From Leucoraja ocellata (taxonomy: Eukaryota), in assembly GCA_036785375.1 (NCBI GenBank), contig JAWMAR010000114.1:744001-808000 (forward strand): DNA of 64,000 nucleotides, in the 5' to 3' direction. The notes beneath the pieces were generated by a model. That model was not told where the DNA came from, did no database searches, and saw only the letters and a program-made list of their open reading frames with translations. Position numbers and translations under genes: made by a program. Below, one piece after another: positions 1 to 64,000 of this stretch. Each line of letters begins with the position of its first letter. Within the stretch, counting starts at the first letter, position 1.

Positions 1-669
1 AGATTGCATTAATGCAGAACAGATATGTAATAGCACCAGGCTTGGCATGGTATGCTACATTTAAAATGCATTCTGCTTATCGCTGCAAATTTAAAGGACT
101 CCAGCTCTGAATCCTCCTTTTAACTTTTTTTTTGGAGCAGTTTTAAAACAAGAACAATACTTTAGGTTATATAGAAGTAATTTGATGCATGATATGTGGT
201 AAACAAAGTGTTCTTGGGATAATGAGAATAGCAATGGACTCGCCTTCAAAGCTCTCTACCACTGTTTCTTGCATTAAGTATATTTGCACCTTTTGTTGAC
301 TAATTCATCAAGATTGATCCTACTATTATTACTATATTATGATTAGACTATATTATTATATTTTGCTGTTACCAGGGTAATAGAAAGGGAACAAAAAGGA
401 TATAGGAACTGCTGGTGGAGATGTGCCTAAAACTTATTTTTATATAGCTATGGAATCAAATTCAAAACATGACTAATATCGCACCTCCTTTTCCCAGTTC
501 AAGCCCCGTTTATTTTCTATTTTTACCACATAGCAGTTATCCTGTTATTGTAACTACATTCTCCCTTAACCACCATCACCAAAATAAAAAGGTTAACTGG
601 ACATTCATGCTACTGCTGCCATAGACAAATCTGCAATGCACAACTTGCTACTATGTTTACAAGGTAGAT

Positions 670-2526
670 TCCTACCGACTGCGAAGGGCGGTGAAGGACG
701 CAAAAAGGAGGTACAGGGACAAGATGGAGTCACAGGTGGAGCAGCAGGACACCAGAAGCCTGTGGCAGGGGCTACGGACTGTAACCAACTACCGGAGCAC
801 CCCACCCTCATCCGCAAGTGCCGCACCTCCCTAGCTGATGACCTGAACTCTTTTTACGCTCGTTTCGAGATGGGCAACACCACCCCAGGTCTGCCGACTA
901 TCGACAATACGAAGCTGAAGGGAGGAATGTGCACACATTCTCGCTGTCCGAGCACGACGTGAGGAGGGCTCTGACACGGGTGAACACGAGGAAAGCTGCA
1001 GGCCCTGATGGCATCTCGGGGCGAGTACTCAAGTCCTGTGCACGCAGCTGACATGGTGCTCACTACAATATTCAACATCTCCCTGGACAAGTCTGTGGTC
1101 CCTGCCTGCTTCAAAAGATCCATCATTGTACCGGTACCAAAAAATGCCTCCCCAGCCTGTCTGAATGACTACCGTCCGGTGGCCCTTACCTCGGTAGTCA
1201 TGAAATGCTTTGAGAGGCTGGTGAAGAAACACATCTGCGCCTTCCTCCCTCGCAACATAGATCCATTGCACTTCGCATACCGTCCGAACAGATCCATGGA
1301 CGATGCGGTCTCCCAGGTTTTGCACACCGCTCTCTCTCATCTTGACAGCCAGAAGGGGGGCTACGTGAGGATGCTGTTCATAGACTTCAGTTCAGCCTTC
1401 AACACGATAGTCCCCATCAGACTGGCCGGGAAGCTACTGGAATTAGGGCTCAACATCCCCCTGTGTGCCTGGGCCCTGGACTTTCTCACCACCAGGCCCC
1501 AGGTAGTCAAGATGGGAGGGAATACATCAAAGTCCCTCACCCTGAGCACAGGATCGCCCCAGGGTTACGTCCTCAGCCCCCTATTGTACTCCCTGTACAC
1601 ACATGACTGTGTGGCTAGGTTCAGCTCCAACTCAATAATTAAGTTTGCTGATGACACTGTGGTGGTGGGCCTTATCTCAGACAACGATGAGAGGGCCTAC
1701 CGGTAGGAGGTGGCTGATCTAGCACTCTGGTGCCAGGACAACAGCCTCCTCTTGAACATCAAAAAAACGAAGGAGCTGATCGTGGACTTTAGGAGGGCAC
1801 ATCATCCGAGGACGTACACTCCATTGAGGATAAATGGGGATCCTGTGGATAGGGTGAACTGTTTTAAATATCTGGGAGTCCACATCTCTGAGGATATGAC
1901 ATGGACATCACACGCCGCAGCACTCGTGAGTAAGGCAAGGCAGCGCCTTTACCACCTCAGGCAATTGAGGAAATTCAGAGTGTCTCCGAGGATCCTCGAG
2001 TGCTTCTACTCAGCGGCTGTGGAAAGCATCTTGTCCGGGAATATTACCATCTGGTTTGGGAATTTCTCTGCCCAGGACAACAAGGCTCTGCAGAGAGTAG
2101 TGCGTTCGGCCAAACGCACTATGGGAACTTCACTCGCCCCCCTGCAGGAACTATACAACGGGAGGTGCAACTCCAGAGCCAATAAAATCATGGGAGACCC
2201 CTTCCACCCATGCAACGGACTGTTCCAGCTGCTACGGTCAGGGAAACGCCTCCGTTGCCATGCAGTGAGAACGGAGAGGTTGAGAAGGAGTTTCTTCCCA
2301 GAGGCCATTCGGACTGTAAAGTCTTATCTCACCAGGGACTAACTTTACTGAACGTTTTTCCTTCCAATATTTAATATGTAAAATAATATGTGTGTGTTTA
2401 TGATTGTGTTTATAGTTTGTTTGGTTGTTTGTTTGTTTTTCTTTTTGCACAAAGTCTGCGAGCATTGTCACTTTTCATTTCACTGCACATCTCGTATGTG
2501 TATGTGACGAATAAACTTGACTTGAC
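670..2526 (+). mobile_element. 5'-truncated Rex1/Babar-like (L2/CR1 superclade) LINE, RT largely intact
   Basis: ORFs 1008-1706 and 1710-2342 with [27 protein letters not shown] and KYLG motifs; one in-frame TAG at 1704-1706; AATAAA plus (CTTGA)n tail. Confidence 0.9.
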
Positions 2527-3904
2527 GTTTGCTTGTGCTAGACTGAGCAGGGAGGAGAGCTAGAGGGGGGAATGGAGGGGGGGGTGGGGGGGGGGAGAGA
2601 GGCAAGAGACGAATTGAGGGGGAAAGGAGCTTAGGAAATAGGAATAGTCCGAAGGAACAATGGGAAATGGGATCAGCAACAGGGGTGAATCCAAGAGGGA
2701 AACACAATGGAAGCAGGTGCAGAACAGAATGTGAGGGGAGGAGTAAAAAGAGGATCAAGTCCAGAGGGGAATGTGTGGAACAGATGTAGGGGTTGTCTGA
2801 GAGAGGAAGGCAATCCCAAAAGAAAGAGGGAAATAATCCATTGGGAAACAGATAAGGAAAATTAATTCAAATCGCTCTCAGAAATTCCAGAAAGGCAGTA
2901 TCCTGGAAAGTGGTCGTATTTATACATTTAAAGAGGGGTTTACTTCAAAAAACAATACTTTAGGTTAAAGTATAAAGTCTGAAGAAGGGTTTTGACCAAA
3001 AACATCACCTCTAGTGACGCTGCCTGACCTGCAGAGATACTCCAGCTTTATGTGTCTATTTTCAGTGTAAACCAGCATCTGTAGTTCCTTCTTGTACGAA
3101 AGTAATTTGATGCATGATATGTGGTAAGTGTTGGGATAAAGAGATTAGCAATGGACTCATCTCCAAAGCTTTCCATCACTGTATAGTCCCTTCCTACCAT
3201 CATAGTCATTCAGCCCACCTTGTTCACGCTGACCAACATGCCCCATCTAAGTTTGCCCATTTGGCCGCGTTTGGCACATATCCCTCGAAACCTTTCCTAT
3301 CCATGTATTGTCCAAGTGTCTTTCAAATGTTATTGTACCTGCCTCAACTACCTCCTCTGACAGCTCGTTGCAAGTTGAAACTTTCGGAATAGTTTACTTC
3401 AAGTGAGCTGAGCTGCAAATTATTACACAAATACTCAAATATCTTTCCAAATATACAAACAAACGATTATTAAAAAGAGTTTCCTGGCTACGAACCAATG
3501 ATACAAGAACGTCAATATAGAAAACACGATTCAGGTACTCATACAATATCCTTTGAATAACTGAAATATCTTTCTCTTTGATGTGATAAATAATCTTTGA
3601 ACTATTTGTACAATTTGAAAATGTAGTCAGATAATTTATTTGGCTCTTTTTGCAAATGACCTATTCCGTCTTTGAGAAATGCTGACTCAACGACCGAAAG
3701 CAAGCGAGAGCCACGGTCGGGTCCGCTTCAGTGATTAAAAATGCTACTTTTGAGGTTACTGGATGAGAAACGCGAAGGAAGCGAGACATTGCCAGGCAGC
3801 AGATTAACCCGTTAATGTTCCGTGGGTTTTAGCCGGGCAGATTCGGAAGTTGTCAGTAATACGGTGACTTGTCCTGCCAGCTCCAGCCCACGACCCGTTC
3901 TTAC

Positions 3905-4080
3905 CTCCGACTGCCAATTCTCATTTCTGTCTTGGTGTCTGTGCCGAGGTCGTTCTCCTTTCTGCTGCTCGCTGCCTTGTGGCTGTGCTTCAGTCTCGAA
4001 GCAGATAGTGTGGGGTCCTTCTGCAGAGTCGTAACGGTCCTGTCATGTTCTACTGTCAGGGAATCTGCCCTCCTTCGCAT
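3905..4080 (-). CDS. ABHD12: ABHD12 (lysophosphatidylserine lipase) first coding exon; the rest of the gene lies left of the window
   Basis: ATG at 4080 gives MRRRADSLTVEHDR...SRLKHSH...EMRIGSRR, resembling human ABHD12 N-terminus (MRKRTEPVALEHER...CRLKQ...MKRALGRR). Ends at an AG|GTAAGA donor in phase 2. CpG-rich context and head-to-head position relative to GINS1, as in human. Confidence 0.85.
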
Positions 4081-4520
4081 TACTGGGGAAAACAAGACGC
4101 CGAGAGTCACCTTCTAACTTGGGGGGAGGCGATGAGGGGGATCCAAATAGAATGGCTGAAGGCTGAGAGCCCCGGGGAGGTTTGTGGAAGGACCGGCGAG
4201 GATGGACCGCGCTAATGCAGACGGTGCGGACTTCAGTCAGCCAGTGCTCGGTGTTTCTGGAAGCACCCAGTCTGTTACATTGTTTGCAGCAACTCCCACC
4301 TCTTGAAATCAGCTGATCAGCCGCAACCTCCAACCTTTCACCCGCTTGCAGCGCGCACGCCTCCCACCTTTCCACGGTGCATGTGGCGTCCATCTTTCAG
4401 GCAGGCAGAAGGCCGTCAACTCGTTGACTTTGTAGCATTAACCGTTTCAAATAACTCTGATTTAAGAATGTACAACATCAGCTTGTTTGGTGTGGCAGCA
4501 AGCCGGAAGTTGACTTTCTA
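4081..4520 (-). promoter_or_regulatory. CpG-rich 5' UTR/promoter region of ABHD12
   Basis: Raised CpG density upstream of the ABHD12 ATG; GCGCGCACGC near 4350; ETS-like GCCGGAAGT near 4502. Confidence 0.5.
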
Positions 4521-5610
4521 GTTGGATTTAATAAACGCAGAATGAATTATTCCAGTTTACTTCGCATCGTAGGAGAATCAAATACAACGGGTTTAAGGTA
4601 ACTGACAAAAGAGCCAAGGCGAAGACGAGCTCTATTTTTGACGGCGGTGGGTGGGGTGGAGACAGAGAATCCTCCGGGGGGGGGGGGGGGGGGGGGAGTG
4701 ATGGGAGGTGAAACCGCACTGTCTCATGTTGATAACAAATTCAATGATACATTTTGGAAAAAAAACATAAAAGTGTTTCATGCTGACACGTTATTTGCTG
4801 AATCACGATTAAGCGTTAGATTTTATAATCATCAAGTAGTAACTAATACTATAGTCTGGTGGTTTTATGGATTATTATGTGATTTAACAGAATGAAACAT
4901 TTAATTAGATTTACAGTATTCGCAGGCTTTCGTTCAAATAAACTTGCAATTCAATTAATATTCCAGGAAGTCCCAAAGTACATAGCTAAGTTGCACACAG
5001 AAATACATGTCCATTAACAACAATAAAGTAAATATTTGGAATACTATGTAGAGCTTTGGTCATTCTGCAATAGGAAAGAATAAGATGGAAAGAGTGCAGG
5101 GAAGATATATTAAGATGTTGCGAGAACTTGAGGGCATGAGCTATAGGGATGGTTGGGCAGACTTGTTTTCATCTTTAAACTATTATTGTTTTCTTATATC
5201 CTTTCGAGGGCAGGATGCAAAGTGGTGGTGATTTTATATAGTGGTGTATAAAGTCAAGAGTGTTTTATTGTCATATGTCCCAAAACAAAACAATACAAAT
5301 CTTACTTGCAGCAGCACAACAGTAATGTGAACCATAATTAACAACAAAAAGTTCAGTGTATGTGTGTGTATACTGACTTTTTTGTTGTTAATTATGGTGT
5401 TTACAGAGTACTATGTTTATATTACTGTTGTGTTGTTGCAAGTAAGAATTGTATTGTTTCACTTTGGGACATATGACAATAAAACACTCTTGACTTTACA
5501 CACCTATATAAAATCACCACCACTTTGCATCCTGCGCTTGAAGGGATGTAAGAAAACAATGTCCCCGAGTCTTCGTAGTTCGGAGCTTATTTGGAGGTTG
5601 TATTGTTTAA

Positions 5611-6056
5611 TATAACCATATAACATATAACCATATAACAATTACGCCCCTACAAGTCCGTGCCGAACAACTTTTTTTCCCTTAGTCCCACCTGCCTGCA
5701 CTCATACCATAACCCTCCATTCCCTTCTCATCCATATGCCTATCCAATTTATTTTTAAATGATACCAATGAACCTGCCTCCACCACTTCCACTGGAAGCT
5801 CATTCCACACCGCTAGCATTCTCTGAGTAAAGAAGTTCCCCCTCATATTACCCTTAAACTTCTGTCCCTTAATTCTGAAGTCATGTCCTCTTGTTTGAAT
5901 CTTCCCTATTCTCAAAGGGAAAAGCTTGTCCACATCAACTCTGTCTATCCCTCTCATCATTTTAAAGACCTATATCAAGTCCCCCCTTAACCTGCGCTCC
6001 AGAGAATAAAGACCTAACTTATTCAACCTATCTCTGTAACTTAGTTGTTGAAACCC
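5611..6056 (-). mobile_element. CR1-type LINE 3' fragment
   Basis: ORF 5682-5960 (TRGH...FFTQR..VWNELP) and a short tandem tail at 5611-5640. Confidence 0.85.
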
Positions 6057-6292
6057 AAATAGCCTGATGTTTGTTGGCAAGAAGCTGCTCGTGAACGTGA
6101 ACGTCACAGTTTTCAGGTTCATATACCTCGTCCTGATGGCAGGAGTGAAATGAGAGTTGGGCAGTGTGGTGTGGGTCTCGGAGGATGCTAGCTGCCTATT
6201 TGAGGCAGCGACTCTTGTAGATCATGACAGGAATAGATAGGGTGAATGAAGTTTTTTTTCCAGGATAGAGAAATCAGGAACTCTGGGGCATA

Positions 6293-8282
6293 CAGTGCCC
6301 TCCATAATGTTTGGGACAAAGACCGATCATTTATTTATTTGCCTCTGTAAATTTGAGATTTGTAATTTAAAAAAATCACGTGGTTAAAGTGCACATTGGC
6401 AGATTTTATTAAAGGTATTTTTATACATTTTGGGTTCACCATGTAAAAATTACAGCTGTGTTTATATATAGTCCCCCCCATTTCAGGACACCATAATGTT
6501 TGGCACACATGGCTTCACAGGTGTTTGTAATTGCTCAGGTGTGTTTAATTGCCTCCTTAATGCAGGTATCAGAGAGCTCCCAGTACCTAGTCTTTCCTCC
6601 TGTCTTCCCATCACCTTTGGAAATGTTTATTGCTGTTTATCAACATGAGGACAAAGTGGTGTCAATGAAAGTCAAAGAAGCCACTATGAGACTGAGAAAC
6701 AAGAATAAAACTGTTAGCGACATCAGCCATACCTTAGGCTTACCAACATCAACTGTTTGGAACATCATAAGAAGAAAGAGAACACTGATGAGCTTACTAA
6801 TCACAAAGAGACTGGCAAGCCAAGGAAAACCTCCACAGCTGATGACAGAAGAATTCTCTCTATAATAAAGAAAAAAACCCAAACACCTGTCCGACAGATC
6901 AGAAACGCTCTTCAGGTGTAGATTTGTCAATGACCAGCGTCCGCAGAAAACTTCATGAACAGAAATACAGAGGCTACACTGCAAGATGCAAACCACTGGT
7001 TAGCTTCAAAAATAGGATGGCCGGGTTACAATTTGCCAAGAAGTACTTAAAAGAGCAACCACAATTCTTGAAAAATGTCTTGTGGTCAGATGAGACAAAG
7101 ATTAAGTTATATCAGAGTGATGGCAAGAGCAAAGTATGGAGGAGAGAAGGAACTGCCCAAGATCCAAAGCGTACCACCTCATCTGTGAGACAAGATGGTG
7201 GGGGTGTTATGGGCTGGGCATGTATGGCTGCTGAAAGTACTGGCTCAGTTATCTTCATTGATGATACAACTGCTGCGGGTAGTAACATAATGAATTCTGA
7301 AGTGTATAGACACAAAGTATCTGCTCAAATTCAAACAAATGCCTCAAAACTCATTGGCCAGCGGTTCATTCTACAGCAAGACAATGATGCCAAACATACT
7401 GCTAAAGCAACAAAGGGGTTTTTCGAAGCTAAAAAATTGTCAATTCTTGAGTGGCCGTCAATCACCTGATCTGAACCCAATTTGAGCATGTCTTTTATAT
7501 GCTGAAGAGAAAACTGGGGGACTAGCCCCCAAAACAAGCATAAGCTAAAGATGGCTGCAATACAGGCCTGGCAGAGCATCACCAGAGAAGACACCCAGCA
7601 ACTGCTGATGTTCATGAATCGCAGACATCAAGCAATCATTGCATGCAAAGGATATGCAACAAAATACTAAACATGACTACTTTCATTTACATGACATTGC
7701 TGTGTCCCAAAAAATATGGTGCCCTGAAATGGGGGGGGGGGGGGGGGGGGGGAAACAGGACTATATATAAATACTGCTGGAATTTCTACATGGTGAAACC
7801 AAAATGAATGAATGAATGAATTGATCTCTTTATTGTCATTGCACATGGTACAACAAAATTTAAAAGTCAATCCCATGGTAGAACCATTCAGTTGAATGTG
7901 AGTGTTATTACTTATTTTGCATTGCTAAGTTCACGCATGGCTATGGGGTAGAAGCTGTCTCTGAGTCTGTTGGTGCGAGTTTTGAAAGACCTGTACCGTC
8001 TGCCAGAGGGCAGCAGGTGGAACAGGTTGTGTCCAGGTTGGGAAGGGTCCTTCAGGATGTTGGCTGCCCTGCCAAGGCAGCGAGAGCTGAAGATGTCCTT
8101 CAGGGAGGGCAGTGGGCAGCCAGTGATTTTTTGTGCGGTGTTGGTGACCCTTTGAATGTATAAAAATCTGACAATGTGCACTTTAACCACATGTGATTTT
8201 TCCATTACAAAGCTTAAATTGTGGTGTACAGAGGCAAATAAATAAATGATGGGTCTTTGCCCAAACATTACGGAGGGCACTA
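6293..8282 (+). mobile_element. Tc1-family IR/DR DNA transposon with decayed transposase
   Basis: TA|CAGTGCCCTCCATAATGTTTGG at the left end and CCAAACATTACGGAGGGCACT(A)|TA at the right end; roughly 210-bp TIRs with inner direct repeats near 6484-6510 and 7701-7730; VLWSDETK and QQDNDAKHT motifs; frameshifts; inserted in a CR1 fragment. Confidence 0.93.
7806..8154 (-). mobile_element. L2/Rex-like LINE 3' fragment nested in the right TIR of the Tc1
   Basis: HLLPSGRRYRS..TRTNRLRDSFYP; (ATTC)n tail; flanked by AATG. Confidence 0.85.
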
Positions 8283-9539
8283 TAGATCAAAGGTGACAGT
8301 GCAAAGATTAAATAGGAACCCGAGGGGAAACATTTTCACAGATGGGTATATGGAAATAGCTGGCAGAGGAGATAGTCAAGGTTTACTACATGTAAAAGAC
8401 ACTTGGACAGATATGTGGATAGGAAAGGTTTACAAGGATGTGGGCCAAATGCAAACAAATGTGTCTAGCTTAGATGAGGCATCTTGGTCTACATGAACAA
8501 CTTAGATCAAAGGGCCTGTTTTCAGTTTTATATGACTATAAAATATCAGACCATTTGTTTTATGTCTTGATTAAGGGATAAAGATTGGAAGAACGTCACG
8601 AGAATATCCCTGATCTTTTGTGATCAGTGTCACCAAATCTTTTGCATTAACCTTGTAGCACAGAGCTTCAGCTCCAAGTCTGGACTGAGACCTGAATTTT
8701 TATTTGTTCAAAAAGCTGCACTAACAATCAACACAAACCTGATCACTTTAACCCGTTACCTTGTATTTGTGTGAAATTCAAATTAACCTCTTGTGGCTAT
8801 ATTAAGTCCTCACATGATTCATAATAATGATTATTCACACAATTAAAGCACCATTATTATTAGGATTACAGAGGAACAGTTCAAACAATCTGTTTCTTCC
8901 CAACAGTATCAAACTGACTACATTTAATAAGTGATACTGAAGCAGGGAAGTATTACAATTTTTTTTATAGGAACAGCATTGCTGAAGTCATATTCTGCTT
9001 GGGTAGCTTACAACCCAACGGTATGAACATTGAATTCTCTAATTTTAGGTAACCTCTAACAACCCACCCCCTTCCCTTTCTCCCCATTGCCCTACATGAA
9101 TTTTCACCTATTTCTCCTCTCCCCTTCCACCTGCATTCCTTCCTCTGGCTTCACAATTTGCAACTCTTCAATCGCTTTGTCCCACAACTTCTATATTTCT
9201 ATCTCTGGCCTTTGTCCAACAATTTGTCTATCAAACCCCCCCTTGCCCGTGTTCACCCATTACCACCCACACTTTGTCCTACCCCTTCTCTCACCCAGTG
9301 TTCTCCCCTCCACAATCAGTCTGAAGGGTCCCGACCTGTAATGTCACCTATCCATTTACTCCAGAGATACTGCCTAACCCGCTGAGTTACCCCAGTACTT
9401 TGTATTCTTATCCGCAGTTCCTTGTTTCAACACCTCCGGAGTGACCAGACTGCGTACCAGTTCTCATCAGCTTGAGGAAATATGTAGAGTCTTTAACAAG
9501 TAAACTGACTGCTACATCAACTTATGACGAAATGTATAC

Positions 9540-12500
9540 TGTGTGGCCATCTGGTGGTCAAGCCAAGAACGCTGCTCAGGCTTTCCAGCGGCTTATGGAC
9601 ATGGTGGGTCGCAGTTTGGATTTCCTGTTCATTTACCTTGATGACATACAGAGGCTTATGGACATGGTGGGCTGCTCTCGCCAGGAGCACTGTGCTCACC
9701 TCCGGCTGCTCTTGTCAGCAGCTCAGCGAGCATGGCCTGGCCATCAACCTGACTAAGTGACAGTTTAGCCTTAATTTCATCAGTTTCCTCGGCCACCACG
9801 TTAATCAGCGTGGTGTGGTCCCACACCTGATCAAGGTTGAGCCATTCATCAGTTTCCTAGGCTCCCCATGGTGCGAGGACTCCAAGAGTTTGTCGGCATG
9901 GTGAATTCTTATTACCGTTTCATGCCAGCGGCTGCCGGATCATGCAACCGTTGTTCAGGATCTTGGCCAGCAAGCAGTGGGACCTCATGTGGGATGATGC
10001 AGTAACGACAGCTTTCAAAGACGCAGATCGATGGATGCTGGCAGCCCCTTGCCATTTTCAGTCGTCACCTGCGACCTCCTGAGCAGAAGTACAGTGCTTT
10101 CGACCGTGAGCTCCTTGCGCTCTACCTGGCCATCCGGCATTTCCGTTATTTCCTCGAGGGCAGAGATTTCACGGCTTTTACTGATCACAAGCCACTTGCG
10201 TTTGCTTTTTCGAAGGTGCCTGATCCCTGGTCATCTCAGCAGCAGCGTACTTGGCCTACATCTTGGTGTACACGACTTGCCTCCTGCACATCGTGGATAA
10301 GAGCAACCGGTTGTACTGCAGATGCGTTGTACTGCACCGCCATTAATGCTATCCACGCTTTGGCCCCGGGCGTCGACTACACAGCCCTGGTGGCTGCACA
10401 GCATGAGGATGAGGAGATGCTGTGCCCATTTCCGGCCTGTTGTTGGAGGATGTACCGCTGGCACCACGGTTCTTTGCGATGTGTCTATCGGTCAGCCAAG
10501 ACGCATCATCCCCGCAGCTTGGCATTGCCGGATCTATCCTTCCATCCGGGCAACGGCGGCGCTGGTGGCGGCCAAGTTTATGTGGCACCGGTTGCGCAAG
10601 CAGGTCGGCAACTGGGCCAGGGCGTGTATTCCCTGTCAAACGTCGAAGGTTCAGCGTCACATCAAGGCGCCCTTGCAGGATTCTGCCTTTTTGCAGTGGC
10701 GTTTCGACCATATCCACGTCAACCTCGTGGGATCGCTGCACCCATCCAGAGGTGTCATCCACCTTCTCTCTCTCATGGACCATTTCACGCGATGGCCAGA
10801 GGCTGTCCCGCTCGCAGATACCTCCGTTGCCCACTGGATCACCCGTTTTGATGTGCCGGTGGACATCTCTTCTGACAGTGGTGTGCTGTTCACCTCCGAG
10901 TTGTGGTCTGCAATGGCCCGGCTGCTGGGCACTCAGCTGCACCACACTACGGCCTACCACACGCACCGTGAAGGTGTCCTTAAAGCAAGCATGAGACAGG
11001 AAAAAACTGAAAAAAGAGGAAGAAAGATGGAGGTCTAAGTGGCATTGCCCCTGATAGGATTCCAAGAGGCAATGCCCCTGGCGGGGGTAAAAGAGGGCAG
11101 CACCTCCTTTATGCAGAATTTTTTTGATAATTGTACCTTGAAATGACACCGTGTGCTTGCCTGTTTACCCATAATGTTTCACAGGGTCTTCCCCACTCAC
11201 ACTCGCAGGGAACCCTTCACTGCTCACACTCACAGGGACACCCCCTTACCTTTACTCACACTCACAGGGACCACCTCACTGCTCACACTCACAGGAAACC
11301 CCCCCACCTTTGCTCACTCACAGGGAACCCCTCACTGCTCACTCACAGGAAACCCCCCCCCCCCCTTGCCTTTGCTCACACTCGCAGGGACCCCCTCACT
11401 GCTCACTTACAGGAAACCCCTCACCTTTGCTCACTCACAGGGAACCCCTCACTGCTCACACACATAGGGACTCCTCCCCCTTACCTTTGCTCACACTCAC
11501 AGGGATCCCCTCACTGTTCACTCACAGGAAACCCCTCACCTTTGCTCACTCACAGGAACCCCCTCACTGCTCACGCTCACTCACAGGGAACCCCTCACTG
11601 CTCACACTCACAGGGACATCCCCTCACCTTTACTCACACTCACAGACTCCCCCCTCTGCTCACCAGGGCTCACACACACTCCTTCTACTTGCTTTAAAAC
11701 GCTTATTGACACCGACAAGGCCCCGACCCTGTGGTCGCGCCCTTTCCCAGCCCAGTGTCCACTCTCCCACTCTCCCGGGGTCGCTGCTACCTGCGCTAAC
11801 TGCACTCCCGGCCCCTCGCTCCACCAGGCCTCGCCTTGTCCCGCCCCCGGACGTCTCCCTCTTCCAATCACTACTCCCTATCCTCAATCCTGCCCCCCAC
11901 TTCCGCCTCTGATCGTTGCCTCCCTCCTCCAATCATCGCACTGAATCATCATGTCCCCCCCCCCCCCCAACTGTCTGCTGACCGACGTCCCTCTGGTCCA
12001 ATCGGCGCCCTTGATCATGAGTCCTGCCCCCACTGTCTCACATTAACGAATTTCAAAATCCATGGATCCGTGGAGAAATTTCATGCCTGTTAAAGGCACG
12101 GCTCACAGGCCCGGAATGGATGGACGAGTTGCTATTGGTCCTGCTGGGAATACGCACTGACCCGAAGGAGGACCTGGCTACTTCCTCGGCTGATCTGGTG
12201 TACGGCGCCTCGCTTACGGTCCCGGGGGATTTCATCCCGGCAGCACATGGGCATCAGGATCCGCTCTCGACCATGCTGACACGCCTCCAGGAGAAGGTGG
12301 GCACGCTCTCTCCTGTCCCGAAGTCCCGCCACGGACTTACTCCAATGCACGTCCCGTCCGCCCTCAAGTACTGCAAGTATGTTTTCCTGTGCCGTGATTC
12401 TCACCGTACGCCACTGCAGAGGCCTTATTAGGGTCCTTTCGAGGTGCTGCAACACTTCACCTCGACTTTTGTGCTCAACATGAGCGGCCGGCACGAGACT

Positions 12501-12956
12501 GTTTCAGTGGCCCATCCTAAGCCGGCTAATTTGGACATTGCTCAGCCAGTGCAGGTGGCGCAGCCCCGCCGTCGGGGGCGTCCACCGTCATGACCGCACC
12601 CGCCCTCATCTCTGCCGATTGAGGCCCCATGCACGGGAAATGTGTACACGAGATCAGGCCGCCTCACTCGTACACCTGCTAGTTTCCGTTACTCGGGTTC
12701 GGGGGGGGGGGGGGGGGGGGGTCATGTGGCGCCATCTGCTGGTCAAGCTACTTATTGCTAGAACCTTCATCAGTGGAGCTGGAACTCTAACGTGAGCGGT
12801 GTTGACGGGAGTTACTGAAGGGGTAGTCATCAGTCAACCGGTGTGCTCCAGAACAATGGCATGAACTTTGCTCAAGCCTTCACTAAACGCACGTGTGTGC
12901 AAAACTGTATTTGTTAATAAAGACACCGTTTTGTACGCAACATTTGGATCTCTACA
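9540..12956 (+). mobile_element. Internally deleted, decayed Gypsy LTR retrotransposon
   Basis: ATAC TSD at 9536-9539 and 12957-12960; RT (KNAAQAFQR, YLDD), RNase H (YSAFDRELLA..TDHKPL) and integrase (C..CQ..K, D..TRWPEA) remnants; G-rich PPT then 3' LTR TG..CA at 12725-12956 with AATAAA. Confidence 0.9.
11180..11680. repeat. Degenerate minisatellite (CTCACACTCACAGGGAACCCCTCACTG-like units)
   Basis: Many tandem variants of 26-33 nt units, inside an insertion that interrupts the Gypsy integrase. Confidence 0.85.
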
Positions 12957-13840
12957 ATACATTTAATAGAAATGCAACAAAAAATTCCTATTTCCCACTT
13001 TGTCAAGTCATTCTGTTCACACCTTTGAACTTAATGTATTCTCATTTATTGCTGCTTCCTGAGGTGGAACTTGACAGTGTGCAACATGTGTCTAGTTTAA
13101 GTTGATCTTAAAACATTCCTCAAGTATCTGATGTTACCTTTGTGACTTAAATGCTATTTAAACCCTCAAACTTGTCTTCATTACCTTACAGTTCTGATCT
13201 ATGGACTGCTTTTATGATACCATTATGTACTTTGGTTTTGCACCACTATGTATTACTTTTATTAATTTATGATATTATTGATTATATGTTATCCTTGTGC
13301 TATTGCTTTAGTATTGTGTAAAACTGGCAAATAAAAGTGTCATTGTTCCGTTGCATATGACAATTAAAAACTTTTGATTGTTGACTAAAACTTGATTCCC
13401 TTGTTAAGTATTTTCCTCAACATATACCATCTACTGAGTTTCAAAATACCTTTTATCTGCTGTAATATGGAGCCCTCGCCAAGTCTAGATCATTGGTACT
13501 AAGGTGGAGATGGTTGAGAGCTTCAAGTTACTTGGTGCAAATATCATCATGAATTTCTTGGTGATTTCATGAAGGAACAAGCAGTTCCTTGTTAATTAAC
13601 CAAGAATTTGTCCTGGTCCAATCACATTCAGGCCAAGAAAGCACACTAACAGAGACGGGGAACTGCAGATGTTAGAAACTTGAGCAAAAAACAAAGTGCT
13701 TGAGGAACTCAGCAGATCAGGCAGCATCTGTGGAGGGAATGGATAGTCACCATTCTTTACCAGTACCTCCACTTACTCAGAAGACTAAAGAAATTCAGCA
13801 TGATTCCAATGACTCCTCCTTCCAATTTTTATAGATGCAT

Positions 13841-14259
13841 CTGTGTTTCCACTTTGAAGGAAATTACCCGAAATTCGAGAAATTCTGGTTGTCTTCGGGT
13901 AATTTTAGCTAAATTAAAAAATCTCGGGAAATTTCCGCATCTGGCCCGCGAAGGGGTCCAATCCGGCCTGCTGGATTATTTTCGGGGAAAAAGTATATTT
14001 ACGACCATCTGCCTGCGCAGTTGGGGCCCGTCAGCCGCGTCACAATTGAATATGGCGCCGGTGACGTGGTAGGAATGCAAAACTGACGCCGTCTTCCCAA
14101 GCGTGCGCAGTTGTGGCGGCTGTGAGCTCAGTATCCGCGCGTGCGCAGTTAGGGCAGCAGGCGCAGCGGCGCAGTCGGGAATTTCAGGAAATACCATCAA
14201 ATTCCAGGAAATATGGGATTCTATTTAAGGAAAACATTTTTTGAGGTGTGGAAGCACTG
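13841..14259. mobile_element. Non-autonomous hAT-like MITE
   Basis: Imperfect TIRs CTGTGTTTCCAC and GTGGAAGCACTG; 8-bp TSD AGATGCAT/AGATGCAC; interrupts an L2-like fragment. Confidence 0.8.
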
Positions 14260-14934
14260 AGATGCACCTTAGAAAGCATCCTACTGGATGCATCACAATT
14301 TGGTTTGGCAAGTGCTCTGCCCAAGACCACGGGAAATTGTAGAGCGTTGAGGATGCAGTCTATCACATAGACCAATCTCCCATGATTGACTCTTGTCTAT
14401 GCTTCACGCTACTTAAGGAAAGTGGCCAACATAACCATGGACTACTCGCACCCCAGTCATTCCCTCTTCCCCCTACTCCCATCAGTCAGAAAATACAAAA
14501 GCTTGAAAGCACATACTACCAGATTCAAGAACAGCTTCTTCTCCTGTTATTAGGTTTTTGAATTGTTCTCTCATAAACTGAGAATATGTTCTCAATCTCC
14601 CAATTTAGCTCATTGTGGTATTTGCACTTTTCTAATCTGCATTTTCCCTGGTTTGATTGTAATTATTTTTGGATGACTTATCTGGATAGCATGCTAAACA
14701 AAGGTTTGACTGTATTTTGGCATACATTACACAAATAAACCAATACCAAACAACTACAATACCAAATATAGCACAATCACATTCAAACATGCATTTCAAC
14801 CAACTAGATTGTGATGAAGTATCCACAGTGAATACCATGGGACACGGAGGGAACAATTTAGCAGAAAATGGACCCTTCTTCCACCTGATTTCCTCCAGCA
14901 CTTTGTGTCTTTTGCAAACTAGCATCTGGAGTTT

Positions 14935-16462
14935 TTCTCTTGTACTCCATGTACACTCATGACTGCAGCCATGTAGCAATCAGGTCCACAACCAGCGCGG
15001 AGAAGAAGCGCCAACTCCAGCCCAACTCCCGCCGGGCCAACCGACAGCCCTGGATCAACGGGACATCGGCCCCGCGCAGTGGTGACCCAGGCCCACAGCC
15101 AGCGCGGAATAGAAGCCACCACAACAGGCCGGCGCCCCGACAGTCCAGAGCCACCCCGGACATCCCCGGCCGCCCCCGGACAGGGCACCCGGGAGGGGAC
15201 AGGGACGGCCCAGCAGCAACTCAACAGTGTGCACAACACCAGAGACCCAGGCCCGATCCCGACCAGACAAAATGCAGCAGCACAGCCGCCGAGAATGTTT
15301 ATCGCAAGTGAACCATGACCTGGGCATGCGTAGTCGGAATACCGAACTCGCTTATTAAATTAACAAATTAGCAGATGACACCACCATTGTAGGGCAGATA
15401 TCAAATAATGATGAGACGGAGTACAGGAAGGAAATCGAGAACCTCGTGTCCTGGTGTTGAGACACCAACCTTTCTCTTAATGTCAGCAAGACAAAGGAGA
15501 TAGTGACTTGAGGAAGTGAAGCGGTACACATACCCCACTTTGCATTGACGGCATCAAAGTAGAGATGGTTGAAAGCTTCAAATTCCTCAGAGTAAATATC
15601 ACCAAGAACTTTTCCTGGCCAATATTATTGAAGCAATGGCCAACAAAGCACACCTGTGACTCCACTTCCTTAGAAGGCTTAGGAAGTTCGGCATGACCCC
15701 GACAACTCTCACCAACTTCTACAGATGCACAGTAGAAAGCATTTTATCGGGATGCATCACAACATGATTTGGGAACAGCTCCATCCAAGACCGCAAGAAA
15801 TTGCAGAGAATTGTGGACGCAGCCCAGACCATCACACAAACCAATCTCCCTTCCATTGACTCCACCAGCATAATCAAGGATGAGTTGCATCCTGGCCACT
15901 CCCTCTTCTCCTCTCCCATCGGACAAAAAGTACAAAAGTATGAAAAATCACACCTCCAGATTCAGAGACAGTTTCTTCTCAGCTGGTATTAGGCAACTTA
16001 TCTTGCACTAAATGTTATTCCTCAGTCACCAGTTAAACGCCAGTCACCTCCCCCCCCCCCCCCGATTCCGATATCTGCACAGCCAATGTTCACCAAGCAC
16101 TTTAGCTTCTGTTGTCCCTTCAGCTCTCGCTTCTCTTTACCTTCATTTCACTTCACTTTTGGAATTTTAAAGTTGGGTACATGTCTCTCACACTTACCCC
16201 AACCTCCACAATTTTTTTCAGCGCAGAAATTCAACATTTTGGCGGTTTTTAACAGGTAGGAAAGTACGCGTTTCTTGCATTAATAACATATACCGGAAGT
16301 TACGGATGTCCTCCAGATGGATTGAGCAGCTCCGTGCCTCAAGCCCTATGACCCAGTGACCTTACGTGCAACCTCCCCTATTGTCTTTTCGCTGACTGGT
16401 TAGCACACACCAAAAGCTTTTCACTGTACCTCAGTACACGTGACAATAAACAAAACTCAAAC
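14935..16462 (+). mobile_element. L2/Rex-like LINE RT and 3' fragment, interrupted by MITE insertions
   Basis: LYSMYTHDC, then (after the MITE) NKLADDTT, KFL, LQRIVDAAQ motifs; AATAAA tail near 16445. Confidence 0.75.
14975..15357 (+). mobile_element. Truncated copy of the foldback MITE at 20484-21119
   Basis: Shares the right end GAATACCGAACTCGCTTATTA and the internal CCCCGGACATCCCCGGCC. Confidence 0.75.
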
Positions 16463-16464
16463 TC

Positions 16465-17270
16465 TTACATAGAAACATAGAAAATAGGTGCAGGAGTAGG
16501 CCATTCGGCCCTTCGAGCCACCGCCATTTGATATGATCATGGCTGATCATCCAACTCAGTATCCCATCCCTGCCTTCTCTCCATACCCCCTGATCCCTTT
16601 AGCCACAAGGGCCACATCTAACTCCCTCTTAAATATAGCCAATGAACTGGCCTCAACTACCTTCTGTGGCAGAGAATTCCACAGATTCACCACTCTCTAT
16701 TTAAAAAATGATTTCCTCATCTCGGTCCTAAAAGTCTTCTCTCTTATCCTTAAACTGTGACCCCTAGTTCTGGACTTCCCCAACATCGGGAATAATCTTC
16801 CTGCATCTAGCCTGTCCAACCCCTTAAGAATTTTGTACGTTTCTATAAGATCCCCCCTCAGTCTTCTGAATTCCAACGAGTACAAGCTGAGTCTATCCAT
16901 TCTTTCCTCATATGAAAGTACTGCCATCCCAGGAATCAGTCTGGTGAACCTTCTCTGTACTCCCTCTATGGCAAGAATGTCTTTCCTCAGATTAGGAGAC
17001 CAAAACTGTACGCAATACTCCAGGTGCGGTCTCACCAAGACCCTGTACAACTGCCGTAGAACCTACAATAAACAAAACTCAAACTCTTACATAGAAACAT
17101 AGAAAACCGAGCCGTTCAGACGAGCCGTCTGAAGAAGGGTTTCGGCCCGAAACGTTGCCTATTTCCTTCGCTCCATAGATGCTGCTGCACCCGCTGAGTT
17201 TCTCCAGCTTTTTTGTGTAACCTGCCGTAGAACCTCCCTGCTCTTATACTCAAATCCTTTTGCTATGAAC
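16465..17270 (-). mobile_element. CR1-type LINE 3' fragment
   Basis: ORF 16697-17050 (RPHLEYCVQFWSP..RRLRGDLIETYKIL); (TTTCTATG)n tail. Confidence 0.9.
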
Positions 17271-17359
17271 TTCATCTACTCTGTTTGGATAGCATGCAAA
17301 ACGAAGCTCTTCACTGTACCTCTGCATAGGTGACAATAATAAACCTAAAGCTCAGTACA

Positions 17360-17725
17360 GGTGCTGAGGTTGGCGCCTGCGCCGCTGGGCACGGGCGTCA
17401 GTACGCAGGCGCATGGCCCGAGGGCGGCCGTTGGGAGGTGACGGGCGCTCGAGCCCGCGACATTTGGCAAAGGGGTTTAAACGCCTGAATCTAAACGGGA
17501 AAATGTGTCATCGCCAGCACTGGCTACAAACGCTTTAATACAATAAACATACAGCAGTCACACAGCCGCGTCTTTACCTCTTCAGGGAACACTTTGAGGG
17601 GAACATTGTCGACTGTTTACATGGATCACGCTGCGGGAGCCGACTTCCGGGGGAAGTGACGTCCACGGTGCGCTCCTATTGGCCGGAAGCGGCAATGGCG
17701 GGAGAATTAGTTTAATGGCGGCCGT
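17360..17725 (+). promoter_or_regulatory. GINS1 CpG-island promoter with E2F, ETS, CRE, CCAAT, NRF1-like and YY1-like motifs
   Basis: TTGGCGCC near 17370; TACGCAGGCGCA near 17402; GGAAGTGACGTC near 17652; ATTGG near 17678; CCGGAAGC near 17683; TGGCGGGAGA 17696-17705; AATGGCGGCC near 17714. This set is typical of S-phase replication genes. Confidence 0.7.
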
Positions 17726-17900
17726 TTGTGTCTGTGTGAGGGAGCGAGCGGTGGAGCGGCCGCTTGTGTCTGTGTGAGGGAGCGAGCGGTGGAGCGGCCG
17801 CTTGTGTCTGTGTGAGGAGCGAGCGGTGGAGCGGCCGCTTGTGTCTGTGTGAGGGAGCGAGTGGTGGAGCGGCCGCTTGTGTCTGTGTGAGGGAGCGGCG
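17718..17900 (+). repeat. 38-bp minisatellite, about 5 copies, in the GINS1 leader
   Basis: Unit GCGGCCGCTTGTGTCTGTGTGAGGGAGCGAGCGGTGGA starting near 17718, 17756, 17794, 17831 and 17869. Confidence 0.95.
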
Positions 17901-17953
17901 GCGGCCGTGTGAGGGAGGGAGAGGCCTGCAGAGAAAACCTCTGGTGGGAAGTG

Positions 17954-18028
17954 ATGTTTTGTGAAAAAGTGGTGGAGCTGATCCGGGAGCTGCAGCGCGC
18001 TACGGATGGACAACTGCCTCCATTCAAT
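17954..18028 (+). CDS. GINS1: GINS1 (PSF1) exon 1
   Basis: MFCEKVVELIRELQRATDGQLPPFN, then GTGAGT donor; matches the PSF1 N-terminus. Confidence 0.97.
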
Positions 18029-20357
18029 GTGAGTGAACAACCAGGCTATTCACCGAAGATAGACACAAAATGCTGGAGTAACTTAGCGGGTCAGGCAGAA
18101 TCTCTGGAGAGAAGGAATGGGTGATGTTTTGGGTGCAAAGGAAGAATGATTTCCAGATGTTTAACTGCTGGATCAATGTAGATTAAGATAATTCTAAACA
18201 CTACAGAGCAGTAATCCACGGACTACATCCAAAGTTGAAGCAAAAAATCCCCAAAACATTGAAGGAATGTTGTGTGCCCATTCCCTCCATAGATGCTTCC
18301 TGAGTTCCTCCAGCACTTTGTAAGAGTTCCATTGTCGGTAATTAAACACCCCATGGCTCTTGTTTTTTGCCTGAAATTCCAGCATGTACTGTTCCTTGTG
18401 TCCCCAATCCCACATCTGAAGAAAGGTCTCTACCTGAAACATCACCCATTCCTTCTCTCCATAAGATGCTGCCTGTCCCGCTGAGTTACTCCAGCTTTTT
18501 GTGTCTATCCCACATTTAACTATGTTTGCAAAGCATTGACATTACAGGTCAATGTTGAGGTTTGAAGTTGTCTTTAGATATTTTCTCACAGTAAATCCAG
18601 TAAGTGGTATAAAGGCATTTTTGTAGTCTAGTAATGTCCAATATATAATCGAGATTTGTAAATTCTGGATATAACATTGAGGCCCCCTTGTGGAAAAAAT
18701 GTTTAAGCCAGTTGTAATCATTTCTCTAATACCAAATAACCAGAGTCAAGAGTGTTTAATTCTCGTAACAACGGGACAATGAAATTCTTACTTGCAGCAA
18801 CTTTACAACCTGTAAATGTAATATATATAGATAATATAAAATAAACAAATTCAGTAATTTAATAACCATAATACTGGTGGGAAAAATATTCCCAAAGTCC
18901 TTAGTGCAACCAAAGACAGTGCAGCGAAGTTCATTGTTGAGGTTAATGTTGTATAATGCTCAAGAATTTGATGGTTGTTATGAAGAAGCTGTTCATGAAC
19001 CTGGTGGTCACAGTATTCAGACTCGTGCACCTTCTTTCTGATGGTGGTAGCGAAATGGCAGGGTGGCCAGGTTCTTTGATGTTTCTTGCCTTTTTGAAGA
19101 AGCTCCTATCGATCCTTTTGATGGTGGGGAGGCCACTCTCTGTAGTCCCTTTCATTCCTGGGCGTTCGAGTTGTAACAATTGATGACGACTTTGTAGTCG
19201 CCAACAAAATGACAGCTCTCGTCTTAGAAATCCTTGTGTTTTGAAATTTTTATGGACAGCAGTTGTAATTGAGGTACGTCAAATTTGGATTGAGAGAATT
19301 TGACAATCCTTGATTATAGCTCAGTTTCTCATTCAAAAGTCACAAGGATCATGTGTAATGAAGTTTTTTGAAGCGTCCCTTCCTCTGAACTTTTCTACTT
19401 GCTCTATAATTGTGTTGCCATATGTTTTAATTAGTTACTAGTTGAATGTTAAAGAGCCATGGTAACCAGCCTGTTTGCCGGATCTGGGACAGAATTTTCT
19501 GACCAGTGTTTCATTTAACACTGACATTTTAATGACTTATTCAAAAGTATCTATTTTGTTTTAAAAGTCATTTGATCAGTCTGTTAAAGAGATAGCACTC
19601 GTATGCCCACTATCTCCTTTTAAAATAAATTATTCTTGACGAAATCTCACCCTGAAATTAGCTAAATAATTGAATGATTTTTTTTTTCTGAACCACTAGT
19701 CTAACTGTAAATAATTCCTGCTGATTGTGAAGGACCAGATGTTCTGGCATAATTTAAAACTTCACTTCTGAATTAGATTTCCTCTTCAATGCACTTCTCA
19801 TCAGTTTCCACATTTTTATGGTGGTAACGTTCTTAAATAATCTGCTTGCAATCGGATTTTTCAATGAGTTATAGTACTTATAGAAAAAGATATTAAGTTA
19901 AAAAAAAGTATTGGAACGAAGCTTTAAATCTAAGTACCATGTAACAAATACCATGAAAAGGATGGAACAAAGGCACCAGCACATTGGGTCAACTGCAATC
20001 TTTCTCAGTGCAGTGAATTATTTGTATATCCACGTGGTAGTTAGTTAATAATTATGTAAATATCTGAGCAAGATGACACCTGAGCATGGCAGCTCTTTGC
20101 GTGTTGGTCCCAGAAGAGGTTCTGCTAGCATACATTACGATTGCTCCACTCTTTTAAACCTTTATTTCATAACAACATTTCTTACACTAACTATGTTATC
20201 CTGTGTACGGCTTGACTATAATTATGTAGTTATTTCTTTGACTTGATAACACACAGCAAAAAGCTTTTTGCTGCACCTTAGTAAACATGATAATAATAAA
20301 ATAAAATAAAAATTGACAAATATCTGGCTACCTCAAATAAAAATCTGCTTCTTATAG

Positions 20358-20422
20358 GAGGATGGTATCAGAGAAGTCCTTGAAGAGATGAAGGCCTTAT
20401 ACGAACAGAACCAAAGCGATGT
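20358..20422 (+). CDS. GINS1: GINS1 exon 2
   Basis: TAG acceptor; EDGIREVLEEMKALYEQNQSD(V); GTAAGT donor; 65 nt. Confidence 0.97.
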
Positions 20423-20483
20423 GTAAGTTTATTTAATATTTTCTCCAAGCTTTCACTCTGAAATTATGTGAACCGTTTAAGTA

Positions 20484-21119
20484 ATAAGCGAGTTCGGTAT
20501 TCCGAAAAAAGCAAGGAATCATGGGATCTGTCAAAGGTCACACGCGATAAACACTCTCGGCAACCGTGTCGCCACATGTACACAGACCTGCGCCTCATCT
20601 GCAGTCAGAATCGAACCCGGGTCCCTGGTGCCGCAAGCACTGCTGAACCATCAATGGGCCCCAGCTCAACTCTGCCTGTCCCGCCGGGTCAACAGACAGC
20701 CCTAGACCTAAGGGACACCAGCCTGTCGCTGCGGCAGCCCAGGCACACAGCCAGCGAGGAGAAGGCAACTCCATTGCTCCCGGCTGGTGTCCTGTCAGTC
20801 CGGGGCCGTCTGTTAACCCGGCGGGACAGGCAGAGTTGAGCTGGAGCCAGCGCCTCCACTCCCCGCGAACCGCAAACCTGGGCCGCCACTCCCGTCCGAC
20901 TCCCGCCAGCCATGGGCCACCCCGGACATCCCCGGCCACCCCCAGACAGGGACGGGACAATCGGCAGGGGACGGGGACGGCCCAGCATCAACTCGACAGC
21001 GCCACCGACCACGGACGAAACGCAGGTCTGCACCCATGCAGCAGCATGGTTGCCGAGCGTGTTTATCGCGAGCAACCCATAACCAGGGCATGCACAGTCT
21101 GAATACCAAACTCGCTTAT
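20484..21119. mobile_element. Foldback MITE with TA flanks (Tc1/mariner-like signature)
   Basis: TA|ATAAGCGAGTTCGGTATTC ... GAATACCAAACTCGCTTAT|TA, plus internal inverted repeats. Confidence 0.8.
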
Positions 21120-21331
21120 TAAACCTCTAAGTATATGAGGTTTGCTTTGCAATTATTTCCCTGGGTTACAATGTTCTGTTCAAAGGCAATGTTTAAACCA
21201 TTCAATATGAAGCTTCACTGTAAAATCAAATGCTTGGTATTACTCCCATGTCAGGTAATGAGCAGTCACTGCTGTCAAGAGAGTCACGAGTGTTTTATTG
21301 TCATATGTCCTGAAATGAAACCATCACATTC

Positions 21332-21874
21332 GGAGGCTGCTGCGGAGTCGGAGGCTGCTGCGGAGTCGGAGGCTGCTGCTGCGGGTCTGCGGAGAGCGGC
21401 GCCGGGAGCCCGCGGCTCCTCTGGAGAGAGACCACTTTTCGGGGCTTCTGCAACGGCGAATTCTCCCGCCCGAGTTGCGGGGTCGAAGAGCTCCTGGAGC
21501 GGGGCCTAACACCATTGCCCCGCGCGGCTGGAACAGCTGCGGGACTTTACGAGCGCACACCGGGGGCTCCAACACCAAGACCCGGTGTGCGACCTCGCAC
21601 CACCCGGCGTGGCTTCAATGGCCGCGGGACAATCGCCATCGCCAGCCGGGGGCTTTGACTTTGACTCTGACATCGGGGGGGGGGAGAGTGCAGTGGAGAG
21701 ATAAGTTTTTTTGGCCTTCCATCACAGCTATGTGATGGATGTTTATGTAAAATTGTAATTGTGTTGTGTCTGGGTCTATTTGTGTGTAATGTATGGCTGC
21801 AGAAACGGCATTTCGTTTGGACCTCTAGGGGTCCAAATGACAAATAAATTGACTCTTGACTCTCTTGACTCTTG
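21332..21874 (+). mobile_element. GC-rich non-autonomous retroposon with L2-like tail
   Basis: ACATTC TSD at 21326-21331 and 21875-21880; AATAAA plus (TTGACTC)n tail; 18-bp tandem unit at the 5' end. Confidence 0.75.
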
Positions 21875-22462
21875 ACATTCCTGCTTGCAACAGCGCAACA
21901 TGTGACGTTGCCACTTTCTTACTGCAGTCATAGACTGTGCTGAGACAGGAATGTATTTTACTTCAAACATCTGGCCCCGGGGTCATGATCCAGCCTGGAT
22001 CTCTGGCTTGTGAGGTAGCAGCTCTTCCTGGCTGCGCCATCATATCACCCAATGTCCTTCAAAAGTCATGATTGTTAATATATAGTGATTGTTGTATGTA
22101 GTTAATATATGAATGGAAACGGGAATGTCAAAGAAGAATGACAATGAACTAGAAGTTAGTAAAATCTTTGTTTTTAGCGAGAGCAAGATGGACCAGCGAG
22201 AGCAATGGGGGGACCGGCGGAGGATAGTGGTGAACATTGGGGAGTGCTGACAACAAATGGGGAACTGTTGGGGGACGAGGGCCTGCTGCCACGTGTGGCA
22301 ACAGACAGTGGATAGGACTGTTCAGTACTTCTGTACCATTGTCGGTGCCAACACGTGGCTCCACTTGGGTATTGCCCAGGTTGTATGCAAAGTTAAGCTT
22401 TTCACTGGGTACATGTGACAATCAAATGTCATTTATTAAAGTAGTATTCTTTATTTTTGTAG

Positions 22463-22561
22463 AAACGAGGCTAAATCAGAAGAAAAGACTGACTTAATCC
22501 CAACGATAAAGTTTCGTCACTGCTGCTTGCTGAGGAACAAACGCTGCATTTTAGCATACCT
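22463..22561 (+). CDS. GINS1: GINS1 exon 3
   Basis: [32 protein letters not shown](L), containing the conserved RNKRC motif; AG/GT boundaries; 99 nt. Confidence 0.97.
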
Positions 22562-24398
22562 GTATGTTGCAGTGTGTAAGTTATATCGGGGACCCTGTGC
22601 TTTCTAGTCATAGGGTTTCTAATCGCCAGTGCTCTGTGATCTATTATTTTAAGGAATTTTTTTGGACACTACTGCTGTTTAGTTTCTGTCTACTGTTTTC
22701 CAGATACTTCCCACTTTGGCTTCATTCTTGTTGCACGCCAATAAATTCAAATGTTAATTTATTCCATCCTCAGCTTGATTAGATTAATGACATAATCTAA
22801 CATCGTGTGCACGGAGTAATCCTGGGATTTTAAAGGGTTTATTAACCATTTAAATCTACTCGCCAAAATCCACTTCTTAACAAAATATACAGAGTTGGAC
22901 AAATAGAAGAGATGCATTCATAAAGTCCTGGAATTTATGAACTTATCTCTTCTATTGTCCTACTCTATTCTTTTATGAAATGAAATCGGGTAATGTGGGT
23001 GGGCATTCTCTGGGGTCTTTTCTAATGGTGATTTTTAAAGTATAAACAATACAAATATACATTTATCTTGTAAATGTCAAAAGTTTTTTTTGTCGCATAA
23101 TACTGAACAGGAGAGCAGCGAGGCATTGGTGATGGTATTGGAGAGATTTGTACACAGCTTTAAAAACAGGAGAAACAGTAAAATTAAGGTTTGATTTGGG
23201 AAAGATCTTAAATGTTTTGACTGCAAGATTAGTTCAACATGAGAGTGGAGTGCAATGTGTAATCATGAAACACAAGTATAGCCTGGACCATAGGCGTCCC
23301 TTGAGGTGCAGTGATTCAGCTGGATGTGTTTTAATGCAATAAAATAAACTGCTGTAGGAACTCAGCTGGTCAACCAGCATCTGTGGTGGAAAAGGAATTC
23401 AGGTCAAGGTTTGTATCGGGCAGTTCTATTGTGGTTTAATATTGCTTCGAAGTAGGATCTTCCAAAACCTTTGATATGTGCATTAGCAGCTTCCTGTGTC
23501 ATAACAATTCCACAACTAATCCTTTAGTAAATTTATCCCCCTGAGTTATTAACCTCACTGCTAAGAGTGTGGACTCTTCAGCTAGGTTAATGAAAACTTG
23601 GATGAGAGTTTCCACTGTAACTGACAGTATATTATTAAACTGAATATCTACATTATGCGCTTCCCACAAAGTTTGCATCCTTGTTTCCTCTTTGCAACTG
23701 TGAATTACTAATTCATAAGGATATAAGAAAAGATAAGCAGGGTAGGCTTCTCTTAATATACCCACAGTGATTAGTCTCCACGGTCCTCTGGGGTAGACAA
23801 CTCCAGATACTCTCCACCCTCTGCAAGAAGTTGTCCTGAAGCACCAGGTCTAAAATGACCGCCCCAAATCTTGCAACAGTGTCCTCTCATTCGAGCTTCT
23901 CCCACTGGTAGAAACATTTTGATATCAACTCTGTCCTAAGGATCTTGTATCGATTATAAGATGCCCCTTATACATTTATATTCTTTAGAATTTAAAATAA
24001 ACGTATTTAACTGCTCCTGATAATTCAGTCCCTTCATCCCAGGAATTAGCCTTGTGAATCTCTTTTAGACGTTCTCCAATCCCAGTATATTCTGCCATAA
24101 AGACAGTCATAACTGTACTTCAGATGTTCAACTGTAATAATATTTTACTATTTCTAAACTCCAACACTTTGCCATAAAAAACAAAATGCATTTGGCTTCT
24201 GAAACAATTGCTCTCCCTGCCTGCCCTGAGATTCATGGATCAGAACACCTGGATAGCATGTACATCCCTTGTCTGCAGGTTTTCTCCATTTAGATAATAC
24301 ATGTTCTTACATTTGGGAAAACTATTACAATACCTGTGCCTTCTAAAGGAAATAATTTGCGTTGGGGGAAAAGTGATCAAAAGGCTTCTCTTTGGCAG

Positions 24399-24489
24399 GT
24401 ATGACCGTATGCTACGAATTCGATCCTTGAGGTGGGAATATGGAAGTGTCCTGCCATCAGAAATCCGGTTCCATTTTGCTCCTGAAGAG
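24399..24489 (+). CDS. GINS1: GINS1 exon 4
   Basis: [30 protein letters not shown]; AG/GT; 91 nt; phase consistent. Confidence 0.97.
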
Positions 24490-25143
24490 GTAAATTGTTT
24501 TTGGACAACCTAAAGGCTCTCAGGCCCATCCTGTGTACTACCCTCTTGGATCCCTTTAATATGCTAAAGGTTCATTTAATTGCATTTTCATAGAACTGTA
24601 GAAATGAGAGTACGGATGTAGCCAGCTTGAGCTGTGCCTGCTATGTATCCTTGGGTCCAATTCCCTGTTCTTATCCTGAGACCTTGCTATATATTTCCCC
24701 ATGTTATCTATTTAGCCTTTTTAATTATTATGACCAACCAGTTCCAAACTCTGATATGCAAATGTCTTTTGTGTCCTTTAATGCTCTGTGTTAATGCTAT
24801 CCCCTTTTGTTGGTTACAACACTGCAATCAAAATTGGGCTGCCTAATAGCCAGCAATTAGGGTGCCGCAGTGGTAGTTGCTGTCTCACAGTGTCAAATAC
24901 CCAGATTTGATCCTGACTATGGGTGTTGTCTGTGCAGAGTTTGCACATTCTCCCTATGACAACATGGGTTTTCTCCGGTTTCCTTCCACATTCCAAAGAC
25001 GTGCAGGTTTGTAGGTTAATTGGCCTCTGTAAAAATTATCCCTAGTGTGTCGTTTAGAACTTGTGTGGGCTGATGGCCAGTTTTCACACTATCTATTTTA
25101 GTAATACTTTTTTTAATTGTGTTTGGTTTCTTCTTCCCCACAG

Positions 25144-25260
25144 ACAGAGTGGTTCAATCAGTATAAAAAGTCACTGGCCACTTATATGAGAGCCATTGGA
25201 GGAGATGAAGGGCTGGATATAACTCAAGATATGAAACCACCAAAAAGTCTATTCATTGAG
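25144..25260 (+). CDS. GINS1: GINS1 exon 5
   Basis: [39 protein letters not shown]; CAG/GTAAGT; 117 nt. Confidence 0.97.
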
Positions 25261-26429
25261 GTAAGTTTTGTACTCCACGTGTAACATCTGAGACTTTGTG
25301 TATGTTTGCAGGGAAGTTGGTTCATTGGGTTCTTGAAGAAGTTTACTTGAAAGCTACCTACATTTTGTGCCAAAATAAGGCGGTGACTGAAAATTTCAGT
25401 CATACAGCACAAACAGGCCCCATTCGCCTGCGTTTGACCCATATCCCTCTGAACCTTTTTTTATCCATGTACCTGTCCCAAGTGTTGTTATTGTACCTGC
25501 CTCAACTTCCTCCCCCGGCAGCTCATTCATGTTTGGATGGCATGCAAAACAAAGGTTTTCATTGTACCCTGGTACACATGACAACAATAAACCTAGACGC
25601 TTTTTTTGCGCAATCATCTCCTTCAAGCCCATTTACCCCAGCATTATGACTTAATTGAAGAATTCTCTTTGCTGATCAGATTAAAATCATCAAGCGTTCC
25701 AGCAAATTTTTGTCACTTTTCCATATGCCACCCTTGTTGTTTTGTATCTATTTCCTCAGTTTAGATTTGTGTAAGAAGGAACTGCAGATGCTGGTTTAAA
25801 CAGAAGATAGACACAAAGCTGAACTAACTCAGCAGGACAGGCAGCATCTCTGGAGAGAAGGAATGGGTGACGTTTCGGGTTGAGACCCTTCTCTGACTCG
25901 GGTAGATAATGTAGTCAAGACATCTTTTCGCTCATTAGCATTCATCAGTCAGAATGTTGGGTATAGAAGTTTGACTTGGGCCTCCTACATTGCCAGAGTG
26001 AGGCCACACACACTGGAGGAGGAACACCTCATATTTAGCTTGGATAGCTTACAACCAAATAGAATGAGTATTGAATTCTCCAATTTTAGGTAACTACATA
26101 ACCTTCCGCCTTTCCCTTCCCCTCCCACATAATTCCCCTTTCTTTCCCCCTCCCCTGAGTCCCAACTGAACTTGTGCTCATTTCTTACCTCCCCTTCCAA
26201 TTGAATTCCTTCCTCTAACTTCACAATTTGCAACTTAATTTTTTTTGGCTAGCACTCTTTTTTTTCATCTCTGGCCTTTAGTCCAACCATCTGCTTATCA
26301 AACACACTGTTTCCACCTATTACCTGTGTGGAAGTAACTGCAGATGCTGGTCTACACCGAAGATGGACCAAAATGCTGGAGTAACTCAGCGGGTCGGGCA
26401 GTATCACTGGAGAAAAGGAATAGGTGACA

Positions 26430-28325
26430 TAGGTCTGTGTAGAAATGGGAAGGAGAATTAAAGTGTCCATAACCGGGAGATCAAGGTGGTTCAGGCAGGC
26501 TGAGCGAAGATGTTCTGCGAAACGATCGCCCAGTCTGCGTTTGGTCTCACCAATGCATAAGAGTCGATATCTTGGACAACAAATACAGAAGATGAGGTTG
26601 GAGGTAGTGCAAGTGAACCTCTGCCTAATTTGAAAGGATTGTCGGGGTGCCTGGACAGTTGAGGGAGGAGGTATAGCAACAGGTGTTGCAGTGGAAGGTA
26701 CCTGTGAAAAAGCTCACTTAAAGGATAGACAAAGTACAAATTCTTAAGACCATACAAAGCTTTAATTTAACGCCTGACGGGTGTGAACTGAGAGACTCAG
26801 AGGCAACAGTTTCTCACGTCTGAATCTCCAGCAGCACACACAAAGACATACCAAAAACGCGAGTTTATATACGTGCAGAAAACCTCTTCAACTTGCATTA
26901 AAAATCTTGCAAGAGAGCTGCGAACTTTTCACCTTAAGTTTAAAAAAACCATGTCACTATGGAAGTTGTCCAAATCCCATCATGCATTACAATTGGCCTT
27001 TTATAACAGGAAAGCTTAAATATGACAACAATCAATTAATAACTTTCACCTGGGGAGGGGGTGGTTTGGGTGGGAAGGTACGAGTCAACTAGGGAGTTGT
27101 GGAGGGAACAGTCTCTGCGAAAGGCGGAAAGCGGTGGGGATGTGGCTAGTGGTGGGATCCCGTTGGAGATGGTGGAAATTTCGGAGGATTATGTGTTGTA
27201 TGCAATGGCTGATGGGGTGGAAGTTAAGGATGAGGGGAACTCTGTCTCTGTTGCGAATAGGGGGGGGGGGGGGGCAAGGGCCGAGTCTGCGGGGTACCGA
27301 GGAGACACAAGTGAGGTAATCATCTATGGTGGGCGAGGGGAACCCCCAGAATAAGAGCATCTCGGATGTTCAAGTATGGAACACCTCATCTTGGGCACAG
27401 ATGCGACGTAGACGGAGGAATTGGGAGTAGGGGATAGAGCCTTTGCAGGAAGCTGAGTGAGAAGAATTGTAGTCGAGATAGTTGTGGGAGTCAGTGGGTT
27501 TGTAATAGACGTCAGTCAATTGTCTATTTCCTGCGATGGAGACTGAGATCAAGAAAGGAGAGGGAGCTGTTGGAGATGTTTAAAGTGAATTTGAGTGTAG
27601 GATGAAAATTGGTGGTGAAGTTGATGAAGTCCATGAGTTCTGTTTGGGTGCAGGAGATAGCACCGATGCAGTCATCAATGTTAATGTGATAGGGTTTGGG
27701 GATCGGGCCAGTATATGCCTGGAACAAGGATTGTTCAATGTACCTTACAAAGAGGCAGGCATAGCTGGGGCCCATGCGAGTGTACATAGCTACGGCTTGG
27801 TCTTGGAGGAAGTGGGGGGAGTTTTTGAGGGTGAGGACCAGCTCTGCTAGGTGGAGTAGAGTGTTAGTAGAGAGAAATTGGATGGTTCTGCGGTCAAGGA
27901 ATAAAACTGAGGGCTTTAAGGCCTTCCTGGTGGGGGATGGAGGTGCAGGTGACTGAAGGTCCATAGTAAAGATGAGGAAGTGGGGGCTCAGATAGCAGAA
28001 GTCATTGAAGAGAAGAAGAGCATGTGAGGTATCTTGGACATAGGTCAGGAGAGATTGGAAAGGGTGGGATAGGATGGAGTCGAAGTATGTGGAAATTATT
28101 TCCGTGGGATGTGAGCAGGCAGAAACAATGGATCTGCCAGGGCAGTTGATGGATTTTGCGGAAACGGTAAAACCCAGCTATGCGGGGCTGGGAAACGATG
28201 AGGTTGGAGGCTGTGGAAGGCAGACAGCCAGAAGTGATGAAATCAGAAATGGTGTGTGAGATGCAGGCCTGGTGCTTGTCTGTGGGATCATGGTCCAAGG
28301 ATAAGTAGGAGGAGGTGTCTGAGAG
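26430..28325 (-). mobile_element. Decayed Penelope-like element (RT and GIY-YIG remnants)
   Basis: MGPSYACLFV, NIDD, FLDL, VYYKPTDSHNYL and PYSQFLRLRRIC motifs; ALVRPNADWAIVS is a shifted reading of the GETKRRLGDRF region. Confidence 0.85.
26705..27048 (-). mobile_element. Solo LTR, probably ERV1-like
   Basis: Minus strand TGAAAG...TTTTCA; CCTG TSD at 26701-26704 and 27049-27052; TATATAAA at 26864-26871 and ATTAAA at 26761-26766 in the correct order. Confidence 0.8.
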
Positions 28326-28379
28326 TTATCGCCTGAAAACCAAGATGTGTAATGTCAACAAAATATTTATTTTCTGTAG

Positions 28380-28454
28380 GTGCGGTGTTTGAAAGATTAT
28401 GGTGAGTTTGAGATCGATGATGGTACAACAGTCCTCCTGAAGAAAAACAGCCAG
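28380..28454 (+). CDS. GINS1: GINS1 exon 6
   Basis: VRCLKDYGEFEIDDGTTVLLKKNSQ; TAG/GTAAGA; 75 nt. Confidence 0.97.
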
Positions 28455-29709
28455 GTAAGAGTTAAATGAAACAGTACCTGCCTCAACTACCTCCTCTGGC
28501 AGCTCGTTCCACATACCCACCACCTCTCCTCGGGTTCCTATTAAATCTTTATCCTCTCGCCTTAAACCCGTGCACTCATTCTTGATTCTCCAATGCTGGG
28601 TAAAAGACTGTGCTTTCATCCTATCGATTCCCCTCATGATCTTGTATACCTCTAAAAGGTTACCCCCTTATCCTCCTGTGCTCCAAGAAATAAAGTCCTA
28701 GTCTGCCCAACCTCTCTACAACTCCGGTCCTCGAGTTCGGGCAACGTTCTCTTGAATCTTTGCATTCTTTCCAAGAATCATTTACATAAAAATAATTGAC
28801 AGAAGAATTTAGATCAGAGCTGTGAAAATGTTTTTCACCCCACGGTGAAAAGATCTGGAACTTGCTGGCTGAGAGGGCAGTGGAAGTAGAAACCCTCATC
28901 ATTTTTTAAACATGCATGAGATGTGGATCTGCAGTTTGTTTGTTTCCTGACATCAATTTAATTGTGTCACTCGACCTTGAATCCCATGGGCTTTTTCTTT
29001 TTTTTTTAATTCCACCTCCTTGTCATGTGAAGCCTCATTAAAAGCCTTGAAGATAAATTTGGTCTCCACCTGCCGCGAGACAGAATCAGCTGCTCGAAGC
29101 CTGCGGCTGACCCGTGAAACGCGGATAGAGGGGTCCCCAGACAACCTGCTGCTGTCAAAAGTGACTGCATTGAAACACAATGGGGGGGGGGGGGGGGGGG
29201 GTCAGGCAGCATAGGAGGAGGGCATGGATAGACGATGTTTTGAGTTGGGACCCTTCTTCAGACTCGGTCAATCTGAAGGATATAGACCTTTAGCCTCTCC
29301 TATCCATTCTCTCTACCATTCCTGCCTGTCCCACTGAGTTGCTCCACCAGTTTTAACTCCACATTCTATCCTGCCTTTATGATATCTTTAGACTCAATTT
29401 CCTTCGAATGACCCTCAACTAGGAATTTTTTTGTTAACTTGTTCCAAAATCCTGATTTTATAAATTGAAGATCCTTCAATGTCTACCTCTGTTATTCTTG
29501 TTAGAGATGAGCGGTCATCTTTCTCTCGTTCTGTACTGTGAGTTAAGATCCAAAGTGTTCTCCGGAGGATATCCAGGGGTATGGCTCATGTATAGCCACA
29601 TTTTACTTCCCTCGGGATTCCAGCATCTGCAGTTCCTCGTGTCTCCAGTACACTTTCCTTGTTCCGGCTAATGTTTAAAATACTAAGAATTCTTTTGCTT
29701 TTTCCCCAG

Positions 29710-29778
29710 CACTTTATGCCCAGGTGGAAGTGTGAACAGTTAATCCGTCATGGAATCCTGGAACACGTGTTATCCTGA
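29710..29778 (+). CDS. GINS1: GINS1 exon 7 (last coding exon)
   Basis: [22 protein letters not shown]; the seven exons sum to 591 nt = 196 aa plus stop. Confidence 0.97.
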
Positions 29779-29849
29779 GAACATAAGCTGGAAGACCGCG
29801 TGTCACTGTAGACTGTTCAACGTTGCTTTGGCTTGTATTGCCTTGCCTT

Positions 29850-29855
29850 ATTAAA
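29850..29855 (+). terminator. candidate GINS1 polyadenylation signal (ATTAAA)
   Basis: ATTAAA about 70 nt after the stop codon, followed by GT/T-rich sequence near 29880. Confidence 0.45.
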
Positions 29856-31746
29856 ATATTCAGCTAGGATCAAAGGCCTTTGTAGTGTTTCATCATAGCC
29901 CCCCCCCTCCCCCTTTTCCCCTCACAAGGAAATGTAAATCTGTTAACATTTCTGTCTGTCTTGTCTCAGTGATTCTAGATGGCAGGTTGGGGCCACAGAT
30001 TTAAATGGAACCTGCAGCACAAGAACAAGCCTTTTGACCCACAATGTCTGTACCAAACATGATGCCAAAACCAACTCTTATTTGCCTGCATATAATCCAT
30101 TACCATGTACCAATCCACATCTGTCTTCCATCCTGAGGGAAAAAGATTCTCGCTGTCGATCCTCTCCATTTATATACTTCTCTCTGGTTTCCCTACAACC
30201 TCTGGTGTTCCAGAGAAAACAATCCAAATCTGGCCAACCTCTCCCTGTAGGTAATACCCCCTAATCTTGCACCATGCTGGTAAATCACCTCTGCACCCTC
30301 TCCAAAGCCTCCACATCCTTCTTATTTAAAGGGTGAAGAGAACTGCATGCAGTACTCCAAATATGGCCTGACCAATGAAGGCAAGTATACTATATGCCAT
30401 CTTTATTGTGTTGTTACTTTCAAGGATTTATGGACTTGGACCCCAAGATCCCACTGTGCAGCGTTGCCGTGTTATAGATCATGTCGTTAATTGCATATTT
30501 TCCCATTTCATCAGTGGCACCATTTCAGTATTTACGTGTCCTGGGTGCATGATGCTTATTAGCTGCAGCTGAATGTAGAGTGTGACCAGAGATTGGACTA
30601 CAATCTCTTAACTGGAACAGCCTGCATCTATACACAAGGTCAGCAGATCATATTATAGCTTTAAATAAACAGTACATTTTAATCCAAATAATTTTAAATA
30701 GTTTACATTCTTGGAATTTTATAAAATGTCTGAAAATCACAAACATTTCTGTACAACAGAATTGGCATCTACAAATAACTGCACAATTGTACCTGTTGCA
30801 TAACTGTTCAATTTGCAGTGACATTGATAGAATTAAGTTCTGCGATGTTATTTTCCAGAGAATAACTGCATTAAAGTTTAAAATGGCAGCACAAGAGGGA
30901 TCTTCTTCAGCTTGCATCCAACCTGGGGGGTTTCTGCGCTGGGGACAGTGACATGAGGTTCACAAATATATTTTAAGGACTTGTGTTCCCTGTTGATATT
31001 GGAAAATACTGAATTGGGTTGTAGTGCTGTGCAGCACAGATACAGGCCCTTTGGCCCACCTTGTCCACGCTGACCAAGTTGGTCTGCATCTGGAATGAGC
31101 TGTCGGGGGAAGCTATAGAACCGGATATAATTACAACGTTTGGACAGGAAGTGTTAGATGGAGGAAAGGAATGGTGCCTGTGAGCTTGCCTCCTGTGCTC
31201 TTGTTCTGGGGTATCTGTGGTTGGCTGCGGTAGGCGCCCGGGTCACAGTTTCGGAGTGATGTGGAGTGGGCCGCTGGAGGCCCTGCAGCAACCTGGGGTT
31301 CGATTGGATCGGTGCTGCTCTCAGAGGCCGAGGCACGGCCCAGAGCAACGGAGGAGGACAGACAACATCGCCTGGCCAGGCTGACCCTCCCGTAACCTAG
31401 TGCTGCCACCAGGACAACAGCCCTTTAAGGCCAAGTTAAGACTACTTTTGTCAACAACTGTGACCTTGAAGGTTACTGGATGGCACCAGAAACATGGCGA
31501 CTCTTGTGTACAGCCTTGGAGTAATCTATTCCTACACTCTTGCATTCCAGTATGATTGTGCCTGCACATAGTAAGATTTTTACTGATTCATATGCCAAAA
31601 TTGGAATGTCACCGTACCTAGGTACCTGCCAAATGCAGGCAAATGGGACTAGCCCAGTATGTCCATGTGCCAGCATGGACAAGGTGGGCTGATGGGCCTG
31701 TTCCCTGCTGTACGGCTCTAATTCTATGCTGTTGGGGCTGGAACAC

Positions 31747-31950
<204 letters not shown>

Positions 31951-32140
31951 TCATTTCTTTACAAGTACAAATTATCAATAGGTCTTTTTGGTCACATAAA
32001 ATAATGATTCACCTCGCAGTGGAAAGTAAAGATGTGCTTTATCTGAGTTAATTTATTTTACGCATCTTAGGTGGTGCAGAGCTGCTGGCTGGCCAGAGCC
32101 TGTGATTCCTCCTATATTTACACCCGTCCCAAAAACTCAC

Positions 32141-32254
32141 CTGTTCCTTCAGCTGGTTCATTTTCTCCTCCAGCATCATTCGTACACTTTTCAGTTTCTG
32201 CTCCACCTCTTCCATCCTCTCTTCCATTCCCTTTAGAAGCCTCTCGTACTCCTT
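32141..32254 (-). CDS. NINL: NINL exon
   Basis: KEYERLLKGMEERMEEVEQKLKSVRMMLEEKMNQLKEQ; CAG/GTGAG; phase 0-0. Confidence 0.93.
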
Positions 32255-33563
32255 CTGAAACAGAATGTGATTGTTTTATTTACATTCTCCAGGAGTCCGT
32301 AATTGGTATTTGAAAGTCAGTCGGACACTGACAGGTGCTGAATTAAAAAAAACACAGTGCTGGAGTAACACAAGCAACTCGGGTAGCATTTGTGGAGGAC
32401 ATGGCTAGATGACATTTTGGGGCGGGACCGTTCTGTCTGATTGTAGGAGGAGGAAGGGAAGCTGGTAGAGGTGGCGGCAGTATGAAGAAGGGTCCTGATC
32501 TGCATGATTACCGTGCCTTTAACGTGAAGAATTTCACAGGAGCTTCAGCAGACAAAAATGTAAAGGTGGCACGACAGCTGCAAGGCAGATTTTTAATAAG
32601 TGTTAAAAGGTAGGTGAAACATTCAGAAGTTATTTTGGTGTCGAGAGTGTTTAATTGTCATCTGTACTGACAATGGATCCATGAAGTTAGTTTATTGTCG
32701 TGTACCAAGGTACAATGAAAAGCTTTTTTTTATTGCATGGTATCCAGTCCACGGAAAGACTACATGATTACATTCAAGTTGACCACAGTGTACAGATACA
32801 GGATAAAGGGAATAACTTAGTGCGAGGTGAAGTCCTAAAAAGTTCAATTAAAAATAGTCCGAGAGTCTCCAATGAGATCAAGACTGCTCTAGTTGGTGAT
32901 AGGACGGTACAGTTGCCTGATAACAGCTAGGAAGCAACTGTGCCTGAAACTGGTTTTCACACTTCTGCAACTCTTGCTTGGTGGGAGAGGGAGTGTCCAG
33001 GGTAAATTCTGAAGAAGGGTCCAGACCTGAAAAGTCACCCATCCATATTCCCCAGAGATGCTGCCTGACTCACTGAGTTACTCCAACACTTTGTGTCTAT
33101 CTTTGTTATAACCAGCATGCGCAGTTCTTGGTTTCTAAATTCTTACTTTTGCAGCTTTATAGGCCTCCCATCAGGGAGGCGGTACAGGAGCCTCAGGTCA
33201 CGTACCAGCAGGATGAGGAAAAGCTTCTATAACAACACAATCACACTGCTGAACTCGGAGTCCCGACGATAGACTTCTCTGGTCCCTCAGTCCCCCTTTG
33301 TTTAATCATTCTGTATTTCCTGATTATTCTGTATCTTCTCTCTTTCTATTTTTTTCTTGTTTTTTTCTCTTTATGTACAACTACTACGGACTGACGCAAA
33401 ACTGCATTTCGTTGTACTGATACTTGTATTTTGTGCGATGACATTAAAGTTGAATTGAATTGAATTGAAATGCAAACAAATAAATTCACAAATAGCCATT
33501 AACATGCAAACTGTGGTCGGATTAAGACCCACACCTGTCGGACAGTGCAAGTTGTTGGTTTAC

Positions 33564-33776
33564 CTGCTGTGCGCACAACAAGTCATTGGCCTCCTCTCGC
33601 TGGATACGCAACTCTTCCTGCAGTCGCCGCGCTCTATGCTCGCCCTCTGCCATCGTCATTTGAAATTGTGCCAGTTGGATTTTGGGCACACCATTGTTAA
33701 CTTGCTCCTGCAACTCCCGTATCTCCTCCAAGTGCTGAGACTGGGCTTGCATTAATTTGGTGTTGGCGTCCGACAG
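33564..33776 (-). CDS. NINL: NINL exon
   Basis: LSDANTKLMQAQSQHLEEIRE...DLLCAQQ; resembles human QAQAQHLQEVR; CAG/GTAAAC. Confidence 0.92.
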
Positions 33777-34149
33777 CTGTGAACATAGAACGACAACTGT
33801 CACAGTAAAGTTCAGGGTAACAACTTACTGTGTAAAACAAAGTTGCACAACACCTCTCCTTTAAACTTTGCCCCTCTCACCTTAAAGCTATGCTCTCTAT
33901 TCTGACATTTCCACCCTGGGATAAAGGTTCTGACTGTCTACCCGATCTATGCCTCTCCTAATTTTATATATTGTTCTATCTGGGACATATGACATTAAAA
34001 CACTCTTGACTATACTTTTAACATACAAAACAAAATTCCTATTGGGGCTTTGATTTGACTGGGAAACCTGCATATGTTAAACAATAGGTTGACTGGACCA
34101 AAAATAAAGATTAAACCCTTTTATATTTTTTATTTTAAAACATCACATG

Positions 34150-34870
34150 CCCAAATCACCATGGTGACTACTCATCTTCTCACCCTGCCTATTGCAAAGA
34201 CGCTATCCCTACTCCCAAATTCTCTGTCTCTGCCTTATCTGCTCCCAAGAAGAGGCTTTCCATTCTAGGACATCTGAGACGTCCTTGTCCTTTAATAAAT
34301 ATTTCCACCTGCTGTCCTAGATGGATCTCTCATCAGCGTGTCCTCTGTATCGCATAGTTCTGCTCTCTACCCCTTCCCCCAGATAGAACAAGGATAGTTT
34401 CCCTGGCAATGTTCTTCGCCTCATCAGCCTCCACATCATCCTCAGATCTTTTTTTAATCATCTCCACCACTTTCCAGCTTGCGCAGAGACCGCTTCCTCC
34501 GCAAGCTCCTTGGTTCAATCATCCCTTCCTACCCAAACCACCCTCTCCCCTTCAACTACAGAAGATGCAATACCTGTCCCTATATCACCTCCATCCAGGG
34601 ACCCAAAGCAGTCTTCCCAGGTGAAACAGAAGTTCACATACCTCTAACCACCCACTGCATTCTGTGTTCCCATTGTGGCCTCCTTTAAATTAGTGAGACC
34701 AAGTGTGGATCTCCCGGTTGCTAATCATTTTAGCTCCCCTTCCCTTTCTGTCCTGAGCCTCCTCCATTGCCAGAGTGAGGCCACATGCAAACTGGAGGAA
34801 CAGCGACTCATATTCCGCTTGGTTAGCTTAAAACCCTATTATGAACAGTCAATTCTCCAATTTCAAATAA
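34150..34870 (+). mobile_element. Decayed Penelope-like element 3' part
   Basis: RRCNTCPY, CILCSHCGLL and KLEEQRLIFRL remnants. Confidence 0.75.
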
Positions 34871-34931
34871 CACTCCCAAGCCCCCACCACCCTGGTCCTT
34901 CAGCTGTTTGCTTCCAACATCAGAGAAGTAC

Positions 34932-35045
34932 CTGTTCCTGAGACTCCATCAAGCTGGACTCCAACTGTACGTGTTTATTTTGTAAAGTCTGATATTCCTG
35001 TTTTATCCACTCTAGTTCAGTTCCCAGTTTCTGCACTTGGGTGAC
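34932..35045 (-). CDS. NINL: NINL exon
   Basis: VTQVQKLGTELEWIKQEYQTLQNKHVQLESSLMESQEQ; resembles human [20 protein letters not shown]...EESQDQ; AG/GT. Confidence 0.9.
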
Positions 35046-36589
35046 CTGTAAAAATCACATTCACAATATATCATCAATGCATGTGTGGGATTTTAATTAT
35101 GTATAGGAACTTGTGTTCTTTTAAAAACTACAACCAAATTCACTTTAAGTATATTAGATTGGCTACTATAGCGGTAGACCTTCTACTGCGAAACGAGGAT
35201 TGTGTTTGGAGCCACTTGTCACCGCTGATGATGGAACAGAGATAGTGGCGGTGGAAGATGAAGGGGAACGGTCCGTGAACTCACCTCCCACACCCTCGGA
35301 AAGTGCCATAAAGTTCCACATTCGGCTCAGGAAGCGGGACACAGTGCACGCGAGCAGCTGCTGGAGGCGATGGATTGCGGTGGTTGTGGGTAGCAGTGTT
35401 AGCAGAGGCGGCTGAAGAGCCTGTTGCTGTGCTGTCTGACCCTTAGTGTGGCTTCCTTGCTAGCGATTCCTGGTTCTGCAGTGTGCAACAGCGTGGTGGG
35501 AGCTGCTGAGTTGCTTGGGATTTTGGCTTTGCATGGAACACGCTGGAGAATGCTTTCGTTAAGTTTGGAGATACAGTGCGGAAACAGGCCATCTGGCCCA
35601 ACGAGTCTGCACCAACCCCGTACACTAACACTATCCTACACACTAAGGACAATTTACAACTTTTACCAAAGCCAAATGAACCTACAAGTTGGTACGTCTT
35701 TGGAATGTGAGAGGAAACCAGGACACCCAGGGGAAAGTCACGTGGTCACAGGGAGAATGTACAAAATCCATACTGTAGATGTTGGTCAATGATGGAAACC
35801 GAGCCCAGTGTGCCCAAAGCTTCCACCATGGAGAACATACCTCGATATTCCACACTCATGCCAATTCCCTGTTATTGAGCTAAAAAAGGTACATCAAGAC
35901 ACAAGCTAAAAGAACTTCTCCGGGGAGAACTTGAGGGGTCTCCCCCTCAACTGCTGGCGTTCCAATCCAAGCCTATCCAACCTCTCCCAGTAGCTAATAC
36001 CCCCTAATCCAGGCTTAATTCTGGTAAACCTCTTCTGCACCCTCTCCAAAGTCTCCACGTTACATGTAATGGGGTGACCAGAACTGCACACAATACTCCA
36101 AATGCAGCCTAACCAAACTTTTATAAAGCAGCAACATGACTTCCTGACGTATACTCAATACCTCGACTGTTGAAGGCAGGCATACCATATACCTTCTTTA
36201 CCATGTTTATCAGTCTGAAGAAGGGTCTCGATCCGAAACGTCGCCAATTCTTTCTCTCCATTGATGCTGCCTCACCTGCTGAATTACTCCAGCATTTTGT
36301 GTCTGCCTTCTTTACCACTATCTACGTGTTGTTTCCTGTACTGGGGCGACCAGAACTGTACACAGACGTGGACTTTTTCTCTGTAACTGTAACACCATAA
36401 TGCTGCAACTCTATATTCTGCAATCTGGGATTTTTCTGTATGCACGACCTGCTGTACGTGTTTGGCTTGATTATACTCATGTGCAGTATGATTTGAAGGG
36501 ATAGCAAGCAAACAAAATATTTTTCACTGTATCTCAGTACACCTATCAATGATAAACCAATACCAAGGTATCAAAAGTTGCAGAGGTCT

Positions 36590-38072
36590 CAACAATCGTC
36601 TACGCAAAGCAATCCAGTTGTGGATGCAGCTCTAACCATCATGTAAACCAACTCCCTCCTATTGACTACATCTACACCACATTGCCTTGGCAAGGCCACC
36701 ATCATAATCAAAGACCAGTCTCACCCCGGTCACTCCCTCTTCTCCCCTCTCCCATTGGTCAAGAGGTATAATAGTGTGAAAACTCGGACCTCCAGATTTA
36801 GGGACAGATTCTTCCCAACTGTTATCAGGCAACTGAACCATCCTATCACCAACTAGGCAGCGGTCCTGACCTACCGTCTACTAGGTTGGAGACTTTACTG
36901 GACCTTGTCTTGCACTGAAAACTATTCCCTTCATCCTGTATCTGCACACTGTGGACGGCTTGAGAGTAATCATGTATAGTCTTTCTGCTAATTGGATAGC
37001 ACGCAACAAAAAGCTTTTCACTGTACCACAGTACACGTGACAATGATAAACTAAAACAAACTTGCGGCATTTGCGCTTAGTCACAAGCGTTCACATTACC
37101 TTGTCATTTGTGACTGATCCCACCTCCTGCTCCAGGGAGAAGTTATCCTGTTGCTTTTCCAGGAGTTCCAGCTTCAAACTCTCCAGACTCAATTCCAGGT
37201 TCTGTATCTAAACATAGGACATTTCCAAATTAAATCCTAGAATTTTATGATTCCCAACTCCGCAGTGTTCTGCCCACACCACTGTTTAAGATGCAAAGAA
37301 AAGTACTGACAGGTTTAATATCATCAAAGGACATTGTGATTGACTCCAGAAACCAAAGTAGTACACATACCTGGTATGGATTGACAGCGCCAAAGTAGAG
37401 ATGGTTGAAATCGTCAAGTTCTTAGGAGTAATTATAACTAATAACTTGTCTTGTAATAGCCATATTGAAGCATTGGCCCACGCCAACACCTCTACTCTTT
37501 TAGAAGGCTTAGAAATTCGGCATATCCCCAACCACTCTCACCAACGTCTACAGATGCGCCGTAGAAAGCATTTTATCGGGATGCATCATACCATGGTTTG
37601 GGAACAGCTCCATTCAAGGCAGCAAAAAATTGCAGAGGATTGTGGATGAGGACCATCACACAAACCAAACACCCTTCTATTGACTCCATTTATACCTCAT
37701 GCTGTCTCGGCAAGGCCAGCATCATAATCAAGGACCAGTCTCGCCCCGGTCACGTCCTCTTCTCCCCTCCCCCATTAGGCAAGAGGTACAAAAGTGTGAA
37801 AACACACACCTCCAGATTCAGGGACAGTTTCTTCCCAGCTGTTATCAGGCAACTGAACCATCCTATCACCAACAAGGGATTGGTCCTGACCTGCAATCTG
37901 ACTATTTCTAATCGACTTCACCTTGCATTAAATGTTATTCCCTTCATCCTGTATATGTACACTGTGGACTGCTTGATTGGAATCATGTATAGTCTTTCCG
38001 CTGACTGGACAGCACTCAACAAAAAAGCTTTTTACTGTACCTCGCTCGGTACACGTGACAATAAACTAAACT
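36590..38072 (+). mobile_element. Two L2/Rex-like LINE 3' fragments flanking the NINL exon at 37100
   Basis: IIKDQSHPGH..LFSPLP..KRY..VKT.TSRFRDSFFP in both; AATAAA/(CTAAA)n tails. Confidence 0.75.
37100..37207 (-). CDS. NINL: NINL exon (coiled coil)
   Basis: IQNLELSLESLKLELLEKQQDNFSLEQEVGSVTNDK; TAG/GTAATG; phase 0-0. Confidence 0.8.
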
Positions 38073-38131
38073 AAATATCATTAGTTGCCTGGTGAACTAA
38101 GGCAAGGGCGAGAGGAGGAGAGATGCCTCAC

Positions 38132-38416
38132 CTTCTCCTGAGACTCCTGCAATTCTTTTTGCAAGAGGCCCCTCTCCCGTTCCCACGTGGACTGCTGCTG
38201 GAAATGTTCCTTTTCAGAGTTGCTGCAGGCCTCTTGCAGCTGCCTGCACACTCTGGCCATCTCCTCCTTCTGCTGCCCCAGTTCTGCCAGCCTCTCGTTG
38301 AGCAGCTGCACGGTGCTCTGACTGGTCTCCACCCTCACATACCACTGGGAGTTCTGATTAGTCAGCTGCAGGGTTTTGGCGTTGAGTTGAGCGATCTCAG
38401 TCGTGTACTCTTCATT
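38132..38416 (-). CDS. NINL: NINL exon
   Basis: NEEYTTEIAQLNAKTLQL...LQKELQESQEK, 95 codons; TAG/GTGAGG. Confidence 0.9.
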
Positions 38417-40886
38417 CTAGACGAGGAGAAGCAAGACCAATCAGCAGAGAACTACGATGCACGAGAAGCATCATTTTTGTCTTTAAATAATTGGAAATTT
38501 GATATTAAACACCTTTGAGTCGTAGAGCTGTACACCTCTGAAAAGGCCTCTCAGCCCGACATATCCATGCTGACCAAGTTGGCATACTGGGCTAGTCCGA
38601 TTTGCTTGCATTTGGCCCAAATCCCTCTAAACCCTTGCTATCCATACATCTATTCAAATGTCTTTTGAAAATTGCAAATGTATCCAGTTCTATAGCTTCC
38701 TCTGGCAGCTTATTCCAGATACGGACTACCTTTGGAGTGAGAAAGTTGCCCCTGAGGTCCCTTGTAAATATATCTCCTCTCACTTTAGGCCTGTGCCCTT
38801 TAGTTTTAGAATCCTGTACCCTGGGAAAGAGTGTTCACTTTATCCATGCCCCCTCACGATCTTGCACACCTCAATAAGGTCACCCCTCAGCCTCCTACTC
38901 TCCAAAGAAAAAAGTCCCAGCCCATACAACTTCTCCCTGTAACTCAAGCTCTCAAGATGACTTGGTGAATCACTTATGTGCTCTTTCCAACTTAATGACA
39001 TTGTAGCACAGTGTCTGAACTGCTCCTGGTCACATCCAGCAAGGACTGGCTGCTGTCTGTTGACTACAGAAGAGCTGGTCTCCATCCAACAGTGAACCAC
39101 ATTACTGTTTTGTTCTTAGCAACAGAAAGGATATATTGTACCATAATGCGAGGGTAACATTTCACCCTAATGTATCTAAACAATAGGTGAAAAACTTGTT
39201 CTATCCCCTCTACAATGTTGCGATTAACACCAAACACACTGTCGATGATTCCCACTCATATTACAGAGCTGCTTTCTGAAGATCCTTCAAGAGCCAACGG
39301 AAACTTTAAAAAAGTGTTGGAGGAACTCAGTGGGTCAGGCAGAAACTCTGGAGGGAATGGACAGACGACACTGTGTGTTTCTATGAAGTTCGTGTTCTCC
39401 AACCCCGTCTCATGCTTAGTTGTTTAAGTGGCACAATTGCGCAGCGGTAGAATTACTGTCTCACAGCGCCAGAGACCCAGGTTTGATCCTGACCACGGGT
39501 GCTGTCTCTACGAAGTTCATGCTCCGGTTTCCTCCCATACTCCAATGATGCACAGGTTTGTAGAATAATTGGGTTCAGTAAAGTGATAAATTGTCCCCAG
39601 GGTGTAGGAAAGTGCTAGTGTCCGGGGTGCTCGCTGGTCCGTGGTGACTCGGTGGACCAAAGGTGGAATGTATCTCTAAAGTCTTAAAGTACATGGATAG
39701 GAAAGGTTTAGAGGGATATGGGGTAAATGCAGGCAGGTGGGCCTTGTGCAGATGGGGCATCTTGGTTGGCATGGTCGAGTTGGGCTGAAGGGCCTGTTTC
39801 TGTGCCATGAGACACTGAGTATTTCATGTTCCTCTGCTATATCTCAGCCTACCTTTCCATGTTCAGTATTCAGTGAGGACTTGCCTACAACTGTATCCCG
39901 TACATGGTTACAACAGTGTTAAAGATCTGCCTGTATCGATTTTAACACGACAATGAGAACGTCCCAAGGAGGAACAGGTGCGACGGCTTCACTCCACTCC
40001 CCCTCTCCCAGCTGACAAAAGCAGGAATTATTCAATTTGCAGGCGAGGACGGAATGAAAAATGACACCCTCCTGGCAAGAGAGCAGGCGTGTAACTCGAT
40101 GCACAGGTATTTGACTCCGTTTCTCAAAGCCCGGGCGCAGGGGTAAACAAGGTACATTCCTGAAATAAAATGCATTCCAACAGGTCAACCAAGAAAAACA
40201 AGAAATAAAAACTGCAGATGCTAAAACTAGAGAATGCTAAACTGGACTGAATGCCACCTGTACAGAGTGGGACAGAGTCTTCACTTCAGGCACCCTCATG
40301 GGAGATCATGTTACAGTTGTATAAGATGATGATGAGTGTTCAGTTTTGGTCACCATGTTGTAACAATGTTGTCGAGCTGGAAAGAGTGCAGAGATTTACA
40401 AGGATGTTGCCAGGACTCGAGGGCCTGAGCTATAGGAAGAGGTTGAGCAGCCAACAACGTTATTCCTTGGAGCGCAGGAGAATGAAGGGTGATCTTATAG
40501 ATGTGTATTAAAAAATCATGAGAGGAATAGATCAGAAACTTTTGCCCACAATAGGGGAATCGAGAACCAGATGACTTAGGTTTAAGATGAGGGGGGAAAG
40601 ATTTAGTAGGAACCTAAGGGATATTGTTATTTTACACAGAGGGTGATATATGGAACAAGCTGCTAGAGAAGGTGGCTGAGACTATCATAACATAGACATG
40701 GATAGGAAAGGTTTTGAGGGATATGGGCCAAATGTGAGCAGGTGGGACTAATGGAGATGGGGCATGTTGGTCAGTGTGGGCAAGTTGGGCCGAAGGGCCT
40801 GTTTCTGTGCTGTGTATCTCTATGGCCCGCCGATTCTGTGGAAGATCCAGCTTTTTTTATCTTTGATCTAAAGTTCAGATCTGTAC

Positions 40887-40956
40887 CTGGTTTTGAAGTT
40901 CCTTGAATTCTCTCTGCCGGTTCTCCCTTTCATCTTCCAGCCAAGCCACTTGTTTC
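40887..40956 (-). CDS. NINL: NINL exon
   Basis: (R)KQVAWLEDERENRQREFKELQNQ, 70 nt, phase 2-0; resembles human [23 protein letters not shown]. Confidence 0.85.
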
Positions 40957-43411
40957 CTGTGCACAACAAGAGAGTCCGAATCCAATTACGAAGCACTATC
41001 AATAATGCGTGTATTTCATGAACGTTTTTTAAACCACAGTTTTTCTACCTGTGTTCATTCACTTTTCCCTCCTGGTCCTGGAAATCCTGACGAAACATTG
41101 CCACTTTCCTTTTCAAGGAAGAGTTCTCTTCAGCAAGCATTTCACACTCATATCTGAGGGATACATTACTCTTGTCAAATAACTACAGCCATTCTTCAGA
41201 GAACCTTAGTGCAGGATTGTAACAAGTTCCTGAAACACACGTTGGAGTCTAACATTTGGAGCACTGTGTGCAGTTCTGGTCGCCCAGCTACAGGGAGGAT
41301 GTCATTAAGCTGGAATGGGTGCAGAGGAGATTCACCCCTTGCGGGCTTGAGTTATGTAGAGAGGTTGGGTAGGCTGGCACTTTTTCTTTGGAGCATAGGA
41401 GGCTGAGTGTCCTTAGTGAGGTGTACAAGATCACGAGGGGCATGAATAAAGTGGGCGCTCGCAGTCTTTTCCCCAGGGTAGAGGATTCTAAAACTAGAGG
41501 GCACAGGCTTAAGATGAGTGGGGAGAGATTTAAGAGGGACATGAGGGGCAACTTTTTCATCAAAGTGTAGTCTGTATCTGGAATGAGCTGCCAGAGGAAG
41601 CTATAGAAGCGGATACAATTAAGACATTTTGGACAGATATATCAACAGGAAGGGTTTAGAGGGATATGGGCCAAATGCAAACAAATGGGACTAGCCCAGT
41701 ATTCTGAAGGAGGGTCTCGGCCCGAAACGTCACCCATTCCTTCTCTCCAGAGACGCTGCCTGTCCTATTGAGTTACTCCAGCTTTTTGTGTCTATCTTCA
41801 GTTTAAACCAGCATTCTTCTTACAGAGCCTTCTTACACAGCCTAGTATACTAACTAGGTCAGCATGGACAAGATGGGCCAAAGGGCCTGTTTCCGTGCTG
41901 TACAACTACCCCAGGACTAACTGCGGCTGAGCATTGACCATCACAACATGGGATCAGAATTCATCAAGTGAAAGCCTGATGCCTGGATATTGCAACTCTA
42001 GTCAGTGATACCAAACATAATAATTACTGTGAGCTGCACACTGCCTAATGGACTCAGCTGCAAACTAAGTCAATGGTACTGAGTGTAACACCTCTCACCA
42101 CAATGCAGCACTACAAACAGTGGCCAGTTTCTCATCGCCAGAGGCTGCCGAGAGTGGTTGACTCAACCCGGTCCATCATGGACACAGACTCCCCCCCCCA
42201 TCTAGAGCATCGACACCAGGCGCTGCCACAAAGGGGCCGCATCTACCATCAAGCATCCCCACCATCCGGGCCATGCCCTCTTCTCACTGCTACCGCAGGG
42301 CAGGAGGGACAGAAGCCACAGGTTCAGGAACAGCTACTTTCCTACAACCATCAACCTACACAACCCATCGGTAAGAAGGTACAGGAGTCTGAAAACTGAG
42401 TCCTCCAGGTTCAGGAACAGCTTCTTCCAAGCCGCTGTCAGGCTCCTGAACACTGCAAACACCAACTAAACTTCAAACTATCAACTGTCTGAGTTGCACT
42501 AGAGAGTTTGGGCTTTGGTTTGGTTGCACTAATATTGTTTTTTTAATTGAACTTATTTTTGTTTTCACAAGAAGCGCAAGACAGACACCATTGTGCAGAT
42601 GCCGAGAGGTGTGTTCTGCTCTGGCTGATCAACTTCTAATCTTGTATGTGGACTCGATAAGAAGAATAGTTTTGTTTTGTTATTATGTTGTCAATTGAGT
42701 ACTGTGTTTACAGACCTGTTGAGCTGCTGCAAGTAAGAACTTAATTGTTCCGTTTTGGTACAAATGACAATTAAACATTCCTGATTCTTGAGCCATCAGG
42801 TTCTTGAAGAGAATATGGATAAAGAGCAAGGGGGGTAAAGGGCTAGAACAGGCACCTTGGTCCAAATGGCCTTTTTATGCTGTGCGCGTTATAAGTTTAT
42901 CCACTTGTTTTACAAGATGCTGGCTTTGAAATAGTGCACAGAAAACTTTCATTATTGCACTGGTCTTAATGTCAATGCCGTAAGACTGCTGGCAAGGCTA
43001 ATTAGGTTAAGCAAGGGAACATGAAAATAACCAAGGTGACCACACATTTCAGGTAGAGGTTGTTATCAGAAGCACAGACGGATCTGGCAAAGTCTGAGCA
43101 AGCACAACCGGGAACGCCGTGACGCGCTCCCGCCAAACCTCATCCAAATGCCGCGGCCCGATCTTTGCAGGAGGCGTTATTGCTCACTGTCCAAGAAACC
43201 TCGCCTGCCCGTCCCAAGCAAGAGCGGGAATGTCCAGGGACAGTTTGAAAATGTTCATATTCAACAGCACCTCACATTTCACTTGGGCAGCTTTCAACCC
43301 AGCGATATGAGTATTAATTTCTATAACTTCAAGTGACCCTAGTCGTTGTACTAGTTTCACTGTCGTCTTGCTGAGTTTTACTGTTTGTATCACTCGTTAT
43401 CACCTTCCCCA

Positions 43412-43552
43412 GGGGTGGGAGATTGCAACCTTCACGTGGTCCGCCCTGTTTCGACGAATGCAATCAACCCGGCATGCACAATCAAATAAGGTCAAATAGA
43501 ACAAGTTGTCCTACAACTTTAGACTGTGCACGCCATACGCAAGAAGAAGAAG
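43412..43552 (+). mobile_element. 141-nt retroposed 3' end with (AAG)n tail
   Basis: 10-bp TSD ACCTTCCCCA at 43402-43411 and 43553-43562; stem-loop AAGTTGT-CCT-ACAACTT before the tail; inserted in a Penelope 3' region. Confidence 0.75.
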
Positions 43553-44062
43553 ACCTTCCCCACAGCCAGCAATGTACCATTGTGGGCTCCACCTCTCCTT
43601 GATTATCTTTGCTGGCCTTGATTTGTCCTTTTGCATATCTTTTATTCATTTGTCCTTTGTACCTCTTCATGCCTCTAGTCTCCCACTCCCTCGACTCAGT
43701 CTGAAGAAGAATCCCGACCCGAAACGTCACCCATCCTTTTTCTCCAGAGATGCTGCCTGACTGCTGAGTTACTCCAGCACTTTGTGTGTATCCATCTTGG
43801 AATGGTTAGGGTCTGATTAGTGGAAATCAAGAGAGTCAGATGCAGTGCAGAGCGGCGGTGAGGAGAGGCATGACTGTGCGACACAGCAGCTACATAACGG
43901 CCGACACAGCCGGGAGTTGGACAACCCAGTGCCATGTCACCAAGGAGAAACAATCATGCATCTCGATTCAGTGGCTGTGGAGATAGTCAATTAGATGCCA
44001 ATCTTGAGATCAGTAGCAATAGGATGCTGCTCATTATTGACACGATGATGATTGCGCCAAAC

Positions 44063-44530
44063 CTGTACTTGCTCTGAGCCTGGGTTCGCAACCTTCAAGC
44101 CCCTGCACCGTCCTCCCGCACTCAACCCTCGCCCGTCTCAGCCTGAGATCCTGCTCATCCCCTTGCCCATTCAGTACCAGCTCATGGTGGCCCTTCGGCC
44201 CGGCAGGATGCTGCTGTCCATCGGCCGAGGGGTGCGAGGGAACTCCTCGGCCAGCACTCGTCCCGTCCCGTGGCCTTTGCTCTCCGGAACCTTCCGTCTG
44301 TTCCCTTCCGTTCTTTTGTTTCTTCGAGCTCTCCTCATGCTCGCGTTGCACCGCCTGCCCTTCCTGGCCGCAGAACGCAGCCCGCTCCTCCCCAGGGTCC
44401 ACGCTCTTCCCCGTGGTCTCTCTGCCAAGGGTGGACCATCGGCTGCTCTCCAATCCCCGCTCCCTCACCGCATCCTCCACCCCCAGCCGCCATCTCTGTC
44501 TCACGTCCACAGTCTCAGCCCCGATCCTCC
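44063..44530 (-). other. NINL: NINL exon-like segment (468 nt), open only out of phase with its neighbours
   Basis: CAG acceptor and GT donor; 156 codons; GC-rich and repeat-free; an early TGA in the phase required by the flanking exons. Confidence 0.5.
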
Positions 44531-44926
44531 CTGTCAAAGCAACAGGTCGGCCACCAGGGGTAACCTCAGCTTAAATCCATCTCCCGCTGACTCCCTGAAG
44601 ACATTTAAACACTTTTCATTACTCTAATGGAAACCGTATTTAAGATAAATATTTCCATAATCCTAGGAGAGCTCTGAATACTGACCACAACCTCGTTACC
44701 ACAAACTCCCTGGATCATAGTTACACAGCATGGAAACAGGCCGTTCAGCCCAACTAGACCCATTTGACACAACATTTTCACACAGAGTGGTGGGTATGTA
44801 GAACAGATTGCCAGAGAGGGTATTTTAGGCAGGCACAATGATAACATTTAAGATATTTAGATATTTGGCGGGGGGGACGGGAAGGGAGGGATGAGAGTGG
44901 ACAAGTGCCTGCTCGGCAACACCTAC

Positions 44927-45384
44927 CTGAGTCGCTGCAGCTCCTGCTGATGCGTGAGCCTCAACTCCGTCTGCTGCTGCAGCTTATCCTGCAACTGTTT
45001 CAGCTGCATCTGCAGCCCCTCCAGGACCAGGGCTCGCTGCCACTCCCCCCCTTCTTGCAGCGACACCTCCTCCAGGGCCCAGGTCCGGCTCGCTGCCTTC
45101 CTCTCCCCTTGTCCCTCCGATCCTCCAGCCTCCTTCCCCTCCTCTCCGGCCTCGTCCACTCCGACCCCCGCGTCCTCTGCCAGCTCTTCCCGCTCGGTCT
45201 CCGCTCCGGGCCGATGAACACGGAGCTGGCTCACGACTCCTTGCAGTCGCTCCACCTCACGACTCCCGACCAGCTTCTCCTCCTCCAGCTCACTCATTTC
45301 CAGCTTAAACCGCTCCTCCTCAATCTTCCGCTCCTTCTCAAAGTTCCTCTTCATCAGTTCCATTTCTCCCTCGTAATAATTTAC
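44927..45384 (-). CDS. NINL: NINL exon
   Basis: [20 protein letters not shown]...HQQELQRL(R); matches human [28 protein letters not shown] donor, phase 2. Confidence 0.95.
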
Positions 45385-45886
45385 CTGCAAAATTACAGCA
45401 AGGTTAATCCGCAAAGTAAAAATCCTACTAACCATCCAACCACACAGTGGCGCTGCGGGTAGAGCCGCTGCCTCACGGCACCACAAGCCCAGGTTCAATC
45501 CTGACCTCAGCGCTGTTTGTGCGGAGTTTGCACATTCTCCCTATGATCGCGTTTGGGGATGTGGGAGGACCCGGAGGAAACTCACGCTCTCACAGGGAGA
45601 ACATGCAAACTCCACACAGAGAGAACTCGAGGTCAATGTTTCATCTTTACCCTGACAGGCTGTGGATTCTCAGTCAAAGGGAACCACAAGGCAGATTAAA
45701 GGGACTCTAAGACAATAGTGAGAAAGATAAAGCAGTAATAAACCGGTCACAAGCACAGCTGTAAGGTGCACTTTAGCTGGTGGTGTATGCAGATGCCCTC
45801 TGGCTGGAGAGATTCACTAACACCATCAGTGGTGAGAGGCAGCAACAAAGAAGGTATCTGAAGAAGAGACTCAATGGTTGTCCCAC

Positions 45887-46008
45887 CTTTGTTTCCAGCT
45901 GTCGCCTCAGGTCCTGCACCTCCTGCTGCCACTGCACCCTCTGTTGTTCCATCGCAATCTCCATTTCAATGCTCACGTTGCCACACCATTCTTCTGGCAA
46001 TTCCTTAT
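45887..46008 (-). CDS. NINL: NINL exon
   Basis: (D)KELPEEWCGNVSIEMEIAMEQQRVQWQQEVQDLRRQLETK; resembles human VSIETELMMEQ...QDLRTQLETK. Confidence 0.93.
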
Positions 46009-46199
46009 CTGTTCAGAAAATGGGAATGATCTTCAAATGTTTGTAACCTTAGTTCCCACTTTTCCAGACAATAAGTGGGAATAAAAATTAAACAGAATGT
46101 TGGAAGTGTTCAGCTGGGCCGGAAACACCTGGCCCGCTAAACCTTTTCAGCATTGGAGGGAAAAACGGTTCACATTTCAAATTCACAGTTCAGTTTAGT

Positions 46200-46460
46200 T
46201 ATACAGCATGGAAACAGGCCCTTTGGCCCACTGAGACCATGCTGACCAGCGATCCTGGCACATTAACACTATCCTACACACCAGGGACAATTTACATTTA
46301 TACCAAGCCAATTAACCCACAAACCTGTACGTCTTTGGAATGTGGGAGGAAACCGACGATCTCGGAGAAAACCCATACGGTCACAAGGAGAATATACTAA
46401 CTCCGTACAGACTGCACCCATAGTCGGGATCGAACCCGGGTCTCTGGTGCTACAAGCGCT
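46200..46460 (-). mobile_element. tRNA-derived V-SINE (HE1-like); further copies near 24860, 35580, 39425, 47870, 49020, 53945 and 59430
   Basis: B-box GGTTCGATCCC and V-domain core GGTTTCCTCCCACATTCCAAAGACGT. Confidence 0.8.
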
Positions 46461-46875
46461 GTAGGCATCGGGTTGGAGATGTATAGCAGGGAAACAGACC
46501 ATTTCAATGGGTTCCCAGAGGAAACCCACGCATTCACAGGGAGAACGTGCAAACTCCACGCAGAGGGGACCCGATTTCAGTAGAGCTGAATCCTTGAAGC
46601 AGTGTGCAGCGTACGGACACTACTGTGTTGATTAGTAACGGTGTCAATGGTTACGGGGAGAAGGCAGGAGAATGGGGTTGAGAGGGAAAGATAGATCAGC
46701 CATGATTGAATAGCAGAGTTGACTTAATGGGCCGAATGGCCTAATTCTGTTCCTATGACATAAACTATGGTATGTGTAGGAAAGAACTGCAGACGCTGGT
46801 TTAAATCGAAGGTAGACACAAAATGCTGGAGTAACTCAGCGGGACAGGCAGCATCTCTGGAGACAAGGAATGGGT

Positions 46876-46903
46876 GACGTTTCGGGTCGAGACCCTTCTT
46901 CAG
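46876..46903 (-). ncRNA. Minimal hammerhead-ribozyme-like motif in a Penelope-derived end (best-preserved copy)
   Basis: Minus strand CTGAAGA-A-GGGTC-TC-GACCC-GAAA-CGTC: CUGANGA core, stem II, GAAA, palindromic ACGT and a GUC cleavage triplet. Confidence 0.65.
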
Positions 46904-48149
46904 ACTGATGTTTGGTATCACTGACTACAGTCGCAATATCCAGGCATTAGCCTTTCACTTGATGTTGTGACTTTCAATGCTCAGCGGCAGTTAGTCTTAG
47001 AATAGTTGTACAGCACAGAAACAGGCCCTTCGGCCCACCTTGTCCATGCCGACCAAGTTGGCATACTGGGCTAGGCACACGTCTGCAATTGTCCCATCTC
47101 CCTTCCTGTCCATAAATCTGTCCAAATGTCTTCATGAGCATCGTTTCTGTAAACATATTCACTTCCATGGCTTTCTAGCGGGGAGATATTTAGAGGGGAG
47201 AGATTCATGAGGGACCTCAGGGGTCATTCAGAGGGTAGTCCATATCTGGAATGAGCTGCCAGGTGAAGCGATAGAAGGGGAGTTGCAAAAGACATTTGAC
47301 AGATACATGAATAGGAAGGGTTTAGGGGAATATGGGCCAAATGCAGGAAATGCTAGCTCAGTATGCAAGCCAACTTGATTGGCATGGACAAGGTGGGCAC
47401 TATGATCTTAAGCCCATGTCTTCTAGTTATTGATGGGTAAAAGGCCCTGTGCATTCGCCCTATCTTTTCCCCTCATTATATTATATACCACTAAAGATCA
47501 CTCCTCTTCCTCTTGGGCCCCATGAAATAGTCCTAGCCTGCACAACCTCCCCCGAATGCTCAGGCCCTCGAGTCCTGGCAACATCCTCGTAAATCCTCCC
47601 TGCACTCTTTCCAGCTTAACGACATCCTTCCTATAACAGAATGGCCAAACCTGAACACAACACTTCAAAGGAGGCCTCACCAGTGTCATATACAACTGCG
47701 ACATAACATTGCAACTTCTACACTCAATATCCTGTCTGATGAAACATCTCCCTAACCCATTTTAAACCTTGACTGTCAACACATGAAAGATTGTGCTTTT
47801 GTGTGCAATTTCCCTAATATTATTCTTGAATGTGTTGGGTGAGGGATGTTTGGGACAGCTCTGGAGACCCAGTTCGACCCTGACCCCAGATACTGTCTGT
47901 GTGCAGTTTGCATGTTCTCCCTGTGACCGCGTGGGTTTCCTCTGAGTGTTCCGGTCTCCTCCCACATCCCAAAGACGTGCAGCTCTGTAAATTGCCCGTA
48001 ATGTGTAAGGAGTGAATGAGAAAGTGGGATAACATAGACGTATTGTGAACGGGTGATCGATGGTCGGCATGGACTCGATGGGCATTTCCATGCGGTATCT
48101 TGAAAGTAAACCGATATGTTGGCTCTAGTAGACTGCTTGCATGGTATCA

Positions 48150-48780
48150 TTGACCAAAGGCAAATGAAATGCTAGTATTTATTTCGAGAAGGACTAGAGT
48201 ATAAAAACAGGGATGTAATGCTGAGGACTTATAAATCGCTGGTCAGACCACATTTGGAGTATTGTGGGCATTTTTGGGCCCAATATCTGAGGCAGAATGT
48301 GCTGGCATTGGAGAGGGTCCATAGGAGGTTTACAAAAATGATCCCGGGGATGACTGATGAGTGTTTGATGGCACTGGGCCTGTACTCGTTGGAGTTTAGA
48401 AGGATGAAGTGGGATATTGAAACTGACCGAATAGTGAAAGGACTGGATAGTGAATGTGGAGAGGATGTGTCTACTGGTGAAAGAAACCACTAGGACCAGA
48501 GGCCAAAGCCTCAGAATAAAAGGGCGTACCGTTAGAATGAAGATGTGGAGGAATATCTTTAGTCAGAGGGTGGTGAATCTGTGGAATTCACTGCCACAGA
48601 CATGTGGAGGCCAAGTCATTGGATATTTTTAAAGCAGAAATTGACAGATCCTTGATTAGTAAGGGTGTTGGGGGTTATGTGGAGAAGGCAGGAGAATGGG
48701 ATTGAGAGGGGATAGATCACCCGTGATTGAAGGGCGGGAGTGAGGTCGATGGGCTGAATGGACTGTTCCTATGCCGTCTG
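48150..48780 (+). mobile_element. CR1-type LINE 3' fragment
   Basis: YKSLVRPHLEYC and RVVNLWNSLP motifs. Confidence 0.85.
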
Positions 48781-48796
48781 GCCTGCGTTCACTCAC

Positions 48797-48950
48797 CGGG
48801 ATGCAGGGCGTTGACGCTGAGCCGCTCGGTGCCTGGGCGGAAGCCGGAGCTCCAGCGGTGACCGACTGCCGGTCGCAGCTTCCTGACCTGCAGCTGTGAG
48901 CGCAGCACTTCCACCTCAGACCGCAGCTCGTCGTTCTGGTCACACAACTC
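48797..48950 (-). CDS. NINL: NINL exon
   Basis: ELCDQNDELRSEVEVLRSQL...; resembles human DLQDRNDELQAELE; CAG/GTGAGT; phase 0-1. Confidence 0.92.
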
Positions 48951-51439
48951 CTGCGGAGGTGAAGGCAACAACCTCAGAGCAACGAACGCACAGTATACCA
49001 CATCCATCCAGTGTTTAGTTTGGTTTAGAAATACAGCATGAAAACAGGCCCTTCGTCCCACCAACTCCATGCCGACCATCAATCACCGTTCACACTGGTT
49101 TTAATTTATCCCACTTTCACACTACACACTAGGGGCAATGTGCAGAGGGCCAATTAACCAACAAACCTGCACATCTTTAAGAGGAACTGGAGCACCTGGA
49201 GGAAACCCACGCGATCATAGGGAGAACGTGCAAACTCCACATGGACAGCACCCAAGGTCAGGATCAAACTTGGGTCTCACGCTGTGAGACAGCAGCTCTA
49301 CCCGCTGTGTTACTGTGTCGCTAGGCAAACGGGAGAGGTTCAGGCTTATTGTTGTCACGTGTACTGGGGTACAGTGAACAGCTTTGTTTTTGCATGCTAT
49401 CCTATCTGATCAGGTAATACTATACATAAATACAATCAGTTCAAACTCAAGTACCATAGGAAATGCAAAGGGGAAGATACAGAGTGCAGAAAATAGTTCT
49501 CAGCATTGTAACACACCAGTTCCATTTAAGTCCAATGTATACAATGGGGTAGAGGTGAATCGGGCAGTACCCTAGCTTATGGAAGGACCGTTAAGAAGTC
49601 TGATAACAGAAGGGAAGAAGCTGTTACTGAGTCTGATGGCACGCTCTTTCAATCTTCTGTACTTTTTGCTGGACGGGAGCAGGGAGAAGAAGGAATAACC
49701 GGGGTGGGACAATTCATTGATAATGTTGGTTGCTTTCCCAAGGCAGCGTGAAGTGTAGATGGAGTCAATGGTGGGGAATCTGGTCTGTGTGATGAACTGG
49801 GCTACGTCTACAATGGTGGGGAATCTGGCCTGTGTGATGAACTGCGCTACATCTACAACTCTGCAATTTTTTTGCGGTCTCGGTTAGAGCTGTTCCCAAA
49901 TCAAGCTGTGATGCAGCCCGACAGTATGCTTTCGACGGTGTATTTGTAAAGGTTTGTAAGAGTCGCTAGAGACAAGCTGAATTTCCTCAGTCTCCTCACG
50001 ATGGTGTGCCTCTTGGCTGTCATTTCAAAGTGGTTAGTCCTTGAGAGAATGAAGTAACTCCCGCATCAACTGCTTGAAAGAAAAGCACCAACAGAAGCGA
50101 CTGGGGATCCATTTTGCACACGGTGTTTGTATTAGAGTCAAGCTCCAAGAGTGTTTAATTGTCACATGTACCGGCAAGGGAACAATGTGATTCTTCCTTT
50201 CTACAGCTTTCCTACCAACAACTAGACACCAGCTCTGAGCTACCGGAGACCCTGGGACAATCTTTAATCGGACTTTACCTTGAACTAAATGATATTCACG
50301 TTATTCCCTTTATCCTGTATACGTACACTGTGGATGGCTCGATTGTAATCATGTCTTGTTTTTCCATTGACTGGATAGCACGCAACAAAAGCTTGCACTG
50401 TACACATGACAATAATCTAACTAAAATAAACACAATAACACACAGATCAATACATAATAATCAATAAATGATAAATGAATGACCATAATTCTGTGTAACC
50501 ATAATGGTGCAAAGACTGAAGTCCATACATAGTGCAACAAAAAACTAGAGGATTTGAGCATGTGGCTGGGGATGTGAGTGGCCTGCCTGTTTAGAACTGG
50601 GTGACCACTGGTGTTTGTGCAGCAATGCAGAGTCCCACGTCCTGCCCCATCTCCATCCACTCGGCCCACACACACTTTGTGTGTATTTTTCATTTCTTTG
50701 CAAGAATGGGGTTAACGAAGGAGACTGCAGAGAGTGGTGGACACTGCCCGGCCCATCACGGGTACTGCCCTCCCCTCCCCTCCCATCTAAGGGATCTACA
50801 GGAGGTGCTGCACGCACACCACCCTGGCCACGCTCTCATCTCGCTGCTAACATCAGGAAGGTGGTACAGGAGCCTGAAAACCGTGACGTCCAGGTTCAAG
50901 AGCAGCTTCTTCCCAGCAAACATCAGGCTCTTGAACATCCTCTGCGGACTGTGTCTTTGGTTGCACTACGGACTTTATAATTATCTTGTGTTACAGTTAT
51001 TCGTTTTTTTATTACAAATGTATCTGTATGTAATTGCATTTACAGGCCTGTTAAGCTGCAGCATTTCAAGACAAGGTGGCGGCACAAATAGAAACAGGAG
51101 CTCATGTGCACAATTTGAGATGAAAACGAGGGTACAATCTCACTCACAATAATAAATGATGATTTGTGGTCAGCTCACCTTCACCCTCTGGCGAGTCCAA
51201 AGGAAGGCGTTAGAATGGAGAGAGAGAGAGAGTGGATAAAGTCAGTGCAAGGTTGTTGCTGTGTTAGTCCTTGCACCACACAGACAGGAGGCAGGAGACG
51301 TTGGAGCACACATGACAACAATAAGTTCATACATTCTAGGAACAGAATTAGGCCATTCAGCCCATCGTGTCTACTCTGCCATTCAATCATGCTGATCTAT
51401 TTTTCCCTCTAAACCCCATTCTCCTGCCTTCTCCCCATG

Positions 51440-52965
51440 GTATCAGTTGGAAGATACTAGCATGGATAGCTGGAAGACTGGATGGCAGAAGGCAGAGTGC
51501 CAATTCTGGGGGCTTTTTTGGGTTGGCTGCCGGTGACCAGCGGCATTCTGCAGGGATCAGCGCTGGGGCCGATACTCTTCACGGTGTATATTAATGATTT
51601 GAATGAGGGAATTGAAGTTTGCCGATGATACGAAGATGGGTGGGAGGGCAGGTAGTGTGGTGGAAGCGGAGACTCTGCAGAAGGACTTGGACAGGTTAGG
51701 ACAGTGGGCAGAGAAATGGCAGGAGGAATACAGCATAGCAAAGTGTGGAGTCATGCATTTTAGTAGTAGGAATAAAGACATAGACTACTTTCTAAATGGG
51801 GAGGAAATTCAGAAATCGGAAGCACAAAGAGGCTGGTGCTCCCAAAAAGTTAACTTGCAAGTTGGATCAGTAGTTAGGAAGGCAAATGCAATGCGAGCAT
51901 TTATTTTGAGAGGGCTACAAGACAAAAACAGGGATGTAATGCTGAGGCATTATACGGCACTGGTCAGGTCACATTTGGAGTATTGTGAGCTTTTATGATT
52001 GGGTTAACATTTGATGAGCGTTTGAAGGCTGTACTCACTGGAGTTTAGTAGGAAGAGGGGGTCTTCTTGAAATGTACCGAATAGCAAAAGGCTGAGACAG
52101 TGTGAATGTGAAGAGGATGCTTCCACTACTGGGAGAGCCTAGGACTAGAGATCATAGCCTCAGAATAAAAGGATGTACCTTTCGAAATATGAAAAGTAAT
52201 TTCTTTAGTGAGAGGGTGGTGAATCTGTGGAATTAATTGCCAGACAGTGGTGTAGCCCAAGTCACTGGGTATTTTTACGGCGAGATTGACAGTTTCTTGA
52301 TTAGTAAAGGTGTCAGGGGTTATGGGGAGAAGACAGGAGAATGGAGTTGAGAGGGAAAGATAGATCAGCCGTGGAAGGTTGCTTCTCAGACTGGAGGCCT
52401 GACTAGAGGTGTGTCTCAGGGTTCGGTGCTGGGCCCGTTACTGTTTGTCATCTACATCAATGATTTGGATGAGAACATACAGATTAGCAAGTTTGCTGAT
52501 GATACAAAAGTTAGTGGTTTTGCAGACAGTGAAGATGGTTGTCAACGATTGCAGCAGGATCTGGATCAATTGGCCAGGTGGGCGGAGGAATGGGTGATGG
52601 AATTTAATACAGAAAAGTGTGAGGTGTTGGATTTTGGGACGTGGAACAAGGGCAGGACCTACACAGTAAATGGTAGGCCTCTTGGTAGTGTTGTAGAGCA
52701 GAGGGATCTAGGAGTACAAGTGCATTTTTCCTTGAAGGTCGAGTCGCAGGTAGATAAGGTGGTAAAAAAAGGCTTTTGGCACTCTGGTCTTCATCAGTCA
52801 GAGTATTGAGTATAAAGGTTGGGAGGTCATGTTGCAGTTGTATAAGACATTAGTGAGAACATATTTAGAATATTATGTTCAGTTCTGGGCACCATGTTAT
52901 AGGAAAGATATTGTCAAACTTGAAAGGGTTCAGAAAAGATTTACGAAGATGTTGCCAGGACTAGT
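51440..52965 (+). mobile_element. Two adjacent decayed CR1-type LINE RT fragments
   Basis: KFADDTK...LQKDLDRL (51603-51998) and [23 protein letters not shown] (52411-52809). Confidence 0.85.
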
Positions 52966-53680
52966 GGGCGAGTTGGGCCTGTTTCCACACTGTATCACTC
53001 TATGACTATGATTGAATGGCAGGGTAGATGGGCCAAATGGCCTAATTCTGCTCCCAGAACTTATGACACCCTTACTATTTACCACAACTTCCTAGCTCAG
53101 GAATAAACAATCTGGATACCGCTTTAACAGAGAAACATCACTTATCCATGTTCTCCAGAAATGCTGCCTGACGAGCTGCATTACTCCAGCACTTTGTGTC
53201 TTTCTTTGTAGACCAGCATCTACAGCTCCCAGTTTCTGCTTCTTAAAAGAGGTTTGTTGTCATAACACACGGGCCCTTTGGCCCACTTGCTCATGCTGAG
53301 CAAGATGCCCCATCTACGCTAGTCCCACCCGACCATGTTTGGCACATATCCCTCTAAACCATTATTATCCATGTACCTGTCCAAGTATCTATTAAATGTT
53401 GTTATTGTGCCTTCCTCAACTAATTCCTCTGGCTGATCTATCTTTCCCTTTCAACCCCATTCACCTGCCTTCTCCCCATAACCCTTGACAACCTCACCAA
53501 TCAAGAATCTGGTAATGTCAGCTTTAAAAATATCCAATGGCTTAGCCTCCACAGCCGTCTGTGGCAATGAATTCCACAGATGCACCACCCTCTGACAAAA
53601 TAAATTCCTCCTTGTCTGCATTCGAAGCTCCTCGCCTCCCCCCTTGACATGGCTCCCGGGCCCCGGACATGACCACCTAC

Positions 53681-53770
53681 CCTGCATTTCTGCTCGTACG
53701 CCAGGATAATCTCGGCGAATCGATCCTCTTGCCCAAAGAGCTCGATGTGTGAATTATCCACCACTCCGAG
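53681..53770 (-). CDS. NINL: NINL exon
   Basis: LGVVDNSHIELFGQEDRFAEIILAYEQKCR; resembles human [21 protein letters not shown]. Confidence 0.93.
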
Positions 53771-54769
53771 CTGCACGTGTGGGATGCATGGGAGATGGGG
53801 AGAGAGAGGCACATGTTAGACAGATTACAACATCACTTGGTTTCATGGTCATCGAGCTGTACAACATAAATGGTACAAGTGAGATGAGACAGTGGCCAGG
53901 ATGGTGTGGGCCTTTGATGATACTGGCTGAATTTTGTTTAGCTTAGTTTTAGAGATACAGCATGGAACCAGCCCCTTCTGCCCACAGAGACCACACCGAC
54001 CATCAATCATCCGTTCATACCAGTTCTATGTTATCTCACTTTCCTTACACACCAGGAGTAAATTACAGAGGCCGATTAAGCCACAAATCCGCAGGTCTTT
54101 GGAGTGTGGAAGGAAACTGGAGCACCCGGAGAACACCCATGCAGTCACAGGAAGAACGTAGAGGTTTACGTTGTGGGGTTGACGGCACTGGGCCTGTACT
54201 CGCTGGAGTTTAGAAGGATGAGGGGGAACCTCATTGAAACTTACCAAATAGTGAAATGAGTGAACTTGCAAAATAGTGAAACTTACCAAAGAGTGGATGT
54301 GGAGAGGATGTTTCCACTAGTGGGAGGGTCTCAGACCAGAGGTCAAAGAACGTATCTTTAGAAAGGTGATGAGGAGGTATTTCTATAGTCAGAGGGTGGT
54401 GAATTTGTGGAATTCATTGCCAGAGAAGGCTATGGAGGCCAAGTCAACGGATATTTTAAAGCTGGAGATTCTTAATTGGTACGGGTGTCAGGAGTTATGG
54501 AGAGCAGGCAGGAGAATGGGGTTGAGAGGGAAAGATAGCCATGATTGAATGGTGGAGTAGACATGGTTGGTTGAATGGCCTAATTCTGCTCCTACAACTT
54601 ATGAACATGTATAAAAAGGCCAGGTGAAGCGAAGCAGCATATTGGGAACAGTTGTGTGGGAGAGAGGCTACGGTAACAACATTTCAAAGACATTTGGACA
54701 GGTATGGATAGGAAAGGTTTAGAGGGATATCGGCCAAATGTGGACAGTTTGGGCTGAAGGGCCTGTTCC

Positions 54770-55290
54770 ACGCTACGTGCCTCTATCCCCCCCCAACAGA
54801 GGAAGGTGCCTGCCTCTCCCCCCCCCACCCCAAGGCTGGACAAGGAGGGAGCGGTCCCCAGTGGAGGTCTCTCTACAAGGGAGTCCTCCCCCTTTACATC
54901 GGGGACCTGGGGTGGAGAGTGTTGCACAAAGCCGTGGCTTGTAATAGATACTTGAGCCGGTTCACGGACTCTTCCCCAGCTTGTCATTTCTGCGGTGAGG
55001 AAGAGACCGTGTTCCACGTGTCCATAGAGTGTGAGAGGTTGCAGCCACTGTTCGAGTATCCAAAGGGGCTGCTCCTCAAGTTTTAGTCCAACACTATTAA
55101 TTTATGGGCACCCGGTACCGAGGGAGGAGGGTCGGGAGGGAGGAGGGGGTCTCCCTGTCGGTCTGCTCCTGGGCCTGGCCAAGATGGCCATTACACGGGT
55201 CCAGGCAGCGGGCAGGCGATGGCCGCACAGCGGTCGGCTGCCTGCCCCTTTTCCGGGTTTACGTCCGTGCCCGCGTGTCCCTAGAGAGGG
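54770..55290 (+). mobile_element. L1/Tx1-like LINE C-terminal fragment
   Basis: Translates to CHFCGEEETVFHVSIECERLQPLF, a CCHC zinc-knuckle pattern, followed by LLLGLAKMAI. Confidence 0.7.
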
Positions 55291-55322
55291 AACAAGGAGA
55301 TGGACAAGGAGATGGTGCTTAC

Positions 55323-55433
55323 TTTATCTTTAAGCATGTAGTCGAGGTCGGTCTGTAACCTGGCAATCAGTCTCTCAGATTCCGCCAACTTCTCCACCGC
55401 TTCCATCAACTCTGTCTGCAGCCGCCTGTTCTC
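55323..55433 (-). CDS. NINL: NINL exon
   Basis: ENRRLQTELMEAVEKLAESERLIARLQTDLDYMLKDK; resembles human [22 protein letters not shown]...FVLKDK. Confidence 0.95.
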
Positions 55434-56254
55434 CTGGTGAAGGGGAAAACTGTCATCAAACAGCCAGAGTAAACCAGGGCTCTAGCTCCAACCTCTCACC
55501 ACCAAAGCAACAGCCTGTGGGTTATTATTGTCACCTGCGCCAAGATACAGTGAGAAGCTTTTGTTTGTGTGCCATCCGCACTTCCCAGTTGTTATCAAGC
55601 AACTGAACCATCCTGTCACCCACTAAAGAGCAGTCTTGACCTCCCATCAACTTCATTGGAGACTCTCGGACTATCTTTAATAGGACTTTACTGGACTTTA
55701 CCTTGCACCAACCGTTATTCCCTTCATCCTGTATCTGTACACTGTGGACGGCTCAATTGTAATCATGTATAGTCATGTATATGCTAACCGGTTCTGCTGA
55801 CTGGTTAGCACGCAACAAAAGTTTTTCACTGTACCTAGGTACCTTCACTATGCCAAACTAAGTCCATACAATAGCGATGGGATAACAACCAATGAGATTA
55901 GTTTAGTTTATGTTATTATTGTCACGTGTATCAAGGTACAGTGAGAAGCTTTTTGTTGCATGCTATCCAGTCAGCGGAAAGACTATGCATGATTACAATC
56001 AAACCGTCCAATGTACAAATACAGGATAAAGGGAATAACGTTTAGTTCAAGGAGTCCAGTAAAGTCGATTAAAGATAGTCCGAGGTCAATGAGGTAGACA
56101 GGAGGTTAGGACTACTCTCCAACTGTTAGGAGGATAACACAGTTGCCTGTTAACAGCTAGGAAGATATTGTCTCTGAATCTGGAGGTGTGCGTTTTCACC
56201 CTTCTGTACCTCTTGCCCAATGGGAGCGGACAGAAGAGGCCGGGGTGAGGAGGA

Positions 56255-57527
56255 GAATTTTCATCCTGCACTCAAATTTACTTGGACCATCTGCGACACC
56301 TCCCTCCCCTTTCTTGATCTCACAGTCCCCATCACAGGAAATAGACTATTGACTGACGTCTATTACAAACCCACTGACTTTCACAACTATCTCGACTACA
56401 CTTCTTCCCAACGTGCTTCCTGCAAAGACTATCCCCTACTCCCAATTCCTCTGTCTACGCCGCATCTGCACCCAAGATGAGGTGTTCCATACTAGAACAT
56501 GCAAGATGTCCTCATTCTTTAGGGAACGGGGTTCCCCTCTCCCATCATAGATGCGGCCCTCACTCGTGTTTCCTCGGTACCCTGCAGCTCTGCCCTTGCT
56601 CCCCCTACCCCTAGTTGCAACAGAGACAGAATCCCCCTAGTCCTTACCTTCCGCCCCATCAGCCGTCGCATACAACACATAATCCTCTGAAATTTCCGCC
56701 ACCTCCAACGGGATCCCACCACTAGCCACATTTTCCCATTTTCACCCCTTTCCACCTTTCGCAGAGACTGTTCCATCCAAAACTCCCTGGTTAACTCTTC
56801 CCTTCCCACCCAAATCAACCCCTCCCCAGGTACCTTACCTGCAACCGCAGAGGTTGCAACACCTGTCGCTATACCTCCTCCCTCGACTGTCCAGGGACCC
56901 CCAACAGTCCTTTCAGACAGTCCTTTCAGGTTAGGCAGAGGTTCACTTGCACCTCCTCCAACCTCATCTACTGTAACCATTGTTCAAGATGTAGACTCTT
57001 GTACATCGGCGAGACCAAATGCAGACTGGGCGATCGTTTCGTGGAACACCGTCACTCAGCCCGCCTGAACCAACCAGATCTCTCAGTTGCTGGACACTTT
57101 CATTCTCCTTCCCATTCTAACACAGACCTTTCTGTCCTCGGTCTCCACCATTGTCAGAGTGAAGCTAAACACGAATTGGAGGAACAGCATCTCATATTTT
57201 GCTTGGGCTGCTAAACAGCCCAGTGGTATAAGTTTTGATTTCTCTCACCTGGTAGCCCCGGCATTCCCTCTCTCTCCCTAGCCCTCCCCCACCCAAGTCG
57301 CAATGGCTTCTCATTTTCACCCAACAAACAGCTTACAATGGCCTGTTTCCTTTATGCAAGTCTTTCATTCATTGTTCTTTATCTCTCCACATCACTGTCT
57401 ATATCTCTCGTTTCCCTTATCCCTAACCAGTTTGAAGAAGGGTCTCGACCCGAGGAGTCACCCTTTCCTTCTCTCCAGAGATGCTGCCTGTCCTGCTGAG
57501 TTACTCCTTTTTGTGTCTATCTTTGGT
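56255..57527 (+). mobile_element. Penelope-like element (RT thumb, GIY-YIG endonuclease and 3' terminal repeat)
   Basis: LPFLDL..VYYKPTDFHNYLDY; LYIGETKCRLGDRFVEH; degenerate hammerhead-like motif near 57431; splits an antisense L2 fragment. Confidence 0.9.
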
Positions 57528-58521
57528 CTGAGTCCAGGGTGAGACCGGTCCTTAATTATGCTGGCGACTTTGCCGAGGCAACGTGAGGTATAGATGGAGT
57601 GAATGGAAGGGAGGTTGGTTTGAGTGATGGTCTGGGCTGCATTCACAATTCTCTGCAACTTCTTGCAGCCTTGGAGGGAGCTGTTCCCAAACCAGGCTGT
57701 GATGCATCCTGAACAAAATGCTTTCTACGGCGCATCTGTCAAAGTTGGTGAGGGTTGTTGGGGGAATGGTGATCTTCCTAGAACCTTCTAAGGACATAGA
57801 GGCATTGGTGTGCTGGACATCTGGTTTCTGAACGATCCTTCCATAAGCTAGGGAACTATCCGATTCACCTCTACGCCATTGTGGACATTGGAATTTAGTT
57901 ATTCAGCGTGGAAACAGGACTTTCGGCCCAACTTTCCCACACCGACCAACATGCCCCATCTACATTAGTCCCACCTGCCAGCGTTGGTCCCATATCCCTC
58001 TGAACCTATCTTATCCATGTACCCGTCTAAATGTTTCTTCAACGTTCTGATAGTACCTGCCTCAACTACCTCCTCCAGCAGCTCCTTCCATACACCCACC
58101 ACCCTTTCAGTAAAAAAAGTTACCCCTCAGGTTCCTATTAAATCGTTACCCTCTCACCTTAAACCTATGTCCTCTGGTTCACGAGTCCCCTACTCTGGAC
58201 AAGAGACTTTTGCCCTCATGACTTTATGCACCTCTGTAAGGTTCCCCCTCAACTTCCTGCGCTCCAAGGAAAAAAGTCCTAGTCTGTTCAAACTCTCCCT
58301 ATAGCTCAGGCCCTTGAGTCCTGACAACGTGCTGTGTCTCCGGAACTGATGCGCTACAATGCTGAGAACTATATTCTGCACTCTGCTCTTCCTATTGTAC
58401 ATGAGCTTGGCTTGATTGTATTTGTGTATGGTATATCACATCTGATGGGATGGCAGCAGAGGAGTGTTTTTCCCTGTACCTGGGTACCGGTGACAGTCAT
58501 AAACCAGATTGTGAACCTTAC

Positions 58522-58696
58522 CTTCATGGTCAGGGTGAGCTTCTCGCGGGAGGACGTTTCCTCCGACCGGACAGACTCAAGCTCCTGTTCCAGCTCCTTC
58601 TGCTGCTGGGTCACCTGCTGAACTATCAGCTCCTGAGCCTCGTCCATCTGGTCTCTGAACGCCACCATCTTCTCCCTGTAGCCTTGGTCCAGGTGC
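58522..58696 (-). CDS. NINL: NINL exon
   Basis: HLDQGYREKMVAFR...REKLTLTMK; resembles human HLEQGYRERL...REKLTLALK. Confidence 0.95.
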
Positions 58697-59228
58697 CTGG
58701 GTGGGCAAGGGTTGGGGGGGGGGGGGGAAGGGATGACGTTGGGGGAAAGAGCAGGAGAAAAACATGGGATGGGGGGGGAAACTTATTAACAATGGCGGAC
58801 ACAAGGAACAGCAGATGCTGGAACCTTGAGCCAAATACAAAGTGCTATGCCTGGTCTCAGGAAGGTCTCATTGGGAACATGGAATGTACATCGGCGAGAC
58901 CAAGCATAGACTCGGCGACTGTTTCACCGAACACTAACGCTCGTTCCACCAAGGCCTGCTGGATCTCACGACTGCCAACCTTGTTACCTCCCCCATCCCC
59001 TTCCCTCAATGACCTTTCTGTCCTGGGCCTCCTCCATTGCCAGAGTGAATCCATATGAAAACTGGAGGAACAGCGTCTCATATTCTGCTTGGGTAGCGCA
59101 CAACCCAACGGTATGAACATTGAATTTTCCAATTTCAAGTAATATCCCTCCACCCCCCCCCAACCGATCAAGATCCTGTCCCAGAAACTGGACAAAAAAC
59201 TTGAAGTGGTTCCACATGTGCGACTGAC

Positions 59229-59369
59229 CTGATCTTGGTGTCGTTGAGCAGCTCCATGGCAGCCTGTCGATCGTCAACCTCCTTACCCAGCTGTGCGTTG
59301 CGTTTCTCCGCTCGCTCCAAGTCCACTCGCAGTTTATCCCTCTCACTCTGCACCTGCTGGACTTGCCAC
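59229..59369 (-). CDS. NINL: NINL exon
   Basis: WQVQQVQSERDKLRVDLERAEKRNAQL...LNDTKI(R); resembles human ERDKARQDLERAEKRN. Confidence 0.95.
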
Positions 59370-61516
59370 CTGTAGAAACCATCCGTGTGATCTATCAGTC
59401 TGGGTGGCTCACTACCTGATGGTATGTGCAGTTAACAGCACGGGAACAGGCCCTTCGACCCACCGAATCCACACTGACCATCGATCACTTGCTCACACTA
59501 GCTCCATGTTATCCCACTCTCTCATCCGCTCTCTACACACCAGGGGCAATTAACCTGCAAACCCGCACGTCTTTGGAGTGTGGGAGGAAACTGAAACACC
59601 CGGTGGAAACCCACGCGATCACAAGGAGAACGTGCAAACTCCACATGGTCAGCACCCGAGGTCAGGATCGAACCTGGGTCTCTGGCCCTGTGAGGCAGCA
59701 GTTCTACCCGCTAAATATTAAACTCTCCAATTTCAAGTAATACTCCCTCACCCCCTCTCTTTCCTCTGCCCCCAACCCTGTGCGTGCACATTTATCCCAC
59801 CATCTTCCACCCTCCAGTCACCCTGCTCCTTCCCCTCCTCCGTACACTCATCTCCCAAATTGGAGGCCCACAATTCTCTTTTATTGCCCCCTCTTTCCCC
59901 TCCCTCTGCCTTTACATTTCACTCCTCCCCCTCTCTCCTTACCCGACACCCTTTTATCCCCCGCAAGAACGTGGATTATAAAGGCCAGACTAGCTGTTCC
60001 GTGCACTACCCGCTGCCCGTTGATTTACCCCAGCCTAAGGGCTCCGTTGCGTTGGTCAATATGTCCGCTGAATCTACGGCCAATAAAACTCGGCAATGTC
60101 TCAATCTGCCCAGGAGTTGGAGGAGGTCCACCATGTCATGGAGTCAAAAAGCGCGGAGACAGTCCCTCCGGCCTAACTTTCCCACTCCGACCAACATGCC
60201 CCATCTACACTAGCCCCACTTGCCCATATCCCTCTAAACCTATCCTATCCATGAACCTGTCTAAATGTTTCTTCAACAATTCTCCAACAACTCTCACCAA
60301 CCTCTGCAGAAGCTGTATTTAACTTTTCCATGGACCTTGGCAAACCATTCCACTCCTGGTCACTATTTGGTTTTCCATCTATTATTGTATCATCACTAAA
60401 TTTTTGCAAACAGTAAAGTTCAATCCAAGTCTCACCACAATAGTTATAGAGTCAGAGTCACACAGCATGGAAACGTAGAACAGTACAGCACAGGAACAGT
60501 CCCTGCAGCCCGCAATGTCTGTGCCAAACATGATGCCAAATTCAACTAATCTCCTCTTCCTGCACATAATCCATATCCCTCCATTCCCTGCATGTCCATG
60601 TGTCTATCCAAAAGCCTCTTAAACGCCACTATCGTACCTGCCTCCACCACCACCACCCCTTGCAACATGTTCTCGACACTCATCATCACCCTCTGTGTAA
60701 AATAATTTGCCCCCACACATCTCCTTTAAACTTTCCCCCCTCTCACCTTAAAGCTATGTACTCCAGTCTTTGACATTTCTACCCTGGGAGAAAGGTTCTG
60801 ACTGTTTCCCCCATCTCTGCCTCTCAAATTTATAAACATGCACTTTGACCCAATTCCGCCAAGATGCCCCATCTATTCCAGTCTTATTTGACTGCATTTG
60901 GCCCGTATCCCTCTGGATTTTCCAGTCAGTCTGAAGAAGGGACTCAACGCACAATGTTGTCTGTCTATCCCCTCTACAGATGAGGCCTGACCCACTGAGT
61001 TCCTCCAGCACTTTGTACTTTTCTCCCTCTAATCCTTTCCCATCCATGTACTCGATGTAGGTTGCCAATCTGAAAATGACTTCTACCCAGAGTAGGGGAA
61101 TCAAGAACCATGGAACATTGGTTTAAGGTGAAGGGGGGGGGAGGAGATTTAATAGGAACCTGATGTGCAACATTTTCACACAGAAGTGGGTGGTTGGTAT
61201 ATGGAACAAACTGCCAGAGGAGTTAGCTAAGGCAGGGACTGTAACAGCATTTAAAAATAATTTGGATAGGTACATGGATAGGAAAGGTTTGGAGAGAAAT
61301 GGGCGAAAGGCAGGCAGGTGGGACTAGTGTAGATCTTGGTCGGCATGGGCAAGTTGGGCCGAAAAGCCTGTTTTTCCATGCTGTATGGCTCTGTGACTCC
61401 CTGAGGTTTTATTTTTGCCAATCCCACTCCATGAACCTCTATCCCATTGCCATCAGCTACCTTGCATAACAGCCTAAACATCCATTAGATTGCACGTGTC
61501 GAGAGGAGGTGCTTAC

Positions 61517-61653
61517 TGAAGGTGGTCGATTTCGTTCCGGTAGCTGGTTAACGCTGCCCGATGAATCCCGTTCGTGCTGCACATCATCTCATTCTCCAGC
61601 GCAGCGGTCAACTCCGCAAGGCCCACCTTCTCCTCCACACTGAAATCCAAGCA
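61517..61653 (-). CDS. NINL: NINL exon
   Basis: CLDFSVEEKVGLAELTAALENEMM...YRNEIDHL(Q); resembles human [24 protein letters not shown]. Confidence 0.94.
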
Positions 61654-61865
61654 CTACCGACACAGGAACAACCATGTGCGGGGCAGCAAGAAGGGAGGGA
61701 TAGTCAGGAGAGAGAACGAGAACAAGAGACACAGAACGAGAGAGTGAGAGACGACAAGAGAGAAAATGGAGAAAGAGAAAGAATGAGAAAGATAGAAAAC
61801 AAGAGAGAGAAAAACAAGAGAAAGAGAGTGAGAGAAAGAGAGAAAGAGAGAGAAAAAGGGAGAGA

Positions 61866-62326
61866 NNNNNNNNNNNNNNNNNNNNNNNNNNNNNNNNNNN
61901 NNNNNNNNNNNNNNNNNNNNNNNNNNNNNNNNNNNNNNNNNNNNNNNNNNNNNNNNNNNNNNNNNNNNNNNNNNNNNNNNNNNNNNNNNNNNNNNNNNNN
62001 NNNNNNNNNNNNNNNNNNNNNNNNNNNNNNNNNNNNNNNNNNNNNNNNNNNNNNNNNNNNNNNNNNNNNNNNNNNNNNNNNNNNNNNNNNNNNNNNNNNN
62101 NNNNNNNNNNNNNNNNNNNNNNNNNNNNNNNNNNNNNNNNNNNNNNNNNNNNNNNNNNNNNNNNNNNNNNNNNNNNNNNNNNNNNNNNNNNNNNNNNNNN
62201 NNNNNNNNNNNNNNNNNNNNNNNNNNNNNNNNNNNNNNNNNNNNNNNNNNNNNNNNNNNNNNNNNNNNNNNNNNNNNNNNNNNNNNNNNNNNNNNNNNNN
62301 NNNNNNNNNNNNNNNNNNNNNNNNNN
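61866..62326. other. Assembly gap (461 N) within an (AG)-rich purine tract
   Basis: Run of N flanked by GA-rich low-complexity sequence. Confidence 0.99.
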
Positions 62327-62409
62327 GAGAGAGAAGGATAGTGAAAACTAGAGAGATAGAGAGAGACCAAGAGAACACGGGACTCAGGTCAGTACGAGTG
62401 GGGTCTCAC

Positions 62410-62550
62410 CTGTAGTATCTCACGACTGTTTTTAATTCCATCCCTCTGCCACATGTTGATGATTTGTTCAGGTGATGCGTAGCCAGAACCATCGTCCAGA
62501 GGTGAGAACAGCTGGGTCCAGCTGGATGCCAGGGCCGGGGTAGCTGCCAG
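62410..62550 (-). CDS. NINL: NINL exon
   Basis: LAATPALASSWTQLFSPLDDGSGYASPEQIINMWQRDGIKNSREILQ; resembles human [34 protein letters not shown]. Confidence 0.94.
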
Positions 62551-62756
62551 CTGGGTAAAAGACTCTGTGAATTCCCCCGATCTATTCCCATGATCCATGT
62601 CCCTCCAGTCCATACAAATCCATGTGTCTATCTAAAAGCCTCTGAAATGCCACTATCGTATCTACCTCCACCATCCACAGAATTCCCCCAATCTATTCCC
62701 ATGTTCCAGGTCCCCACCACTCTCTCTCGCTCTCTCTCTCTCTCTCTCTATCTCAT

Positions 62757-63550
62757 AGGCACCACGGTGGAGAGAGTGGAGAGCATAAAGTTCCTCGGAG
62801 TGCAAATTACAGACACTCACCTGGTCCAGGAACAACACTGGGATTGTCAAACGGGCCCATCAGCGATTGCACTTCCTGAGGAAACTCAAACAGGCCTCAC
62901 TCCCTACCAACATCCTCAGGACTTTTTACAGGGGCACGGTGGAGTCTGTACTCACGTACCGCATGAACACGTGGTACTCCAACTGTAACTGCTCAGACAG
63001 GAAGGCTCTGCAGAGGGTAGTGAGGGGAGCAGAGAGGATCATTGGCATCTCCCAACCCTCAGTACAAGAACTGTTCCAGAGCCGCTGTCTGAAAAAAGCT
63101 CTGAGAATAGCTAAGGACAAACTGCACCCCCTCCACACACACCTGGATCTCCTGCCATCAGGCAAGAGATATCGTAGCATCAAAGCCCGGACTACCAGAC
63201 TGCTAAACAGCTTCCTGCCACAGGCTGTGAGGCTGCTAAACAGTCACTCCACCTGATTCTGCTGCTTTGCACTGACAATTTAATAACTCTGGCACTTGCC
63301 ACTCAAATCAGCTGCCCGGGACATTTTAATGACTGTTTTTACTGTATTTTAATGTTGCTGTTTTGCCTGCTTTTAACTATTTATACTGTTTCATCAGGGA
63401 CTGGATTATTTTTATTGTTATTATGTGTGAAATGTTTAAGTTTTATGTGCGATGCTCCGGTATTCCCTGGGAAACAAATTCTCATTTTGCACTGTACAAC
63501 TGTTGCTTTGCAAGATGACAATAAAGGTTGATTTGATTTGATTTGATTTA
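62757..63550 (+). mobile_element. Rex/L2-like LINE 3' fragment
   Basis: VERVESIKFLGV; FYRGTVESVL..LLPSGKRYRS..RLLNSFLPQA; AATAAA plus (TGATT)n tail. Confidence 0.85.
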
Positions 63551-63897
63551 GAACGGAACAGTACAACACAGGGACAGGCGCCTCAGCCCACAATGTCTGC
63601 ACTGAACATGATGCCAAGATAAACTAATAAGTTTAACTAACTATGATAAACTGATCTCCTCTGCCTGCACGTGATCCATATCCCTTCACTCCCTGCCAAT
63701 CTAAAAGCCTCTGGATGAGGAATTTTGCCGTGAATTTACCTGCTTGTGTGTTATGTCTAAATATCTGGACAGTGAAAGAAAACGTGCCTTAATGGCCATA
63801 GGAATCTAGGTGTTTTGTCCAAGGAAAGGTGTGGGGGAAGATGGGGAAGGGGTTAAATGTTGTCGCTGAGAAAAGCGTACATTGGTGTCAGGCCTAC

Positions 63898-64000
63898 CTG
63901 CCGTCGATTCATGGGGGTAGAAGCGAGGGGTCCGTGTCGGAGCAAGCCCAGAAGGAATTCCCTGTGACTCACTCTCTCATCGCCATCTTTGTCCAGCTTC
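63898..64000 (-). CDS. NINL: NINL exon, partial, EF-hand
   Basis: KLDKDGDERVSHREFLLGLL..., an EF-hand loop resembling human KLDQDGDGKVSLEEFQLGL; ends CAG|GTAGGC; cut by the window edge. Confidence 0.9.

What the first reader, a model, noticed from the sequence alone, without database searches (positions are those of the whole stretch)
2979..60960. About a dozen minimal hammerhead-ribozyme-like motifs spread by Penelope-derived termini
Seen: the module (AGT)CTGAAGA-A-GGGTC-TC-GACCC-GAAA-CGTC-ACC recurs. Core-intact copies are at 17129(+), 36215(+) and 46876-46903(-). Near-intact or degenerate copies are at about 2979, 9321, 18416, 25870(-), 29240(-), 33009, 41704, 43701, 57431 and 60931. At 57431 it caps a Penelope RT/GIY-YIG element. 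Known: Penelope-like elements carry minimal type I hammerheads with a palindromic stem III that are thought to act as dimers, and an extra A after A9 occurs in some natural hammerheads. Inferred: a non-autonomous, ribozyme-bearing retroposon family has colonised these introns. Copies sense to a host transcript (46876 in NINL, 18416 in GINS1) could cleave pre-mRNA if two copies pair. Stem I is only 2-3 bp, so activity is uncertain.
Basis: partly seen in the sequence, partly recalled or inferred. Interest (0 to 1): 0.75.

Follow-up and report, generated by a model that had tools for sequence, protein, structure and literature searches.

The report
Skate Penelope stubs bearing minimal hammerheads
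The repeated motif is real and is the known stripped-down hammerhead RNA of Penelope-type jumping genes, carried here by short, mostly decayed stubs that fill this skate genome; they were likely copied from uncut, capped RNA of the complete element and likely do not cut the host genes' transcripts.

Summary
Observation confirmed. All 13 named places carry the module; a profile finds 22 copies, 3 with an intact core (17129, 36215, 46903). It is the minimal type I hammerhead of Penelope-like element (PLE) pseudo-LTRs, matching the 2014 consensus, extra base after A9 included. The genome (a skate) holds intact, young 3,946-bp tandem elements with a 1,233-aa RT/GIY-YIG frame; copy 17127 is 99% identical to their end. 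So the copies are stubs of autonomous families, not a shown non-autonomous family. 95 of 109 well-kept short copies start at the motif's 5' edge and none at the cut site, often after an untemplated G, which points to a capped transcript start and an uncut template. Host pre-mRNA cleavage finds no support: 229 sense to 245 antisense copies in 1 Mb of introns (intact 14:14), no close intact pairs, no covariation in inserted copies, hammerhead fold disfavoured, no read ends at the cut in a relative's RNA. Catalysis was not tested. This scan has reported the same kind of stub before, in this genome and in shark genomes. New member of a known kind.

The parts
2976..3095 (+). Decayed pLTR stub with tail; core broken
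9316..9425 (+). Decayed pLTR copy, 3-base loss in core, pyrimidine-rich sequence upstream
13682..13754 (-). Old pLTR fragment lacking the 5' core
17127..17223 (+). Stub of the young autonomous family, intact core, starts 2 bases before C3; about 825 bases upstream of the GINS1 start codon
   Evidence: 99% over 97 bases to the intact unit; descriptor pass
18053..18134 (-). pLTR fragment from mid stem II onward, GINS1 intron 1, antisense
18264..18322 (+). Weak pLTR fragment without core
18415..18511 (+). Stub in GINS1 intron 1, sense; stem III palindrome broken; 9-base target duplication
23344..23405 (-). Old pLTR fragment without core
25765..25897 (-). Stub with tail; core damaged (CAGAGA)
26325..26713 (-). 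GIY-YIG remnant joined to the 3' half of a pLTR with tail
27048..28331 (-). PLE reverse-transcriptase remnant, frameshifted
   Evidence: 74.8% DNA identity to the intact unit; tblastn E 8e-128
29199..29353 (.). Head-to-head inverted pair of decayed stubs (29199-29266 minus, 29272-29353 plus)
32347..32494 (.). Second decayed head-to-head pair (32347-32434 minus, short plus arm at 32478)
33008..33130 (+). Decayed stub with tail, antisense in NINL
36210..36312 (+). Stub with intact core and 12-base target duplication, antisense in NINL
39309..39377 (-). Old pLTR fragment
41703..41830 (+). Stub with tail; A9 changed to G
43696..43793 (+). pLTR copy; stem II mismatched
46770..46908 (-). Stub with intact core and tail, sense in a NINL intron; nearest same-strand copy 7.5 kb away and coreless
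53131..53230 (+). pLTR fragment from GAAA onward, with tail
56256..57525 (+). 5'-truncated PLE: RT thumb, Cys linker, GIY-YIG (to 57208), then pLTR with a broken hammerhead at 57432
58884..59136 (+). GIY-YIG remnant without pLTR
60926..61024 (+). Old decayed stub
17954..29778 (+). Host gene GINS1 (PSF1), seven coding exons
   Evidence: exon 5 matches PDB PSF1 at E 3e-19
31750..64000 (-). Host gene NINL, continuing beyond the window

Best explanation
These are solo end-stubs of several successive autonomous Penelope-like retroelement families of a skate, each carrying the family's minimal hammerhead motif; they were likely made when the element's reverse transcriptase started about 70-105 bases behind the motif on an uncut, likely capped transcript and ran off its 5' end three bases before the core, and once inserted they decay and are likely inert. 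Shown: the autonomous element, its identity with the stubs, the fixed ends, target-site duplications, neutral-looking decay, no intron strand bias. Inferred: the transcription start at the A of TCAGT, the cap origin of the extra G, the two reverse-transcription starts, and that the motif has a role only in the element's own tandem RNA, as a weak dimer ribozyme that would need the element's protein, as reported for the anole element.
For: Intact 3,946-bp tandem units, 97-100% alike, with a 1,233-aa frame (Pfam RVT_1 E 1.4e-6, weak GIY-YIG E 0.012) and the motif 117 bases after the stop, in 15 of 16 loci chosen for long frames. Exact genome counts: 16,420, 21,888 and 80,553 for three words. 5' ends: 95 of 109 well-kept short copies in profile columns 1-6, 0 in columns 31-35 where the cut lies; all short copies 226 and 12 of 381. 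Target duplications of 8+ bases in 49 of 138 against 3.6% in swapped controls. Optional 35-base tail in 132 of 459; 3 of 750 run on into the ORF, as the PLE tail and internal RT start predict (PMC11167929). G before the boundary in 20 of 49, p 0.006; by hand, 19 of 30 non-C cases among the first 100 of 275 head-to-tail junctions, 7 of the 19 after ATT, the preferred cut of the anole enzyme. No shared upstream leader in 121 copies. Introns: 229:245 for all, 14:14 for intact, 0 of 28 intact with an intact same-strand neighbour within 1 kb. Only 28 of 283 full-length motifs intact; G12 changed in 102, the stem III CG in 170. Closing pair of stem II has probability 0.05 or less once 40+ bases are folded. 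No pile of read ends at the cut in four RNA runs of a relative.
Against: No transcript start was mapped; the G excess is indirect and partly a hand count. The profile begins 4 bases before the core, so some copies classed short reach further upstream (one search shows a few). The intron test holds only 28 intact copies in three paralogous genes (95% interval for the sense share 0.31-0.69), and control repeats showed no bias there either, so it may be insensitive. About 18 of the first 100 head-to-tail junctions join at or next to the cut site, a mild excess that three-base microhomology explains for about half but that cleaved 3' ends would also give; 2 of 29 young copies begin exactly at the cut. 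Core columns were slightly better kept than base-matched flank columns in 354 copies (odds 0.77, p 0.003), though not in the 90 copies free of edge selection (0.81, p 0.34). The RNA runs are from another species and cannot show 5'-OH ends well.
Confidence: 0.8

Rival explanations
1. A non-autonomous, SINE-like family: stubs keep the start site and internal promoter, are transcribed and are re-copied by the PLE protein.
For: Short and inverted stubs are 405 of 456 intronic copies and have fixed ends and target duplications; PLE pLTRs hold internal promoters (PMC2377424 passages); module RNA is abundant in a relative.
Against: Stubs occur in every subfamily beside copies that run into the upstream pLTR; they end at the presumed RT starts, whereas the anole enzyme needs about 55 bases beyond them (PMC11167929); 3 of 750 reach the ORF. 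Shared 3' flanks were not searched for.
Confidence: 0.15
2. Intact sense copies cut host pre-mRNA as dimers, in cis or in trans with the PLE protein's help, and so affect genes such as NINL.
For: At least 38,000 exact intact cores from two words; PLE hammerheads cleave weakly as dimers or with protein (PMC4209133, PMC11167929); mild junction excess at the cut.
Against: No strand bias, no close intact pairs; 16 of 28 intact copies have an inverted partner within 300 bases that would pair with them; fold disfavoured; the GINS1 copy is broken; 46903 has no partner; no read ends at the cut.
Confidence: 0.07
3. The motif is a vestige even in the active element, kept for promoter or protein-binding sequence and not for catalysis.
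For: Stem I is 2 bp with a closing U-G in the young family; an older, decayed family has one more base on each side and 3-5 bp; the start site sits against the core; new tandem arrays keep internal motifs uncut; Naiad PLEs thrive without hammerheads (PMC8557442 passages).
Against: The five subfamily changes within the motif all keep the structure; 2-bp stem I occurs in published PLE motifs (Culex, Drosophila, Oikopleura). This rival is compatible with the best explanation for the inserted copies.
Confidence: 0.3
4. The 5' pile-up marks an RT stop or fold-back at the TCAG-T-CTGA palindrome, or a splice acceptor, not a transcription start.
For: The palindrome is the pivot of many inverted pairs; a pyrimidine tract plus CAG precedes the core, and the D. 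virilis intron ends at this spot (PMC4209133).
Against: An untemplated G before AGT is not expected from a stop; no shared leader in 121 copies; no splice joint to this site among the 15 joints shown (135 were not shown).
Confidence: 0.2

Closest known systems
Minimal type I hammerheads (min-HHR) in pLTRs of metazoan Penelope-like elements (Cervera and De la Pena 2014, PMC4209133)
   Same: CUGANGA, one extra base, G10.1-C11.1, GAAA, palindromic CG, UH, short stem I; location in the pLTR; mostly solo or opposite-strand copies. Fugu, cichlid, Xenopus and lamprey entries of Fig. S3 have the same CUGAAGA-N...GAAACGUC frame.
   Different: No cartilaginous fish among the species read in Fig. S3; stem II only 4-5 bp with a 2-4 base loop; stem I 2 bp; copy number far above the 4,000-9,000 reported for coelacanth and Xenopus; solo copies have a fixed 5' end and are not random truncations.
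PAc, Poseidon element of Anolis carolinensis (Frangieh et al. 2024, PMC11167929)
   Same: Tandem units, optional 30-40-base tail, hammerhead not needed on the template, no RNA-seq ends at the cut, ATT at insertion points.
   Different: The skate protein has a Cys linker of Neptune/Nematis type and a long proline-rich N-terminal part; its first ATG lies 136 bases after the cut, not inside stem II; no biochemistry exists for it.
Neptune/Nematis-type EN+ PLEs (Craig et al. 2021, PMC8557442)
   Same: RT, CX4CX2C linker, C-terminal GIY-YIG; partial tandems, inverted 5' pLTR, tail.
   Different: Clade not tested with a tree; the frame (1,221 aa from the first Met) is longer than the roughly 830-aa rotifer frames of PMC3846280.
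Non-LTR retrozymes (bioRxiv 10.64898/2026.07.22.740005; PMC7229834 seen as listing only)
   Same: pLTR-derived, non-coding, type I hammerhead; reported in one chondrichthyan.
   Different: Defined by tandem arrays with a complete motif in each unit; the window's copies are dispersed monomers or inverted pairs.

Membership tests
PLE minimal hammerhead (min-HHR) | Core CUGANGA...GAAA...UH with one extra base between A9 and G10.1 | tested here: met
   3 window copies and the intact elements pass the descriptor; consensus read
PLE minimal hammerhead (min-HHR) | Stem II closed by G10.1-C11.1 | tested here: met
PLE minimal hammerhead (min-HHR) | Palindromic 15.2-16.2 with no stable stem III | tested here: met
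   ACGU in intact copies
PLE minimal hammerhead (min-HHR) | Short stem I | tested here: met
   2 bp in 64 of 87 descriptor hits; at the low end of the published range
PLE minimal hammerhead (min-HHR) | Lies in the pLTR of an RT/GIY-YIG element | tested here: met
PLE minimal hammerhead (min-HHR) | Covariation in stems | tested here: inconclusive
   None among inserted copies; five one-sided compatible changes between subfamilies; an older family with an extra stem I pair rests on few decayed copies
PLE minimal hammerhead (min-HHR) | Self-cleavage as a dimer or with protein | not testable with these tools
   Indirect only: no read ends at the cut, fold disfavoured
EN+ Penelope-like element | One ORF with RT and C-terminal GIY-YIG, flanked by pLTRs in partial tandem | tested here: met
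EN+ Penelope-like element | Inverted 5' pLTR, optional 30-40-base tail, target duplication | tested here: met
Neptune clade | CX2-5CxxC linker between RT and EN | tested here: met
   CGRSRCNTC in the frame printed; the motif is shared with Nematis
Neptune clade | RT tree placement | not tested
Non-LTR retrozyme | Tandem units each with a complete hammerhead | tested here: not met
   0 of 28 intact intronic copies with an intact same-strand neighbour within 1 kb; 275 close head-to-tail junctions genome-wide
Non-autonomous SINE-like family | Self-propagating short master distinct from the autonomous element | tested here: inconclusive
   Stubs match autonomous ends and occur in every subfamily; shared 3' flanks not searched

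The most novel reading that the evidence does not exclude
Skates carry on the order of a hundred thousand intact solo hammerheads. Where the element's protein is made, it binds stub-bearing host RNAs, unfolds the blocking hairpin and pairs two cores in trans, so that the transposon's protein switches on cleavage of host pre-mRNAs genome-wide.
Probability: 0.06. Interest if true: 0.75.

Novelty: new member of a known kind. Interest (0 to 1): 0.25.

Why it matters
As a ribozyme it is ordinary: a published class in a lineage not yet listed. The useful point is mechanistic. Stubs that run from the tail to a fixed, likely capped 5' end would be the genomic footprint of the internal reverse-transcription start shown in vitro for the anole element. 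They would explain why solo minimal hammerheads far outnumber full elements, and show that the copied RNA is usually uncut, against the idea that cleavage sets the element's ends. The young, intact family gives ready material for a cleavage test with and without its protein.

Tried and rejected
Rfam scan: no hammerhead family hit at E<=5. Pfam on decayed window PLE fragments: no hit in 5 of 5; the intact frame was used. Run search: no RNA holder listed for window 44900-47100, which is no evidence on expression; raw RNA runs of a related species were laid. Strand excess of about 80-87% in the two single-cell runs was set aside: read convention and priming on A-rich tracts are not resolved, and the two bulk runs are unstranded. 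The first core-versus-flank test (4.9% vs 7.9%) was rejected as confounded by base make-up and by selecting copies aligned to the 5' edge; redone. The older-family pattern (8 matches, 5 distinct) has stem I built in, so only L131 and L139 are independent of it. A cross-species comparison of the motif was not obtained. Lunse et al. 2017 is not held and is known only from a review passage. A cleavage site giving the 5' boundary (permuted or trans hammerhead at AUC or GUC upstream) was considered by hand and rejected for lack of stem III and stem I pairing. In the window alone, intronic copies are 12 antisense to 6 sense (hand count), not significant and not borne out.
Full report
Observation. 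Every coordinate given carries the module, and no shuffle of the window gives a match. A profile built from natural copies finds 22 hits in the window. The motif is the front end of a 95-140-base repeat. Rfam holds no model that scores it. The host genes are GINS1 on the plus strand (exon 5 matches solved PSF1 at E 3e-19) and NINL on the minus strand (best named homologue 84% identical, from a skate; exons mapped). 46903 is sense in NINL and 18416 sense in GINS1 intron 1, as claimed, but 18416 has lost the stem III palindrome and 57432 has a broken core.

What it is. A window RT remnant finds many long open frames in the genome. [quoted passage not shown] The motif lies 117 bases after the stop codon, in the pseudo-LTR, in 15 of the 16. 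Window 17127-17223 is 99% identical to it. Exact counts are 21,888 for the young motif, 16,420 for the older one and 80,553 for the 29 bases after the young cut site. In 1 Mb of introns there are 474 copies; if typical, over a million in the assembly, which contains duplicated stretches that inflate counts (identical hit pairs). Copies fall into about seven subfamilies. Setting aside CpG-type changes in two small groups, these differ within the motif at five columns: two stem II bases and one stem I base that become G-U pairs, one loop base, and H17. All keep the structure; by a hand estimate over transitions that has a chance near 0.01. There is no two-sided change. A rarer, decayed family has one more base on each side of stem I, so the abundant families likely lost a pair.

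How the copies arise. Of 456 intronic copies, 239 are short, 166 have an inverted copy within 60 bases upstream and 51 extend into the upstream pLTR. Among well-kept short copies 95 of 109 begin within the first six profile columns, at or just before the core, and none at the cut; among all short copies the numbers are 226 and 12 of 381. Target duplications of 8 or more bases flank 49 of 138, against 3.6% in swapped controls. The 3' end stops before or after an optional tail of about 35 bases (132 of 459 have it), and 3 of 750 run into the ORF. That is the tail that Frangieh et al. tie to two internal RT starts. The sequence at the 5' edge is TCAGT, an initiator-like word (consensus recalled). 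The base before the boundary is G more often than expected (20 of 49, p 0.006). In head-to-tail junctions it is G in 19 of the 30 rows where it is not the templated C (hand count, first 100 of 275), and 7 of the 19 follow ATT, the preferred cut of the anole endonuclease. Copying of the cap as an extra G is known for other retroelements (recalled). I infer that RT starts at the first tail of a capped, uncut transcript and runs off its 5' end, leaving a stub; starts at a later tail give the longer copies. No separate non-autonomous family is needed, though it is not excluded.

Is it active in host RNA? Three CUB-domain genes of CSMD type (name inferred; exon motifs confirm orientation in two of the three regions) gave 229 sense and 245 antisense copies; intact cores 14 and 14; broken 132 and 130. 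None of 28 intact copies has an intact same-strand neighbour within 1 kb, and 16 have an inverted partner within 300 bases. Only 28 of 283 full-length motifs are intact, largely through three CpG sites. Paired columns show no more pairing than independence predicts, stem II is less conserved than the flank, and the core's small advantage disappears in copies free of edge selection. Folding puts the purine run of the core against the pyrimidine run after the cut; stem II's closing pair has probability 0.05 or less once 40 or more bases are included. In four RNA runs of a related species, 15,502-23,075 reads per run lay on the pLTR with no place where many begin or end, and depth does not fall at the cut. 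Against this reading: the intact sample is small (sense share 0.31-0.69), control repeats show no bias in these introns either, about 18 of 100 close junctions join at or beside the cut (about half explicable by microhomology), and 2 of 29 young copies start at the cut.

Comparison with what is known. Cervera and De la Pena 2014 (PMC4209133; read parts 1-2 of 4 and parts 1-2 of 3 of the supplement's extracted text) define this motif, with the extra base, palindrome and short stem I, report thousands of solo and opposite-strand copies per genome and low dimer activity. No cartilaginous fish is among the Fig. S3 names I read. Frangieh et al. 2024 (PMC11167929; parts 1-2 of 4) found the anole motif cleaves only with the element's protein and is not needed for insertion. 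Li et al. 2026 (bioRxiv; parts 1-3 of 5, supplements closed, which may list this family) report tandem retrozymes in one chondrichthyan and cleavage in 1 of 9 Xenopus dimers. PMC8557442, PMC3846280, PMC2377424, PMC6765202 and PMC6155905 were seen as passages. Searches returned no paper on skate or shark PLE hammerheads or on cap-derived G in PLE stubs; subscription papers, Lunse et al. 2017 and repeat databases were not seen. Earlier notes of this scan describe the same stubs and 5' edge in this and other genomes; I had reached that reading before the look-up and do not count them as support.

Verdict. A real, very abundant, known kind of motif in a lineage not yet listed. Interest 0.25.

Noticed in passing
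G000:C73:7728092-7728210: An array with a 31-base period made of the hammerhead unit alone (at least four junctions, each at the cut site); a second short array at C72:1104581-1104680. 275 close head-to-tail junctions genome-wide are the best candidates for cis dimers.
   Followed up: partly
L063:4619-8284: The autonomous frame has a long proline-rich, low-complexity stretch (about residues 170-500) before the RT, making it 1,221 aa from the first Met.
   Followed up: no
window 17127-17223 and 46770-46908: The four bases after the cut resemble the 3' strand of stem II and can pair with its 5' strand, and both changed A to G in the young family; a hairpin further down pairs with the tail. Possibly an off-switch and the RT start structure.
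   Followed up: partly
L088 and L123: A copy in which the start of the ORF is joined directly to the first base after the hammerhead cut site; the two loci are near-duplicates.
   Followed up: no
L131, L139, L151-L158: Old decayed family with one more base on each side of stem I (3-5 bp).
   Followed up: partly
window 33934-34836: A much more diverged PLE remnant (31% amino-acid identity to the intact frame), with no hammerhead seen downstream.
   Followed up: partly
G000: Many hits come as identical or near-identical pairs on different contigs or within a contig, suggesting retained haplotypes or duplications in the assembly.
   Followed up: no
window 984-2342, 6846-7469, 10006-12431: LINE-type RT (Pfam RVT_1), Tc1-type transposase (Pfam HTH_Tnp_Tc3_2) and decayed LTR-retrotransposon-like pol pieces (the last judged by eye).
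   Followed up: no
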